NCBI GenBank assembly: GCA_965644315.1
Contig: CBFFRQ010000044.1
Location: 186,001 to 250,000, forward strand
DNA length: 64,000 nucleotides
Reading direction: 5' to 3'
Source of the DNA: Caecitellus pseudoparvulus
Taxonomy: Eukaryota > Protista > Bigyra: Bicosoecida
In this document: positions 1 to 64,000 of the stretch, piece after piece
Layout of the letters: every line of letters begins with the position of its first letter
How positions within the stretch are numbered: position 1 is the stretch's first letter
Notes under the pieces: generated by a model
What the model saw: the letters and a program-made list of their open reading frames with translations, nothing else
What the model was told of the DNA's origin: nothing
The model's database searches: none
Program-made: the position numbers and the translations under genes

Positions 1-3000
1 TACGCCTACCTGCGCTGTGGTTGGTGCTACGGCACTCGCAGGGTCCAACCCTGGCTTTGCAGCACAACTTGACGGCTTCCCTTCTCGCACCGGCGCGTTT
101 GGATCATCCATCGCAGTTTCTCATGGTGCAAGAAATGATGGAAAGGTGCTGCTTCTGATTGGAGAACAGCTGAGGGACTTTTCAGAGACGATACCAGATG
201 TTGGGGCTGTGTGGTTTCTTACGGTGACAAGCTCGCTCAACGTATCCTCCTTCTCCATTCTCGACAGCACCCAGCTTGGAAAGTTCGGGGTGAATGTTCT
301 TGCTGCTGGCCACATGCACATTGGCTCGAGTTTAGCTATTCTGCCTCATGACCGAAGTGTGCCATTCCCTGGCTTGTTTTTATACCCTCGCGTGATGGTC
401 GGGGCTGCAGGCCGGCCTGGCGACGCGGGGACCATCTTGAGCATGCGTGTGGACGACCACGCCGAAGTGGAGACAATTTCTGCTCTGAAGGCTACTTATC
501 AAAGTCCCTTTGGGATGAACTCGGGTCAAGCGCTTGCGTCTGTGGGAGATGTAGACGGCAATGGCTTTTCCGACTTCTTGTGGGGGTTCCCCGGCGATGG
601 CGGGTCTGCCGAGGACACGGGCAGCTTTGTGGGCTTCACGCTAGACATCACAAGGAACGCCTACGACTATTTCCGATTCTTGTTGGTGCCCCCGTACGAT
701 CAGATCAACTTGGATCAAGGGGATGGCTTCGGGGCCGCCCTGATTGCTTTCCCACATAGTGGTGGAGGTGTGCAGCGACTTCGCTTCGGGGTCGGTGCGC
801 CGTCGAAGGGCGCTTCTGGGCACCTATTCATCATGCAGACTGACTATGCACACGCGCCAGTGACTCAATCATCCCTGGGCATTGAGACTGTTGAGCACAT
901 AAGCCAAGGTGAGACAATGGTTCTTGGTGGGGTGATGTTCGGCAGCGAGCTCGCAGCTGGGCTTGTCGCTGGCCTGTGGAACGAAGATTCGATACCAGAC
1001 GTTGTGATGCTGCAAGCTTTGACAAAGAGCTTCGCTTTCATGTTTTCAACTGCAAATGGTGGCCTTTGCTGCTCCCGGAACGTATCGTTGGCGTCGCTGC
1101 CCTTCTTCGCCAGTGTTACGTTTGAGTTGCTGCAAGGCGCTGCCCGCCTTTGCGACCTTGATGCTGATGGAATGGATGAACTGCTATTCACCGCTAACAT
1201 CCATGGAACACTGGGTGCAGAGGGCCGCGTGTTCATGCTGAGGCTCATGCACCCTCAGGAGCTGTCCGTATCGTCCATCTCGGCAGGCACACCGCTGGAG
1301 TCCTATTTGGACTTCTTGGTTGCAGGGAGTCGCTTCGCAGTAGCACTCTCCCCCTCGTTCAGTGCGAGCGGTGTTGGTCCTCACCGAGACGTTCTCGCAT
1401 TGAGCTTGGAAGGCGATTTCTCTCCCTATGCACTGCAGGTCATTCACTTTCAGCAGAATGGTTCGCTGAACGAAACTCAAAGTTTTCACTTCATCCCTGG
1501 GATAAGCCTGCTTGACTTGGCCAGCAACCCAGTCGTCCCGACGGGCTCTTTGGCGTTACTTTTGTCTGCAACTGGCACAACCACCTTTGCAGTGGGCTGC
1601 TCCAGCAGTGCCGGGCGTGATGTGGTGGTCCTCTTGAGGATTTCAGGAGTTGTCCCGCAGCAGCCTGCCGTCTTGGTCCCTGTTGAGACGATTGAGCCCT
1701 CAGCGAGGATGTTCACGTTCTCACCGCAGATTGGCATTGATGACGAGTGGGGCTCCGCTTTGGGTTCTGGTGACGTGGACGGGGACGGCTTGCCAGAGCT
1801 GCTGATCAGTGCACCTGCCAGAAACGCAACTGGATCCGCGTGGGCGTTGTCATTCTTCTCATACTCCACAGGAGTTGTCCGTGATGTTCTGTCACTCGAA
1901 GGCTGGGCTCCCCCGATTGCATCTTCACCAGCCGCACACCTGGCCACGAAGCATAGCTGCTACGGCGCGAGTGTAGCTGTTCTTCGCAGGCCTTGGACAG
2001 CTCAGGGTTCCATTCTCATCGGGGCTCCATGTGAAACGTCTGCCGCCGCGGCAGGGGCGGTGCTTGTGCGCACAGGGGGCTCACCGCTCCCCCCGCCTCA
2101 GGCACAAGTGGTCTCCGTCGGCACACTGGCTCCAGGCCACGGCGGCATGTCTGATGATGTGGGTGGAAGTGCACGACTAGGGGCAAGTGTGGGCATCGCA
2201 CAGGGCTTTGGGACAGCGGCTGAACACGTTCTTGTTGCCTCACTGCCTGGCCAAGACCTTGGTGGCGCTTCTGGCGAGCAAGGAACGCTTGGCTTCGTCT
2301 TCCTCCTCGCGGATGGAAGCGCCGAGAGGGCCAATTTTCTGTCAGCGTCTCTGCTTCTGGCCTCTCTCCCATCTCGTGCTCTCCAGCCACTTCCAAATTC
2401 GACCATGGCCGTGGTATCTCTGGGACCACTTGAGCGCTCTGGCCCGCATGTTCTCGTGTGCGGCTTGCCACACTATGCAGACTCAAGCACGCCTTCAGAT
2501 ATAACGGGGGCACTCATGATCGTCAAGGTAGTTGGTCCAAACGCCACAGTGCAACTTCATGATTCGTTTGCAGGAGAGTCGTCATACCCTGGTCAGAGCC
2601 TCTTTCTCGGCTCAGCCCTGGCGTCTGTGGCGGATATGGATGGGGATGGAGTGCCGGACATAGCTTCAGGCGCTCCTGGCTTTGCCAGCGGGCATGGGGG
2701 TGTGTTTCTGCACTTTCTGACTTCAAATGGGTCCGTGTCTCGAGAGAACGACGTGCTCGACTGCTCTATTCCCAACGCTTGCATGCAAGGCACGCCAGCA
2801 GTCTTGGCCGGTGGATCTTCCCTCGCACACTTGGGTCCATCGCCGTACGACGTGGGGCAGCGCCTTGCAGTTGGCATGCCCGGGCGTGCCGAAGGACTGC
2901 AAGGCGTACAGAGTCGCATTGTTCTTATCGACATAGGCCCAGCCAGCACCATTCTGCACCGAATCTTCATTTCGCCTGAAAGCATCGTTGGGCCCCAGAT

Positions 3001-6000
3001 GCGACCTGGTTCAATGTTTGCAGCCGCTCTGGCTGCAGCGGGAGATGTCAACCTTGACGGTGCGCCCGACCTCGTTGTGGGGGCACCTGCTGTGTCCGAG
3101 ACTGCTCCAGAGCAGTGTGGAGCTGTCTGGATACTCACACTACCCCATCATGGAGGTATCGTGAATGGGTCACGTCTGGGCGTTGCAGAGGAAGGAGTTC
3201 TTGCACCTCGTGTGAACTGCTCAGCTGGGTTTGGCTCGTCGATCGCAGTGCTGCCGGATGTGCAAGGCACGGGGCGACTCTCCTTGGTCGTAGGCATGCC
3301 CTCATTCTCTTCACCAGGTGGAGGTCTGGATGGTCCAACTGGGGCACTTGCGCTCGTGCACACAACCCTGCCAGCGGGCCGCCCCCCTGCGCCTGTCATC
3401 ACAAGTGCCAAGTCGCCCAGCCCTTCAACAGACAGTGTCCTCAGCAGCGATGCAAACCTGCTTGCAAGCACCTACTTCGGAGCAGCAGTGGGCTGGCTGG
3501 ATGATTTGGACGGAAACGGCTGGCCTGAGGCACTGGTGGGTGCCCCGGGCTACCTAAATGGCGGGATGTTCGTGCTGTACATGGGCCCTGGTAGTTCCAT
3601 CTTGCATAAGCGTTCTGCTGTGCATGGCGAAGGCCCGCTGTACTTTGGGCAAGACGCTCAGGGTCCAGGCACCAGGTTCGGGCGGGGCCTTGCAGTTGTT
3701 CCAGACGCGAACGGGGATGGCTGGCGCGACGTAGTGGCGGGGCTCAGCGGGGCGAGATCGTCACGGGGAACAGCAGTTCTGCTGTACCTCTCCGCTCCGC
3801 ACTCTGAGCACGTGTTTTCGAATTGGACGTGCCTAGGTGATGACGCAGAGGGGCACGTATCGCCCAGCACGGTTCGTAGCTTGGGTGTGACAGTCAGCCA
3901 CGCAGGAGTGCTGGAGAATGGCTCCCCTCCCGCTCTATTGGTTGCAGCTCAATTATCTGAGAACACGACAAGCAGTGGCGTAGCGTTCATTATTCGTGTG
4001 CCTGAACTTGGCCAACCGAGAATTCTGAGCACTTTGGGCGTCGGGCTGGGTGGAATTGGGACCCCTGCCGGCTCTGACGGCAGCTCTTTTGGCTGCTGGC
4101 ACAGCGCTGCGTATGTCGGCATATCGGGACACCCTGCCGGGAAGAGCCGAGTTGCCTTGGCCTGCCAAGGGAGTAGCTCGTCTGGCTCTGCTGGGACGCA
4201 GGAGGTCCTTCTTGTTGTCGACGTGGCACGGGACGGGAGCCCCGTCGACTACGCATTTATCATGGCATCTGAAGCTGAGAACTCCGGCCCGTTTCAACCA
4301 GGCAGCTTGCTTGATGTCGGGGCGTTTCTGTCTGGCTTTGGTGATGCCAGTGGTGACGGCACATCTGACCTGCTGGTTGGATTCGCTGAGAATGGGCCCC
4401 TTGGGTTTCGCGATGGCTTCGCTGTGCTCCATCTGGGACATCGAGGGGGGCTGAAGCAAGTGCAAAGGCTTGACAGCGCTGTCGAGCCCATGCTTGTATC
4501 TCAATCCCCATCTGCCTTTGCCGGTGCAAGCGTGCTGGCGTCAAGCATGGCTGCGACGTCAGGGCCGCACGGCGTGGCTCTTATTTTTGGAGCGGGCGCA
4601 CGCAGGCGTTTCTCGCAGAGTGGCTCATATGTGGGAAGGATTACGTTTGCCCACCTGGACCTTCCTTGGCGGCCATCAGGGGACCTACCCTCCCCGATCG
4701 GGAGCACAGTTCACGCCACGAGCCAGCTCACACCGATGCCTTCGGAAGAAAGAGGAGCGTCATTTGGCAGTGCTCTTGGTCTGGCAGGTGATGTTGATGG
4801 TAATGGAGTCTTGGATGTTGTCATCGTGGGTGAGCACGCCAGCAGCTCTCCAGGAAGCTCGGGCTTGTGGTTGATGTTCTTGGATTCATCCAGCGGAGAG
4901 CAAGCTGTTGACTCGCGTTTCATCACGTCGGATGCAGGGGGCTTTGTCGGGCAGCTTGTGCTGCCAACGGGGGCATTTGCCGATTCGTCGCAAGTCATCG
5001 CCCACATGCCGAGCCTGGCAGGCGGGGACGCAGTTTCTGTGGTGGCAGTCACTGCGACCGCCCATGCGGGGCAAAGCTGCCCAGCTTGCGCAGGAACCTG
5101 GCTGCTGCATCTCAATGCTAGTGGTGCTGTCATCCACCAACATAGTCTGAACAACGCGCAAGGGGCATTCAACGGCCTGCCAGCGAATACGTACCCCACC
5201 TCAGCCCTTGCAGTTGCTGGTGACGTGGATTGTGACGGGGTTGAGGAGCTTGTCCTTACGCTTCGCAGTCATTCTCCCCTGCTTGGTGGGGCATCATCCC
5301 AAACTATTGATGGTGCAGGGGGGGCATGGGTGGTGTTCGTCGAGCCTCCAGGGGTCTTGCGGCTGGCACGCCCGCTCCACACCCATGGTGGTTTGCTGCA
5401 TCCGCACCTCCTGCCACATGGCGCATTTGGCACTGCTGTTACGAGCTTGGGGATCTTGGACCATGCCCAGGAAACGGCCGTTGTCGTATCTGATGACAGG
5501 CCTGCCTCTGGCGCCTTACCAAACTCCACGCTGCCAGTGCTGACAGTTCTCGGCCTGAGTCAGGCTGGCGGAGTCTCCTGGCTGCATGAGCTGCACAGCA
5601 CGAGCATGCCACCTGGAAGACAATGGCCTCCAGGGAGCAGGTTTGGCACATCTCTGTCCTCCGTGGGTCACTTGATCGGCGGCGGGGCGCCGACCCTGCT
5701 TGTGGGCGCGCCGCGACAGCCTGGCTGGGCTGGGGGATCAAGCAGTCCAGGAGTGGCCTGGTTACTCACCTTGACAACTGACGCATCGACGGCGGTGGAT
5801 GTGCAGCGCATCGGGCATGGTGTCTCGCGCCTGCTCATTTCCTCTGAGCCAGACGGCTTAAACTTTGGGGCTGCCCTGGCCATGGGAAGCCTCGCACCTG
5901 CTGCCAACGGCAGTGGCAACGCCACGCTCCTCGTGTCCTCCCCCACGGCCCCATCAGGGCTGCAGCAGAACTCCAGTGGAGCTGCGTACCTGTTCAGCAC

Positions 6001-9000
6001 CTCTTTGCGCCTGAATTCCACACTTGCACCGACTTGCCTGTCGCTTCCTGGCATTCGGACTGACTTCGCCGCATCACCCTTGCGGCACGACCCCCTGCAA
6101 GGATTGTCTCATGCTGATTTGGGTTTCCCACTTAGCTCTAGCTTGGGCACTTCCGTTGCTGCGCTGAATGAAAGTGACGGCGGGGGAGTGGTGGTGTTGC
6201 TAGTTGGCGCTCCAGCATTCGGCAGCGCATCTTGTGCTGGCTGTGGCGGAGTTCTCATTTTGCGGATGCAAGGATTGAACGAAGTGGGTCCCAGGCAAGT
6301 GCTGGATGCGAGCAGTATGGGCTCCTTCAGCAATTTAGCGCCAGTGGCAAGTTTTGGCAGGAGCGTCAGCATTTGGGCTGACGACTCCACAGGCACACTG
6401 TTCGCAGCGGTGGGCGCGCCCGGCTCGACTTCTGCCTCGCCTCCGTGGAGGATTTTGTTGTTCGCCGCACCTGGTGGTACATTTTCGCTGATTGATGAAG
6501 TGAACTCCACGGATTCATTGGGCCTCGGGTGGGGTCCGGGGGCACGGGGTGGCTGGTCACTTGCCTCGCTTACTGTGGGCACAAGACACGCTGTGCTTGC
6601 TGGTGCAACAGGTGCGCTGTCTACTGGCCACATCGTGGGGAGCGCAGGCCTGGTGTTCTTGGGCACGCATGGGACATTTACTGGTGCCAGGCGCATCACT
6701 GACGGACTGGGGCTGCCCGCGCATGCCCAGGCAGGTTTCGCGGTGGCCCGCTTGCCAGACTTGGACGGAAACGGCCAAGACGAAGCTGTGGTGGCTGCAC
6801 CTGGCCACCTTCCTAGTGGCAGCATCCATGTGATCTTCCTGCTCCCCTCCGGGCATATCTCGCACAGTGCGGGCGTGGACGGGCAACAAGTGGGCAATTC
6901 CGCCGAGAACTTACTTGGCAGTGCACTGCTGGGTTTGGGCCCTGGCGTAGATGGTGGGGTTAACCTGCTGGTTGGCAGCCGTGCAAACATCTCCGGGGTG
7001 GGCGCTGACTCGGCAATCTTGCTCAGCTGGAATTCCAACGGCACAGTGCGGCGCTTTGAGCGCTTGGAAGCACCGCGAGGTCGCAGGCTGCAGGCGTCAT
7101 CAACGGGGCTTGGCTCATCTTTTGCCGTGCAAGACCTGACATGGGGCACGGGAGGTGTGCCTGAGTACACTCTGGTGGGCGGAGGCTTTGGGCAGCCGAC
7201 CAGTGGCCTGCAGCGGTTCGTGCTGCGACGAGGTGCAGCGTTGCCGTCTCCGTCACGCACGACCACCCCAACAGCTTCCCCGACACCCTCGCCCACACCC
7301 TCCGCAACACGAACCCCAAGTCCACTCCCCAGTTCCCCACCTGCTGGTCCTGACCCTAGCCCCAGTCCAGCGGCCGTGGCACCAGATGTGTGCCGCGGGC
7401 TGTGGTGGGCGACTTGCGAAGAAGACGCAGGCGTGGCGGAGCAAGTCCGAGTCCAGGCACTTCCGGGGGTTTGGTGCGAGGGCTGCACTGGACCAGCCGA
7501 GTTTCTGCAGCGCTACTCTGAGCAGCCATCCTCCTTGCTCCTGTGCCCCAGGGCGGGCGCGTGCGAGGCACGGCTTGGAACCGACGCAGCGTCGCGTTGT
7601 GCTGCGGGGCACACAGGCGCTGCCTGCGCTGCCTGCCAGCAGGGCTATGCACCTTATCAGGGCTCTGACTGTGCGCCCTGTGTGCCCTGTGCAGGTGCGG
7701 GCTTGGGCATTGCTCTTCTTGCCTGTGTACCGGCCCTGCTGCTGTTGGGAGTGGGCTTCTTAACCTTCAAGGCGCTGCAAAACCGCGGTACACTCCAGCA
7801 AGACCTACTCATGGGTGCTCTGCGTGTGGCGTTGAACTACGTAGCCCTTCTAGGCTACGCTGCCATTGCGTTGCAGCCGATGACCGCTGATGGGCTGGGG
7901 CTGCACAAGCGCGCCGTGAGCTTGCCGCAATGGCAGGGAGCGTGTGGCAGGCAGGAGTCTAGCCATCGACGTGCAGTTCATCAGCTGCTGAATGGCACCG
8001 TGGGTAGCATGGCCGCCAATGCTAGCGCTTGGGTCAGCGACGCGGCACTGTGGACAGGCGACGATGACGGCTTCAGAGGGGGAGCTGCCTCCGATATTTC
8101 GGCATTTTTCTCAGGACTGGCTGCCAGCACGGGAGCATTGCCACTGTCGTCGATCGGGGGGCTTGAGTGTATACTTGGTCATAGTTCCTTTGCGCAGCAA
8201 CTGCAACTCTTTGCCTGGTTCGCGTTCGTTGCTCTCACAGCTGCTGCTGCCCTGCAGCTGGTATTTCATCTTGTGCCTGACCTGTGCTCTGGCCGCAGCG
8301 CAGGGACCAAGTCCCAGGCTCCAATGAAGGCAGTGCCAGGGCGGAGCCATGTCAAGGGATCACGAGCGTCTGACCACACGGCTCCCAAGCAAGGGTTAAC
8401 AGCAAACCCACTCCTTGCAGCTTCAAAGGCGCCGTCGACGCCAGCGAGCCCCCCAACAGCTGGGCAGGCAGGCAAGCCGGACGCAGCAACGGCCCACTCT
8501 ACAGGTGTGCAGCTTGCATGGGGCGCAGGGCGGTACATGTGGTCTCTGTACTTGCTGGTGTGGGGTGCGACTGTCGCTGCTTCCCTGCAACTGCTGTCGC
8601 CGCCCTTGCAGCTGCCGTCTGGGACTGTGTTCTCCTTGCCTTCGTCCTTGGGTGTGGACCCCTCAAAGCAGGGCCTCATACCACTGGCCCTCTTCAGCGT
8701 TATCCTGCATGCGGCAGTGTTCCCCGTCGCCTTACTTGCTCTGCTTCGCGTGCGGGGGGCTGCCTTGCTGGATGCCGGTAACCACTCCAGCGTGACGCTG
8801 TCCGTGTTCACAGACGGCTATCGCCTGCAACTGACCCCCTCCCAAGCGGAAGCCGTCACGCGGAAGGCCTTGGGAAAGGCACGGGCGTCAGCATCACAGG
8901 AGGAGCGCAAGGTGCACGCCGCGGCAGTTGCGCTGTCCGTGCACATGAGCAGGAAGCTGGCTGGTCGTTGTTTTGGCCTCGCCCGACTGGTGCCTAGCCA

Positions 9001-10108
9001 CGGCTTCGCACTCGTGCGCAGCATGCAAAGTGCAATCATTCTCTGTGGTATGTGGCTGGCCACGGAAGTAGCGGCTCGTATTAGCGTCCTGGCAGTGGCT
9101 GTCTGTGCGGGGGTCGCTCTCACGTACTCTCTGCAGCCGTACACTCTGTCAGAGCTTAACTCGCTGGACATTCAAGCAGGCCTCGTCGTGTTTTTGCACG
9201 TCGTACTGCTGGCTGCAGTACCCGGCGACGGCGGCGTGTCCATTTTCCTCTTGGTGCTTCACTGCCTGACAGCCCTCCCGATCGCATGGGCAGTTCTGCG
9301 AGGCGCTTCTTCCCGGGCTCGCCGCATCGCAGGCGACCTCGTGCGCCGCCTGCGCGCAGTGCTGCCTGCCTTGCCACCCTCCGGCACGGACCCAGAGGGT
9401 GTGGAGGCTTCCCGGCTCCCGGGACTGCTGCACGTGCTGCAGGCGTGTGCGGTGCGGTGTGGTTTCCGCAAGTGCCAGCCGACGCAACGCAGTGCTAGCT
9501 CCGCAGCATTGAGTGGTGCAGGGCAGTGGGCAGCCCTCCCGACGCTGCTGAAGCGCCAGCTGCAGTCTGCAGCCCACTCTGGCTCAGGTGTTGCATCGTC
9601 TCCACCAAGTGCGGCGAGTTTGCAGCGCCGCCTCACAAGCGAAGCTGCGCAGCTCATGGGCTTGCACAGCTCCGCAGCCCGAGTGGAGCGCCAGTGCTCC
9701 AGGCTCCAGTGTTGTTGCGCTGCAAAGTTAGGCGCGCAGCCAGATACAGTGCTGGTGGCAGCTCTCGCCAGTGCCACTGCGGGTAGGGGCGCTACAAGGC
9801 AGGGGAGCGCTTTGGATCCAGCTGGCAGCGCGCGGCAGTTGCTGGGCGTCCTGCCGATGGCCTCACACAGCCGATCAGCGTTTGGCAGGCGTGGGGCTGC
9901 TGGGCGCACCAGCACACTGCTTAGTCAGAGCCTGAAAGAGGAGGCACGAGCTGATCGAGGGAGTTCGAGGGATGACCTTTTCGCTCCAACGCGCAGCCGG
10001 AGCTTGTCATCCATGAAGCGGAGCGGCAGCAATGCCTCTGTGTCGACCAAGCAGTCAGGGCTCTCGACAGCAGCAAGCGCCAGAGAAAGGGCGACCAAGC
10101 GGTCGTAG
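1..10108 (+). CDS. Receptor A: giant FG-GAP (integrin-alpha-like beta-propeller) repeat protein with Ser/Pro stalk, Cys-rich domain and ~9-TM C-terminal module; 5'-truncated by the window edge
   Basis: 3363-aa ORF, open from the window edge with no signal peptide in view. Many FG-GAP/DxDGDG motifs (GDVDGNGFSD, GDVDGDGLPELLISAP, ADMDGDGVPDIASGAP, DDLDGNGWPEALVGAP, PDLDGNGQDEAVVAAP). SPSPTPSP stalk at about 7240-7370 and Cys-rich CAAGHTGAACAACQQGY at about 7390-7690. Multiple hydrophobic segments 7700-9300, then a Ser/Arg-rich tail. Confidence 0.88.
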   Translation, partial: TPTCAVVGATALAGSNPGFAAQLDGFPSRTGAFGSSIAVSHGARNDGKVLLLIGEQLRDFSETIPDVGAVWFLTVTSSLNVSSFSILDSTQLGKFGVNVLAAGHMHIGSSLAILPHDRSVPFPGLFLYPRVMVGAAGRPGDAGTILSMRVDDHAEVETISALKATYQSPFGMNSGQALASVGDVDGNGFSDFLWGFPGDGGSAEDTGSFVGFTLDITRNAYDYFRFLLVPPYDQINLDQGDGFGAALIAFPHSGGGVQRLRFGVGAPSKGASGHLFIMQTDYAHAPVTQSSLGIETVEHISQGETMVLGGVMFGSELAAGLVAGLWNEDSIPDVVMLQALTKSFAFMFSTANGGLCCSRNVSLASLPFFASVTFELLQGAARLCDLDADGMDELLFTANIHGTLGAEGRVFMLRLMHPQELSVSSISAGTPLESYLDFLVAGSRFAVALSPSFSASGVGPHRDVLALSLEGDFSPYALQVIHFQQNGSLNETQSFHFIPGISLLDLASNPVVPTGSLALLLSATGTTTFAVGCSSSAGRDVVVLLRISGVVPQQPAVLVPVETIEPSARMFTFSPQIGIDDEWGSALGSGDVDGDGLPELLISAPARNATGSAWALSFFSYSTGVVRDVLSLEGWAPPIASSPAAHLATKHSCYGASVAVLRRPWTAQGSILIGAPCETSAAAAGAVLVRTGGSPLPPPQAQVVSVGTLAPGHGGMSDDVGGSARLGASVGIAQGFGTAAEHVLVASLPGQDLGGASGEQGTLGFVFLLADGSAERANFLSASLLLASLPSRALQPLPNSTMAVVSLGPLERSGPHVLVCGLPHYADSSTPSDITGALMIVKVVGPNATVQLHDSFAGESSYPGQSLFLGSALASVADMDGDGVPDIASGAPGFASGHGGVFLHFLTSNGSVSRENDVLDCSIPNACMQGTPAVLAGGSSLAHLGPSPYDVGQRLAVGMPGRAEGLQGVQSRIVLIDIGPASTILHRIFISPESIVGPQMRPGSMFAAALAAAGDVNLDGAPDLVVGAPAVSETAPEQCGAVWILTLPHHGGIVNGSRLGVAEEGVLAPRVNCSAGFGSSIAVLPDVQGTGRLSLVVGMPSFSSPGGGLDGPTGALALVHTTLPAGRPPAPVITSAKSPSPSTDSVLSSDANLLASTYFGAAVGWLDDLDGNGWPEALVGAPGYLNGGMFVLYMGPGSSILHKRSAVHGEGPLYFGQDAQGPGTRFGRGLAVVPDANGDGWRDVVAGLSGARSSRGTAVLLYLSAPHSEHVFSNWTCLGDDAEGHVSPSTVRSLGVTVSHAGVLENGSPPALLVAAQLSENTTSSGVAFIIRVPELGQPRILSTLGVGLGGIGTPAGSDGSSFGCWHSAAYVGISGHPAGKSRVALACQGSSSSGSAGTQEVLLVVDVARDGSPVDYAFIMASEAENSGPFQPGSLLDVGAFLSGFGDASGDGTSDLLVGFAENGPLGFRDGFAVLHLGHRGGLKQVQRLDSAVEPMLVSQSPSAFAGASVLASSMAATSGPHGVALIFGAGARRRFSQSGSYVGRITFAHLDLPWRPSGDLPSPIGSTVHATSQLTPMPSEERGASFGSALGLAGDVDGNGVLDVVIVGEHASSSPGSSGLWLMFLDSSSGEQAVDSRFITSDAGGFVGQLVLPTGAFADSSQVIAHMPSLAGGDAVSVVAVTATAHAGQSCPACAGTWLLHLNASGAVIHQHSLNNAQGAFNGLPANTYPTSALAVAGDVDCDGVEELVLTLRSHSPLLGGASSQTIDGAGGAWVVFVEPPGVLRLARPLHTHGGLLHPHLLPHGAFGTAVTSLGILDHAQETAVVVSDDRPASGALPNSTLPVLTVLGLSQAGGVSWLHELHSTSMPPGRQWPPGSRFGTSLSSVGHLIGGGAPTLLVGAPRQPGWAGGSSSPGVAWLLTLTTDASTAVDVQRIGHGVSRLLISSEPDGLNFGAALAMGSLAPAANGSGNATLLVSSPTAPSGLQQNSSGAAYLFSTSLRLNSTLAPTCLSLPGIRTDFAASPLRHDPLQGLSHADLGFPLSSSLGTSVAALNESDGGGVVVLLVGAPAFGSASCAGCGGVLILRMQGLNEVGPRQVLDASSMGSFSNLAPVASFGRSVSIWADDSTGTLFAAVGAPGSTSASPPWRILLFAAPGGTFSLIDEVNSTDSLGLGWGPGARGGWSLASLTVGTRHAVLAGATGALSTGHIVGSAGLVFLGTHGTFTGARRITDGLGLPAHAQAGFAVARLPDLDGNGQDEAVVAAPGHLPSGSIHVIFLLPSGHISHSAGVDGQQVGNSAENLLGSALLGLGPGVDGGVNLLVGSRANISGVGADSAILLSWNSNGTVRRFERLEAPRGRRLQASSTGLGSSFAVQDLTWGTGGVPEYTLVGGGFGQPTSGLQRFVLRRGAALPSPSRTTTPTASPTPSPTPSATRTPSPLPSSPPAGPDPSPSPAAVAPDVCRGLWWATCEEDAGVAEQVRVQALPGVWCEGCTGPAEFLQRYSEQPSSLLLCPRAGACEARLGTDAASRCAAGHTGAACAACQQGYAPYQGSDCAPCVPCAGAGLGIALLACVPALLLLGVGFLTFKALQNRGTLQQDLLMGALRVALNYVALLGYAAIALQPMTADGLGLHKRAVSLPQWQGACGRQESSHRRAVHQLLNGTVGSMAANASAWVSDAALWTGDDDGFRGGAASDISAFFSGLAASTGALPLSSIGGLECILGHSSFAQQLQLFAWFAFVALTAAAALQLVFHLVPDLCSGRSAGTKSQAPMKAVPGRSHVKGSRASDHTAPKQGLTANPLLAASKAPSTPASPPTAGQAGKPDAATAHSTGVQLAWGAGRYMWSLYLLVWGATVAASLQLLSPPLQLPSGTVFSLPSSLGVDPSKQGLIPLALFSVILHAAVFPVALLALLRVRGAALLDAGNHSSVTLSVFTDGYRLQLTPSQAEAVTRKALGKARASASQEERKVHAAAVALSVHMSRKLAGRCFGLARLVPSHGFALVRSMQSAIILCGMWLATEVAARISVLAVAVCAGVALTYSLQPYTLSELNSLDIQAGLVVFLHVVLLAAVPGDGGVSIFLLVLHCLTALPIAWAVLRGASSRARRIAGDLVRRLRAVLPALPPSGTDPEGVEASRLPGLLHVLQACAVRCGFRKCQPTQRSASSAALSGAGQWAALPTLLKRQLQSAAHSGSGVASSPPSAASLQRRLTSEAAQLMGLHSSAARVERQCSRLQCCCAAKLGAQPDTVLVAALASATAGRGATRQGSALDPAGSARQLLGVLPMASHSRSAFGRRGAAGRTSTLLSQSLKEEARADRGSSRDDLFAPTRSRSLSSMKRSGSNASVSTKQSGLSTAASARERATKRS

Positions 10109-10478
10109 GCTGTCAGAGGACCTGTGAAAGGCGGTGGGGGAATTTACTTTGTGAACATGTAGGTGTTGTTGGGGAGTGAGAGCGAAGTGTGACTGCTTGT
10201 GACTGTTTCAATTCACTCCAAAGCTGAAGCCTCTTCTGCACGACGAGGGGCACCATGGAGGCGATGTAAGACCGCTCAATGAAAAAGACTTGCTGCGCAC
10301 TATCAAGTGTACCCTTGCGTCGGACTTGATCAGACTCCCCAGGCCGCCTGGCCTTTGGAACGCACTTGGCAAGCAAGGTGAACGCGTCGCACACTTCCAG
10401 GGGGCACTCAAATCAAGTGCAACAAAGAGCATCTGCAGCTTCCATGCTTTGCAAATACCTTTCTCAGTTCAATTCAAG

Positions 10479-12378
10479 ATGGCTGCTGCGTCAGGAGACA
10501 CGCTTGCACGTGACCATGCACCGGAACGCCGCGAGGGTGCGGATTTTGGCGTTGCAGCTGTCCCACCGCCACACAGAGGACGTAGCTCAGCACAGCGCAG
10601 CAGGGAAGCAGCGGCAGTGCCTACCATCTCAGCATCGGTACCTGTATTGCCTATGGCTGGTGCTGCTTCTGCATGTGGCGCTGAGGAGGAGGTGGCTAAG
10701 CTGGAGAGCTGCCCTTGGTGGAAGACGTTGACTCGCACCGAACAGAGACTGTTGCAGGTGGTGCTGACAGGGCCCTTGGCGCATGGTCTTGACCCCGACA
10801 CACTAAAGGTCGTGTATAAGGAGATCGGCAGCTTACAGGTGCGTGATGCCCAGCCAAGGCACGCTGAGGCATGCATGTCCAGGGTCCCCGACCGTGCGCC
10901 CACGCAGAGAGCTCCACACTTGGAAGTAGTGTCAGCGCTACTGCAGCCCGAAGTTTTGTCTGGTGCAATGCGCTTCTATGCTGCAGTTCTAGAAGGCTTC
11001 TCACCTCTCCTGGCGCTGAGAGAGTTTCTCAGGGTTTGCATCGGGCGACCTGCAGAGTGGGTCATCGACTTGCTCACCAACGGCTTGCCGTTCAAGTGGG
11101 CGAGGGCTGAGCAGTGGGCTCAGCTTGGCGAGTTTCCGGACCTGCTCATTACATTGCTGAGGGAGGAGGTGCAGGCGCAAGCACTCCGGGACATTCTACC
11201 GTTCATGAGCTGTGGAGATGACTCCGACTTGATGGAGTTCAGAGCTGCGACCGTCCCCGTCAACTTGGCCAAGGTGAAGAAGGCGTTCCAGGTCCTGCAT
11301 GGCACAAGGCTCAGCGAAGCGCTCGAGAAGTTTGTCCAGCGAGTGTTCGCCTGGTACTGCGTGAGTCGTGTGCTTTGCTTGCACATGTCGCGCGTTGTGA
11401 GGTTACCGGGATCTGCACGTGGCGAGTTTCGCAGCCATTCCCACACCAAGACACCATGGATGTGCTACTGCACCCCGACTTGCTGAGAGAGACATACAGA
11501 GTCCTAGGAGTACCATTGGCCAAAACAAAGGGCGTCGTCCAGTTGGTGTTCTTCCTTGTGAAGTGCGTGAACATGCCTCTGCCACAGTTCTGGAAAGCTG
11601 CAGAGTGGGGCCGCTTGTTGAGGCCTACGGGCGTCAGTGCAGAGGCCTGGGCCTCGCTGTGGGCTGAGCACGTAAAGCCAAGAGTTCAAGGAAAGCTGCT
11701 CAAGACCAGGTTGGAAGTGATGCAGGCCAGCGTGGCACAAAGCTTGGATGGATGCCTTGGGCGCCTGCCGCTCACGGATCGGTCTGCAGTGAAAGCAGCG
11801 TTCCGGACCCTCTCAAAATCAGGACTGAACGCGAGCGCCATGCTCACAGCCAAGTATGCTTTTGTAGAATCGCGGGTGAGTGAGCCGGCGCCCTGCTGTG
11901 GTTGGCAGGAGTATTGAACGGGTGCTTGTGTACCCTTGCTCAGAAAATCTTGGGATTATCGCGCCAAATGGCATTCCTGCAGCCGGACGCCTTTGGGGCG
12001 GCGTTCAAAGTGATAAAAGAGTTCGAGGGCGCAGGAGCTGCAGTGCTGCGGCTGTCCATGTTCGTGGAGGGTTTCGTCGGAGCCGAACCGGGCACCGTGC
12101 GCTTGCAGAATCCAGCCTGGCCCAGGCCGCTGGGCATGACTGGTGCCGACCATGCAGCTCTACTGAATGCCTTTCGGGTGGACTTCCCACCAGTGCTGCG
12201 ACAGCAGATTGTGTGGGGCATCCGGAATCGCCCAAAGCAGCCAGGGCAGAGCGAGGCTGAAGTGCCAAGAAAGGACCCTGCCCGTTCTCCGCCCGAGGAG
12301 GATGCTGGGTGCCCAAGGCTTCGGGAAAGGCAAGCCAGGAAACACAGGCGGCACACTGGTGAACATGCCGCGCAGTGA
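10479..12378 (+). CDS. Hypothetical protein (~560 aa, 4 exons), no recognisable domain
   Basis: Three ORF-track ORFs join through GT-AG introns 10839-10907, 11361-11434 and 11876-11943 (exons 10479-10838, 10908-11360, 11435-11875, 11944-12378). All exon lengths are multiples of 3. The 3' end is uncertain because an alternative frame stops at 12442. Confidence 0.62.
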
Positions 12379-12501
12379 GCTGGTCATGGGCAAGAAGAGG
12401 GTGGAGCAGGGTTCGCTTTATGAAGGCAATCCATCGAGCTGAAACACGAAGCTTACAGCGCCAGGCACCCCGCTCTGAAAAGAACAACTGTGCATTCCAG
12501 A

Positions 12502-13434
12502 TTAGCCGCAAGCGTACTTGCTGACCTCCTCCGCGACCTTGGCCTCGAATGTGTCCAGGCCGTCGGAAATGGCCTTGACTGCCTCCTGGTTGACCGCACT
12601 GCCACCGGCTGCGGCCCCATGGGGGTCGGCCAGCAGGTTGCGCACCATGACCAGAACATCGCGGATGCCCATGCCAGGCTTCCATGCATCGTCCAGGAAG
12701 TCGCTGCAGATCTGTGGAGTGAGGCGCGGCGCAGCGGTGACGAGCCCAGAACGCCCGAGCCAGCAGGCTGCCTTGCAGCATGGCGTGCGACGCACCTTGC
12801 CCTCCTTCTGGTCAATGGCAGGGTGGAAGACGCGGGTCGCGAAGTTGATCTGCGACAGGGTTCCGGAAGTGCATGTGGCGCGAGCTTCGCCAAGGCTCAC
12901 GGGGGTTTGGCGTGGTGGGCAGGCTTCACCACCGCCGTAGGCGGACTCACCTTGGGGGGGGCGCTGGGGTAGTTCCCGCCGATCACGATGTGGATCTGGA
13001 ACATGCCCTCAGAGTAGGGGGAGGGGCGATCGCCAGACTCGCCTTCCTTGGGGTTTGCCAAGTAGTTCTCCTGCCGGACAGGAGCGGGGCGTGGCGGTGG
13101 AAAGCCATCTTGGCAGCGTCCGCCAGAGGTGCGCATTGCTCTTACAGGGCCACAGATCTCAACGACGAAGTCCATCCAATCAACACCTGGGTCATCAGCC
13201 AGGGGAAGGACAAACCAGCCATCGTCCGACTCCTCCTCGGCACGCAGGGCGGCTTGCTCCTGGGTTGGCGGCAGATGGTGAGCTCAGTGCATGCGAACTG
13301 ACGTGCGGCAGCGCACACACGAAGGGCATGGCAGCGCCAAGCAGACAACGGATGCATGCCAGCACGCAGCGCGGCGAGGGGGGGCAACGCACCTTCACGA
13401 CCTTGCGCAGGACGGCAACGTTCTGAGCGGCCAT
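12502..13434 (-). CDS. Ubiquitin-conjugating enzyme E2 (UBC fold), ~179 aa, 5 exons
   Basis: Exons 13434-13393, 13259-13146, 13070-12951, 12849-12796 and 12711-12502 give MAAQNVAVLRKVVKEQAAL...WMDFVVEICGP..SPYSEGMFQIHIVIGGNYPSAPPKINFATRVFHPAIDQKEGKICSDFLDDAWKPGMGIRDVL. This has the UBC signature and a catalytic Cys in GKIC. Confidence 0.92.
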
Positions 13435-13921
13435 GGTGGAGGTGCGGAATTTCTGAGGTCGGGGCGGCAGCGGCAAGCGCTGCAGTGGACGGAGCACGTG
13501 AGCGGCTCGCGGAGGGGGGGGTGGTTTGGAGTTGTTGATTTGCAGGGAGGTGCTTGCTGCCGTCGGCTGCCCCTCCAGCGGCGTCTGTTGGCACGAGGGG
13601 GGTGCATTCGCCGCAACGCCTGCCGGACGTGGGCCGCGCTGGGCAACGCCAGCGACTCCGCGGCAAGGACTGGTGCAGAGGACATGATGCCGACGCAATG
13701 GATTCCCCAGTCGATACGGAACACTTCAGGAAGTGCAGCTGGGGGTGTCCGCTGCGGCTGCACCGAGGAGGGTAGCAGGGGGAGTACACACACCTCTTGG
13801 ATCGCCAGGAACCGACAAACTCCACAAGTCCCAAAGCGCAACTGTTGATGGGCGAGTGGTGCACGAGGTGAAGACCGTGTGGATGGCACGGTTGCTAAGT
13901 TGACATGGTGCAGTCCCCCAT

Positions 13922-14908
13922 GTGAACGTGCGGGGTGCCATGGGCGCTTGCAGCAGCTCAGGTGAGGCCAGACCAGAGGACGCGCTGCTGCCTCTCAGAC
14001 CTTCACACTGCCGCCTGCCCACCGCAGCTCGAACGATCCCAATTCAACCGCACAGCAGTGATACATGCGAGTCAGATGCCTGGATACCGAGCTGTGACCC
14101 CAAGGCGTTGGCTGTGCGTGGCGGCACGCCAGAGACAGTCGAAGGCGTGGTGAGGCGGCAAGCTCCAGAAACTGAAGGGATCTGTCTCTCTCCCACACAC
14201 CACGAACTGCAGGCTGAAGCAGCGACAGGCCAGCGATTCGTGGCTCTAATGAACCACCTGCCAACTGATGTATCGCCTGAAGCTGCGGCGGGGCAGCGCC
14301 ACAGCCTTGCGTTTCTCTCTATGCCTGCGCAAGCGAGTGCCTGCGTGGGCGGGTTGCACCCGTGGATGCACGGTGCCGTGTGCGCTGCTGCACCGTTGCC
14401 AGGGCCTGCCACGGCTGCCCTGGACGCAGAGGACTGCCTTTTAGTCCTCTTGCAGCACTGCTTGTCTGCCTTCCTCCTGCACGTGCCTGCGGCGGCGGCG
14501 TCACAGTACGCTGGCTTTCGGCACAGCCCAAGTCGTGCGCCTGGCAGCAGCAGTGACGAGTGGGACTTCTGCATTTCCTGCGCAGGGCAGGAGGGGCTGC
14601 GAGGCATCGTGGCTGGAGTCTCAGGCAGGCTGCGGCCCGTGCCTGGTTCGGTGGGTGAAGGCACTGGGCAGTGCCTTCTCTGGCAGCTGAACTGGGTGAC
14701 CAGTTTTGTCGGGGGGGGGTCTCGGGACAGATTCGGGTACTTCTCGCACTGGCTCGCGGTGGAGGTGCCACGGCTGACGTGCAGGGCTGGGCAGCCGCCC
14801 CTTCGGTATGCAGAGGCTCAGGAGAGGCAGCTGCCGCCCCCTCCCAGTCCTTGGCCCAAGCCAGCACCGCGGCCTGCCGAGCAGCATACCGCAGTCGAAA
14901 CTCCGTGA
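13922..14908 (+). CDS. Hypothetical protein; start and exon structure uncertain
   Basis: A 328-aa ORF filling an otherwise gene-sized gap between the E2 and BCKDHB genes. No motif recognised. Confidence 0.35.
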   Translation: MNVRGAMGACSSSGEARPEDALLPLRPSHCRLPTAARTIPIQPHSSDTCESDAWIPSCDPKALAVRGGTPETVEGVVRRQAPETEGICLSPTHHELQAEAATGQRFVALMNHLPTDVSPEAAAGQRHSLAFLSMPAQASACVGGLHPWMHGAVCAAAPLPGPATAALDAEDCLLVLLQHCLSAFLLHVPAAAASQYAGFRHSPSRAPGSSSDEWDFCISCAGQEGLRGIVAGVSGRLRPVPGSVGEGTGQCLLWQLNWVTSFVGGGSRDRFGYFSHWLAVEVPRLTCRAGQPPLRYAEAQERQLPPPPSPWPKPAPRPAEQHTAVETP

Positions 14909-15090
14909 CTTGTGAGGCCTGGCGAGTCAGCCCACGAGGGCGGGGAGTGCACACTGAGCCCACGGCCAATTCTTCCAGTTCATGTTTGTGACCAGCACGT
15001 GCACGCACGGAAATTTAGTGTTGTTGTTCCTGTGCTGCAGTCAATCGCTGCGCCAGTGCTCCCTGCTCCACCACCCCACTGCACACCAGC

Positions 15091-16497
15091 ATGGCTCTGC
15101 AGAGGGCGGCAGCTGCTGTGGCAGCCCAGGTGAGCAAACTGATGTGGCACTGTCTACGTCCTGTGCTGGCATGTCGCCTCACCCTTGTCCGCTTCTCTGT
15201 CTTTGTGCGCAGACTGCTGCTGTGCAGGGAGTGGCAGCCCGGGCAATGTCCGCAGTGACGGCAGCACACGAGCTGCCTGAGGGGCCCCGCAAGAAGATGA
15301 ACCTGTTCACCGCCATCAATGACGGCATGCGGGTGGCATTGAAAACCGACGACACGGCTGTGAGTGCTGCAGAGTCTTCGCATGGGGCGCGCAGGTGGCC
15401 TGGCCTGGTGGGCGTTCGCAGGTGCAGTGCACTTGGCACAGCGCATGCAGGCACGGCCAAGGCTGCGTGGCCCCCTTGCGGCGACACGGGGCCAGTCTGG
15501 CCATGTTTGGATGTCTATGAGCCACTCCTTGCACGCCCCTGTGGCGTGTGCTTCCCCGCTCGGCTTGAACTCCTGCTCACCCTCTGCGCAGGTGGTGTTT
15601 GGAGAGGACGTGGCTTTCGGCGGCGTCTTCCGGTGCTCAGTGGACTTGAAGGAGGAGTTCGGGCCTGATCGGGTGTTCAACACGCCGCTGTGCGAGCAGG
15701 GCATCGCCGGTTTCGCCATCGGCTACGCCGCCATGGGCCGCACCGCCATTGCCGAGATGCAGTTTGCAGACTACATTTTCCCCGCCTTTGACCAGATCGT
15801 GAACGAGGCAGCCAAGTACCGGTACCGGTCAGGGGACGAGTTCAACTGCGGTGGGCTGACCTTCCGCTCGCCCTACGGCGCAGTGGGGCACGGCGGGCAC
15901 TACCACAGCCAGTCCCCCGAGGCGTATTTCGCCCACACGCCAGGCCTGAAGGTGGTGGTGCCACGGTCCCCTGCCGCAGCCAAGGGCCTGCTCCTGGCCT
16001 GTGTGCGGGACCCCAACCCCTGCTTGTTCTTCGAGCCCAAGGCGCTGTACCGGGCAGCCGTGGAGGAGGTGCCGGAGGGGGACTACACGCTGCCGCTGGG
16101 TGTGGCGGAAGTGGTGCAGAAGGGGGCTGACATCACCGTGGTCGCATACGGCGCACAGGTGCACGTCGCACAGCGAGCCGCCGACCGCGCCCAGGCTGAG
16201 CTCGGCGCCAGTGTGGAGGTCATCGACCTCCGCACCATTGCCCCATGGGACAGGGACACGGTGGCGGCCAGTGTGCGGAAAACGGGGCGCCTGCTCGTAA
16301 CGCACGAGGCGCCCCGCACGGGCGGTTTCGGCGCCGAGGTGGCCTCTGAGATCACCGAGCGGTGCTTCTTGAGTCTGGAGGCCCCCGTGCAGCGCGTGTG
16401 TGGCTACGACACGCCCTTCCCCCTCATTTTCGAGAAGTGGTACGTGCCTGACGACAAGAAGATCTTTGAAGCCATCAAGGACACGCTGGAGTTCTGA
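15091..16497 (+). CDS. BCKDHB: 2-oxoisovalerate (branched-chain 2-oxoacid) dehydrogenase E1 beta subunit, mitochondrial precursor, ~363 aa, 3 exons
   Basis: Exons 15091-15129, 15213-15359 and 15592-16497. Ala/Arg-rich transit peptide, then [102 protein letters not shown]. These are diagnostic BCKDHB motifs. Confidence 0.96.
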
Positions 16498-16581
16498 GGC
16501 GCCTGCAGCCGGCAGCACAATGCATTCGGCAGGTGTGCAGGCGCTCCACCCGCTTAGAGGAGCCAGGAGCCGTGCAGTGAC

Positions 16582-18735
16582 TCAGTCGCGAGTCACTGCA
16601 CCCGTGACACGGAAGGTGCGGCTCGCGGCTTCGGCCGGCCGGGCAGCCCCCTCAGCCTTGGCGCTCACCCCCCCTCCTCGATGCCCAAACACCACTGGCG
16701 ACGCAGCCCCAGCACTTGTCAGGGGGGTGTCACCCCCCCTCATCCTGGCTTGCAACGGGGACCTACGGCCTGCAGGGGAGGGGGCCCGCCCGGGTGGCTT
16801 TGCTTGCATGGTACGTTGTGTGGCATGGTGCGTTTCGTGCACCTCTGCCGGCGGCGGCGTCGGCCCCCCGTCGCTGCCACCCTCTGACCCCAGGCGCACG
16901 GCTCGGTGGCGGGGTGCGGGGGGGCCCTGCTCTCCTGTCGCTGCCAGCACTGCTTGGACCTCTGCAGCGGTGAAGGCGGCCACGGTAGCTTCTTCCTGGT
17001 GCGTTTCACGCACGCTGCCCGCCTGCAGCGGCAGCGTCGCCTGTCCGTCGTGCAGCGGCATGTGCGGAACAAAGCCCACCTGCCCAGAGAAGTGGCGTGC
17101 CGGGCGCAGACCAGGCGAGGCAGTGGAGCCGTGTCCTGCTGTGGGTGCAGCGGAGCCGGAAGCGCCCAGGCGCAGTGCGCCGCCGTCTGAGACGGGGATG
17201 CCCATGGCGGGCGTTTCTGTGCGGCTGGTGTTGCTGTAGCTCCGCAGGCCGGCGGCAGAGGTGGAGCTGAGCCAGGAGATGTTGGAAATGTTGGGCGGAC
17301 TGGAGGGGATCCTGTCCTCCTCCTCCTTCTCCTGCTTGCCCGCAGCGGCGCTGGTGGCGTCTGCTTGGCTCATGACCCACTGCCCGTGCCCCGGCACTTG
17401 TTCCGCCGACACGCCACCCTCGCCTGGCCACAGGTCAGCTGACAGGGTGCGACCATGCTTCTGCGACGTGCGGGGGGGTGGACTCCCACCCTCGTCTTCA
17501 ATCGTGGACCCTCCCAGCCACGGCTGCGCCTGGTCGCCTGCGGTGGCAGTGGCGGGTCGCGTATCCACTGCCAAGGGTCGCTGTTGTGCGACCGGTGCAG
17601 GCAGCGACGTGGCGGGGGCTGACACGGGGGGAGTCACTTCACAGTCGGGTGCGCGGCTGAAACCTTCGCCTAAAGGGGCGTGGGCCGCTGGTTGGTCGTG
17701 AGGGGGGGTCGCAGTGGGCGGAGGTTGCAGTTGGGGCAGGGTCACTTGGCTGGGCGGCGGCGGTGCGAGAAACGCCACTTCCAGGTCCGCTGAGCCAAAC
17801 AGGCTGACGGCAGGCACAGGAACCGCAGTGTCAGCACTTGACTGTGTCGCTGGGCCTGCTCTGGGGCCGGCTCGTCCCTTGTGGCTGTGTGACGTGGGGC
17901 GCTCCGTGGGGGGTTTTTCGCTGGGCAGCACACCTGCGACAGCTCTTGCAGTGGCACGGGCGGCGGCACCACGGGCAGTGCGTGGGGCACACTTGGACCG
18001 GCTGGAGAAGAGGCTGGCAGCTGCGCGTGCTGTGGCTGCTGCGGCGGGGGACGCGGCCACTGACTCCACCTCCAGCAGGTGACTCGTGCCGTCCGGTTCC
18101 TGGATGGAGATGGGGACGCCAGCCTGCAACGCCGTGTAACGCGCCAGAGCCTCCTCCAAGAAGGCCTGGGGGCCCAAATGTGCGAGCAGTGACGGAAACC
18201 GTGCGCTGGTAGGTCTGAACGTGATGAGCTTGCCAGTGGGGACGGTGCCACGCGGCACGGAGGTGAGCGTCGCCAGCCCTCCCTCTTGCAACCCAGCAAC
18301 TTGCATCAGGTGCAGCGGCATGCTGAGTGTGCCCTCTGACGCAGAAAAGTCGGCTGCGCCAATCAGCACAGGAGTTCCTCGCTCCTCCTGGTCTTGGCGG
18401 GGTGAATCCTTCGCTGCTGCAGCGGGGAGGCGCCTGGCGGAGCTTGCGGCGTTTCCCGCGCGTTTCGCCGAACCTGGTCGAGCAGCCCTGACCACAAACA
18501 GGAAGGGCAGCGGGCACTTGCTGCGGGCGAGGAAGCGAAAGGCTGACTTAGGCAGCACTGCCTTGTCGCTGCACTGCAGTTCCCCGAAGCCTGTGCGGGG
18601 GGTGTGGGCGAGCAACGCGACGTGCCGTGCACCCGCTCGCAAGCAAGCAGCCTCCGAAGCGTCAGGCGACACACCTGCCGCGATGTTGGAGCGCACAGAA
18701 AACTGGCCGTGAAAGGCCGGCGGGGTCCCAGCCAT
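16582..18735 (-). CDS. UFD1 (ubiquitin fusion degradation 1)-domain protein with long disordered C-terminus
   Basis: Lies within the 845-aa ORF, with a likely ATG at 18735. SDKAVLPKSAF..PFLF..GAADFSASEGTLSMPLHLMQVAGLQEGG..VPTGKLITFRP..FLEEALARYTALQAG..LLEVESV..AVSLFGSADLEVAFLAP match the UFD1 N-domain pattern. Confidence 0.78.
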   Translation of the reverse strand: MAGTPPAFHGQFSVRSNIAAGVSPDASEAACLRAGARHVALLAHTPRTGFGELQCSDKAVLPKSAFRFLARSKCPLPFLFVVRAARPGSAKRAGNAASSARRLPAAAAKDSPRQDQEERGTPVLIGAADFSASEGTLSMPLHLMQVAGLQEGGLATLTSVPRGTVPTGKLITFRPTSARFPSLLAHLGPQAFLEEALARYTALQAGVPISIQEPDGTSHLLEVESVAASPAAAATARAAASLFSSRSKCAPRTARGAAARATARAVAGVLPSEKPPTERPTSHSHKGRAGPRAGPATQSSADTAVPVPAVSLFGSADLEVAFLAPPPPSQVTLPQLQPPPTATPPHDQPAAHAPLGEGFSRAPDCEVTPPVSAPATSLPAPVAQQRPLAVDTRPATATAGDQAQPWLGGSTIEDEGGSPPPRTSQKHGRTLSADLWPGEGGVSAEQVPGHGQWVMSQADATSAAAGKQEKEEEDRIPSSPPNISNISWLSSTSAAGLRSYSNTSRTETPAMGIPVSDGGALRLGASGSAAPTAGHGSTASPGLRPARHFSGQVGFVPHMPLHDGQATLPLQAGSVRETHQEEATVAAFTAAEVQAVLAATGEQGPPAPRHRAVRLGSEGGSDGGPTPPPAEVHETHHATQRTMQAKPPGRAPSPAGRRSPLQARMRGGDTPLTSAGAASPVVFGHRGGGVSAKAEGAARPAEAASRTFRVTGAVTRD

Positions 18736-19375
18736 GCTGTTGCCGACAGGGTCCAACGTCCACTCTTGAAGGGCGGCTGGAGGCGTCTGGGCGAGTTCGG
18801 GAGTGGAGGACTGAGCGTCGCGAAGCTGGGTGCAGGAATCTCCGCACGGCCGTTGCTGCTGCTCGCGCGTTGACTGGCGAGACGGCAGCCTTCCGGGCTC
18901 TGCGAAGGGTTGATTATGCTGTGATGCAGTGCAGGACTGCTGCTTTGTCAAGCTGCATCGATTCTTTTGTGTGGCAGCGCCGTTTGAAGGCGTTGCGCCA
19001 CTGTGCGCGAGAGAGCTGCTTCGCACACCACCAGCTGACGCAACGAAGCAACGAGAGCAGAGGCGCTGAGCTCGAAGCGCTGTCCGTGGCGCCAGTCCAT
19101 GCAGGCTGCACAGAAGCATTCATTGTCCAGCATCACACCAGGCCAACCTTCCCGCGTGCTGCAGCTGGCGTTTGGCCTGCTCAAGCTTGGTTCAGACGCG
19201 TGTCAGTCCGTTCCGCCCCCTGCGGAACAAGCAGTGACGGCATTGCGAGGAAAGCAACACTGCCCAGTCAAACCTGCTGGACTCCACAAGGCCTTGTGGG
19301 ACTGGTGGGGCGGGCACCTTGCCAGCAGCTCTGGCGGGTTCGCAGGTTCGCAGGGTCACGAGAGACGGGGGACGG

Positions 19376-21470
19376 TCACGCTGCAGGTGTGCCGTTCAGC
19401 GACCAGTCGTAGTCGTTGTACTTGATGGTCCACCCCCCTGTTCCAGCCTTGGAGCTGCTGAACCAGCCGCCGGTGGACTCGGGCAGGGCCAGTGCGGTGG
19501 CCGCCGCGCCAGCCGCGTTTGAACGGATGAACTCCCACACACCGGTGTCTGAGCCGCCGAAGTCCTTGCGGAACCAGTAGAAAATACGGGAAACGTGCAA
19601 TTCTTTCTTGGTTGCATCAGGCCTGACGTTGGAGGCGTCCGACACGAACGCTCGCGCCGCCTCGCTCAGCTCTTGCTGCACTGAGGCGCCGGTGTACACT
19701 CGGACTGGAGGACAGGCCTTGGCGCCACACACCATGGCAAAGTGCACACGGGGGTCGAGTGACTCAAACGCCACTGTGCGGCGGCCGTCTCCCTTGTCGA
19801 ACTGGGCGGTGAGTTTGTACGGGTGAGGCCGGTTGCACCGCAGCACGCCGTGCTCGATGTCGTCCAGCGACAGCGTGAAACCGCCGATGCGGTAGGAGGA
19901 CGTGGAGAAAAAATGCATGCGTTCCGTGTTCGTGGTTGCTTGCCCCTTCTCCACGATTGCGTGGATGGTCTGCGGGGAGGGTCGCGGGAAACGCAGCACG
20001 TGCTCGCCACTCACTGAGCAGGCACAGTGCATGCGCCGCAACGCACCAAGCCATTGTACACATTCAAAAACAACGCCAAGCGGTCATTCGCCGACAAATG
20101 CAACGGGTTGCACCGTGTGAGAAGCGCTGCCGCGCGACAGTACAGCTCCCAGGCAGGGTGGCCCTTGGCACGCCCATAGGCGAACCCGCCTTGCTCGGGA
20201 GATAGCAAGGCTGCCATGACCGCCTTACTGGCTGCGCAGTAGACATCTGCAATGCGTTTCGCATACGTTTCGGTTTCTTCCGCGTCGGCGCCCTGGCTGG
20301 GCGTGCTTGAGGCAGGCAGTGGCGGTGTGGAGGGTGCGGGCAGCACTGCCGCAGCAGCCCAATTCAAGCCCCACGAGTCACTCAGCGCAGCTGAAACGTC
20401 AGCACCATCTGTTCCGGATAAAACACCCGGCAAAGCGGTCATCAACAACCACGGTGCGTTGCTGCTCGTTCGCAGAGTGCCCACTCCAGCGAGGGGAGCA
20501 GCCACGCCGCTCCATGCAGCTTCCCGCAGCAGCTCCTTCCCGTCAGCTGACGAAACGCACAAGCCGGCCTCCAGCGCCGCCCGCAGTTCCTTGCTGGTGT
20601 GAGAGGCGGAGACAAGGCTCGCATTTGTGGCGGCTGCAGGTGCAGAGCCCATGCCCTGAGCAAAGGGGGGCGGGAGGAGGTGTGGAGGGGGGGATTGGGG
20701 CTCGCAGTGCTGGGACACGGGGCGAAACGCACGAAGAGACCCCCGGAGGCAGCCGAAGCGCCGGTCCCACCTGCGGCCTCCAACGCCGCGGCCAAAGCGG
20801 CAGTCTTGCGGGGCAGAGGGGCGGCGGCCAGTGCCGTCAGGGTCGTGTCCAGGCCACTCGCGACAGTTTGGCTCCAGCCTGCTGCCAGTCCTTTGGCGAC
20901 GGCGCGCTGCACCCGGTTGACGAGGGACACCAGCCATTCAGGCAATGGAGAGGGAGAGGAAATTGCATCTTGCAGTCCTCCGCCCGCGTGCAGCTCCTGC
21001 ACGACAGGCGAGATGGGGGAAAGGTGTGGACCGGGCGAGGGGCGGGGTCAATTTCCGCACGTGCGCACCTTGAGCGAATCTGCACCTCCGAGGAAGGAGG
21101 CGCCCAGGAAGATCTGGGGCACCGTGGGGTGTTTTGTGTGTTCGAACAGCTGCGCCCTGTCTTCGGGGAAGGCTCCAATCGGAACCTGCGAGCACAGCGG
21201 TGGCGTGGCGTCAAATGCCGCAGCGATTCCGTGGACTGGCCCACTCACGTCCAGGTGCGGGATGTCTTCAGACCGCAGCAGCGCCAGGGCTGCCTTGCAG
21301 TGCTTGCAGGACGAAGAGGAGAACACGATGACTGGCGGGGCGCTGTCGGCGGAGATCAGCTGCGTCGGGGCGGCGTCGGCGCCAGTCGCAGTTGCCGAGG
21401 GAACCGCCGATTCGCTGACACTGCCGACACCCCCGCTGGCAGCAGTGGGGGCAGGTGCGGCTGCAGCCAT
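19376..21470 (-). CDS. Glutaredoxin-domain plus DUF547-domain protein (~600 aa, 5 exons)
   Basis: Exons 21470-21249, 21185-21069, 20996-20733, 20655-20047 and 19969-19376. Grx motifs VIVFSSSSCKHCKAA and TVPQIFLGASFLGGAD. DUF547 motifs RLALFLNVYNGLTIHA, LSLDDIEHGVLRCN, DPRVHFAMVCGAKACPPV, SRIFYWFRKDFG and YNDYDWSLN. Confidence 0.88.
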
Positions 21471-21751
21471 GACGGGGAGTGGTGCTCGTGAGCGTGTGCC
21501 GGGCGGAGCTTGCAAGCATCAAGTTTGCGAGTGTGGGTGGAGTGTTGCGTTGTGGCATGCCGCGGAATTTGTGCCGCCTCTCTCAGCGCACGCAGTGAAT
21601 GCACTCCCCCCCCCCCTTCCGCTCGGTAGCAGAGCCCCACAGCGCCCGGCACACTTGGCACAATGAGAGTAATTCGTCGCTTCGTGTGGAGCACGGCGTT
21701 TCCTGAACACTGCGTGCATTCGGATTACCCTGCCTGTCGGGCGTGGTGCGT

Positions 21752-22887
21752 TCACAGGCCTGCTGGCGGCTTGGGCCGTTTCGCGCCCCCCCCCAGCCCA
21801 TCCGCCAGCCCGAACATGCCGGAGGTGGCTGAACGCCCCGAAACGGACGGCATGCCAGCGTGTCTGATGCGTTTCGTGCCCTTGCTCTTGCCGCTTCCCC
21901 CCGCAATCTTGCTTTGGAAGTCCTTCCACGAATTCTTGCGCCCAGCTGCAGCTGCCACCTGCACGTTGCGCTTGTGCGTGAACTTCATGCGCTTCACGGC
22001 CCGCCGCTTGCGTTTCTTGTCTGCTTCGCTGTCTGTGGGCTGCAGGCGCAAGTGGTCTGGGATTGTGAAGTCCCCAGCCGCTGCCGCCGCTGCAGCAGCG
22101 GCGCCTTCCGATTCTGCCGCTGAACCCCCCCTGCCACCCCCCCTGCCGCTGGCATGGCGGAGGTACTCCAACGGCACCGTTTCTGTGTTGCCGTACTTCG
22201 TGTAGGTGACTCGCACGACGCGCCAGGGGGGGGGAGTGACTCCCCCTGCCGCCTCCGCCGCCCCATTTGCAGCTTCCACGAGCGGCAACGTGCCATCATC
22301 AGACACCACCCCCTCCACACGAGCAGCGTACCACTGCCCATCCCCAGCGTATTTGGCAGCCACTTTTAGCCCAGGAGTCACCTCGTCCGCCGTCAACGCA
22401 CCACCAGTCGGCGGAGCCAACGGCCGCACAGATGCCGCCGGCAGTGGCTCCTCGGACCCGAAACCGACGTACTTAACGGAAATGGGGTCAGTTCCCGACG
22501 CACGCACCGCAGTGACGACGGCTGGGTACCAGATGGAGCCCCCTGCCGCAGCTGACCGCCCCTCCACGCGCTGCCCCACCTCAAACGCCAGTCCCTGCCC
22601 TGAACCAGCCACGGCGCCGGCGGCAGACTGTGGCGCTTGCACCATGCGTTGCGTCAACGCTATGACATCTTTCAAGTCTGCACGCAGAGTGATGTACTCT
22701 GCGTTCGATGGGTCTTCAGCGCAGAGCCTCTCCACCTGGGGGGGAGGGGGGGTGTGGCGATTGCGCTGCGGAAATTGGACCCTGCACACCCGCAGAAGCG
22801 CACCTTCTCAAGCTTAGCCTGGTAATCTGCCAGCTTTCCTTGGAGCTCTGCGCTTGAAGCCGTGCTCGTGTCTCCCTGCACAGCCAT
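21752..22887 (-). CDS. SPF30/SMNDC1-like Tudor-domain splicing factor (two Tudor/Agenet-like domains)
   Basis: Exon 22887-22804, intron 22803-22736, exon 22735-21752. N-terminal LADYQAKLEKVERLCAEDPSNAEYITLRADLKDVIALT resembles SPF30. Tudor motifs WYPAVV..VKYVGFGSEE and YAGDGQWYAARV..VTYTKYGNTETV. C-terminal IPDHLRLQPTDSEADKKRKRR..KNSWKDFQSK. Confidence 0.8.
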
Positions 22888-23101
22888 GCCTGCCAGTGCA
22901 GCTTCACCTCCACCCCACTGCAGGTGCCGTTTCTTTCCCGGCTGGCTCCAGGCGCACTTGTTGCAGGGCGAGTTGTGAGGAGGGGGGGGTGGGTATGCAG
23001 TGCACTGTGTGGGGGCTGTAGCTGTTGGTGGGAGCCGTGGACCTATGGCTTTTGCGCGCCCATCCGCAGTGGTGAGGGGAACTGGATTGGTTGGCGGCCG
23101 C

Positions 23102-26100
23102 CTATCGACCGCTACGAGCGCCCGCCGCGCTGTGCAGGGGGTTGGTCACTTTGCCGGTGCCAGCTGGTCGCACGCGAGGCGGGGACTTGCTGGGCTTGGG
23201 AACTCGGGGGACGGGCGGTTTATCAGGGGGGGGTGGCAGGCCCTTGAACCCCCCCTTGCGCTGGGCAGAGCCCCCCCCCGCCGAGCCGCTGGTGGCAGTG
23301 GCGGCGGCGGCGAGGGGGTTTACTGAGGACACAGTGCCAGAGGTCGGCGGGTCGCTGCGACCAGGGGGGGCGTGCGACCCCGTCTGCTCGGCACCTGCGA
23401 CCCGCTCGGCGGACGGGGAGCGCACCGGGGCACTGGTCGTGCCGCGACGCGGTCGCGCGCCTTGCGACGGCCTGCGACCAGCCCCGCCTGTGGGGGTCGT
23501 CGGGCGCGACGGGGCGGGGGGCGGCGTGCGACCCCTCCCTGCCGAGCGACGCTGCACAGCCGCGCGCAGTGGGTTGATCCCAGCCTCGTCCGAGGGGGTC
23601 GCATCCCCCCCCTCACCCCCCTGCACTCCAGCGGGCATGCTACGCACCCCCAGTGTCGTCAGGGCTTTGTCTGGTCGGTTTGGGTGCAGGTTGGGTGACT
23701 CGGTGATGGACGACAACGCAGCAGTGCCCCCCCACCCCTGCTTGCTCTTCTGAGCACCCCCACCTCCTCGTGGCGACCCCCGCATGCTGCCCCTGCGACC
23801 CGCACGATTCGACGTCGGCGCTTGCGACGCGGCGAAGCCCAGCAGGGCAGACTTGCGACGCGACCTCGCTTGTGCGACCTGCAGTTGCTGCTCCGTTTCC
23901 ACATCGCTGGCGACGGTGGCCCGGGCAGGGGGCAAGCCTTCACGGTCCTCGTTGCCGGAACACCCCGAGGAGCCCTCCCCCGAGTGTTCCGACTTCTCCT
24001 CCACGTGCGGTTTCAGGGTGGGGCGCCGCACGCCGTGCTGGGGGCTGGCGAGCTGCCTGCCGCTCGGCGTGCGCGACATGCGGCGCAGGGCCAGGTGGTC
24101 GCGTCGCGCCGCCAGCTTGGAGTCACCGCCCTCCACCCCCCCCTGCCCAGCCGAGGAGGGGGGTAAAAGGGGGGTCCCATCCGGCCCCAGCGGCCGCCCA
24201 GCAGAGTCTAGCGCCACCACCTTACCGGTGGGCAGGCGGATGCTGTGGGGGCGACGACGGGCGGGCATGGGCCCCAACTCCAGGCCCTTGTCATCTGGGC
24301 CCAGTTGAATGGCCGCCAAATTGGCCCACGGGCGGAACAGCTCCTCATCTTCCAGGGCCGCGTCTAAAAACGCCCGCTGCATACTGGCGTTCACGTCCAG
24401 GGTGGATGCGCCCCACACCCCCTGCCCCTCCGGCATCTCCGACCAAACCGACATGTCCGAGTCGCTGCGACCAGCCACCGGCGACAGCGCGCTGAAGCGC
24501 GTCTGGCGGGGACTGGGCAGGTCGGGCAGTGGGTCGTTGGCTGCTGAGCCGGGGGGGGGTGCTGGCGCTCGCTTGGGGGGGGGCGGTGCGCGCAGACGGG
24601 TGGGGGCGCGAGGTGCCGTTCGCGGCGGGCCAGGGGCAGCTCGACGTGACGGGGTCGGCTCTGCGACCTGCCCCGGCTTCAGTGGCATGAGGTTGCGACC
24701 ACGCGACCCGCCGCCACGCGCCTCGCCCCGCGATTTATCATCGACAGAGGCGGAGATGGCGTCCACGCCCCCCGCGCCGCCCGGCGTGCGACGGCGACGT
24801 CGGCGCTTGCGACCTGCCAGGTTGTTCTGCGCCGAGCTCAGCGTGTCGGCCAGCTGTGCCTCCAGCGCCGCCTGGAACGCAGGCCGGTTCTTCAAGTACG
24901 TGGACACATGCTCGATGGCGTCGCACAGGGGCATGTACACGTCGTCGCTGTCTCGCCGGCACTCGCAGCACACCACCGCACACCACGCCGACCAATCATC
25001 CCACGCGTTCGGGCGCAAGCTCAGCACGGCGCGCGCCTGCCGCACCAACTCCGCCTCCACGGCGCCCTCCCCCCGCCCAAACATCTTTTTGGACTTCACC
25101 ATGGCGATGGCGAGGCCCATCACGAACGGCCACTGCGCCATGCCCGACCGGCTCTGGTGCGGGGGGCCACTCGGATGCACACGGCAAGAGGGGACGCAGG
25201 AATGCGCCAGCAGCGCACGCAGAAAGTGCGAGGCGGGGGGTGGCGCACTGCCGTCCACGTCGTTTGCCGCCGCCACGCGCAGTTCGGGCAAGCACTTGTT
25301 CAAACCCTCCCGTGCCGAGGCGCCCAATTTCCGCGCGCACGCGCAACTGCCACGCGCCAGGGCATAGCCAAACGCCGCCCACAGCAGCACGTGCAGCGGC
25401 AGCATGAAGGCAGTGGCTGCGAAGTGCCCCTGGCTCACAGCCGCCACTGCCGTGTGCAAGGCTAGCACGGCGCTCACCTGCACATCCAAGCGGTTCAACT
25501 CCGGTAATGTGTACGGCTGCACAGCCAGGGTGAAGCAGATGAGGACGATGTGGGAGAGGAGGATGAAAGCAGCCCGGCGGATGAGTTCAGTTTCCAGGAA
25601 CACCACGGCCATCAGCAGAACATGCGCGCCCAGGCGCAGAACACCAAAGCTGTGGCTGGGAATCCACCGCGAGAAACCGAAACACCGCCGCTCCATTTCC
25701 AGAGCCATGCGCACAGGCAGTGCGACAGCGGCCAGTTCCACGAGTTCAAGAACACGGCGTTCGTGTTCCGACGCCATGAGCTTGCCGAGAATGTGGTCTG
25801 CGAACACGTACACCTGTTTGGGCTTCATCTGCACACGGTAGCCCGCCGTGAACTGTGCAAAGGTCACGCTCGCGTGGTGGTCGTCTCTCAGCACGTTGGC
25901 AGACTGCAGGCGCACGACGAACAGCAGCAGCAGGGGGAACAGGAAACCGTGCAGGATAAAGGAGGCAAATGCGAAGGAGTACATGCCGTCGCTGTCCCGG
26001 TTCAGGGCGAGAGAGGACCCCAACACCCACTCGCCGCCCAGCAGCGTCAGTGGCGGGCCGATGATCTGCAGGGATGAGGACACGGCCACGCCCCACACGA

Positions 26101-27532
26101 GCAGGTACAGCGCCCACACAGCTCGCACAATGCCCCACACGGCCAGGGTGGGCACCCGTCGCACGGAGTCGGTGATTTCCCCTGCCACGGCGCTGCAGTT
26201 CAGGTACGCGCGCACTTTGCGGGCTGGCAGGGAGAGTACGACGAGTGTTCCGGCAACCACCAGGAACAGAGAATTCACCAGGCTCAGAAACGTGGAGGCG
26301 CTGGCCATGTACGACGCGTGCCCGAAGGCACAGGAAGACTCCGTGAAGCCAGACATGGGCAGGGCCCCCATCAGCGCGCCAACAGCACCAAACAGCAACT
26401 TGAACCCGGCGCCCAGCGGGTCAGAGCCACCCCATGAGGCGTGGCGGAAGGCGCCGCCATCCCCGATCCACGTCGTGGAGTTCGCCGTCCAGGTGCTGGA
26501 GCTGGTGTTGGCCGCGACGAGGGGGGATGCGGCCCCCAGCGCCGCCTGTTCCGCCACACTGCGGCCACACGCCGTGGACCAGTCTTCCATCGTCACAGAG
26601 CGTCGCGCGAGGCCGAGAGTGTCCTCTGCCGCGGGCAGGAAGATGACGCTGATGTAGGTCATGGTGACGGCGTAGAAGCCCACCAGGCGCAGTGTTCCGA
26701 TGAACAGGTCCTGGGCCAGTGTGCCCCGCTCCAAGGTGGTCCAGTACGCCAGCACGCCGAAGGCGGCCACAGCGGCCAGAATGCCCAGGATCACCACGAT
26801 GAGCAACGTATCACTCGCCTCGTCACAGGGTTCACAGGGGGCACAGGGGGAGCCGCCCCGTGGTGCATAGCCCTGCTGGCAGGCAGCGCAGGCGGCGCCT
26901 GTGTGGCCAGGTGCGCAGCGCATGCCGGCGCCCTCAGGCCCACCCGCCTCACAGGCGCCGAAACGGGGACACACCATGACGTCCACCGCCGTGAGCATGC
27001 GGTAGGACTGTGGGCAGAACTCACACCACGCCCCTGGCGGTGCACGCAGAGCGGCGCGGGAGGTATCGCCGTCAAGGGGTGTGCACATTGCCCACCAATT
27101 GCCGCACGTGGTGGCTGACACCACGGCCAGCGCAGGCGTGGGGGTGGGCTCCGAGCTGGGGGAGGGGGACGGACTAGGGGAGGCACTTGGGGAGGCGGAG
27201 GGGCTGCCGCCAGACAGGCCCCGTAGGCGCAGTGCTTGCTCACTTCCATCGTGCGCTGGTGGTCGATGCGACCTGGGCGATGGACTGATGAGAGCAGGGG
27301 CAGGGTTGCGAACGTGCACCGGCCTACCCTCTTCGGGCGCAAGCAGGGAGGGGGCAGCTTGCATGCTCCGTTGCTGGGTGCTGGAGGGCGGAGTGCTGGC
27401 GGGGCTGTGACGCAGCAGAGCGGTGGCGCTGGTGGGTGTCTGAAACGAGCCCTGCCAACTCCCGCTGCGTGCGCTGCCGGCCAGCACCAACAGACACACC
27501 CACACCCAGAAGGAAAATGAAGTACTCTTCAT
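23102..27532 (-). CDS. Receptor B: signal peptide, minimal ectodomain, Ser/Pro stalk, Cys-rich domain, ~9-TM module and very long Pro/Arg-rich cytoplasmic tail; paralog of receptors A and C
   Basis: Intronless 1476-aa ORF with signal MKSTSFSFWVWVCLLVLAGSARS and an SPSPSPSP stalk. Motifs CGNWWAMC..GAWCEFC..CPRFGAC..CAPGHTGAACAACQQGY, ERGTLAQDLFIGTLRL, FAFASFILHGFLFP, HHASVTFAQFTAGYRVQM and VQPYTLPELNRLD all align with A and C. Confidence 0.88.
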   Translation of the reverse strand: MKSTSFSFWVWVCLLVLAGSARSGSWQGSFQTPTSATALLRHSPASTPPSSTQQRSMQAAPSLLAPEEGRPVHVRNPAPALISPSPRSHRPPAHDGSEQALRLRGLSGGSPSASPSASPSPSPSPSSEPTPTPALAVVSATTCGNWWAMCTPLDGDTSRAALRAPPGAWCEFCPQSYRMLTAVDVMVCPRFGACEAGGPEGAGMRCAPGHTGAACAACQQGYAPRGGSPCAPCEPCDEASDTLLIVVILGILAAVAAFGVLAYWTTLERGTLAQDLFIGTLRLVGFYAVTMTYISVIFLPAAEDTLGLARRSVTMEDWSTACGRSVAEQAALGAASPLVAANTSSSTWTANSTTWIGDGGAFRHASWGGSDPLGAGFKLLFGAVGALMGALPMSGFTESSCAFGHASYMASASTFLSLVNSLFLVVAGTLVVLSLPARKVRAYLNCSAVAGEITDSVRRVPTLAVWGIVRAVWALYLLVWGVAVSSSLQIIGPPLTLLGGEWVLGSSLALNRDSDGMYSFAFASFILHGFLFPLLLLFVVRLQSANVLRDDHHASVTFAQFTAGYRVQMKPKQVYVFADHILGKLMASEHERRVLELVELAAVALPVRMALEMERRCFGFSRWIPSHSFGVLRLGAHVLLMAVVFLETELIRRAAFILLSHIVLICFTLAVQPYTLPELNRLDVQVSAVLALHTAVAAVSQGHFAATAFMLPLHVLLWAAFGYALARGSCACARKLGASAREGLNKCLPELRVAAANDVDGSAPPPASHFLRALLAHSCVPSCRVHPSGPPHQSRSGMAQWPFVMGLAIAMVKSKKMFGRGEGAVEAELVRQARAVLSLRPNAWDDWSAWCAVVCCECRRDSDDVYMPLCDAIEHVSTYLKNRPAFQAALEAQLADTLSSAQNNLAGRKRRRRRRTPGGAGGVDAISASVDDKSRGEARGGGSRGRNLMPLKPGQVAEPTPSRRAAPGPPRTAPRAPTRLRAPPPPKRAPAPPPGSAANDPLPDLPSPRQTRFSALSPVAGRSDSDMSVWSEMPEGQGVWGASTLDVNASMQRAFLDAALEDEELFRPWANLAAIQLGPDDKGLELGPMPARRRPHSIRLPTGKVVALDSAGRPLGPDGTPLLPPSSAGQGGVEGGDSKLAARRDHLALRRMSRTPSGRQLASPQHGVRRPTLKPHVEEKSEHSGEGSSGCSGNEDREGLPPARATVASDVETEQQLQVAQARSRRKSALLGFAASQAPTSNRAGRRGSMRGSPRGGGGAQKSKQGWGGTAALSSITESPNLHPNRPDKALTTLGVRSMPAGVQGGEGGDATPSDEAGINPLRAAVQRRSAGRGRTPPPAPSRPTTPTGGAGRRPSQGARPRRGTTSAPVRSPSAERVAGAEQTGSHAPPGRSDPPTSGTVSSVNPLAAAATATSGSAGGGSAQRKGGFKGLPPPPDKPPVPRVPKPSKSPPRVRPAGTGKVTNPLHSAAGARSGR

Positions 27533-28426
27533 GCTGTGGGCATGTGCTCAGCTGCACGTGCTGCGCGCTGCCTGCACGCGCTGCCAGGCGCCGCCTCGCC
27601 AACCCGGCAGCACTGGCTTCAGGCTTGCCGGCAGCCGAAGCCTGAGCCAAGGGCGCCTTGGCAGGGGCACTTTGCAAACAAGCGCAGGAAGCGGGCGGCA
27701 CTGCCGAACTGGGTGCATCAGAGACGGGGGGAGTCATGCCTGGAGCCCACTGCGCGTTGGGGGAGCCCAGGAATGTGCCGTGCAGGCAGACCTGCTCTCG
27801 CCCTACGGAGAGGCGGCGTTTCGCCTGACTGGCCAGGATTGCGACACAATCCCCCCCACCTGCCAGAGCGCGCCTCGACACAAAAATGAAGCCAGAGTGT
27901 CAACAACATGCACAGCTCATGATCATCCGCAAGCTGGCATCATTTTTCACTCCCTGTGCCCCCCGCTGGCACTGCGACTGTGGTAGCGCAGGTGGCACTT
28001 TAGCGCAGGCTTACTCTGGCACGCCGATCCCTTGCTGCATGCGGTGGAACTTCAGGCGAACTTGCATCCAGTAACATCGAATTCGGCGAAAGTGCGTTTG
28101 TGCGCTCGGTGCACCTCCGCTGCGCGGTGAGGTGGCGGCCGACGCTCCGCCGCCGGCCGATGGCGGCACCGCAACCCTTCCACGACTCTTGCCTGTGCTC
28201 ATGGAGTTCGGCTGCCACATGTGAAGTCTGCATGTGTGCTCCATCTCTCTCATTTGCTTGCCATGGCGCGCCGTGCTGCTGCGTCGCCCTCTCGCACGGC
28301 GCTCCTGTCCCGCCCCCCGCACAGCGTTGTGCACTGCATTTCCCACACCCAGCCGCCCCCCTGGCCACCCTTCTCCGTGCCCTTGAGGAGCGGACAGGCA
28401 AGAGCACCGAGAACGAAGTCGTACAG
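27533..28426. promoter_or_regulatory. Putative bidirectional promoter region between receptor B (minus) and receptor C (plus)
   Basis: About 890 bp between two divergent start codons (27532 and 28427), with no credible gene. No specific promoter element was identified. Confidence 0.45.
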
Positions 28427-31400
28427 ATGGCTCTACCGCGAGTGCACCACCGTGAGCGGGCCAGGACAGCCACTTGCCTGGCGCTGTTGGCCTGTGCATT
28501 TGCCACCCTGGCTCACAGCGAAGCTGGCATTCAGCAGGCTGGCAGCAACGCCAGCGGGCGAGGCTCAGGGGGAGCAAGACTCCTCAACACAGCCAGTGCT
28601 GCCTGCCTGCCGCATCAAGTCACACACGGTGGCCTGTGCCTGGAGTTCTTTCCTGGCCCCTTCCCCGTGAACGAAGCCGGCGCGGCCTGTGGCCGCTTCG
28701 GCATGCTTCTGCCCGGCGGCGAACAGTCTGACATTCTCGCTGCGCTGGAAGCTCTGAGGCTCCAAGGTCACATGCAGCTGCACCATTCCACGTGGCTGGG
28801 CGTGCGGTACTGGGATGGGGATCCTGCCGCTGCCTGGGGAGCTGTCCATGGGTCGGGTAAGTGCAACGCCAAACACCGCTCCAGCGCACACGCTCACACC
28901 GCCGACTCTCCAACCCCCCCTGGGCCACAGAAGCTGCGTACTACAGTATGGTCGGCAACAAAGTGGTGCTTGGCCGCATGGCCAACGTCTCTGCTCCCAC
29001 CCTTGCAGCAGTACACCAGCCGTGCCTGGTGGCCAGCGCCTGGGCAAGCATCACCTCGTCAGGTACGTGAGGCAGCAACACCCAAGGCAGCTGGCCGACC
29101 CGCTGCGCCGAGTTCATGAATCACCTCCCGCTGTCTCTGTCCTTTCTCAGATTGCTATGCGCCAGTGGCAGGTGCCGTGTGTGTCTCGCGCCCGGGCAAT
29201 TCCAGTGCGGGGCTGCAGTGGGCTGGCGATACTCAGACTGCAGCAGGTGCTGAAACCACCTGTGGTGCACAGCGCTCGACACTTGCATTTCCTACAAATG
29301 CCACACAGCTAGACCTCCTGTTAGCTACGTACCCCTCTGCCTCAGCGGAGGCCTGGGTCGGCGCTCGCCGCGTAGGGGACGCTCTGCAGACGAGCACCGG
29401 CGCGGCAGTGGCCGCACACCCCATGGCAGCGGAGCTGGAGCCTCTGCTGTGGGAGTTCGGCTGTGCGACCATGTTGGGCAACTCGACTCTTGTCGGCCGG
29501 CCCTGCAGCGACCTGGTCCCCGCGCTGTGTTACCGCGGGGACACGGAAATGGCATCCTTCGTATGCCCGCCAGGCTGGATCTACCTGCCCCACACAGAGG
29601 GCTGTGTGCGCCACGCTGGCTCAAATGTCACGTTCCAGACTGCGCAAGACATGTGTTGGAATGAGCAGGGCCAGTCCTTTGTCCTGCCCAGCCTGTACAG
29701 CGACGTGGACTGGGACATTGCCAGCGCTCACTTCGCGCCAACGGCCGGGCGGCGCCAACACTGGATCAGCGGAGGAAGTGTCTCCACGTCCGGGTCCAGT
29801 GCCGAACTGCTGCGCTTTTCATTCGGAATCACGCTTGCTCTCCCACCGAACAAGACTGCAGGCGCTGGCGTCACTGACGCTGCTGGTGTCAACTCGGAGG
29901 CCATAGTCTGGGGCGCACAGCGGCCTGGAGCGCCGTCAGATGGGCTGGTGGATTTCACACCACGATCCCTGGCCACGAAGACGTTCGCAGATGCCGTGTG
30001 CTACAGGTCAGCCCGCCTTGTGGTGGAGCACAAGGAGCCGTGCATCCCGGGTTGGATGCCGGTGCTGGGGCAGTGCGTCGCTCTCAACCCTGGGCTGGTG
30101 CAGGGTGCGGGCGAATCGCCCATACAGTTCACCCAGGAACAGGCTCTCGACCGCTGCAGAGCGGCAGGTGGCACCCAACTCGTGCAGCTCCCAACACTTG
30201 CGTCCTATGCCCAAGCGGCTGCGCTGCTGCCTCCTGGAGCCCGCGCGTTTGTGGGCTTGGTGGACCCAGACGGCACTGGGCCAGCCAGCGCAGCTTGGAC
30301 CCGCTCTGCACGCCAGGCGTGCAACAACACGGTGACGTATCCGTTTTCCGATGCTTTCAGTGAGGCTGGAAGTGGCTGTGAGGCGTTAGCGGACGGGTCC
30401 AGCGGCGCTGTAGTCGTGCTGGAGCAGGCCACGGGTCGCCTGCTCGACTTGCCGCATGGCTCCACTGCCTCACACTTCCTGTGCTCTGTGTCGCTAGGAG
30501 ATTGCTCCGAAGGCCTTCCAGGCGCTTTCTACTTTAGAGGCACGTGCTACGGGCCCTCTTTGAGCACTGCAAACCAAGCACAGCTTGCACAAGCGGTCTG
30601 CGACAGCTCGCCCCTGTTCGGGGACCTAGCGGTTCCCCGTGGGCTGCAGTGGTGGTCAGCCTGGCGGGCAAGTGCCGTTTCTGCGTCGTTTCCACTGTTT
30701 GCAGGCGTGCGGGCAGCCCAGTCCCTCCACGGGGAATGGGCCTTCCATCGGTCTGATGGTGCCCTGTACTCCCCAGCTGAAATCGGGTTCCGAAGGACCT
30801 ATCCAGACAACAGTGCGAGCATAAAGAAGCCTACGGGGCTGTCTGAAGTACTGATGAGTCCTGACGCTTTGGATGCAGGGTTGTGGCTTGAGTCCAGCCC
30901 ACTGTCAGGCCCCGTTCAGGCAATGTGCGCCTTCTCGCCAAGCGTGAGCTACGCCGGGAACCCGGGCCTCTGCACTGGCCTCAACGCAAGTTCAACCGTG
31001 GTGCAGCACCAAAGCAGTTGCTTCTTTGCCCCACCGCCAGGCCCTTCCAGCTCTCCCTTCGGAATGGCCTTGCGGGCGTGTACAACCAACGCAGTCAATG
31101 GCTCGCTCACGTCCGGGAGAATGCTTGAAGTCAATAGCATTTCCGAGCTGGAGAGCGTGTCCGTCTTGCCACTTTTCTCAGAAAGCGTGTGGAGCAGCCT
31201 CAATTCCCTCGACGCCCCGCCCGGCTTTGGAGAAACACCGGCTGAATCCTCTGCTTTCCGAAGCATGTCTGGGCGTCTCACATATTCAAACTGGGCTGCT
31301 GGTAAGCCATCTGCTGGTTGGCCAGTCACAGCAATCACCCAGAACTTCTCAACGATTGACTCTGTGCCATCTGCGAGCCGTGCTACTGTGTGCGAAGCCC

Positions 31401-34400
31401 CTGCACATGCACTGTGCCCCGAGGGCTTCTGGTTTCAGCAGCTGGCGACGCCGAATGGAGCGCCTGGAGTCGGGACATGCCTGTGGCTCAGCGATTTTAC
31501 GGCGAACATCACAGGCGCCAAGGAGGTTTGCGCTGCAATGGACCCACGGGGGCTCAGCAAGCTCACGCCGTCCCCAGACACCAGAGCTGCCAACGCCTTC
31601 TTGGAAACTCTTGCAGGAGGCACTTCCGTCTGGCTGGGCCTTTTCCGAGTTGCCAAGCATGCCCCGCTGTTCTGGAGCACTGACAACCGAGAGGTGGGCG
31701 ATACGCTGGCTGACACCCGCCAACCACGGAGGTACCTGGCGCACTGGGAGGACGCTCATCCCCAGTTCACCCAAGTGGACCCGGATGTAGCGTGTGTGTT
31801 CATGAACCCATCAGGCAAGTGGGTGGAGGCCAACTGTAGTGACCTCCATTTGTTCTCTTGCCAGACCCAGCCACTGTTCGAAGTGGCGCGGGAGACCGGT
31901 CAAGTGGACCCTGCAGCACCCTCAAGTGCGAAGGACACCCAGTCCCTTCTGCACATGCACACAGCTGAAACGCCCCCAGAGATACAGAGCTTATCCTTCA
32001 GTAACATGCCGGGGTTAACTTCGTGTGCTCCAGGGTGGATCCTCAATCCGTACTCGCAGATGTGCGTGCAATTCCAGACGCAGCGCATGCACTGGCACAA
32101 TGCCAATGAGAGGTGCTCATCCTTGGGAGACCCAGGGCGGCTGTTCCGAGCAGGGTCGCCCCAGTCCTTGAAGTGGGTATCTGATCATGTGGTTGGTGAG
32201 CTTGCAGCGAGCAGCGCCTGGTGGGTCGCCATGTCGGACGCTCACCACGAAGGCAGTCCTGCGTGGCTGGACGGCACCCGCTTGTCAGTTGACTTTGTCC
32301 CCATTGCAGCCAACAGTCCAATGAGGGACTGTGGTGCTGCCTTCTCTCCAAACGTGGGAGCTGCGCCCGCCGTCGGCATGCTGCACTGTGAGGAGCCGCT
32401 TCCGTTTGTCTGCGAGGCACCGCTGGTGAGTAATGGCTCTTTTGGTTACGTAACGGTGGTGACACCCCTCAGTTGGCCTCAAGCTGCCCAAGCGTGCAAT
32501 GAGCAGTTCGGAGGCAAACTGTACGTTTCAGGGTCTGCGCTTGAGTCCAGTTTCGTGGGATCCAATGTGCTTCCTTCCATTGACGCCCCATATGCTTGGC
32601 TGGGCATGAACTTGGACTTCACTTCTGGCATGGCACACCTTGTGACTGGGGACGTGTTCGAAATGCCGGCCCAGACGTGGGAACAAGGCTACCCGACGGG
32701 CGGGGACTCCGGGCGCCCCGTGCCTGAAACCTGCATGCAGTTGAATCCGGCAACGAATGCGAACGTGCGCAACGTGCCGTGCTGCGACGCGGCACCCTTC
32801 GTCTGCCGCATTCCCTTTGACCATCAGCCTGTCTGTCCAGATTTGTGGCTGCGAGACGGGTCGGACTGTTTCTACCTGGAAACACAGCCCACCACGTACA
32901 GGCCTGCTTTCACAAGCTGTGCTGCTGAAAATGCGGCGTTGGCCACAATCAAGAGCCAGATGCAGGCAGATCGATTGTTTTCGGCCCTTTCCCTCCATCG
33001 CCTCCCCAGCGCGGTCATGACGGGACACCTTGTCCCAGAGCTGCGAAATGCGAGCACTTACTCTTTGACACAGCCCGACTGGAGCCCCTTTGATCTTGTG
33101 CCCAGCGGATCATGGGAAGGCGGACAAGAGCCAGAGCTGGCCTTTGGGTCCGCCACCTTGCTGTCAAACGTCACGCAAGGTGCGCTGACCCTGGGTGTCA
33201 CCGACACCACGGTCGCGCCATACATTTGCCAGCGCCCTGCACATGGACGCACCTTTGACCTCTGCCCTCAAGGCTGGCTTCCACTGTTTGGGCGGTGCAT
33301 CCGACACTCTCGAATGTCCAAGCGGCCCATCGGCTCACAACTGACAAAGTTGATGTCTGATAAGTTGACATGGAGGCATGCGAGAGACTTCTGCTGGGCG
33401 CAGGGCGGAACCGACCTGTTCCAGGTTGACTCCGTCTTCGTCCTTGAGCACCTTAAATTGCTGCTGGGTGCCCAAGGCTTCAAGAATTCCGACAAGATTT
33501 GGTTTGGCTTGCAGCAAGAAGGCGGCAAGCTGCGAAACTCCTTCACTGGACTCCCCGCCTGCAATGCTTCCTCTGGCGACAGCTGGTTGCTGGGTGGACT
33601 CTTTTGGCCAGGCAACGGGTCGTGCATTGACTCCATTTCACAGGGCGAGGCTGTCGCATTTTCCATTCGCGACGAATTGGCAGAAGTGCTGGACGAAGAC
33701 AAGCAGCTTGGCTGGGTATGTGAGCTGCGCCGGGATGGTACCGAAACAGGTCCGTCCAGTGGATTTTTTCGGGTTCCACACGGTTACCATGATCTCGTCG
33801 TGGGAGGCAGTGCAGTGTCAGATAAGTCTGCCGCGCAGGACTCTTGCACTGTTCTCGGAGGCGACCTGCTGTCTGTGACCAGCATTGCCGATATGGACCA
33901 GCTGCAGCCCAAGCTGAGCGCGCTCGGCGTCATCCCAACGGCGCACCTTTGGACCCAGCTTGGCATGAGTGCTGCAGACCGCCCTCGCGTGAACGCGGAT
34001 GGAAGCAGACCATCCTCATGGGTGGGGGCTCCCTCTGACGGTTCATTAGGCACGGACGACACGCTGCTGTCGAACGGAAGGTTGCAATCTCGATCTCCTG
34101 GCCAACAAGCGCTCCCTGTGTGCCAACTACCCCCTGCAGGCCTGTCACAAGTGTGTCCGCCAGGCTCGGCTGGACTCCGCCGCCGCACATGTGTGCTGCT
34201 GGCTGAGGAAACTGACCACACGCTTGTGCATCGCCAGGAAGCGGCTCAGTTGGGCGCGGACTTGCTTGCGTTCCACTCAGCGACTGACCTTGACTTTGTC
34301 GCTCACCTGTTCCCTGCTTTGGTGAATCAGTCGAACGAGAAGGCGTTTGTTGGTCTCCAGCGACGAAATGTCACTGTTCTGGATCGTGAAGGCTACGCTT

Positions 34401-37400
34401 CCACCGACGGCTCTCTCGCGTGGAACTGGATGTGGGCTCCAAGTGTGACGTGGATCGAAGTTGGCAGCGATTGCGTTCGCACGAAAGCAGAACCGGGTGG
34501 CTTCGCACTGAAGAAGCATGCTTGCAATTCTGGGGCAGAGGTCTGGGCGCTTGTAGGTCGGCCACTCGGCGCATGTCCTTCTGACTCCGTCTTTGTCGAC
34601 GGACAGTGCTTTGGCCTTCCGATTCAGTACGCTTCGAATTCTCTTGGAACGAACAAGGAAGTAGAAGGCATGTATTCTGCCTTGCGGCAGGCTTGCTGGG
34701 ACCGGGGCATGGATCTCGCGCTTTTCACGGGACCAACATTTGTGATGGGTTTTGAAGCGGGCGAGGGCGCTGATTTTCCCTTCCAAGTTGACGCGCTAAG
34801 TCATAACCCGGGTTCCGCAGCAGCTCGCTTGATCGGACTTAAGCGGACAGAGGCAGCAGATTCGTATTCGATGTGGTCTTGGACGCAGCAAGGAGTGGGC
34901 TTCGTGCCTCGAAACGGCCCGAACCCCCTCGCCTCCCCGATCCCTGTGCCGTTCTCTAGCATGAACCTCGGAACTAGCAATTCGGCGCACTGTGCACAGG
35001 TCAATGAGGATGGCGTAGTTTCGCTGGCTCAGTGCGGTAGTGATAGTTTCGGCATTTGCTCAAGCCCCCCCTGGGGTCTACTGACCACTGAAAGCACCAA
35101 CGCGTACCTTGGGCCAGGATCAGACCCGGGGTTTCTTGCAGCATTGCCAGCTGCGGAGCACTTGTCCGAACTGGGTCTGAGTGATATTCCTGCGTGTGCG
35201 CCTCGAGCAGTGTCGCCATCACCCAGCCCGCAGCCTCCAGCTTCCGCTGGTGCTATTCATGCTCCAGTCTCTATCCAGAACTTGGACAGCCCGCTGTCGC
35301 CCGTGCAGGGGGTAAGTGCGGCGTTTTCGGGGCATGGAGACCCGAGAATCAACGATGTTCTGTCGGCTGGTGACTGGGACCAGGATGGTGTTGAGGACTG
35401 GGTCGTTGTGGGCATGGACGTTGAGCCCCCCACAATCGCCATCGTATGGGGTGACCCAGGCATCACCCCGGGCTCACTCAACTTATCCAGCATCGCAGCA
35501 GGTGGCTCCACCCTGGGCTTCGCTGTGCTGGGGGGAAGCGGCGTCGGCGACTTTTTTGCTCGACAAAGCACAGTTGCCGCGGGACACGATGCCAATGGAG
35601 ATGGGCTCCCAGACATGATCATTGGTGGTGCACTGGCCAACAGCGGGACAGGGGCAGTGTTTGGTGTGTTTTCACAGGGCAAGAGGACATCTCACTCCGT
35701 TATTGTGGGCATGGCTGGCGGGCAGCAGAATTTCACTCTGGTCGGCGAAAGTGGCTGGAAACTCGGCCACAGAGTTGCCATGGGTGACATCTCAGGGGAC
35801 GGCATTGCAGAAGTTGTGGTTGGCGTGCGCGAACATGGCGGGGTTGTGCCGGGAGCATGGTCTGTGATCAGTCTTGCTGGAGGTCCCCACCTTGACGGTG
35901 CCCTGCAAGCCGCGAACATCCCCAGTTCTCTCCCCGGCACAGTTCTGCACGGGGCGGTGGGGCAAGATGCCCCGCTGTCCATGAGTGCCTCCTGTGACTT
36001 GGATGGTGACGGCACAAGCGACTTGGCGATGGGGTCACCAAAGTCTGTGAGCTCGAATGCCGAGTACGGAGGGGCTGTATTCGTGCTGTACGGTGGCTCA
36101 AGGCTGTACAATGGAAGTGATCTGGGCCCTGCTCAGTTTGACAGTCTGGCTGCCGGCTTGCATGGTGGGTTTGCCGTGTGGGGCGACGCGGAAGAAGAGC
36201 GGATTGGGGAGCCTGTGACTTGCCTTGGTGATGTTAACGCGGATGGCATGCAGGACTTGGGCATCAGTTCAGTGTGGAATGTGAACTCTGAAGCTACGAT
36301 TCTGCCGCCTCGCGTGTATGGTGTGTTTGGCGGTCCACGCATGAATGCTTCCCTGAATGCTTCGGACTTGTGGACGGGGCAAGGCGGATTCGGCATCGCG
36401 GGCCAAGACCCAGCGGGCGGATTGGGCCACTTGATCGGCGTTGGAGACTTCAACGGGGACGGCATTGATGATGTGAGCATGGCTGAGCGGTACTCATCAC
36501 CCTGTGGCAAGCGCGAAGCAGGCCGAGTGTACATCGTGTGGGGAGTGGCTGGCGCTGGCCCCACCACTCAACTGCCACTGGTCGATGTGGCTGCGGGCGT
36601 CGGGGGCTTGTCGCTGCACGGAGACACGAGTTGGGGTCTGCTGGGCAACGCCCCGGTTATTGGACTTGACGCAAATGGCGATGGGATACAAGACTTGCTC
36701 ATCGCAGCTGAGCATGGCACAGTTCGTGGCTTCCCCCTGCCGGGCGCAGCGTACGTTGTCCTTGGCCCGCCTGCTGTCGTTGCCGAGCCCGTGGTGTCGC
36801 AGTGCACCGTCGGCCTGCCGGGGCAGTCCGCGCTGGCACACGAAGACTTGGGTTCCATCTTGACCGCTGATGCCAGCGTCTCTGGTCGTTCGTACAGTTT
36901 GATCAGAGGCAACGCGAGCTCGGGTGCAGTGGGGGGTGCCTTCGCTTCCACGAGCAGTCTGAGTGGTGAACCTGGCCTGAGCCTCGTCATCAGCGCCCAG
37001 GAACCCGAATCAGCCGGAATAGTGTCCATTGTTGCTGCCCAGCTGGGCCATACTGACTGCTTCGCCTGCCTGAATGGCCCGCAAGTGCTAGGGGCGCAGG
37101 ATGGAGACGCACTTGGAACGGCACTTGGTGCTGTGGAGTCTTTCCGTGGTGCTCCGGCAGTTCTGGCGTACGCACCTGGAGCGATGAGTGGGACAGGGCT
37201 TGTGCACTTGCTCTCAGCGCACGTTTTGCCCAGCTCAGGGGACATAGCAGTTTTTAGCGTCAGCTCGGCTTGCTGGCGAGGACCCCTTTCCGGCGCTGGC
37301 TTCCGCAAGGTGCTCTCAGGAGTCTTCGGGACCGGCCTGCCGGGATCTTCCTCTGTCGTACTCACGTCTCCCGATGCAAACTCGTCGACAGGCGATCCGC

Positions 37401-40400
37401 AGGCTGGCGCGGTATGGGTGGCATTTAATGATGATAACTGGCCGACATGTTCTTCAAGCATCAACAGAATGCTTGTGGAAGATGTCAGCGTGTCCCTGGT
37501 GGGCGTGAAGTACACCGGAACAGAAGCCGGGGCCCGACTGGGCTACGATGCAGATGCTTGCGATGTGAACGGTGATGGTCTGGAGGACTTGCTTCTCAGC
37601 GCCCCCTTTGCAACTGTATCAGGGTTGCCTGAAGCTGGTTTTGTCGCTGTGCTGTTCGGGAGGGCTGACAACACATCTACCACCGATTTCCGCATCCCAG
37701 GCGATTTGGCTGACGACATCGGATACTTTGTCACCGGATCTCGTGCATTTGAAAGGTTTGGCTTCAGCATCACATGTGTCGGAGATGCTGACGGGGACGG
37801 CATCGGCGATTTCGCGGTCGGCACGAACGCCTCGACGAGCTCAGCTCCTACTTCCCGGCGCGCATTCCTCGTTAGAGGCAGCGCTGGCACCTCGAAAGCT
37901 TCGATTTCAACTGAAGATCTTGCTGCTGGCTTCAATGGGACAGCGTTCTTGCCAGAAGGCGCACAGCCAAGTGATGGTCCGCTCTACGTCGCTCCAGCTG
38001 GGCGGTGGGATAACAACACAACGACCACCGCTGTGCTTGTATCTGATCCAAGCTACATTCCTTGCAGTGGATCAGGTCGCGGCAGACTGTACGTCGTGCA
38101 TGGCAGTGACCTGGATGGCGCTGCGGTCGTCCCGCTAGCTCGGATTGCAGCGGGTGTAGGCGGATACGTAGTGAACGGCCCGCCCGGCTTGCTGCCGGAA
38201 AACGGCACCCTTGGCTCTTTCATGGGCAGCTTGGGCGATGCTGACGGCGATGGGGTCGACGATTTGTTCGTCGGGGTGCCACATGTCTGGAACTCGTCGG
38301 CTTTGCAAGGCGGCGCAGCTGTGCTGTTGCAGGGCGGGCCGCGAGTAGCTGCAGGAGATAGCGAAGGTGGCTGCTGGGTGCCCTTAGTATTGGATTGGGA
38401 GAAAGGCCCAGGCAATGACAGCGACCTGGCGATGGACGCACGGGCTATGGGAGGCCAGTTCCCAGGTCGCGGCATACGAGCCCTGGGCCATGTCGATGGA
38501 GACGCGGGCGTTGACTTGATTATCAGCGCGAACTCGGACGATATCGGTCCTGTTGGTGTGTACGTTGTGCTACAGGATGGCTTCAGCCGCATTCGAGGCT
38601 TCCAATTCTTGCAAGCGGGTATTGACGCACTCAGCATGGTGCAGTCGGGTGCAGCGTTTGGCAGGGCTGTGGGCATTGCTGGTGATGTGAACAGTGACGG
38701 TATCGCTGATGCCGCAGTGGGGGCACATAATCACGATACCCCGGGGGGTGATACGAGCACTGGCTCAGTTTTTGTGCTGCTGCTCCAGCAGGATGGAAGC
38801 ATCACGTCAGCCGCAGTACTTGATGCGCGCAGCCCTGGACTCGGGTTGCATGACAGTGACAGGTTCGGGCGTGGTGTAGCCTCCCTCGGTGACATGGATG
38901 GGAACGGTGTGCCTGACCTTCTTGTGGGGGCATTTAAAGCAGATAGGAATCATACTCAAGACTCGGGCACCAATGAAGGCGGGGCTTGGACTGTGTATCT
39001 GAACGCCACAGGTCATGCGATTGACGCGTACGAGATGACTGCTGCCAACCCACAGTGCAGCTTCTTTGGAGTTTTGCCTGTGGGTGGGTCGATCGGGTCT
39101 TCAGTAGAGAGCTTGGAGGATGTGGATGGAGACGGCTTTCGAGACGCTGCCGTGGGAGCATTCGCTCTGAACGGAGGAGATGTGTTCATCGTCTTCCTTG
39201 CAGAGAATGGAACAGACTTGGCTTTCACAAGGCTTTCTCAGATCGTCATCTCGAGCTCTCCAGTAGGGCTTGGCGACTTCGGACTTGCGCTGGCTTCAGC
39301 ACATGGCGACGTGACGGGCGACGGCATCCCAGATATGTTTGTGTCAGCCCACAATCATCAAGTGGGGGGGGCTCCCAAAGGTGGCGTGTGGCTGGTAGCT
39401 CTCGGCGAGGGTCGTGCGCTTGTCGGCACGTCAGCGGAGGTCATTTCAGAGGGGCAGGGCGGTCTCACAGAGCAGCTGCCTGGGGACGGGAGCTTTGGGA
39501 TCGGTACGGTTGCGTACATAAATCGCGGCGGCTGTCACTTGAATTTGCTAGCGCTGTCTGAAGGCACGTCAGACTTCACGCGTATGAAGACCAGCCTGTA
39601 CCCAGCCGAGCCCCACACGCCAGGGGCTGGCTGGCCTCTGACCTGTGCTGCTGCGATGGCACCCCCGCTGTCTCCTGTCGTCACCCCGTCACCAAGCCCC
39701 ACACCTGCCCCCTCCTCCACACCTAGGCCTTCACCAGTGCCCATGCAGCAGGTGGACCTTGCACTGGTGGGCAGTCTGATCCCCGGCTTGCAGGTGGCTG
39801 GGACTGAGCCGGGGGAGCGTGTGGGGGTCGGGGTCGGGATCGTTGGGGACGTGACCGGAGATGGCGTCGTGGACTTGGGCATCACGAGCGCAGGCAAGCA
39901 GGGGCCTGGCGGGGCTGGCGCGCTTATCATCGTGCCGGGGGGTTCAAACTTGGGAACTGGGCAAGTCCCTGTCCCAGCCTCAAATGGGGGTTCTCGAAGG
40001 CTCTCTGCGCGAGCTCTTACCACCAGTGTGCACCTTTCCACCATTTCTTTACTGCCTGCTGGTCGCCCAGGAACCCCGACCTTTGCAGGGGACTTCAATG
40101 GCGATGGTGTGGACGATGTGCTTGTTTCTCTGGGCGGCTCAGCAGTGGCATTGCTGCACGGCCTGACAAGCAACGCAACATTTCCAGCGAGTGTGGAGGA
40201 TATTGCCGCCTCTCCAAACGCGACTTCGCCGTTTGGGACCCTGTTTGAAGCCCCGCCGGGCCTTGCCTCGGTCGGACTGGGTGGTGGCGTGGCCGGAAAT
40301 GGACGTATTGTGGGCGAAACGCGCCACCAGATCGGCTTGGTCGGCATACGAAACGACACACAAGTGCTCGTAGCCTTCACCTTGAATGGCAAGCCAGCTG

Positions 40401-43400
40401 GTGCATCGCCTTCGTACCCCAAACAAGTGGCGCTTGTGGATGTGAATGGCACCATCGGTGGCCAGGCTGGTCTCATCGTTGATAGCTTCGGGCCCTCTTT
40501 CGACGACCCCGCTCCGATTTCAGTCAGCTGCGACTTTAACGGCGACGGGGTCGATGACACCATCCTTGGGGCACAGCATCTCTCACCTGCGGCCCGTGCG
40601 TCAGCTGGTCTCGTTTACGTCGTGCTGGGCTCTGGTGCCGACCGGCTTGGTCCGCTCACCATTCCAGAGCTGGTCCAAGATCAGGCAGTGTTGCAAGTGA
40701 ATGGTCCGGCGCCTAATGCCCGCGTGGGGTCAACTATAGTGTGCATGGGGGATTTGGACGGTGACGAGGCGGATGACATCGCGATTGGTGGCCGGGACTC
40801 GACGCATGTCTTCGTGGTGTATGGGCAAAAACAAGCCACCTTCACGGGTGCACTTGACCTGGCAGACTTCTTCCTTACGCCAGTCGGTCCCGCTGGAGCT
40901 TCCCCTGGCTACATTGTCGAAGGCAGCAGTCTGCCTGGAATGGGGAGCTTGAAGCTGCACGCCGCAGGAGACGTGAACGGCGACGCGATCCCAGACCTCC
41001 TCGTGTCGCACGATGCAGCGCCGGTGTGCAATCGAACAGAGGCGGCCTATGTTGTGGCGCTTTTCTCATGGGCTGGGCGCCGCAGCGGCATTGAGTCCCT
41101 GGATCCCGTGTTCATCTCTGGCGCCGGGGGGTGGGTAATGGGTTCCGCCGCGAACGACTCCATTTCCAGCGTGGCCGCCGCAGATATGAATGGCGACGGC
41201 GAAGTGGACTTGATCATTGGCGCACCAGGCCCCGACATAGGCGCACCGGGTCACACGTACATTGTGTTCGGACCGCCGCAGGTCGCCCACTCGCCCAGCA
41301 ACGTGTCCATGTGCGGGGGGCCACTCCCGATTCCCTTTCCTTCCGCGACGCCGACGCCGACCAGATCCCCCTCCAAGACCCCGTCCGCATCAGTCAGCCC
41401 CAGCGCCACAGGCTCAGCGTCCGTTTCTCCGTCAGGCACCAGCACGCCGTCGCAAACTCCGAGCTCCACCGGCACAGCGAGCGTCACGCCTGACCGCTCG
41501 CCCACCAGCACACCCTCTCCAACGGCATCCAACTCCCCCTCCAGCACGCCCCCTCCCACACCCAGTGTCACGCCTCGTCTCCCTGTGCTTGAAACCTCCA
41601 CCTGCCAAGATCAATGGTGGGCTGTGTGCGAGACCATCCGGGGGCCGGTGTCCATGCAAGGCGTGCGTGTCGCACCTGGCGTGTGGTGCCAGGATTGTGG
41701 GTCGTCCCACGACCTCGTCACATCTGCCGATGTGCGAGTGTGCCCTCGTTTTGGCTCGTGTCAAAGCGGAGGCCGTCTGGGCGGCGAAGTGCGCTGTGCA
41801 AAGGGACACACCGGCGCGCTGTGTGCTTCTTGCGCAGCCGGCTACACAGCCAGCAGCAGCCCTTGTGCACCCTGCGTGCCATGTGATGGGACAGGGGAAT
41901 GGGTAGTGCCTGTCGTGTCTGCCTGCGCTGCGCTGGCGCTGTGTGGGCTAGTGGTGCTGACGTACACGGCTGTAAAGGACCGTGGCAGCGTGCAGCAAGA
42001 CCTGCTCATGGGCGCACTGCGTGTGGCGCTCAACTACTTCGGCCTCATGGCGTACGTGACGGTGGCCCTGCAGCCGTACACGGAGCCGACTCTCGGGCTA
42101 TCTGAGCGAGGTGTGACGATGCAGCAGTGGTACGACGCATGTGGCCGCTCAGAGGAGTCCATCCATGCAGGGGCCGTAAACTTGACGCTGAACCCGCTGT
42201 CTGGGCCGGCAGCCTTCGGGCCGCTGCTCGACGCTGATGCGTTCCAGGCCAATTCCACAGTGTGGGTGGATGACGGCCCCCTGTACTCGCCCGAGCCCAC
42301 TCCGGATGACTCGGGGAAATTCCTCTCTCGCGTCTTCGCCGTGACGGCCACGTTGACGGGGTCACTCCCCGCTTCCTCCCTCAGCACTGTCTCCTGCGAC
42401 CTCGGCCACGCAGCGTACGCACAAGTGACCATGACCACGCTGGTTGTGGGAGTGGCTCTACTCGCTTGTGTGGCGCTGTTGGTGTCCTTTGCCGCTGGTC
42501 TGCTGTCTCCCTGCCTGCGCCTGACTGGCCTTGCTGCGTCCAACAAACCCACGACGCAGCACCTGGCCTGTTGGGGCTTGGGGCGCCTGACGTGGTCTGT
42601 GTACCTCCTGGCATGGGGCGCCGCACTGGCTGCGTCGCTGCAGGTCGCAGGCCCCAAGCTGCCGGTCGCAGGTGGCCACCACGTCATTGCAGCGTCCCTG
42701 GCTGCTGACGCAGACGAAGGGGATTTGCTGCCTTTCGCGCTGGCTTCCTTCATCCTGCACGCGTTCGTGTTCCCCCTGGCCCTGCTGCCGCTCCTGCGCT
42801 GGCAGGCGGCCAACTTGCTGGACAAGGAACACCACGCAAGCGTGACCCTTGCGGTGATGACTGCTGGGTACCGCTTGCAGCTGACAGAGTCACAGGCCAA
42901 GGCTGTGTCGAGTGCCCACGTCGACGCAGCGATGAGTGACGCAGCAGAGGCCAAGGTTGCTAAGGCTGCCGCTGTGGCCCTGGCCGTGCGTATGAGTCGG
43001 CGGCTGGAGAGTCGGTGCTTCGGCTTGGCGCGGTGTGTGCCCAGCCACGGCTTCGCATCGGTGCGGAAAGTGCAGAATGTGCTGGTGCTGTGCGCACTAT
43101 GGCTGGTGACACACCCTGTGTACAGAGCCCTGCTCGTGTGTCTGACGGTGGGAACAGTGCTGCTCCTGACGTATTCCCTGCAGCCATACACCCTGCCCGA
43201 GCTCAACTCGCTGGACATGGACGTTTCTGGTGTCGTTCTCCTGCACGTCGTGCTCAGTGCTGCCTTCCCGCCCCTCACACCCATCTCCATCATCCTCATG
43301 ATCCTGCACGCGTACGTTGTGCTTCGATTGGTGTACACGGTGCTGCGTGCCTCGTTCAAGGTGGTGCGCACCAAGGGTGCTGCATTGCAACGCAGCCTAG

Positions 43401-44401
43401 CCGCCTATCTGCCTGAGCTGCGCAGCTCAGCAGCGGCACAGAGCTCTGACGAACTGGGCGGGTCGCGCCTGCCGAGCCCCTTCCAGCTGCTGCAAGCGCT
43501 CAGTGTCCGTGCAGGCTGCATCGCGTGCAAGTCGTGCAAGCGCTCCGCTGCTCCCGACGAGGCTGTGTCTGGTGCAGACCAGTGGGGCCACGTGGGGCGT
43601 GCTGCAGTGAAGATGGTGCGTCAACGGTCACTGAGCAAACTAGGCGACGACCCACGGCAGGCGGCACGGGAGTGGAACAAAAAGCTCATGAAGTCGTTCT
43701 CTGTGCGCCACACTGCCTGTGACTCACTGGCTACCACCCTGAGCAAGTGGGCTCGGCGCAACTGCACATGCTGCCGCTGCCGTGACTCCGATGCAGCTGC
43801 CGATGCGCAGCTGGAGAAAAGTCTCCAGCGGGTGGAGGGTGACCTGGCCGTGCTGCCAAAGCAAGGCGCCATGAACCCCATGCTGCACAAGACCCTGCCA
43901 CGGACCTTGGCAGGGCAGGGGGGCAAGGATTCTGCCACCGTCCTGCAGATGTCCAGTCGGGGGTTGGTGGGCGCTGATGCGGCGCTGATGCGCGAAGACT
44001 CCGTGCACTTCGCCCCCACCATGCGCAAGTCCCGGTCCGTCTCCTCACGCGGTCTGGACGCCGGCAGTGGCGGGCGGGCCACGTTCAACCCCCAAGGAAC
44101 TGGCGGGGATTCTACAGCAGGCGCCCGCGGCGCAGTCAGTTCCAAGAACCTCCGCAGTGCTCAAACTTTGATGGCAGCGGCAGCACGGCAGACTGTGGCG
44201 TCCAAGAAGCTGGACAAGCCTGCCGCCCCGGCCCGGCCGAAGTCCACGCCGCGCAGCCAGCCTGTGCTCAACGCATCAGCAGCTGCAGCGGCGTCGGCGG
44301 CGCGATCGCCACCAGTGAACCCTCTGCGTGTGGCCGGGCGCCGTCGGTCCCTCGCCGCCCACGCACGCCAGCGCAACGCGAAAAAGGGCAAGCTTGTGTG
44401 A
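28427..44401 (+). CDS. Receptor C: ~5270-aa protein with signal peptide, ~14 C-type-lectin-like domains, 4 FG-GAP propeller blocks, S/T/P stalk, Cys-rich domain and ~9-TM module
   Basis: Exons 28427-28856, 28931-29062 and 29151-44401 (two phase-1 GT-AG introns) join the signal MALPRVHHRERARTATCLALLACAFATLAHS to the 5078-aa ORF. CTLD signatures: CPPGW..C, CAPGWILNPYSQMCVQF..WHNANERC, WLGL, WVEANCSDLHLFSCQ, CEEPLPFVCEAP. FG-GAP motifs: GDFNGDGIDD, GDMDGNGVPDLLVGA, ADMNGDGEVDLIIGAP. The C-terminal module is shared with A and B. Confidence 0.9.
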
Positions 44402-44488
44402 TTTTCTGAATGCATTCATGTGTTTTGCAGCCCCTTCACCTGTTTGTGTCTCCATCTCTGCACCCAGCTGACCAAGTTGGGGCCCAGT

Positions 44489-45811
44489 CTATTCCTGGGC
44501 GCTTGCCCCTTCGGGGTGCTCCCCAGGCAGCGGCACTGCAGTGGACATGCCTTGGCCTGACATGACCTGCTTGGCAAAGGCAGTGGCTGCTGCGTTGGCC
44601 ACTTGTAGGCCTTTGTGACTCCGCCACTGCTTCCAGCGCATGTCGAAGTGCATCAGGTCGGGAGGCGGGTCGGCGAACCACTCACGAGCAAAGGAGCGCA
44701 TGACGGTGCCATGCACGGCATTCAGCGTCGCCAGGGCCAGACCCTCCCCGGGGTTCGTGGGGAACAGCTGAGATGCGGCGGGGGGTGCTTCAATTTCCGC
44801 AGGGGCACCCTGCGATGCCGCCGCCACAGCGCGAGCAGCCTTGGGTGCTGCCTCAGCCAGGAGAGCATCAGGGGGATATGAAGTCTTGGGCAGCTCGTAG
44901 GGGCCGGTGACTCGCTTGGTGGATGTGGGCGGTGGCGGCCGGGCTGGCTTTGCCGCCAGGCCCACTTCCCACAGCAGGCCCACCGCCGTGAACGGCCAGG
45001 GGGACAACACCTGCTCGTGCAGCAGCGTGGCGAGCCACTCGGTGACAGACATGCTGACAAGGACCAGGGGCAAGCCCTTGTAGGGCACTTCTGTGCGTTT
45101 CACGAGGTCAGCGCACCAGCCTGCGTCGGACTCACACAGCGCGTGTAGTTGCAGCAAGGCCAGCTGCCCTGTGCGGAAATCTTGCTGGGGGCGCTGGCCC
45201 TGGAACCCCAGCACCATCCAAGCATCCCGTTCTTCAGCTGTTCCTGGCTCGTGTTCCAGGGGTGGCACTGCACCAGCGTGGGCCGCAGCTGCCTGCCAGA
45301 TGTCTGTCAAAGCAGCGCGCACAGCGGGCTGAGATGTGTCCACCTTCCGCGATTTTAAGGTCCGCACCACCATGCTTGCAATGGACATGCCGTTCAAAGC
45401 ATACAGGATATTGTTCAGCCGGCTCAACGCGCGCTGAAAGCCAGGCAGGGCTGGCTCCCACACTTTGCGCGTGACGATTTCCGCAGCGACACGAGGCACG
45501 TCAAAGGGCGCCGCAGCCTTGGATACGGGCGTGATGACCCCACGCAGAACTTGGCTGCGCTTCATATCTGCCACCACACTGTCCACTGCCGCTGCATCCA
45601 GCACATCATCCGTCAGGGGTGGGCCAGCTGCCGGCAGCGTTGCGAGCTGGTGCTCCAGCTCACCACGCCCACGGTACAGCCGCAGCATAAACTTGTACAC
45701 GCCACGGTGCAGGAGCATGACCAGGCCAAAGAGGACGGCAGAAAACAGCATGATGCCCAGCATGATGACTCCTGGCGTCAGGTTTGGCGCCACCTCCCGC
45801 AGAGAAGGCAT
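44489..45811 (-). CDS. ELMO/CED-12 domain (ELMOD-type) protein with N-terminal hydrophobic anchor
   Basis: 440-aa ORF. WMVLGFQGQRPQQDFRTGQLALLQL matches the ELMO WxxxGFQxxxPxxDFR motif. Further family-like segments YKGLPLVLVSMSVT and FAREW..PPDLMHFD. N-terminal TM GVIMLGIMLFSAVLFGLVMLL. Confidence 0.85.
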   Translation of the reverse strand: MPSLREVAPNLTPGVIMLGIMLFSAVLFGLVMLLHRGVYKFMLRLYRGRGELEHQLATLPAAGPPLTDDVLDAAAVDSVVADMKRSQVLRGVITPVSKAAAPFDVPRVAAEIVTRKVWEPALPGFQRALSRLNNILYALNGMSIASMVVRTLKSRKVDTSQPAVRAALTDIWQAAAAHAGAVPPLEHEPGTAEERDAWMVLGFQGQRPQQDFRTGQLALLQLHALCESDAGWCADLVKRTEVPYKGLPLVLVSMSVTEWLATLLHEQVLSPWPFTAVGLLWEVGLAAKPARPPPPTSTKRVTGPYELPKTSYPPDALLAEAAPKAARAVAAASQGAPAEIEAPPAASQLFPTNPGEGLALATLNAVHGTVMRSFAREWFADPPPDLMHFDMRWKQWRSHKGLQVANAAATAFAKQVMSGQGMSTAVPLPGEHPEGASAQE

Positions 45812-46137
45812 GTCTGGCGCGGGTCACCTGTTGAAAACGCAAGAAACCCTGCTGCGTTCCCACGCACCCTGGCCTCGATAGGGCAGCCATGCGGCCAGTA
45901 TGTGGGAAGGTAAGTTTTTCAGTTTTGTTGTGAGAGCACAGTTGACAAGCAGGGGGTGGCTGGGCAGGTGTGCGAGCCTGGCTAAGCACACTACAGCTCC
46001 CAGCCAAGCCCGTTGCACTCGGCAAATGAAGATAAATACAATCCGTGTACAACAAGATTTGTATCGTATTACCGCTCCGTGCGTTTTTCCTGGCTGTGGA
46101 CTCATTTGTGCCGCAGCAGCCTCATCGGTGCGCGGGC

Positions 46138-48822
46138 ATGGCAGCTCTGTCACGTGTTGCTTGCCTGCAGCAGCGCTGGCTTGCAGCCTCAGGGAGCAGG
46201 GGCCGGTGGGTGCAGCAGCTGGGCGGAATCCGAGTATGTGTGGCTAGTCATCAATCATTGTCTACACTGGCCAACTTGCCGTGCCGTGGACGAAGCGGCC
46301 GCCGGCGGCGCCCACGAACAGGGCATGAAACGCCAGCAAAACGCCAGGACACGCCACGGTTGACTGCGGAGGAGGCGCACGTCTTGGACATGCTGGGCAG
46401 CATCGAAGATGACATTTCACGAGACTTTCGCCACCGCCAACCAGCCATGCAGCGCGCTGAACAGCGCAAGGCGGCACGCATGCGCCAGCTGCAGGGGCAC
46501 GGTGGCGCTGCTTCGCCTGCCTTGGAAGACGGGCAGCTGAGCATGCCAACGTTGTCAGCTGCCGAGGAAGCCCTGCTGGCCGGTGAAGGCTTTTCCGATG
46601 TCCCTGCTGATGTGCTGCGACTCCACCTTGCTGACGCCACCCCCGTGACGAGGCGTGACGCGGGGGCTGTGGCATCGGCGCCTGGGTCAACTGCTGCGTT
46701 GCCGGTTGACCCACCAGAGGCCCGCCAGTTGCCGTACCGGCGGCAACCTGTCCAGCGCATGGCAGTGGATGTGTCTGCCATGCAAGAGGCGGTGTTGGCG
46801 GCCAGAACCTGGGCGGAGGTGCTCGATGCGTTGGCCGCTGTGGCTGACTCGCCGGCCTCAACGTCAACTGCAGTGGCCAGGGCACAACACCTCCCAACTG
46901 AACTCCTTGTTCTTGCTCTGGCCCGCGTGTCAAACTTGCCCTGCCGTGTGCACCGCTCCTCCGGTGCTCGTGTGCGGAATGTGCTGAGTCACCTGTACGC
47001 CCGAGTGTCACAGGTGCGGGGCGGGTCACCACTGAACGCTCGGCTGCTGGGGAGTCTGGCGCGTGTGCTGGGCCGGCTGAACGTGAACTATGCCTGGGTG
47101 CCAGAACACGCCCTGTTGAAGGACTGGGTCACTGCGGAAGTGGCCAGATGCCTGCCTGAGATGCCCACCGCGGCCATGTGTGCGGCGGTGTGGGGCGTGG
47201 GTCACATGCGCACCGGCGTGCCGTCCGTGTGGAAACGCATCAGCGCCACGGTGCAAACCGCCGCCCCCTCTGCCGGTCTGACGGGCTCCGACCTGGCTCT
47301 CCTCGTGCCCGGGCTGGCTGCCGGCGGTGTGAAGGACCCCAACACGTGGCGAGCTCTGCGCGGCCCCCTGCTGCAGCGCGCCGTGGAGCTGAGCGATGAA
47401 CAGTTGGTGGGCATCGCCGCCGCGACTGCGACGAGCAGAGTGCGTGTTCCGGACTGGCAGCCTGTTCTGGCTCAGGAGGCCACCATTCGAGCGCCGCGCC
47501 TGACGCCAGCCCAGCTCACAACCCTGTTGTATGCGCTGGGAACGCTGCGACAGCCTTGCGACGGGTTTCTGGCCCGAGCGCTGGGTCGGCTGGTCGCAGG
47601 TGCCGATGGCGAGGAAGGCGACGCCCTGCAACGCCTCACTCACCAACAGCTGACGGAGGCCGCCTGGGCCAGCGCAGCCCTGAGGTCCAAACACCCGCTC
47701 GTGGCCGCTGTGCTTGCGGAATTAGCTCGGAGGTGCGAAAGTGAAGCGTGGGGCATGTCACCTGCCTCCTTGGCCATGGCGGCATACGCACTGGCCACTG
47801 GCACGCCCGGATCGCACACGGCCATTGCAGCCTTGGTAGAGCAGTGCAAGGCCAGCATGGAGAGCCTGTCGCCGTCTGCCGTCGCCCACGTGCTGTGGGC
47901 TGCCGCACTGCACAAGCACTGGGATGCCGACATGTTCCGCCTCGCAGCCAGCCGACTGGCGCAGCACGCCCAGCGCCACCGGCGCAAGATGCAGCGAGAG
48001 GAGGAGGCGCCAGGTCCGGATGCGACCGTGGTCGCATCAGGCGACCCTGGCGTGCTTGCGACCAAGCCCCACACCGCCTCCACGCTGGGCATCGCGGCAG
48101 TGATGGGGGGAGAGGAGGCTGTCGCTGGTCGCATGTCGGGCGCCGTCGCTCGGCACGTCTTTGCAGGGCTTCCCCCTGCGGTATGGCACCAGGTGCATGT
48201 CGCGTTCACCCTGCGACGCCACCTGGCCACTGCCGATGCGAGCGAGGCGCAAGCGGCAGACCCCGAGACATGCCTTTCGCAGGAGCTCCGCACAGCCATG
48301 TCTGCTGCGGCAGAGTCAGCCTCAGCCACCTCCGCATACAGTCGCTTCCACGATTCCGTCGTGCGCACGCTGCTCGACATGCAGTGTGGCGGACAGACCG
48401 AGGCAGATGTCGGCTGCGGAATTAGCGTTGACGTGTGGGTGCCCGACACTGTGCAAGGCCAGTCCCCCCCGGCAGGCAAGCTCACGGGGCGCTCCCCCTC
48501 TGCGGCACTGTGGGATCCCCAGCTCCTGCCCTTGGCCCAGCCGGGCACGATGCTGGAGCTGGAGGGCCCTGGGCACTTTGTTCCGTGTTCCGAGGCGCCC
48601 TCCGATGCTGAGGATGCCGTCACACTCCCGGACGAGGGTCTGCAGTTCAACCTGTGGACCAAGCGCAAGCACGAAGTCCTCCGCCAGGTGTGCCGCGCCT
48701 CAGACGCCGCCTTGGGGCAGCTGGGAGCGGTTCGCTTGCGAACCGTCACGTTCGGGGAGTGGCGGGAGTGTGACACACAGGCTGAACGGCGCGCGTTATT
48801 GCGCCGCAAGCTGGCGAAGTGA
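46138..48822 (+). CDS. RAP-domain helical-repeat (FASTK/OPR-like) RNA-binding protein, probably mitochondrial
   Basis: Likely ATG at 46138 with an Arg-rich presequence. About 38-aa helical repeats (LTPAQLTTLLYALGTL, LTHQQLTEAAWASAAL, MSPASLAMAAYALA, LSPSAVAHVLWAAA). C-terminal RAP pattern SRFHDSV..GISVDVWVP..LELEGPGHF..TKRKHEVL..TVTFGEW. Confidence 0.82.
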   Translation: MAALSRVACLQQRWLAASGSRGRWVQQLGGIRVCVASHQSLSTLANLPCRGRSGRRRRPRTGHETPAKRQDTPRLTAEEAHVLDMLGSIEDDISRDFRHRQPAMQRAEQRKAARMRQLQGHGGAASPALEDGQLSMPTLSAAEEALLAGEGFSDVPADVLRLHLADATPVTRRDAGAVASAPGSTAALPVDPPEARQLPYRRQPVQRMAVDVSAMQEAVLAARTWAEVLDALAAVADSPASTSTAVARAQHLPTELLVLALARVSNLPCRVHRSSGARVRNVLSHLYARVSQVRGGSPLNARLLGSLARVLGRLNVNYAWVPEHALLKDWVTAEVARCLPEMPTAAMCAAVWGVGHMRTGVPSVWKRISATVQTAAPSAGLTGSDLALLVPGLAAGGVKDPNTWRALRGPLLQRAVELSDEQLVGIAAATATSRVRVPDWQPVLAQEATIRAPRLTPAQLTTLLYALGTLRQPCDGFLARALGRLVAGADGEEGDALQRLTHQQLTEAAWASAALRSKHPLVAAVLAELARRCESEAWGMSPASLAMAAYALATGTPGSHTAIAALVEQCKASMESLSPSAVAHVLWAAALHKHWDADMFRLAASRLAQHAQRHRRKMQREEEAPGPDATVVASGDPGVLATKPHTASTLGIAAVMGGEEAVAGRMSGAVARHVFAGLPPAVWHQVHVAFTLRRHLATADASEAQAADPETCLSQELRTAMSAAAESASATSAYSRFHDSVVRTLLDMQCGGQTEADVGCGISVDVWVPDTVQGQSPPAGKLTGRSPSAALWDPQLLPLAQPGTMLELEGPGHFVPCSEAPSDAEDAVTLPDEGLQFNLWTKRKHEVLRQVCRASDAALGQLGAVRLRTVTFGEWRECDTQAERRALLRRKLAK

Positions 48823-48904
48823 CGGTGCTGGGCAATGCAGCATGTGCAAGCGCATCGCCCACCTTGAAAGTGCACACTGTGGTGGTCATTCCGCTGCATT
48901 TCCC

Positions 48905-51900
48905 TCACCCGTGGCCGTCCCCGCCGCCCTGCGCCGCCCTGCTCTGTTCCAAGCGGGCCAACATTTCTGGCGCCTCCTGCCCCGCCCTCGTTTGAACTGC
49001 TGCCGCCCCACTGCGCCGAGCTGCGTCAGCTTGCGACTGTGACTTCATGTACGCCCTCAATTCCTCCGTGCTCATGGACGTGACGTCAAACTTCGCCCGG
49101 CGTGGGGAGGTGGCTGCGACGGCTGCCGCGGCCGGAGGTGGGGCGTCTGACACCTGCACTGGAGATGTGCTGCGGGGCGGGGACGCAGTGGGCGATGGTG
49201 TGGCACCCCCTCCGGCGTGCTGCCCCAGACTGGGGTCGTAGGAGTCCCGCCGATCGGGGCTGCCTCCCAGCTGGCCGTGGGCGACGTCGTCTGGCACGGG
49301 GGAAGCCTGCGATGAATCATCAGACGCCGTGAAGGCGCCCACTTCCTCGTGTGTCCCAGCAGCCTCCTTTGCAAGCCGTTCTTGAGTCAGCTGTAGCGCA
49401 GCGTCAGCCCCATCCGCGTGGGGGATGGGCTGCCCCCCCCCAATACCACCCGCTGCCGCCACAGGCTGCTTCTTCTGTCCTTGTGTTCTCGGCCACGGCC
49501 ACCAGCTTCTCCCAGCCGAGCTGGCCTGGGCTTGGGCTTGGGGATGTGCTTGTGGCGGCGCAGGAGAGGTCGCTGCATGCTCGACTTCACTGTGCACGGG
49601 GGCTTGGTCAGTTCCACGCTGGCCAACCTGCAACGCCGGTTCAGACTCTTCGGAATCTTCAGAGGTATCATCGTCAGAAAAGTCCCCAGGAATAATGCCA
49701 GCCCCTGTCCCGCCCTGTTCCTGTGCAGCTTGAGTATCTTCATCTGCACTGAACACTCCCAGCACTTGCTCCTCGTCCTCTGCAGTTGCCACACGCCCTC
49801 GGAAAGCATCTGGCGTTGCGGGAAGCCCCGCCTCGCTTGGAGCGGGAGTGAGCCCGCCGCCATCACTCGTCAGATCCACAGTGCTTAAGTCATCTTCATC
49901 CACGTGGCCTGGTGCACTCGAAGAACGCGCGGTTGGTGTGACTTTCGGTGGCCGCGCGCCCGGAACACCCTCGACATTGAACTCAACAACTTGCGGCGTG
50001 GCGCCGGCGTCACCATCCCTACCATCACCTGACACATCTTCATGCACGGCCACGCCCACCCCGCCAACCCCCTTGAATGCGAAAGAAGGGTGTCGTTGAG
50101 ACATGGACTGCCGAGAGTGCGCCACGGATCGGAGGTCGACACCCTCGTCGAGTGGCGCTTGCTGCTCTTCCGACTGCATCTGAAGCTGGAAAATCTTCTG
50201 CTGCAAGTGAGCCATGTCCATGCCGTGCTGCTCACTGCTTGCGTGCAACGCATCCTCAGCAGCTGCCGCACGCGCATTGGCCGCCTCCGCCTCGCCCTCA
50301 GCAGCTGCCGCACGCGCATTGGCCGCCTCCGCCTCACCCTCAGCAGCTGCCGCACGCGCATTGGCCGCCTCCGCCTCACCCTCAGCAGCTGCCGCACGCG
50401 CATTGGCCGCCTCCGCCTCGCCCTCAGCAGCTGCCGCACGCGCATTGGCCGCCTCCGCCTCACCCTCAGCAGCTGCCGCACGCGCATTGGCCGCCTCCGC
50501 CTCACCCTCAGCAGCTGCCGCACGCGCATTGGCCGCCTCCGCCTCGCCCTCAGCAGCTGCCGCACGCGCATTGGCCGCCTCCGCCTCACCCTCAGCAGCT
50601 GATCTCGCCAGACCTGCCGCTTGCGCGCTCGCGCGAAGCTCGTCAATGAGACTCTTCGATACTTGCTCGCGCTTGCCAGCAAGCTCCAGCTCGCCAGACT
50701 GACGAGCAACCTCTGCACGCAGCTCATCAACTGCTTGCCGGAGTGACTCCTGCTCCAAGTCCACTCGGCGTTGAGTGTCGGCTTCTTTCGCTGCGTCAGC
50801 ACTCTTGGCCGCTTTCTGCTCGTCAGCTGCGCGTTGCAGCGCTTCCAGCACAGAGCGCAGCTGCTGCGTGCCTTCATCATGAGTAGCAGCGCAAGTGGAC
50901 AGCTCTGCGTGTGTTCGAGAGGTGGCCTCACGCTCAGTGGCAAGAGCAGCATTAGCCGCCTCCGCCTCGCCCTCAGCAGCTGCCGCACGCGCATTGGCCG
51001 CCTCAGCCTCGCCCTCAGCAGCTGCCGCACGCGCATTGGCCGCCTCAGCCTCGCCCTCAGCAGCTGCCGCACGCGCATTGGCCGCCTCCGCCTCGCCCTC
51101 AGCAGCTGATCTCGCCAGACCTGCCGCTTGAGCGCTCGCGCGAAGCTCGTCAATGAGACTCTTCGATACTTGCTCGCGCTTGCCAGCAAGCTCCAGCTCG
51201 CCAGACTGGCGAGCAACCCTTGCACGCAGCTCATCGACTGCTTGCCGGAGTGACTCCTGCTCCAAGTCCACTTGGCGTTGAGTGTCGGCTTCTTTCGCTG
51301 CGTCAGCACTCTTGGCCGCTTTCTGCTCGTCAGCTGCGCGTTGCAGCGCTTCCAGCACAGTGCGCAGCTGCTGCGTGCCTTCATCATGAGTAGCAGCGCA
51401 AGTGGACAGCTCTACGTGTGTTCGAGAGGTGGCCTCACGCTCTGTGGTTAGCGCAGCTTCGGCGGAATGCAGCTCGGCGCGCGAGGCTTCCAACTCATCA
51501 CTGAGTGCTTTCTTCGCCTCTTTCGCTGAGTGCAGCTCAGCCTTGGACTCTTCCAGTGCACTTTGAGCGTCAGATGCACTCTGCTGTAATTGCTCCATGC
51601 GCTGCTCTCCCGCAGCAAGCTGCTCTTGCGTCCTGGTCATGCCAGCTTCAAGTTCAGAACTTCGGGCAAGGGCAGTGTCTCGTTCACTCGTCACCCCCGC
51701 TATCTGCTCCTGCAACTGTTGCTCGCGGCTCTTGAGCCTTGCGCATTCCTCCTCTACCTGACGCAAGGCAGCATTTGCCTCTTCCGCGCGCTTCTGGCTT
51801 GCAGCCGCTGATTGAGCAGCGCTTGCCTCAGCTGCCTGAGCAGCCTCTACCTGCTCGCTCAACTGGGTGACGTGAGCCTGCAAAGCGCCCTCGCTGCCGG

Positions 51901-54900
51901 CACGCTCTGAAGTTGCTTCAGCGAGTTGGAGTTCCAGAACCTTAACTCGGGCTAGTGCTGCCTCCGCGTCAGCTTTGGCGGTTGCCGCTTCTGCGTCAGC
52001 GGTTGCCCTTGCCTGCTCAGCATCGTCCACCGCCGACTCCAACACTTCACGCAGGCGTCGTTCTTCTGCGGCAGTGGACTTTGCAGTCTGAAGGGCGGCC
52101 TGAAGGCCCTCCACTTCCCCCGCTGTCTTGCTCCGGAGCGCTGACAAGTCAGTCTCCGCCTGGAGCAGATCACGTCGAAGCTGCTCAACAGCCGCAGTGT
52201 GCGCGCTTTGTGCTGCACTTTGCTGCTCCGTGGCGTGAGATGCGTTGGACTCCGCTTCTGACTGCAAATGGGCAACTGTGCGCCGGAGTTCCGCGTTCTC
52301 CTCCACCAACTTGCCAGCCGCTGCCTGCAGTCTCCCAACACACTGGGCACGTGTGCTGCCACCTTCTTGAAGTGACTGAGCTGTGGCTTGCACTTCGCCC
52401 AGGACATGCTTCAACCGCTCCACCTCAGTTTGCGAAGCCTGAGCAGAAGCCCTAGCCGTGGCTGCATCAGCCCTGCTCTGCTGGACTTCTGCCTTGGCAT
52501 CCGCCAACGCAGCCCGCGTGTCTTTCAAGGCGAATGCTGCGCTGGTTGAGTCGTCTTGCTGTGACGCTGCTGCCTCCTCTGCGGCTTCCACACAGCGTTG
52601 GAGCTGCGAGATTTCTTGCTTCGCATCACGCAACGCAGCTTCTGCTTCCTGCTGGGCATTCTGCGCTTTTCTCTCCCTTTCAGCAGCACTTGCCGCCTCC
52701 TCTGCTGCGGTAGCTTGCTCGCTGGCAGCTCGCTCAGCTGCCTCCAGCGAGGCCTGGGCAGCCTCAGTGGCCTGTGCCGTAGCCTGCCGTTCGCGAGACA
52801 AGTCCTCCTGGAGAGCTGCTGCAGCCTCCCTCGCCGCAGCAAGCTGCCCCTGCAGTAACGTCACTGTGTTCTGTGCAGTAGCGGCCGCTTGTCTGCACTC
52901 ATCAGCTTCAGCTTGAGCCTCGTTCACCTCGGCTCGCAAGGCTTCAAGCTGGTCATGAGCGTGCGACGGGGACGCACTTGCAGTCGCACTTTCTTCTCTA
53001 AACGCATCGTCGCCGTCCAGCACCTCTCCAAACGGAGCTGAACCCTGCCTGGGTGGCGGGCTTCCTGCATCAGCAGTTGGCGCGGCTCCAAGCGACTGCA
53101 GTGGCTCAGACTCCGCTTTCGACAGGCGCTGCTGTGCCTGTGCGAAGAATGCGTCCCTTTTCTGCAACAGGCTGCGTTTATCAGCTTCCAAGTCCTCGAT
53201 TTCCGCAGCAAGGCCCTCCTCTCGACCTGCAAGCTCAGCCTCTCGCTCTGCAAGCGCATCCTTGGCTGACTGCAAGGACAGCTTACTTGCTTGGAGAGCC
53301 ACGGATTCTGCCTCCAACTCGGCCTGTCGCCCTTGCAGCTCGTCGCGCAGACGCTGCAGTGACGCGCGCTCCTCTGCCAGTGCGCTGCCGTCGGCCTCCA
53401 GCTTCTGTCGAGCAGTGGCGAGTTCCCCGTGCTGCTCCAGCAGGGCCTGTGACTTGCGCACTGTCTCCTGTGCTGCATGCCGCTCAGCCTCACCAACCAC
53501 TGACACACGAGCATCCAGCTGTGCCTCGGATGCCTGCAGCGTTGCTTCGCGTTGGTCCAACTCAAGTTGGCGCTTCTCCAACGCTCCCTGGCTGTCTGCA
53601 GATTCTGCCAGGAACGCTCGGCGCTCCTCGGCAAGCTGCTTCCGGGCAACCTCTACATCACTCTGCGCTGTGCGGAGGGCTTGTTGCTGAGTGGCCAGCT
53701 CCTGCTGGGCGGCACTTGCCGTCGCCTCAGCGCCCTCCAGAGATTTCGCGCGTGCATCCAGCGATGCCTGCAGGGCTGCAAGTTGCTCTTGCCGGCTCTG
53801 CAACGCAGATTCTGCCGCCTCGACGGCTTCGATGCGCACATGCTTGGAAGTCAGCTCCGCTGTGCGAGCCGCCAATGCACGTTCAGCTTCTGCCACCGCC
53901 GCCTGCCGCTCAGCGATGCTGGCTTCGCTCTTGCCTCGCAAGTCTTCAAACTCCACCCGGGCATGGTTCAAAGTGGACTCAGCCTTGCGCTGTGACTCCT
54001 CAATCATGTCCAGTTCCTGCTCTCGCTGGGCGAGAGCGGTGGCGTGGGACTCCAGCGTGCTGTGTTGTGCTGACAGAGCGGCCACGCCGGCATTGTGCGC
54101 CTGCTCAAGCTGCGTCACCTGCTCGTCCAAGCTCTGCAAAACAGCATGCACTTCCTTTTGTTCTGCTAGGAGGATACCCCATTGCTTACTGAGGCGCGTC
54201 CGCGCGTGCGACAGCTCCGTCTCGCGAAGCGCCACGAGAGCGCGTTGAGCAAGGGACAGCGGAGGCGGCGCGAGCTGAGATCGCGCAGGCACATCCCCTA
54301 GAAACAGCCCTGTGCTCCCTCCAACTCCACTGCCCGTTCGCCGCCGCAGCGTGAGCGTGGGTGCGCTGTCGCGCTGCTCCAAGCCTGCCAGCAGCTCCAC
54401 CCACTCGTCCAGCGAGTCGCCTGCTTCGGAGCCATTGGTTGGCGACCGGGGCTGTGTGTGCGCTGCTGTTGAACGTCTCGACGAGGCAGATCGGAGGGAT
54501 TGTGCCCACTGCGCATTCGGAGCGGTGTGCGACGTCAAGCGCGCGCCCAGGAGCGGCGACGTGGGGTGCACCGCCTCGGCCACGCGCGACCTGCCCAGGT
54601 CAATGTCCGAGCCCCTCGTCGCCACATGCTCCTGCGCTGCCAGGCGCATGTGCTGCGCATTGTCTCGCTGGATGGCCTGCAGCTTGCTGCGGGCTTGCGT
54701 CATGGCATGCAGGGCGAGGGGGGGCACATCCAGCGTGAAGTGCAGAACGGGTGCCGGAGAGCGGCTGGTGTCTTCTGGTGAGGCACTACCGGAGCTGCGG
54801 TCACCTCCGCTGCTTGGAGAAGGCGCAAGCTGTGGGCGTAGCGGCGAGCCTACCTCCTCGGGCATGGTCAGGTCCAACTCTGAGTCCAGCTCCTGGGCGA

Positions 54901-56974
54901 GATGCTGGACGGACCGAATGCGCTCGCGCAGGTCGCCTGGCGAGCCCGGCAACGGCGGCCCGGAAAGACTGGGCGCCTGCAGCGGGGACGAAAGAGTGCG
55001 CATTTGCGGGTTGGAGGGGGGAGAAATGCCTGGAGGCGGCGATGTGGTGTGTGGTGGGGGGGGTGGCAAACTCGACACAGCGTGCGATGTCGGCGTGGCG
55101 GCCGCAGGACGAGCTGGTCGCAGGGGCTGCACCACCGGAGACACGCCACTGCGTGGGTGGTGCGGCAGGCGACCCGTCGCGGCCGCCGCATGCTGTGCTG
55201 CCATGGCCTGCCGCTGGCTGGCCCCGACTGCAGATCGCACGGAGAGCAGCTTGTCGCTCAGGGTCTGGGCCTGTGACGCGAGTCGCGTGCGTTGTGGAGT
55301 CGCCGGAGCTGGAGGTCTGAGCGAGGCGGAGTCAGTGAACGATGAGTCACCGGTAGAAGTGGACGACACAGGGCGCGGAGGGGCAGTCGCGCTGTGGGCT
55401 GGGGGTTGAGGAGGGCTCACAGCGCCTTGGGGTGCTGGCGAGCCTGCGGCTGGCGGTGATCGACCTGCCTGCGCCACTTGCCGCAAGTACCCCAGCTGCT
55501 GCTTGAGCTGCAACTCCCTCGCCGCCAGGGCATCAATGGAGTCTAGCAACGGGGTAAGCGTGTCTTCTTTCTTCTGCAGGGCGGCTGACCACTCAGACAG
55601 GCGTTTTGTCTCCCGCTCAATGCGTGCCTCGGCGGCAGCGTTGGTCTCCGCCACCACCTCCGCGCACTGCTGCCGCGCAAGCTCTGCGCGTTCCTCGGCT
55701 TCGGCCACAAGGCGTGCCGCATGGTGCTGTGCTTCTTCAATGGCCTGGGATGCCGCTGCTTGCTGTGCGGCTAAGTTTGTCTCGGCGTCCGCCAGCTCTG
55801 CCTCCCGTACAGCAAGCAGGCCTTCCTTCGCTTGCACGCGCTTCAAGGCAGCTTGGAGTGCGTGGGCATCAGCAACGTCATCTGCCGTCCACTTGGGAGC
55901 AAATTTATCAGGGTCTGCAAACATCTCAGCGAAGGTTGGTTGCTGCTCCTGGTCTGGGGTTGATGCACCTGCCGCGCTTTCCGTCTGCCCCGCAGCTCCA
56001 AGAAGCGCACCAGCCTGCGCCACGGCAGAGGTCTTGGCGCTGCGCATGTCTTTTAAGTAGCGTTTGATGAGATCTTGCGAATCCTCTGCAGTCACTGCTT
56101 TGGCGAGCTCCCCCAGATCCTCCCGGGCACGGCGCAGCGTTTCTTCTTGCTGCGCATCAGCCTCGCGGCACGCTCGCTGCAGTGCCAGTTCACGCGCAGC
56201 CAAGGCATCTTCCCTCGCCTGCAGTCTGGTTGCGTGGTCATCACTGGGAGGGGCTTCCAATGTCTCGCTGTCACACTCTGTGGCGGCCTCAGCTCGCGCC
56301 CTTGCTGAGCTGTGAAACGGAGATTTGAACCCAGTCTTTGGGTGGTTGCTGTCACCGTGCCTTGTCCCCATCGACGGCGCTGCGGCCTGGCCCGGGGGTG
56401 GAGGGAAGGAAGTGTCTCCTGAGAATGCTACGGAAGGTGTCTGGCGCATGGGCCGCGCGTCTGCGCCCATTCGCGGCGCGGTTTGCGACAGCGGGCCGCT
56501 GCGTGCCAACGCCAGGCCTGCGTTTCGCCGAGCACCGCCCGCTGCAGTGCGCACTGCTCCTGTCGTGCGCTGAGCTGGCCCCGCACCATATCGCCCGCGC
56601 ACACGATGCACTGGTCTGGATGGCACTCCCCGCTTTGCACCGCTGTCAGTGAAGCCAAAAGGCGCCCTCTCAGAGCTGCCACTGCCAAAGGCCTGTCTGC
56701 TCGGCTTGCCCGGCAAGGCTCCAGCTGTGCTCGCAAGGCTTTTGTGGCGGTGACTGGGCAGGGCCCCGCTCAGCACAGCTGAGGCGAGGGCCGAGTTGCT
56801 CTCAAAACTCGCTGGCTGCGAGCGGGCTGAGTCTGTGCATGGCCGGGCAGGGGAGAGGCGGCAGCTTGTGGCCTGATGCAGTGTCGCGGCGACACCAGCC
56901 AGGCACCTACGTAAGGCCCGTGGAGCTGGCTGCCTGCGCAGTTGTGCGCGTTCCATGGCGTGCACCGAATTCAT
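48905..56974 (-). CDS. Large coiled-coil protein (2689 aa) with internal tandem repeats and disordered termini
   Basis: Long uninterrupted ORF with extensive A/E/Q/L/R heptad-like segments interrupted by Pro/Ser-rich regions. No motor or enzymatic domain recognised. Exact start codon uncertain. Confidence 0.8.
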   Translation of the reverse strand: MNSVHAMERAQLRRQPAPRALRRCLAGVAATLHQATSCRLSPARPCTDSARSQPASFESNSALASAVLSGALPSHRHKSLASTAGALPGKPSRQAFGSGSSERAPFGFTDSGAKRGVPSRPVHRVRGRYGAGPAQRTTGAVRTAAGGARRNAGLALARSGPLSQTAPRMGADARPMRQTPSVAFSGDTSFPPPPGQAAAPSMGTRHGDSNHPKTGFKSPFHSSARARAEAATECDSETLEAPPSDDHATRLQAREDALAARELALQRACREADAQQEETLRRAREDLGELAKAVTAEDSQDLIKRYLKDMRSAKTSAVAQAGALLGAAGQTESAAGASTPDQEQQPTFAEMFADPDKFAPKWTADDVADAHALQAALKRVQAKEGLLAVREAELADAETNLAAQQAAASQAIEEAQHHAARLVAEAEERAELARQQCAEVVAETNAAAEARIERETKRLSEWSAALQKKEDTLTPLLDSIDALAARELQLKQQLGYLRQVAQAGRSPPAAGSPAPQGAVSPPQPPAHSATAPPRPVSSTSTGDSSFTDSASLRPPAPATPQRTRLASQAQTLSDKLLSVRSAVGASQRQAMAAQHAAAATGRLPHHPRSGVSPVVQPLRPARPAAATPTSHAVSSLPPPPPHTTSPPPGISPPSNPQMRTLSSPLQAPSLSGPPLPGSPGDLRERIRSVQHLAQELDSELDLTMPEEVGSPLRPQLAPSPSSGGDRSSGSASPEDTSRSPAPVLHFTLDVPPLALHAMTQARSKLQAIQRDNAQHMRLAAQEHVATRGSDIDLGRSRVAEAVHPTSPLLGARLTSHTAPNAQWAQSLRSASSRRSTAAHTQPRSPTNGSEAGDSLDEWVELLAGLEQRDSAPTLTLRRRTGSGVGGSTGLFLGDVPARSQLAPPPLSLAQRALVALRETELSHARTRLSKQWGILLAEQKEVHAVLQSLDEQVTQLEQAHNAGVAALSAQHSTLESHATALAQREQELDMIEESQRKAESTLNHARVEFEDLRGKSEASIAERQAAVAEAERALAARTAELTSKHVRIEAVEAAESALQSRQEQLAALQASLDARAKSLEGAEATASAAQQELATQQQALRTAQSDVEVARKQLAEERRAFLAESADSQGALEKRQLELDQREATLQASEAQLDARVSVVGEAERHAAQETVRKSQALLEQHGELATARQKLEADGSALAEERASLQRLRDELQGRQAELEAESVALQASKLSLQSAKDALAEREAELAGREEGLAAEIEDLEADKRSLLQKRDAFFAQAQQRLSKAESEPLQSLGAAPTADAGSPPPRQGSAPFGEVLDGDDAFREESATASASPSHAHDQLEALRAEVNEAQAEADECRQAAATAQNTVTLLQGQLAAAREAAAALQEDLSRERQATAQATEAAQASLEAAERAASEQATAAEEAASAAERERKAQNAQQEAEAALRDAKQEISQLQRCVEAAEEAAASQQDDSTSAAFALKDTRAALADAKAEVQQSRADAATARASAQASQTEVERLKHVLGEVQATAQSLQEGGSTRAQCVGRLQAAAGKLVEENAELRRTVAHLQSEAESNASHATEQQSAAQSAHTAAVEQLRRDLLQAETDLSALRSKTAGEVEGLQAALQTAKSTAAEERRLREVLESAVDDAEQARATADAEAATAKADAEAALARVKVLELQLAEATSERAGSEGALQAHVTQLSEQVEAAQAAEASAAQSAAASQKRAEEANAALRQVEEECARLKSREQQLQEQIAGVTSERDTALARSSELEAGMTRTQEQLAAGEQRMEQLQQSASDAQSALEESKAELHSAKEAKKALSDELEASRAELHSAEAALTTEREATSRTHVELSTCAATHDEGTQQLRTVLEALQRAADEQKAAKSADAAKEADTQRQVDLEQESLRQAVDELRARVARQSGELELAGKREQVSKSLIDELRASAQAAGLARSAAEGEAEAANARAAAAEGEAEAANARAAAAEGEAEAANARAAAAEGEAEAANAALATEREATSRTHAELSTCAATHDEGTQQLRSVLEALQRAADEQKAAKSADAAKEADTQRRVDLEQESLRQAVDELRAEVARQSGELELAGKREQVSKSLIDELRASAQAAGLARSAAEGEAEAANARAAAAEGEAEAANARAAAAEGEAEAANARAAAAEGEAEAANARAAAAEGEAEAANARAAAAEGEAEAANARAAAAEGEAEAANARAAAAEGEAEAANARAAAAEDALHASSEQHGMDMAHLQQKIFQLQMQSEEQQAPLDEGVDLRSVAHSRQSMSQRHPSFAFKGVGGVGVAVHEDVSGDGRDGDAGATPQVVEFNVEGVPGARPPKVTPTARSSSAPGHVDEDDLSTVDLTSDGGGLTPAPSEAGLPATPDAFRGRVATAEDEEQVLGVFSADEDTQAAQEQGGTGAGIIPGDFSDDDTSEDSEESEPALQVGQRGTDQAPVHSEVEHAATSPAPPQAHPQAQAQASSAGRSWWPWPRTQGQKKQPVAAAGGIGGGQPIPHADGADAALQLTQERLAKEAAGTHEEVGAFTASDDSSQASPVPDDVAHGQLGGSPDRRDSYDPSLGQHAGGGATPSPTASPPRSTSPVQVSDAPPPAAAAVAATSPRRAKFDVTSMSTEELRAYMKSQSQADAARRSGAAAVQTRAGQEAPEMLARLEQSRAAQGGGDGHG
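50254..50601. repeat. 42-bp coding tandem repeat, 8 copies (14 aa, AAAEGEAEAANARA)
   Basis: Unit CAGCAGCTGCCGCACGCGCATTGGCCGCCTCCGCCTC(G/A)CCCT repeated head-to-tail with no spacers. Confidence 0.95.
50601..51446. repeat. ~340-bp direct duplication at 507-bp period (50601-50939 vs 51108-51446)
   Basis: Two near-identical copies encoding TEREATSRTH(V/A)ELSTCAATHDEGTQQLR...SAQAAGLARS. The 507-bp offset was checked at 50881 vs 51388. Confidence 0.92.
50947..51108. repeat. Second array of the same 42-bp unit, ~4 copies (one degenerate)
   Basis: Same unit with a C/A variant (GCCTCAGCC). Translates to four EGEAEAANA units. Confidence 0.92.
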
Positions 56975-57050
56975 GCAAATGCTGTGTTAGGCTACAGATT
57001 CCCCCCACTTGTCAGCGCTTGCACGAGGCGCGGGTAGGACCTGCGGCACT

Positions 57051-57078
57051 GTGCTGGTGCTGGTGCTGGTGCTGGTGC
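57051..57078. repeat. (GTGCTG)n microsatellite, ~4.7 units
   Basis: gtgctggtgctggtgctggtgctggtgc, in the divergent intergenic region between the coiled-coil and MOSC genes. Confidence 0.8.
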
Positions 57079-57477
57079 GTCCCTCACAACTGCCGCTCAA
57101 GACACAAAGCGCACAGTTTGTCGCACTCGAGCTGGCATAGCCAAGCGCTGTTCGGGAAGCAGAGGCTGGGCTCTTAGTTATCCCCTTCTGGACGAGTGGC
57201 AAGGCATTTGAGAAGTTGACGCGTTTGCAGGACGTACTCTGGCTACCACTGAGATGGAGAAGCCCAGTAGATGATTGGATCGAGGTATGTGCCTGTTTTT
57301 TGCGTCTTCATTCCGATGCAATGAAAGCAATGTCCAACAAAACTCCAAGCAAACAGCATCTCAACTATCAGGCAGGGTTCAGCACAGCCGCCGCGGCTTT
57401 GGACCTGTTCAGACTTGGCCTTTGCGTTTCCAAGGTTGGCGTGGTGTGGCGAATTCCGCAGGTTTTCTGCAGCAAGC

Positions 57478-58739
57478 ATGGACAAGCTGTTTGACGGCGT
57501 TCCCGAGGGCTGGCAGCTGGGACTGGTGTGTAGTTGCTCCTATGATGCCGTGTCATCTCCCCATCACGCAGGCCGTCTCTCTGTGCAGATGGCAGCAGGC
57601 GCACTGTTGCTGCTATTCGCTGTGGCGTGGGTTGCGCTTCAAGCATGGCCGGCTGAGGAGTGGAGCGAGGAGGACACGGGCATTCGTGTGGACTCCATCA
57701 TCATCTACCCCATCAAGTGCGTTTGCTGTCAGGGCGCCTGCCCCTGGTGCCGCGGCACGTACCCCGTGTTTCCATTCTCAGGGGATGCGGCGGGACGGAG
57801 GTGCACGAGACTGTGTTGGAGGCGGAGGGGCCGCGCCACGACCGACGATTCATGATCGTGAATCGCAAGGGTGCATTCCAAACACAGCGCCAGATCCCGA
57901 AAATGGCCACCATCCGCCCGGCCTTGGAAACACAGGGTGCTGTCGTCACCGGCTTGGTCCTGGCCACATCCGACACACCTGACAGGCTGCACGTGGATGT
58001 GGTGCAGGACACGCCAGTGGACACACTGGCGCCAGAGGACGGCAGCAGTGTGCAAGGCGCACGTGTGGAGGTGCGCATTTGGGGCCAGCGTGTGCCTGGC
58101 GCAGTGGACCAGGGCCCTCAGGCAGCAGAGTGGTTGGAGCGTGTTCTGGACACTCCCGGCCTGCGCCTCGTGTTCATGGATGCACAGTGCCACCGAGCCC
58201 TGCAGCACAAGAGTGGAAAGTACGCGGAACCGTTTTCACAGCGCGTGGGAACACCCACAGGAGTCACAAGTTTTGCAGATGGGTACCCGCTGCTCGTGGC
58301 CAACCGCGCCAGCTTGGCCGATTTGAATGACAAACTCGTGGCAGCAGCAGGCACCGCCACCGCCGCGTTGCCCATGGAGCGTTTCCGAGCCAACATCGTC
58401 GTGGCTGGGCCGACTCAAGCTTGGGAAGAGGACACGTGGCTGGCGTTTCGCGTGGGGCCTGTGCAGATGCACGGCGTCAAGCGCTGCGTGCGTTGCCGCG
58501 TCCCGACAACTGACCAGGAAACGGGTGTGCAGGCAGAAGGTGTGGGAGGTCGCGAGGCTGAGCCACTGGCAACACTGCGCGAGACACGGCAAGGTGCCAA
58601 GCCGCACGAAGGGTGCTTTGGCATGAACGCCATCCATGAGATGGTGCAGTCTGAGGCGGGCTGCACTGTGCGGGTGGGGGATGTCGTGGTGGTGAACAAG
58701 CGGGGGCGCGTGGGCCCGTTGCCTCCGCCGAAGGCATGA
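57478..58739 (+). CDS. MOSC-domain protein (mARC-like, MOSC_N plus MOSC) with N-terminal membrane anchor
   Basis: Intron 57717-57781 restores IIIYPIKGCGG, and there is a probable first in-frame intron at 57526-57588. Motifs HDRRFMIV, FADGYPLLVANRASLADLN, MERFRANIVV, WEEDTW, KRCVRCRVPTTDQETG and FGMN. Confidence 0.9.
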
Positions 58740-58777
58740 GGTGCAGCGAAGGTGTCAGGGCACAATGCATGAAATGC

Positions 58778-60907
58778 CTACACCGATTCTCCGTCCTCTG
58801 CAGCCAGCAGGCCAACGCTCTCCTCCTCTTGCAAAGTTGGGGTGCTGGGGACGCTCTGAAGCTTCGAGCTCTCCCGCTCTGCGCCGTCCGAGTGCTGTTG
58901 GGCTGATATCGGACTGGGAGCAGCGCTGGCCGTTGGGGTGTCTGCCCAAGTCTGGGGCGCTTGCTCTGCCAGCAAGCACCATCGACACAGCCCCAGCAGG
59001 GCAACAAGCACGCACAGCGCTACACTTCCAGCCCCCTGGGCCCAGAGATGCGCCCGTTGCACGGATGGATCTGCCTCCGCCATTGACGCCGGCAGCGAAG
59101 TGTGTTGGGCGGGGTGTGGTGGCACTGTCTGCATGACACCTGCTCCAGGGGAAGTGAAAGACGTGGGTGACGCGCCTGGCGTGAGTAGAGCGTTGTTGGT
59201 GACTTGGCTGGAGGGCGAAGGGGGCAGTGTCGCCAAGGCTGATGGCGACGGGGATGGTGTTGGTGTGCCAGCACGCGGAGGTGAGCAGAGATGGTACGGG
59301 AACGAATCGTTGAGGCAACGGCACCAATCTGCCCCTGGAAAGATGTCCATTGACGTGGCCTGCATGCTCCCCCCCATTTCGGCACAGTACGTTGCGTTCC
59401 ATAGAGGCAGATCTTTCATCCACACGGGTTTCAGAATCGCTACGTTATGTCCTGCAAGCAGCATGAGTGACTTCAGGCCCGGCAGCAGTGGCTGCGGCAT
59501 GCACGGGGCACAGATCCCCACCAGGCTGTCAACGATAGTGAGTGAGCCAGTGGTCGTATCCTGTTGGCCAAATGCAGCGATAATGCTGGGGAGGGGCAGG
59601 TGTGCTGAGCCAGAGAGGGAGACTGTCGCGAGTATGCCAGGGGAGCCAAGGTCCGCTCTGTGCAGCTGAAAGGAAGGCGGCAGATCAAGGAGGCCAGTAT
59701 TTTCTAACTTTAGGAAGCTAATCTCTTGCCCTTCAAAGATGTTCGGGCTCAGGTGCGCCAAGGAGGTGCAACCTGACAATTCCACCGAGTTGAGCGCGAG
59801 GCTGGATGCGAACAGGCTCGCCGGAATTGACTCAAGCACTGGGCTGCTGATCACAACCGAGTTCAAGTTAGGAAGGCCCATGAAGGTGTTGGCTGAGATA
59901 GATCGCAGCACTGGAGATTTGATGGAAACGTACGATATGTGGTATGCGCCTGCGAGGACTCCTCCGTGCAAGGATTCGAGGGGGTTGTTGTCAAAGTTAA
60001 ACATCGAAACGGCCGTGTTTCCTGAGAAAAGACCAATTGGGAGTGTGTGGATGCTGTTGTTGCTGAGGTGAACTTGTTGTAACCGATTCAGACACGAGAG
60101 CAGCTTGCGGGGGATGTGTGTGAGTTTGTTCCACGCAAGGTTCAAGTTGAGAAGGCCACACACTCGAGAGAAGAGACTGGGGTGCAGCTCTGATAGCCGA
60201 TTTTGACCGAGTGACAATGACGTGAGGGTCTGCCCGAGAGGGTGGAAAACAGTTGGAGGCAAGGACTGCAGTTCGTTCTGGTCAAGATACAGTGTGTTCA
60301 AGGCCGGCAGACCTGTGAACGCCAAGGGGTGGATCCCACGCACTCCGCATCGAGTAATCATGAGCGACGCCAGGTTGGACAGGGGTTTGGGCAATAAATC
60401 CTCAGGTAGTACGCCCCCTGGAAGGAACTTCTGCATGCTGCACTCCTTGATTTGCAGCGAAGACAGCTTGGGCGCGCCGAGGAGAAACGAGCCGTTCCAA
60501 TGCTTTACGCTGAACGCGGCAACCCCCAGCAACCGCAGATTAACAAAGCCATTAAGCAGGTCGTCAGGAAAGGTGTCAAGTCGATATTGACCCCAGATGC
60601 GGGCTACAATTGCGTGTGGTGCCAGAGGGGTAAGCGCCCCTGGCAAGATGCTGCAGAGCTGCACAGTTGGCGCACTGTAGATGAGCAAGGCATTCGCACG
60701 GGTTCGACAACACGCTGCCAAATGCAGGCAGTCGTTCTGTGGTTCTCGCACGGCGAAGCAGCCGTCCTGAAAGGGCATGAGGGAGGGAGGCAGGTTTGCC
60801 CCTGTCGCGTCCGCATGGCAAATGCCGCTCGCGTTCATGGAAAAGGCAGGGGTGTAGGACCGGGTGAAAGGCAGGAGCAGGAGCAGAGTCGCTGAGAGCC
60901 ACGCCAT
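58778..60907 (-). CDS. Leucine-rich-repeat receptor-like type I membrane protein
   Basis: Signal MAWLSATLLLLLPFTRS at 60907. About 24-aa extracellular-type LRRs (LNTLYLDQNELQSLPPTVF, LTSLSLGQNRLSELHPSLF, LQQVHLSNNSIHTLPIGLF). Cys caps, TPSPSPS stalk, a single TM (GSVALCVLVALLGLC) and a short tail. Confidence 0.88.
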   Translation of the reverse strand: MAWLSATLLLLLPFTRSYTPAFSMNASGICHADATGANLPPSLMPFQDGCFAVREPQNDCLHLAACCRTRANALLIYSAPTVQLCSILPGALTPLAPHAIVARIWGQYRLDTFPDDLLNGFVNLRLLGVAAFSVKHWNGSFLLGAPKLSSLQIKECSMQKFLPGGVLPEDLLPKPLSNLASLMITRCGVRGIHPLAFTGLPALNTLYLDQNELQSLPPTVFHPLGQTLTSLSLGQNRLSELHPSLFSRVCGLLNLNLAWNKLTHIPRKLLSCLNRLQQVHLSNNSIHTLPIGLFSGNTAVSMFNFDNNPLESLHGGVLAGAYHISYVSIKSPVLRSISANTFMGLPNLNSVVISSPVLESIPASLFASSLALNSVELSGCTSLAHLSPNIFEGQEISFLKLENTGLLDLPPSFQLHRADLGSPGILATVSLSGSAHLPLPSIIAAFGQQDTTTGSLTIVDSLVGICAPCMPQPLLPGLKSLMLLAGHNVAILKPVWMKDLPLWNATYCAEMGGSMQATSMDIFPGADWCRCLNDSFPYHLCSPPRAGTPTPSPSPSALATLPPSPSSQVTNNALLTPGASPTSFTSPGAGVMQTVPPHPAQHTSLPASMAEADPSVQRAHLWAQGAGSVALCVLVALLGLCRWCLLAEQAPQTWADTPTASAAPSPISAQQHSDGAERESSKLQSVPSTPTLQEEESVGLLAAEDGESV

Positions 60908-61955
60908 CGAGTGTTGAGGTCGCCTGCCCGCCGATAGGGTGCGTGGGTGAGGCGGCGTGTGGAGTGTGCGGTCGTCGGTGCGAAGTGGCTTCACACCACA
61001 GCAACGTGGCGAGAGCATTGTCAGCTGCTGTCTCGCTGGTTTACACCGACTTCGATGCACCTTAAGGCTAAGCCGAAACTAGTGGTGAACTGCCTGATCG
61101 TGCAAGTGCCTGGTGAAGGTGTGAGCCGCCCGCGACGAAGGCGGGTGTGCAGGTGCGGAAAATGACAAACATCCGCAGCAAACGAATGCCTCCCTGCTAC
61201 ACCACTGCGGATACAGTCCCTGGACAGGCCCTGCCCCACATGCAGTAAGGCAAGTTCATGGCGCAGGAGCGCCGGGCGAGAAATGCACAGCGTCTGTTTG
61301 TGCGGGTGGCATATGGCAGTGCTCAGGTGCCTGTCAGCCTGGCTCAACGGCAAGCCAGCAGCTGCTATGCGAGGCAGTACGCTTTCCTCAAGCTGCGCAG
61401 GGACGAAGTGCGTGCTGCGCAGGGAGGACCCCCCGATACACCAGCACCACCAAGCCGAGCCCCAGGCCTTACATTCGCGTGCCGTGTGCGTGGCTGTGCG
61501 AAGGCACCCGCTACTTCTCCCGTTGGCCCTCTCGTCTGGTGCGAGGCGGCAGGTGTGACGGTGCTCGAGCGCTTGGTGGTGAAACACTCTCTGCTCATGG
61601 CAAGGCGTTGCAAGGCAAGGCAGGTAAAAGGTGGACTGCCCACGGTGCAGGGTCTCTGACAGGGCCAACAGCAGTGTCCATGGCGGTGCTCGGTGCGTGT
61701 GCTGGGGTGCTTGGCTCCAAAGTGGTTCATTGCAAGCAGCGCAGACGGGACAGGCGAAGCTTGGCGAAACCGACACGAACTGCGTCCAGCACGAGCAGCG
61801 CACTCTCGGATGCGACTCAAAACAAAACTCACTTCCACACAGGAGAATTTACTGTAGCCTCTTTCTCACCCCTTCTCCCCCTCTTGGGTGGTGGTGGGCG
61901 GGAGCAGGAGCATGGGAGCGGTGGAGGTTTCCCTGCGGAATTTGGGCTCAAGCAC

Positions 61956-63965
61956 ATGATGGGCAGCATTGCGGCCTCGCAGACCAGCGTGGCGGGCAGC
62001 GGCATGCAACAACAGGAGACCAAGGGGATTCAAAGGCAGTGCAGTTCCAGTGCATGCAGTGCTACTGAGCTGCAACCCGTCCTGCGGGGCGTGGACGTCA
62101 GGGCGCTGTCCGGCTTGCGCGGCCTCATGGCTCTGCATGTGGCCGTTTTTCACTTCATGTACTACAGCACGCTGCGGTGGGACCTGCAGGGCTCGCCGCA
62201 GATGCCATGGTTTTTCATGTTGTCTGGCTTCACTCTCACTCTCGTGTACGGTCCTCAGCGGGTAGTGTCGGAATGCCCCTGCGGACCGTGGCGGTGTCAC
62301 ACCCCGACAAGCCGCTCCACTCCTGACCTCGCCAAAGGCGAGGGCGGCCGCCAGAGCCGTTCCTGCGGCTGCTCATCCGGGGCAGCGTACCGGGCAGACT
62401 CTGGTGACGTGGGGCTGGGCTTGGCTGCGTTCTGGCAGAACCGGTGTGCTCGAGTGGCGCCGTTGTACTACCTCATGACTGTGGCCGGCGCAGCAATGGC
62501 GGCAGTGGGGCACGGGCTCACTCCACCCACTACGGCAGCACTGGGCTGGGCGGGCGTGGCAAACACCACCTTCACAACCACACTGCTTGTGTTTGCGGCA
62601 GGGCTGAACCTGGACGTGCCTGCCTGGACCATTTGCACGTTGGCGGTCATGTGGCTGTTTTTCCCGCGCCTACTTGCACAGGCGCAACGCCAGACCAACG
62701 ACAGCTTGGTGAGGAGCATGCTGCGGCACTTCTGGCTGCAGCTAGTGCTGACTGCTGTGGTGTTCGCGGCGGTGTTCTGGCTCCTGCCTGCCCCCTCGGG
62801 GCCCTTGCTAGCCTTCCCTGCCGCAACCATGCACCCGTTGCTTCGCCTGCCACTTTTCTTCATGGGCATTGTCGCTGGCGTGCTGCGGCTGCGGTATGTG
62901 CATGGGGCATCTGCCTGGCTGCGGTGCTCGTGCTTTAGCTGTGTGCGGTGCAGGGACGGCGCCGCTTTTGCGCCGGGGTGTGTGTCCCCCGTCGTACAGC
63001 GGTGCAGCTCAGGCGACGCGGAAACTGATGGTCACGCCTGGGCATCTGTGGTGGACGGCCACAGCGCACTGATGGCGCTGGCCTTCCTCGTCCCCATCCT
63101 GGCCAACATAATTTCAGGCGAAGAAACTCACGCCAATGTGTGGCTGCAAGCCCTTGTCCCGCTCAGCCAGCTGTCAGTGCTGTTTGCGCTGACGCTGGAC
63201 GACGGCAGGTCGTGGCTTGGCTGGCTTCTGCGCAGCCCGCCCGCCCAAGCCCTGGGCAACATTTCCCTTGCTCTGTACCTGTGCCACTTCCCAGTCATGA
63301 ACGCCACCACCTTCATCCTGGCTGGGCCCGTCACGTGGCACAGGGGCGTGCTGAACTGCCAGGGCGAGTTCGCAGGGCAGCCGGCGCAGCTGGCTGACTG
63401 CGAGAAACGCACCGAGCAGTGGTTTCAAGCCAAGCTGCTGCCTGCGTGGGCCATCGCACCCTGTCTTGGCGCAGCACTGCTCCTGGCTTACTTCCTGCAC
63501 GTGGCAGTGGAGGCACCACTGCGGCACACGTGCAGGGCGCGGGGCAGCGTCCTGCCACCTTCCGATCCGACCCGGCCGCCGATTTTCGTCGCAGCTACCG
63601 GCGGCAGTGGTGACACGCCTGGCCCATCCACTTCGAAGCCAACGAAACCCAACACGCTCGGCAGCGAATCCCGCCCTTCAAAGGTCTCAGCACACCCCCA
63701 GCGCATACTCAGCGTCGATGACAGTGCCGTGCTGGGTGCCAAGGGTGGGCAGTTTGGGACAAAGTTTGAAGGGGCAGGGGAGGCAAAGCAGGGGGAGCAG
63801 CCCAGTGAGCGCATGTTGCCTGGAATGGTGTCCCCTTCTGCTATCATGTGTGCCGACGGCGACACACCGAAGCCAACGGTGTGCATGGGGCAGAGGGCGG
63901 AGCGCAGTGGCTCGGGCGGCCTGCACACGGTCTCGGGCAGGCCCGCCTCGTCCTCCCTTGTGTGA
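61956..63965 (+). CDS. Acyltransferase-3 (OafA/AT3 family) multi-pass membrane protein
   Basis: Lies within the 828-aa ORF, with a probable ATG at 61956. Motifs ALSGLRGLMALHVAVFH, WFFMLSGF, FWQNRCARVAPLYY, PAWTI, RLPLFFMGI, LGNISLALYLCHFP and VEAPLR, plus about 10 hydrophobic segments. Confidence 0.87.
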   Translation: MMGSIAASQTSVAGSGMQQQETKGIQRQCSSSACSATELQPVLRGVDVRALSGLRGLMALHVAVFHFMYYSTLRWDLQGSPQMPWFFMLSGFTLTLVYGPQRVVSECPCGPWRCHTPTSRSTPDLAKGEGGRQSRSCGCSSGAAYRADSGDVGLGLAAFWQNRCARVAPLYYLMTVAGAAMAAVGHGLTPPTTAALGWAGVANTTFTTTLLVFAAGLNLDVPAWTICTLAVMWLFFPRLLAQAQRQTNDSLVRSMLRHFWLQLVLTAVVFAAVFWLLPAPSGPLLAFPAATMHPLLRLPLFFMGIVAGVLRLRYVHGASAWLRCSCFSCVRCRDGAAFAPGCVSPVVQRCSSGDAETDGHAWASVVDGHSALMALAFLVPILANIISGEETHANVWLQALVPLSQLSVLFALTLDDGRSWLGWLLRSPPAQALGNISLALYLCHFPVMNATTFILAGPVTWHRGVLNCQGEFAGQPAQLADCEKRTEQWFQAKLLPAWAIAPCLGAALLLAYFLHVAVEAPLRHTCRARGSVLPPSDPTRPPIFVAATGGSGDTPGPSTSKPTKPNTLGSESRPSKVSAHPQRILSVDDSAVLGAKGGQFGTKFEGAGEAKQGEQPSERMLPGMVSPSAIMCADGDTPKPTVCMGQRAERSGSGGLHTVSGRPASSSLV

Positions 63966-64000
63966 CATGCTGTGAGATGGCATTCGCCCCATCGCAGCCA

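Follow-up and report, generated by a model that had tools for sequence, protein, structure and literature searches.

The Pfam family TRP (PF06011) we take to be the nine-helix membrane domain of fungal proteins of the Pkd2/Flc/Trp663 type and to differ from the canonical six-helix TRP channel. That members of this family act as channels is established in part only, and for the Flc proteins it is a matter of debate; Pkd2 of fission yeast is essential. In Pkd2, Trp663, and Trp1322, an extracellular N-domain is followed by nine transmembrane (TM) helices and a tail that is disordered (bioRxiv 10.1101/2022.08.11.503631), and Pkd2 is regarded as a putative force-sensing channel (PMC6727746). Flc1-3, which belong to PF06011, owe their name to a role as flavin carriers, and Flc1 is tied to calcium homeostasis (PMC9600462).

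Similar layouts have been described in protists. The cysteine repeat modular proteins (CRMPs) of alveolates (Toxoplasma CRMPA/B, Plasmodium CRMP1-4, and Tetrahymena CRMP1/2) combine variable adhesive domains with a Cys-rich EGF/ephrin-receptor-like stalk and nine TM helices, and have been proposed to sense contact (PMC9815656, PMC9670195); for CRMPA and CRMPB, heterodimerisation via the TM domains is predicted (PMC9815656). The stramenopile Pirsonia possesses FG-GAP/EGF/C-type-lectin proteins with several TM domains, and its integrin-like genes are up-regulated in zoospores, infection being actin-dependent (PMC13524835). DGF-1 of Trypanosoma cruzi and bodonin of Bodo saltans (PF11040 DGF-1_C) resemble the proteins described here in that a giant ectodomain of repeats is joined through a small juxtamembrane domain to 7-9 TM helices, and in the massive expansion of the family (bioRxiv 10.64898/2026.07.27.741050).

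In a window of 64,000 nucleotides from the bicosoecid Caecitellus pseudoparvulus (assembly GCA_965644315.1, contig CBFFRQ010000044.1, positions 186,001 to 250,000, forward strand), the three genes A, B, and C have a collinear module of 651-714 amino acyl residues in common (Table 1), as an earlier note, written from the sequence alone, had claimed. BLASTP aligns the C-terminal modules significantly for every pair (E 2e-125 to 3e-51), namely B with C over 773 columns at 36% identity (E 2e-125), A with C in two segments (E 2e-70 and 9e-56), and A with B (E 3e-51 and 2e-44); for sequence comparisons the exons of gene C were read separately. The three-way alignment of A, B, and C (A1) comprises 754 columns with a mean column identity of 60% and contains every motif that the note had listed, i.e., WWAxC, GxWCxxC, CPRxGxC, CAxGHTGAxCAxC..GY, and CAPCxPC in the stalk, and further on RG(T/S)xxQDLxxGxLR, WxxACGR, ILHxxxFP, H(A/S)SVT..GYRxQ, RCFGxxRxxPSH(G/S)F, and QPYTLxELNxLD. 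The likeness is far above chance level and the paralogy is real. The idea of one constant membrane module beneath differing ectodomains is likewise borne out by this paralogy together with the Pfam assignments: FG-GAP is the sole family in the ectodomain of A, both in the window and in the upstream parts, C carries Lectin_C followed by FG-GAP, and the scan of B is without any family match. Gene B lacks a folded ectodomain. In C, four stretches each pass independently as Lectin_C, the FG-GAP blocks hold 15 DxDxDG-like calcium-loop motifs, and the stalk reaches 26.6 bits against DUF7630 (cut-off 27), or 30.1 bits in a six-frame search. Gene A had been placed at 1-10108 on the plus strand and has to be extended, its open frame beginning 10,144 nt before the window at contig position 175856 and comprising 6,750 codons. 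The membrane domain of A contains an insertion of about 70 residues in the cytoplasmic TM3-TM4 loop.

Table 1. Features of genes A, B, and C in the window (positions of the window; aa, amino acyl residues).
Feature	Positions	Strand	Basis
Gene A ectodomain, in-window part, tandem FG-GAP propeller units	1..7408	+	Pfam FG-GAP E 1.9e-26; upstream parts 2e-20, 9e-42
Gene A Cys-rich juxtamembrane stalk (DUF7630/ephrin-receptor-like)	7409..7699	+	weak DUF7630 E 5.8e-4; alignment A1
Gene A nine-helix membrane domain	7700..9310	+	alignment A1, BLASTP
Gene A cytoplasmic tail (predicted), low-complexity, and stop codon	9311..10108	+	translation
Gene B cytoplasmic tail (predicted), about 750 aa, low-complexity, Pro/Arg/Ser-rich, three NPL motifs	23102..25344	-	translation
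Gene B nine-helix membrane domain	25345..26809	-	alignment A1, BLASTP
Gene B Cys-rich stalk	26810..27112	-	alignment A1
Gene B N-terminus: hydrophobic signal-peptide-like start and 110-aa Ser/Pro-rich linker	27113..27532	-	translation
Divergent B/C intergenic region including 5'UTRs	27533..28426	.	metatranscriptome contigs
Gene C exon 1: start codon, signal peptide, beginning of first C-type lectin domain	28427..28856	+	GT..AG joint 28855>28930 (metatranscriptome contig)
Gene C exon 2	28931..29062	+	joints 28855>28930 and 29058>29147 in one run X2 contig; frame hand-checked
Gene C exon 3, first part: C-type lectin domain array	29151..35212	+	Pfam Lectin_C E 1.2e-39
Gene C FG-GAP (integrin-alpha-like) propeller blocks	35213..41332	+	Pfam FG-GAP E 3.1e-60
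Gene C Ser/Thr/Pro-rich (mucin-like) linker	41333..41596	+	translation
Gene C Cys-rich stalk (DUF7630-like)	41597..41893	+	DUF7630 E 6.6e-6
Gene C nine-helix membrane domain	41894..43355	+	AlphaFold2 model; hhalign to PF06011-positive paralogues
Gene C cytoplasmic tail (predicted), two NP(L/M) motifs, stop codon	43356..44401	+	translation

The module is by no means restricted to this cluster. Eight close and about 35 diverged paralogues are spread across many contigs of the 30.6-Mb genome and at least 70 loci match the combined profile, so that the "new system" of three clustered genes proposed in the earlier note dissolves into a much larger set. A weak match to DUF7630 is found in 26 of the 27 aligned family members, and in a six-frame search of the genome, no fewer than 100 giant open frames contain this stalk domain. 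In a quick tree, A, B, and C fall into an unresolved polytomy with copies from other contigs and form no supported exclusive clade, and their identity at third codon positions is 0.36-0.42, synonymous sites being saturated; for both reasons, a recent tandem duplication was rejected as the origin of the cluster. A, B, and C appear to represent one diverged branch within a large family of multipass surface proteins (type-I-like) that has expanded in this lineage. As this large family has relatives in the "TRP-like" Pkd2/Flc proteins of fungi, the system, although real, is no new kind and extends known biology usefully.

AlphaFold2 models the module of gene C with confidence (pLDDT 82.6, pTM 0.84) as a Cys-rich stalk of short β-hairpins, with strands at module residues 9-95, followed by nine long helices (residues 98-127, 132-157, 271-309, 320-351, 377-402, 483-503, 507-528, 534-556, and 561-586), in agreement with the nine membrane helices counted previously. 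The signal peptide and the Cys-rich, sequon-bearing parts would lie on one side and the low-complexity tail on the other, and the membrane domain is predicted to have its N-terminus outside and its C-terminus inside, with a cytoplasmic tail. The loop between TM2 and TM3 fits an outside location since N-glycosylation sequons and the conserved Cys182/Cys267 pair are situated there. This large loop, predicted to be extracellular and glycosylated and containing WxxACGR besides the Cys pair, is one of two extras of the subfamily, the other being a helical insert that separates TM5 from TM6 on the cytoplasmic side (GYRxQ...RCFG..PSHGF). Foldseek against the PDB, a comparison suggested in the earlier note, provided no solved fold to name and returned noise only (best E 0.1, TM 0.10-0.14, rmsd 28 Å, LeuT-type rows), and VIA-align against 48,161 PDB chains reached at best Z 8 with generic helical hairpins; as the model resembles no solved structure in either comparison, nothing can be stated about a pore. 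Canonical TRP or polycystin channels, with six helices in an S1-S4 bundle plus S5-pore-S6, were rejected in view of the nine helices of the AlphaFold2 model, and no TRP or polycystin chain is among the PDB matches listed (Foldseek best E 0.1, TM 0.13; VIA-align best Z 8). A complex prediction for the membrane domains of B and C, run without controls, had a score of 0.00 and returned no answer.

The PF06011 HMM matches none of the 27 aligned family sequences at any E value up to 10, and a scan of the own genome finds seven other genes above the gathering score of 28.5 bits, A, B, and C being absent. Profile-profile comparison by hhalign of 20 paralogues with 10 PF06011-positive giants that this genome also encodes yields a probability of 98.6% (E 1.4e-15, 376 columns) for stalk plus TM region and of 93.9% (E 1.6e-7, 194 columns) for the membrane part alone; controls give 0.1% with a reversed template and at most 8.6% with block-shuffled templates. 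The A1 profile matches a PF06011-positive gene (L023) in the stalk and the TM6-9 region, and a distant match, the metagenomic protein P0106, bears a weak PF06011 signal. Shape neighbours in the ESM-Atlas, with TM-scores of 0.48-0.51 across some 400 residues, belong to clusters having Ephrin_rec_like, DUF7630, and PF06011; the scores to an Ephrin_rec_like plus PF06011 cluster (0.51/0.46) and, for residues 303-592, to a PF06011 cluster (0.32/0.61, 0.61 by target) are borderline and compare predicted models on both sides. Among the best 30 language-model feature neighbours of the membrane part, 12 are PF06011 clusters. The likeness to TRP-like/FLC-type domains, which the earlier note had suggested, is thus backed by profile-profile homology and by shape and feature neighbours, and the membrane domain is, judged from these comparisons, apparently related to Pfam TRP (PF06011), though diverged from it. 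Homology to PF06011-type domains is well supported for about TM4-TM9 only; in the profile comparison, nothing corresponds to TM1-TM3 or to the two inserts specific to the subfamily.

Like fungal Pkd2, Trp663, Trp1322, and Flc1-3, the proteins from C. pseudoparvulus are predicted to have their N-terminal domain outside the cell, to cross the membrane with nine helices, and to end in a disordered tail in the cytoplasm, and the TM4-TM9 homology to PF06011 proteins, established through those paralogues in this genome that are PF06011-positive, includes the helix start (Q)P(Y/F)....LN.L(D/E). In contrast to the fungal proteins, which have a small ML-like lipid-binding domain and about 700 residues, they carry a Cys-rich stalk below giant FG-GAP/lectin arrays, add the large outer TM2-TM3 loop and the cytoplasmic TM5-TM6 insert, and are 1,476 to about 6,700 residues long. 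The Pirsonia diadema (Bigyromonada) "integrin-like" family is similar by published description, being strongly expanded and combining FG-GAP and EGF-type Cys-rich regions, in some cases C-type lectins, with several TM helices in proteins of 360-2,680 residues; the available part of that paper treats it as integrin-like and describes neither the multi-TM domain nor a relation to PF06011 (PMC13524835). DGF-1 and bodonin differ in having β-helix "rib" modules and an Ig-like "hat" instead of FG-GAP/lectin regions and a Cys-rich stalk, and the shape match to their TM module (TM 0.39/0.46) is too weak for a claim of homology. Our literature search found no paper joining DUF7630, PF24633, or Ephrin_rec_like with PF06011 or with DGF-1.

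What these proteins do is most likely, we infer, adhesion- or force-coupled signalling, be it as receptors or as channels, and on balance we favour, with a good deal of reserve, that A, B, and C are adhesive members of a PF06011-related nine-TM family with this function. From N- to C-terminus, such a protein consists of a signal peptide, a variable and in many cases giant adhesive ectodomain (lacking in B), a Ser/Thr/Pro linker, a Cys-rich stalk of about 95 residues, the nine-helix domain, and a long low-complexity tail, presumably disordered and on the cytoplasmic side. The ectodomain would take up a ligand or a mechanical pull, and the rigid, disulfide-rich stalk would relay the signal to the nine-TM domain, which might pass cations (Ca2+), as proposed for fission-yeast Pkd2 and Flc, or might signal inward via the cytoplasmic insert and the tail with its NPL motifs. 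A flagellate that feeds on bacteria or lives as a parasite could in this way couple a cell response to its contact with prey, host, or substrate. An alternative that we consider unlikely, yet worth keeping in sight, is a CRMP-like contact sensor, whose ectodomain recognises the target cell and whose nine-TM core triggers regulated exocytosis, i.e., discharge of extrusomes or secretory vesicles, and not ion flux; the core might heterodimerise, for example B with A or C, as predicted for CRMPA/CRMPB, and B and C lie side by side with divergent transcription. By the published descriptions (PMC9815656, PMC9670195), CRMPs show the same order of parts, from adhesive domains (theirs C-type lectin and Kringle) over ephrin-receptor-like/EGF Cys-rich repeats and nine TM helices to a cytosolic tail; here a DUF7630/Ephrin_rec_like stalk precedes nine TM helices, with Lectin_C and FG-GAP in the ectodomains. 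FG-GAP arrays are absent from the domain lists consulted in these papers, and CRMPs are encoded by few genes per genome, compared with tens in the present family. An exhaustive HMMER search of 1.84 billion representatives retrieved, in the TM region, two Paramecium proteins and the metagenomic P0106 only (E 6e-6 to 4e-4), so the named remote matches there all come from Paramecium, and a ciliate cluster ranks first among the feature neighbours of the TM part; the HMMER search, however, retrieved no apicomplexan protein. A more specific version, in which the giants are single-chain "adhesion-gated" nine-TM cation channels or contact sensors of a stramenopile, free-living or parasitic, as a non-alveolate counterpart of CRMPs, and in which members without ectodomain such as B pair with giants such as A or C via the membrane domain into a signalling unit triggering prey capture, attachment, or secretion, is put forward as a speculation that we ourselves doubt.

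It is also rather improbable that the nine helices are just a stable anchor or scaffold of adhesion or phagocytic receptors which, similar to integrins and in line with what has been proposed for the FG-GAP/EGF family of Pirsonia, signal or undergo endocytosis via short linear motifs, i.e., NPL/NPM and basic and Pro-rich stretches in the disordered tail and the cytoplasmic loops. The tail of B does contain NP[LM] more often than expected (3 times against 0.17, P 0.0005 by comparison with shuffles), as does that of C (twice against 0.04), and most paralogues repeat it in a cytoplasmic loop or tail; the Pirsonia genes that respond in zoospores and the ELMO/CED-12 gene next to C would suit this explanation as well. 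But the tails are the least conserved part among the paralogues and that of A is without NPL motif, whereas conservation across the at least 70 paralogues is sharpest inside the membrane domain (QPY..ELN.LD and the invariant P530, D540, R510, and R426), which would be unexpected for a passive anchor. A transporter-like membrane domain, as first proposed for the yeast Flc flavin carriers, with an ectodomain that targets or concentrates the substrate, appears very improbable: the top Foldseek rows are LeuT-type transporters, but they are noise (E >=0.1) and giant adhesive ectodomains are atypical of transporters. Hardly credible is that we are dealing with true integrin alpha subunits or adhesion GPCRs. 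FG-GAP β-propeller repeats with DxDxDG calcium loops are shared with metazoan integrin alpha; integrins, however, are single-pass heterodimer subunits with one seven-bladed propeller and a short tail, whereas many tandem propeller units sit on nine helices here, and no integrin-alpha tail was found. For adhesion GPCRs, nine helices stand against seven, and the Pfam scans detected no 7tm, GAIN, or GPS family; GPCR and integrin chains are also absent from the top PDB matches listed by Foldseek and VIA-align.

For the nine-TM domain of the PF06011 type, which has neither a match among solved structures in these two comparisons nor a settled mechanism, the paralogues, with their well-conserved motifs and a confident model, constitute a rich natural alignment for work on structure and function. 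In this genome, tens of giant adhesive ectodomains are mounted on one and the same membrane core, a universal chassis, and they form a candidate set of receptors by which marine heterotrophic stramenopiles might recognise prey, host, or substrate. The "integrin-like" expansions of Pirsonia may thereby be linked to the TRP-like/CRMP world and, if CRMPs belong to the PF06011 type, the domain would underlie the contact sensors employed by Toxoplasma and Plasmodium in host-cell invasion.

Contigs from RNA libraries lie on B, and one of run X3 spans its start (27332-27593). For gene C, the start at 28427 given in the earlier note stands, while three introns at the 5' end, evident from spliced metatranscriptome contigs, had been overlooked: one of 233 nt with GT..AG borders in the 5'UTR (28092-28324; contig joint 28091>28325, run X2) and two within the coding region (28857-28930 and 29063-29150). 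Gene C is transcribed and spliced. It is adjoined by a gene for an ELMO/CED-12 protein.

The C-terminal modules of genes A, B and C align far above chance, with BLASTP E-values of 2e-125 for B/C, 2e-70 and 9e-56 for A/C, and 3e-51 and 2e-44 for A/B, and with a mean column identity of 60% in the three-way alignment (A1), in which all motifs named in the earlier note are present. An AlphaFold2 model of the C module, built with an alignment of 27 sequences (A2) and counted from module residue 1 at window position 41597, has a mean pLDDT of 82.6 and a pTM of 0.84. Residues 1-95 form the stalk, consisting of short beta-hairpins with abundant near-invariant cysteines, and Pfam gives weak DUF7630 matches there in 26 of the 27 members. 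Nine long helices follow (residues 98-127, 132-157, 271-309, 320-351, 377-402, 483-503, 507-528, 534-556, and 561-586), in agreement with the nine transmembrane helices proposed earlier. WxxACGR occurs in the 110-residue loop connecting helices 2 and 3, together with another near-invariant cysteine (C267) and, in A, B and C, N-x-S/T sequons; sequons and cysteine fit with a location outside the cell, and the modeled module would therefore fit an N-out, C-in topology with nine passes. Helices 5 and 6 are connected by a helical insert, HH(A/S)SVT..GYRxQ ... RCFG..PSHGF, which is predicted to be cytoplasmic. Residues L136, G139, W178, C182, R426, R510, P530, and D540 are invariant across the 27 members of A2, several of them being charged or helix-breaking and situated at helix ends.

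Gene A, previously taken to span 1-10108, has its true start outside the window, its frame staying open back to position 175856 of the contig (C44), i.e., over 6,750 codons, and the upstream portion also encodes FG-GAP repeats. The gene B product begins with a hydrophobic stretch resembling a signal peptide; a linker rich in Ser and Pro leads into the module, behind which lies a low-complexity tail of about 750 aa. For gene C, the proposed start at 28427 stands, and a signal peptide is encoded there. Its exons were read one by one, the product length being the sum of the in-frame exons. The 74- and 88-nt introns, which lie within the first lectin domain, were suggested by the sequence and then matched exactly by contig joints from a seawater metatranscriptome run (X2); the other 15.2 kb of gene C are intron-free. 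As these metatranscriptome contigs are spliced, gene C is transcribed in nature. Short contigs from a marine metatranscriptome (X1) fall on both gene B and gene C; those of gene B are likely of RNA origin, which is unproven since DNA can occur in such libraries.

Features of the window, with positions, strand and supporting details
Feature	Positions	Strand	Details
Gene A open frame, part in window	17-10108	+	module at C-terminus
Gene B	23102-27532	-	complete, 1,476 aa
Gene C 5'UTR intron, 233 nt	28092-28324	+	GT..AG; contig joint 28091>28325 (X2)
Gene C exons	28427-28856, 28931-29062, 29151-44401	+	cuts set at GT..AG; in frame, ~5,270 aa
Gene C intron, 74 nt	28857-28930	+	GT..AG; contig joint 28855>28930 (X2)
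Gene C intron, 88 nt	29063-29150	+	GT..AG; contig joint 29058>29147 (X2)
Gene C main open frame	29165-44401	+	two short exons ahead
ELMO/CED-12 family gene	44489-45811	-	Pfam E 1e-17; tail to tail with gene C
Open frame, 925 aa	46045-48822	+	
Open frame, 2,689 aa	48905-56974	-	
Leucine-rich-repeat protein (LRR_8)	58778-61060	-	E 2e-26; right end of window
Acyl_transf_3-domain protein	61479-63965	+	right end of window

According to Pfam, the ectodomain of gene A consists of FG-GAP repeats only, that of gene C of Lectin_C (E 1e-39) followed by FG-GAP (E 3e-60) with 15 DxDxDG-like loops, and none is recognized in gene B. Three of the five other close paralogues (on contigs C34, C38, and C67; 4,326-4,777 codons) are FG-GAP giants as well; the other two (C43 and C87; about 2,100-2,200 codons) have Cys-rich Ephrin_rec_like domains in place of FG-GAP. 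FG-GAP is thus the usual partner of the module, and the idea of one membrane module under differing outer parts holds for A, B, C and the five other close paralogues.

Searched with A1, the whole genome yields 8 close copies that are full-length, plus about 35 diverged copies that match in the stalk and the last four helices. DUF7630, the stalk domain, is present at 102 or more sites, almost all within open frames of 1,000-8,600 codons, and the Pfam TRP family (PF06011) scores above cut-off in 7 other giant genes, several of which have a DUF7630 match in frame roughly 1 kb upstream. With a combined profile (A3), at least 70 loci are matched over nearly the full profile length, a count covering 77 of 222 candidates scored. 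By these counts, A, B and C represent only a few members of a gene family that ranks among the largest in the genome. The observation made in the earlier note is confirmed and its interpretation supported in part, but not as a new system of three genes. In a quick tree, A, B and C share one polytomy with the C34, C38, C43, and C67 copies. Third-codon-position identity among the three is 0.36-0.42; the duplications behind them are old. A 44-nt stretch encoding HTGAACAACQQGYAP (7610-7653 in A, 26862-26905 in B) has 43 of its 44 bases in common between the two genes and looks like a short gene-conversion tract, given that third-position identity between the A and B modules is only 0.36 overall. 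Contigs of run X4 are broken or branched precisely at 26864-26905, as a short repeat would give. Genome-wide, PF06011 scores best at G000:C141:9933-11921 (E 6e-12); with 7 TGA codons in frame, this locus could be a pseudogene or a copy rich in introns.

Pfam recognizes no family in the membrane domain of A, B, C and the 27 aligned members. Four independent lines, i.e., hhalign, the A1 profile, predicted shape, and language-model neighbors, link it to the PF06011 type. An hhalign comparison of 20 paralogues with 10 PF06011-positive giants of the same genome gave Prob 98.6% and E 1.4e-15 over 376 columns and, without the stalk, Prob 93.9% and E 1.6e-7 over 194 columns corresponding to about helices 4-9, whereas reversed and block-shuffled templates reached a Prob of only 0.1-8.6%. 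GYR was paired with (F/L)Y..Y(R), and QPYTLxELNxLD with (Q)P(F/Y)....LN.LE. The A1 profile alone matches one PF06011-positive gene of the genome (L023) in the stalk and last helices. Shape neighbors in the ESM Atlas are Ephrin_rec_like, DUF7630, and PF06011 clusters (TM 0.48-0.51 over about 400 residues), one PF06011 cluster reaching 0.61 by target for residues 303-592. Whether the query is the entire module or just its membrane part, the language-model neighbors belong to the same kinds of clusters, PF06011 clusters accounting for 12 of the 30 best matches of the membrane part. The likeness to TRP-like/FLC proteins pointed out in the earlier note is borne out by these comparisons, and A, B and C appear to be a diverged, Pfam-invisible branch of a known, poorly understood 9-TM superfamily. 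Their outer TM2-TM3 loop and cytoplasmic TM5-TM6 insert are both absent from the PF06011-positive paralogues, and these inserts are probably why Pfam misses the subfamily. A canonical six-helix TRP channel was considered and rejected, as the module has nine helices and no TRP or polycystin channel is among the structure matches listed; no solved structure matches the model. In this respect the module agrees with fission-yeast Pkd2, described as having nine helices between an extracellular domain and a disordered tail (bioRxiv 10.1101/2022.08.11.503631).

Among 1.84 billion representative proteins, HMMER finds only 33 at E below 1e-10, and all of those looked up come from ENA, JGI, NCBI or Logan assemblies. 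Three of them, P0002 (C43), P0014 (C87), and P0020 (C18), are the same genes from this or a nearly identical genome. Beyond the 33, wide matching is limited to the Cys-rich stalk, helices 6-8 being reached by three remote matches, two Paramecium 'transmembrane proteins' and P0106, itself a weak PF06011 match. A 161.5-kb ENA metagenome contig of a related uncultured organism (k141_208877, L033) encodes the module homolog P0003 amid further FG-GAP giants with called products of 3,989 and 7,049 aa, so that such genes occur in clusters outside the C. pseudoparvulus genome as well.

In this family, a secreted N-terminus is combined with adhesive repeat domains, and a stalk rich in disulfides sits immediately on helix 1; the nine-helix core is conserved, and the low-complexity tail varies. 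An ectodomain that is bound or pulled might pass a signal through the stalk to the core, which would then signal inward; cation entry would be the first choice, because fungal PF06011 proteins are tied to force sensing (PMC6727746) and Ca2+ homeostasis (PMC9600462). The main rival is a contact sensor for secretion by analogy with CRMPs (PMC9670195, PMC9815656), whose order of C-type lectin or Kringle, ephrin-receptor-like/EGF repeats, and 9 TM equals that of the A/B/C family, the two being likened by description only.

As a second rival, an integrin-like adhesion or endocytic role might be run by tail motifs. NP(L/M) is enriched in the tails of B (23102-25344) and C (43356-44398), with P at most 0.0005 against shuffles, and most paralogues (L003-L020) likewise have it in the TM3-TM4 loop or in the tail; examples are INPLRAAV, VNPLRVAG, and MNPMLH, and it is also present in the PF06011-positive L023. 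It is a candidate short linear motif for an adaptor. A mere passive anchor is disfavored by the strong conservation within the membrane. For the stramenopile parasite Pirsonia diadema, a 2026 paper describes 445 'integrin-like' genes with FG-GAP and EGF domains, some with C-type lectin and several TM domains, which are up-regulated in zoospores (PMC13524835); likened by domain description, they are very probably of the same kind. Kinetoplastid DGF-1/bodonin proteins follow a similar logic, with only a weak shape match. The architecture has already been reported in outline elsewhere.

In the 30.6-Mb assembly (215 contigs), the window (G000:C44:186001-250000) has a G+C content of about 62% and very long, almost intron-free open frames. 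UFD1 and ELMO/CED-12 are among the eukaryotic families found there by Pfam. ELMO proteins act in engulfment and Rac signaling elsewhere in eukaryotes, and the position of this gene beside gene C may be due to chance. Pfam assigns no family to the 2,689-aa and 925-aa frames at E up to 0.01, and both lack the module and DUF7630. About 56 kb past the window end, the same contig encodes a PF06011-positive, DUF7630-bearing giant in a 3,224-codon frame (G000:C44:306026-307924).

Follow-up and report, generated by a model that had tools for sequence, protein, structure and literature searches.

In polycystin-1 (PKD1), a multi-pass, channel-like membrane part is joined to a very large adhesive ectodomain with a C-type lectin domain among its parts, and the fungal Flc proteins function in internal membranes too. 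Tandem arrays of 8-10 or more C-type lectin-like domains (CTLDs), mostly without the sugar-site motifs, are found in the mannose-receptor family (MRC1, PLA2R, DEC-205, Endo180), and integrin alpha chains carry an FG-GAP propeller of seven repeats in which calcium loops are present. S. pombe Pkd2, S. cerevisiae Flc1-3 and Cryptococcus Flc1 consist of a signal peptide, an extracellular N-terminal part with a small lipid-binding ectodomain, a multi-helix domain and a cytoplasmic tail. Stretching of the membrane reportedly makes fission-yeast Pkd2 permeable to calcium (PMC9727806). Trypanosoma cruzi DGF-1 and Bodo saltans bodonin are giant surface proteins encoded in multiple copies, in which EGF-like signatures and integrin-like motifs are combined with 7-9 transmembrane (TM) helices at the C terminus (PMC9967923). 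For the stramenopile Pirsonia, a 2026 paper has described proteins with FG-GAP and EGF domains, some of which also carry C-type lectin domains and several TM helices; this expanded family accounts for 51 cell-adhesion genes that are differentially expressed, and the genes upregulated in zoospores show an enrichment of adhesion terms (PMC13524835).

Here, we describe a gene in a 64-kb stretch of DNA (the window) from a marine, apparently non-photosynthetic protist, and compare its product with these systems. We consider it probable that this is one intact gene encoding a giant multi-pass plasma-membrane receptor with a type-I start, which binds a surface and passes contact or force inward, and which may act as a calcium-permeable channel in doing so. 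The most likely class is a receptor for surface adhesion or for the sensing of contact. The domain make-up was established from the following features, given with the evidence for each.

28427-28856, plus strand: exon 1, with the start codon, the signal peptide and the N-terminal half of CTLD-like unit 1 (hydrophobic leader after the ATG; GT donor at 28857)
28427-28516, plus strand: signal peptide (hydrophobic leader)
28601-35074, plus strand: array of 14 CTLD-like units, residues 59-2162 (Cys/Trp pattern; Pfam Lectin_C, E 1.3e-39)
28857-28930, plus strand: predicted intron 1, 74 nt, GTAAGT...CAG (the sole splice choice yielding one open frame)
28931-29062, plus strand: exon 2, middle of CTLD-like unit 1 (frame analysis)
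29063-29150, plus strand: predicted intron 2, 88 nt, GTACGT...CAG, holding an in-frame stop at 29117-29119 (frame analysis)
29151-44401, plus strand: exon 3, 15.25 kb, including the stop codon (open frame 29165-44401)
29186-35074, plus strand: CTLD units 2-14 (Cys/Trp pattern)
35213-35230, plus strand: SPSPSP hinge (translation)
35312-36763, plus strand: FG-GAP block A, 7 contiguous repeats, of which 6 have a calcium loop of the DxNGDGxxD type (Pfam, motifs, HMM)
about 36896-38338, plus strand: FG-GAP block B, 3 repeats detected at 37484-38329 (motifs, HMM)
38441-39403, plus strand: FG-GAP block C, 5 repeats detected (motifs, HMM)
39650-39736, plus strand: Pro/Ser/Thr-rich linker between blocks C and D (translation)
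39767-41269, plus strand: FG-GAP block D, 6 repeats detected and a gap for one more (Pfam, motifs, HMM)
41336-41578, plus strand: Ser/Thr/Pro-rich mucin-like stalk (a similar stalk precedes the module in 20 of 20 aligned paralogs)
41600-41884, plus strand: juxtamembrane Cys-rich domain, CPRxGxC...GHxGxxCxxCxxG...CxxCxxC, Pfam DUF7630 (DUF7630 score; invariant Cys columns)
41894-43354, plus strand: nine-helix membrane domain (hydropathy; AlphaFold model)
43424-44398, plus strand: cytoplasmic tail, about 325 aa long, rich in Arg, Lys, Ser and Ala and containing Cys clusters (hydropathy; no Pfam match)

The gene (28427-44401, plus strand) has two short GT-AG introns followed by a 15.2-kb exon, and its product is 5,270 aa long. 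It is built on an uninterrupted frame of 5,078 codons at 29165-44401, which the ATG at 28427 and the two introns (28857-28930 and 29063-29150) extend into a protein with an N-terminal signal peptide; the analysis of frame and introns thus arrived at the start codon that had been proposed in a sequence-only reading of the window. The G+C content of the region is about 60-64%, and a composition-based estimate places so long a stop-free frame far beyond chance expectation. Expression of the gene is supported by metatranscriptome contigs that lie on it from position 28368 on, with none upstream of that position; these come from one metatranscriptome and possibly contain DNA, and none of those over the gene was seen to bridge intron 1 or intron 2, so that both introns are predicted. 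A gene with an ELMO/CED-12 domain begins 87 nt past the stop codon.

The sequence-only reading had described about 14 CTLD-like units lacking a canonical EPN..WND motif set, and our analysis agrees with it on both points. The Pfam Lectin_C profile (PF00059) matches over the whole array with the E value listed above, and 6 of 13 units match it singly. A profile built from units 2-14 matched solved CTLDs end to end (positions 3-137 of 138, E 1e-15), with E values between 1e-12 and 1e-44 overall; DEC-205, PLA2R and MRC1 were found at 1e-29 to 1e-44, and the matches to single-domain proteins, snaclecs and REG, lay at 1e-12 to 1e-15. In a leave-one-out HMM analysis, 12 of the 14 units scored above the best of 260 shuffled controls (6.5 bits), while units 1 and 5 stayed below it, and the fold of unit 5 was predicted with low confidence (pLDDT 51). 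Across 13 units one Trp and one C-terminal Cys are invariant and another Cys is nearly so, and most units contain a W-x-G-type (WIGL-type) motif. An EPN/QPD...WND pair is absent from all units, as neither EPN nor WND occurs and a lone QPD has no partner; given these missing calcium/sugar-site motifs, lectin activity is not implied. Unit 12 has just 2 Cys. The members of the mannose-receptor family are the best profile matches, and the likeness to them drawn in the earlier reading applies to the CTLD array. It does not extend beyond the array: no Pfam match to a ricin-type or FNII domain was found in exon 1 or the CTLD array, the receptor has nine TM helices rather than one and a tail of about 325 aa rather than a short endocytic one, and it contains propellers. 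Membership in the mannose-receptor family was rejected, as the protein has no FNII or ricin domain and is not single-pass.

The SPSPSP hinge, placed by the earlier reading at about 35210, was located at 35213-35230, and the four FG-GAP blocks that were said to follow it are real, with HMM and motif boundaries close to the coordinates first suggested. Pfam FG-GAP matched in 14 stretches (E 1.3e-57), 18 calcium-loop motifs of the DxNGDGxxD type are present, and a self-built HMM detected 21 repeats in the four blocks. Block B probably contains about four further degenerate blades, judging by eye. These blocks had been called integrin-alpha-like, which holds for the propeller itself, as block A has the seven repeats with calcium loops seen in integrin alpha. 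However, the receptor differs from integrin alpha in that it has four propellers per chain, no thigh or calf domains and no single TM helix with GFFKR. The integrin thigh/calf legs (PF08441) gave no match in the protein; they gave none in the genome either, as did integrin beta (PF00362), both weak absences since the control genomes were likewise blank and, for integrin beta, the assembly may be incomplete. With no leg domains found in the protein, no match to integrin beta in this weak search, and nine TM helices, an integrin identity was rejected.

The stalk that follows block D may be O-glycosylatable, and the ectodomain contains 44 N-glycosylation sequons. Behind it lies the membrane module (residues 4338-4945), in which the nine TM helices described in the earlier reading were recovered by hydropathy and in an AlphaFold model (pLDDT 84, pTM 0.85). 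The Cys-rich domain scored 27.2 bits with DUF7630 (PF24633; cut-off 27) when the module was scanned alone and 26.5 bits within a longer piece, and DUF7630 matches 21 of 21 members of the module family. Within the nine-helix domain, an outer loop of about 115 aa connects TM2 and TM3, an inner helical loop of about 80 aa connects TM5 and TM6, and GYRxQ and QPYxLxELNxLD are conserved. A signal peptide followed by nine TM helices places the N terminus outside and the C terminus inside the cell, and the cytoplasmic tail has no Pfam match. A structure search found no solved structure that resembles the module, and for this reason no pore can be pointed to.

A direct match to PF06011, the fungal Flc/Pkd2 'TRP' family, was obtained with 0 of 21 module sequences, even at E up to 10. 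Using hhalign, with one intermediate profile of four sequences, the module was aligned to those modules in this genome that reach the PF06011 cut-off (98.7%, E 1.8e-16, 396 columns), and the motifs QP[YF]...N.L[DE] and GY[RT] are common to both, which establishes its remote homology. An atlas search by shape (TM scores by query) returned clusters of Ephrin_rec_like with TRP (PF06011) at 0.56, of DUF7630 at 0.54 and of fungal TRP (PF06011) at 0.44, and the top match by language-model features was a 'TRP C-terminal domain' cluster (0.94). These results indicate that the nine-helix module is a diverged, distant relative of the Flc/Pkd2 family. The receptor resembles the fungal proteins in its order of signal peptide, extracellular part, multi-helix domain and cytoplasmic tail; however, it has CTLDs and propellers, about 4,400 aa in all, in place of their small ectodomain, no TRP_N/ML-like domain and, unlike them, the Cys-rich DUF7630 domain ahead of TM1. 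Because Flc proteins of fungi work in internal membranes as well, the receptor need not reside at the plasma membrane. The same shape search returned T. cruzi DGF-1 clusters (TM 0.42-0.45), a weak match that is the only one to this protein, as the DGF-1 Pfam families (e.g. DGF-1_C) do not match the receptor and the ectodomains of DGF-1 and bodonin differ from its own. The 'integrin-like' family of Pirsonia diadema, compared by description only, is likewise an expanded FG-GAP set, some with CTLDs and several TM helices, that is tied to host-cell contact; its proteins are EGF-rich and 360-2,680 aa long, and neither a CTLD array nor an Flc/Pkd2-like module is reported in the text (PMC13524835). 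With regard to polycystin-1, its membrane fold differs from that of the receptor, Pfam matches to PKD repeats, REJ, GAIN/GPS, PLAT and PKD_channel are absent from the receptor, and it serves as a working analogy for the layout only.

This genome encodes a large receptor family, within which the 5,270-aa protein is unusual. The module recurs in about 40 genes of the 30.6-Mb genome (open frames of 700-6,750 aa), three of them within the window, and always behind a Ser/Thr/Pro stalk. Across 21 paralogs it is 25-45% identical. Paralogs keep the order of ectodomain, stalk, Cys-rich domain and nine helices, and the ectodomains vary widely within the family. Only about 31 of 1.84 billion representative proteins carry the whole module. 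Six close paralogs share the stalk, Cys-rich domain and nine-helix module at 39-45% identity and also have FG-GAP propellers, whereas the 14-unit CTLD array at the tip is an addition of the receptor described here; in the close subfamily, CTLD matches were limited to single ones a short way upstream of two genes.

According to the reading we favour, the protein would be exposed on the cell surface, with the divergent CTLDs as the distal binding part, followed towards the membrane by the four calcium-loop propellers and the stalk, which would end in the disulfide-rich domain seated directly on the nine-helix bundle. The ectodomain would bind a particle, another cell or the substratum, and the contact or pulling force would reach the membrane module; this module would in turn relay a signal into the cell and might do so as a calcium-permeable channel. 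A rather unlikely alternative is that the ectodomain serves to build or hold an extracellular matrix or a cell coat, or to attach the cell to the substratum, with the nine helices as a non-signalling anchor. The great size of the protein, the mucin-like stalk, the many sequons and calcium-loop propellers and the variation of the ectodomains across the family would all suit such a structural role; however, a nine-helix bundle whose loop motifs are invariant and whose identity is maintained over 21 paralogs exceeds the needs of an anchor, and the fungal relatives of the module work in calcium homeostasis. That the order of parts recurs in the paralogs is one of the reasons why we regard an artefact as extremely improbable, whether a chance frame, a pseudogene or a chimera in which distinct lectin, propeller and membrane genes were joined during assembly. 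The introns not spanned by RNA and the absence of the protein itself from those public protein collections that were searched might point that way, but the 5,078 codons are free of stops and every segment has significant domain matches in one frame. Moreover, several independent DNA studies have yielded contigs over 27800-33700, and the only frame-shifting differences among them are a 1-nt deletion at 28914, which falls within predicted intron 1, and one compensating pair 10 nt apart.

The sequence-only reading had proposed a candidate prey-capture or pattern-recognition receptor, and this seems unlikely to us. In such a receptor, the CTLD array would recognize molecules on the surface of bacteria or algae and set off engulfment. 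No light-harvesting (PF00504) or PsbO (PF01716) genes were found in the genome, and therefore a non-photosynthetic, heterotrophic host is plausible; the array profile is nearest to the mannose-receptor family, an ELMO/CED-12-domain gene lies next door, and the Pirsonia FG-GAP/EGF family, with its occasional C-type lectin domains and adhesion-linked expression, is that of a stramenopile parasite (PMC13524835). However, 0 of 14 units have the sugar site, there is no FNII or ricin domain, single-pass anchor or recognizable endocytic tail, gene adjacency carries little weight in eukaryotes, and the existence of about 40 paralogs whose ectodomains differ from this one suggests that the family serves contact reception in general and is not dedicated to prey. 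A bolder version of the contact-sensing receptor that we favour, which we think distinctly doubtful, is a single-chain contact-gated calcium channel, in which binding or pulling at the CTLDs and propellers opens the Flc/Pkd2-like module and about 40 receptor-channels with different tips tell prey, mates and surfaces apart. If so, a single polypeptide in a heterotrophic stramenopile would do the work that in animals is done by polycystin-1 together with a channel partner.

The combination of lectin-like, integrin-like and nine-TM parts, which the earlier reading did not recognize from any characterized protein, is not unique. CTLD arrays, and ectodomains with both CTLDs and FG-GAP repeats, are found again on related modules at other places in the genome, and an 8,030-codon open frame on another of its contigs, C43, contains CTLDs, FG-GAP repeats and a TRP-like tail.

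The gene at 28427-44401 (+), referred to here as the receptor, encodes a predicted product of 5,270 aa with a typical signal peptide at its N-terminus, which is followed by binding-type domains over about 4,400 aa and then by a stalk and a nine-helix module, conserved and of Flc/Pkd2 kinship. Most of it lies in a frame at 29165-44401 (+) that runs for 5,078 codons with zero stops; at the G+C content of this frame (60-64%), the base-composition estimate excludes that it could be a chance event. Upstream of 29165 the frame is interrupted by a stop codon (29117-29119), and an ATG at 28427 together with two predicted introns leads in a continuous frame into the long exon:

28857-28930 (+), predicted intron 1, short, GT-AG
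29063-29150 (+), predicted intron 2, short, GT-AG

Among the donor/acceptor pairs tried, three gave a joined frame without an internal stop, and of these the acceptor at 29151 is the one that retains the cysteine-containing end of the first C-type-lectin-like domain (CTLD). Contigs of one marine metatranscriptome cover the gene from 28368 on, with none upstream, and suggest that it is transcribed. Both splice sites are predictions, since these contigs report no spliced joints and cross neither intron, the stretch 28785-29178 being without any RNA contig. Differences at 28914, 31311 and 31321 in public DNA contigs from other samples represent strain variants. The first is a 1-nt deletion inside predicted intron 1, and the sole indels in the coding part are a deletion and an insertion at 31311/31321, which are 10 nt apart and together restore the frame; both the intron deletion and the compensating pair are consistent with the gene model. 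Database searches and fold predictions used exon sequences as queries, and the intron-spanning CTLD unit 1 was analysed by local scripts only.

Based on Cys/Trp spacing, 14 CTLD units, numbered from the N-terminus, were placed within residues 59-2162. Twelve of them exceeded all 260 shuffled controls in a leave-one-out test, with units 1 and 5 falling short, and the count of about 14 tandem units made in the sequence-only reading is therefore a fair one, two units being plausible by position. An AlphaFold model of unit 5, built from the repeat alignment, has a pLDDT of 51 and is confident over the first ~40 residues only, where the predicted strand-strand-helix order is CTLD-like. The array matches Pfam Lectin_C (E 1.3e-39), as do six of the 13 units scanned singly. 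When a profile of units 2-14 was compared with solved CTLDs, it aligned end to end with those of DEC-205, PLA2R and the mannose receptor (E 1e-29 to 1e-44), and with single-domain snake-venom and REG proteins at E 1e-12 to 1e-15. Pairwise identity among the units is only 14-26%, which argues that the array is old and also explains why a repeat model seeded with one unit retrieved that unit alone; a 13-unit alignment was used as the repeat model instead. A word-based homolog search with the CTLD region returned nothing, a blank of little weight. The sequence-only reading had also noted the absence of a canonical sugar-binding motif set, and indeed no unit combines EPN/QPD with WND, the motifs of the calcium/sugar site. 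Judged by these sequence features, the array is best described as CTLDs and not as demonstrated lectins. Membership of the mannose-receptor family was rejected on domain content and membrane anchor.

Pfam FG-GAP matches the receptor in 14 stretches (E 1.3e-57), and 18 calcium-loop motifs and 21 FG-GAP repeats are grouped in four blocks, very near to where integrin-alpha-like blocks had previously been proposed:

block A, complete propeller of seven contiguous repeats
blocks B and D, gaps sized for degenerate blades
block C, five repeats

In a phmmer search against solved structures, block A gave no match at E 0.001. The receptor has neither an integrin leg domain nor a single-pass anchor. A genome search for integrin beta gave no match, as it did in the control genomes too. 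A canonical integrin was rejected on the leg, anchor and beta-subunit tests, and what survives of "integrin-alpha-like" is the propeller alone.

Behind the propellers follow a Ser/Thr/Pro stalk, the Cys-rich DUF7630 domain (whose score just reaches the cut-off) and a set of nine hydrophobic helices; the Cys-rich domain and the helices together are referred to as the module. A module search of the organism's own 30.6-Mb genome gave 77 matches in ~40 open frames of ~700 to 6,750 aa. The order of stalk, Cys-rich domain and helices is common to all 20 aligned paralogs, with 24 invariant columns, and identity to the receptor module is 39-45% in six paralogs and 25-29% in the remaining aligned ones. 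The window contains two further family members:

17-10108 (+), cut off by the left end of the window, with FG-GAP repeats and with stalk, DUF7630 and nine-helix module as in the receptor (41% identity); its open frame in the genome is 6,750 aa
23102-27532 (-), 1,476 aa, 38% identity across nearly the whole module, N-terminal part without Pfam matches

The latter and the receptor gene are arranged head to head, with their start codons 894 nt apart.

The AlphaFold model of the module, based on the paralog alignment, is a confident one, with a pLDDT of 84 and a pTM of 0.85. In this prediction nine helices cross the membrane, TM2 and TM3 are joined by an outer loop, and TM5 and TM6 by an inner loop that is helical. 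Foldseek and VIA-align comparisons with the PDB gave generic helical matches only (best E 0.13 and Z 8.2); no solved structure resembles the predicted model, and we do not claim a new fold. The closest predicted structures (TM 0.42-0.56) belong to clusters with Ephrin_rec_like and TRP (PF06011, the fungal Flc/Pkd2 family) domains, DUF7630 clusters, fungal TRP proteins and DGF-1, a giant surface protein family of Trypanosoma cruzi, and a language-model feature search returned the same families as the search by shape. The receptor module does not directly match the PF06011 profile; other giant genes in the same genome do. When the module family was aligned with a profile of four such PF06011-positive genes, the probability was 98.7% (E 1.8e-16). 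The 396 aligned columns reach from the Cys-rich domain as far as the last helix, and both sides have the motifs QP[YF]...N.L[DE] and GY[RT] in common. Because of this alignment and the shared motifs, we read the module as a diverged branch of the Flc/Pkd2 class.

Lectin_C has 56 matches in the genome, spread over many giant frames. Four of the genes concerned are of particular relevance:

C43:134981-146998 (+), CTLD-array gene, ~4,100 aa, one of three near-identical
C68:418520-430966 (-), CTLD-array gene, ~4,100 aa, one of three near-identical
C43:153330-165614 (-), CTLD-array gene, ~4,100 aa, one of three near-identical
C43:20908 to beyond 39999 (-), loci L048-L050, open frame of 8,030 codons that encodes, in this order, CTLDs, FG-GAP repeats, Cys-rich repeats and a tail of several helices that is PF06011-like

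In the three ~4,100-aa genes the CTLD array is collinear with that of the receptor (27% identity over ~1,000-1,180 aa), no FG-GAP calcium motifs were found, and the nine-helix tail is a different one that matches the PF06011 group in its Cys-rich start. These findings suggest that the entire array has moved between receptor types. The 8,030-codon frame is a second lectin, propeller and multi-pass gene, and small family members on contigs C61, C18 and C60 have a single CTLD immediately before the stalk and the same module as the receptor, which within its close subfamily alone has a long array. As other genes in the genome share such parts, the combination of CTLDs, FG-GAP repeats and a multi-pass domain is a recurrent theme of this organism and not a one-off.

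We propose that the receptor would stand on the cell surface, that its tip would bind something and that the module would transmit a signal, perhaps as a channel gated by contact or force. It has been reported that the fission-yeast member of the family, Pkd2, passes calcium upon membrane stretch (PMC9727806). The main alternative is a purely structural adhesin role. A prey receptor would be a special case of the surface-binding receptor, and the evidence in its favour is circumstantial. It comprises a parallel in Pirsonia (PMC13524835), a host that is probably a heterotrophic stramenopile, and a neighbouring gene:

44489-45811 (-), gene with an ELMO/CED-12 domain (E 1.1e-17), 87 nt past the stop codon of the receptor gene, to which it is convergent

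This adjacency may be due to chance. The genome yielded neither light-harvesting nor PsbO genes, and a phototrophic host is unsupported. Its HSP90 gene shares 73-75% identity with those of oomycetes and diatoms and 99% with a metagenome protein, which suggests, without proving it, a stramenopile. Further along, 48905-56974 (-) is a 2,689-aa open frame with no Pfam matches.

Animal endocytic receptors are typified by arrays of CTLDs. The protist array is equally long, but its membrane part is of an entirely different, channel-related kind, and integrin-type propellers lie beside it. This make-up points to domain shuffling by which contact receptors arose independently of animals. To our knowledge, no characterised protein combines a CTLD array, four propellers and an Flc/Pkd2-like module. 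The parts were already known, and the family has been loosely foreshadowed in the Pirsonia and DGF-1 literature; new is the 14-unit array together with four propellers on such a module. With ~40 module genes in a genome of 30 Mb, the host seems to invest heavily in surface recognition, which is of interest for marine ecology.

The module belongs to a class that consists of a Cys-rich domain and a PF06011-like helix bundle and was found in green algae, haptophytes, sponges, cnidarians, kinetoplastids and giant viruses. This eukaryotic class is wide and almost unstudied, and its function could be revealed by a tractable member whose binding tip is obvious. Of 1.84 billion representative proteins searched exhaustively with HMMER, only ~31 have the whole module, and ~850 more share just the Cys-rich part and the first helices. 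A word-based homolog search with the membrane piece returned nothing, a blank of little weight, since the low-complexity stalk probably dominated the search. The out-of-genome family members scanned have no CTLD; some carry FG-GAP repeats, and in the others no ectodomain was recognised. The 20 whole-module proteins looked up all derive from metagenome assemblies, bar one cluster member filed as Symbiodinium sp. KB8. This protein (P0156, in the cluster of P0011) is an NCBI partial protein from a 3-kb contig, and its source may be another organism in the culture and not the dinoflagellate. The metagenome protein P0001 is near-identical to the family member at 17-10108.
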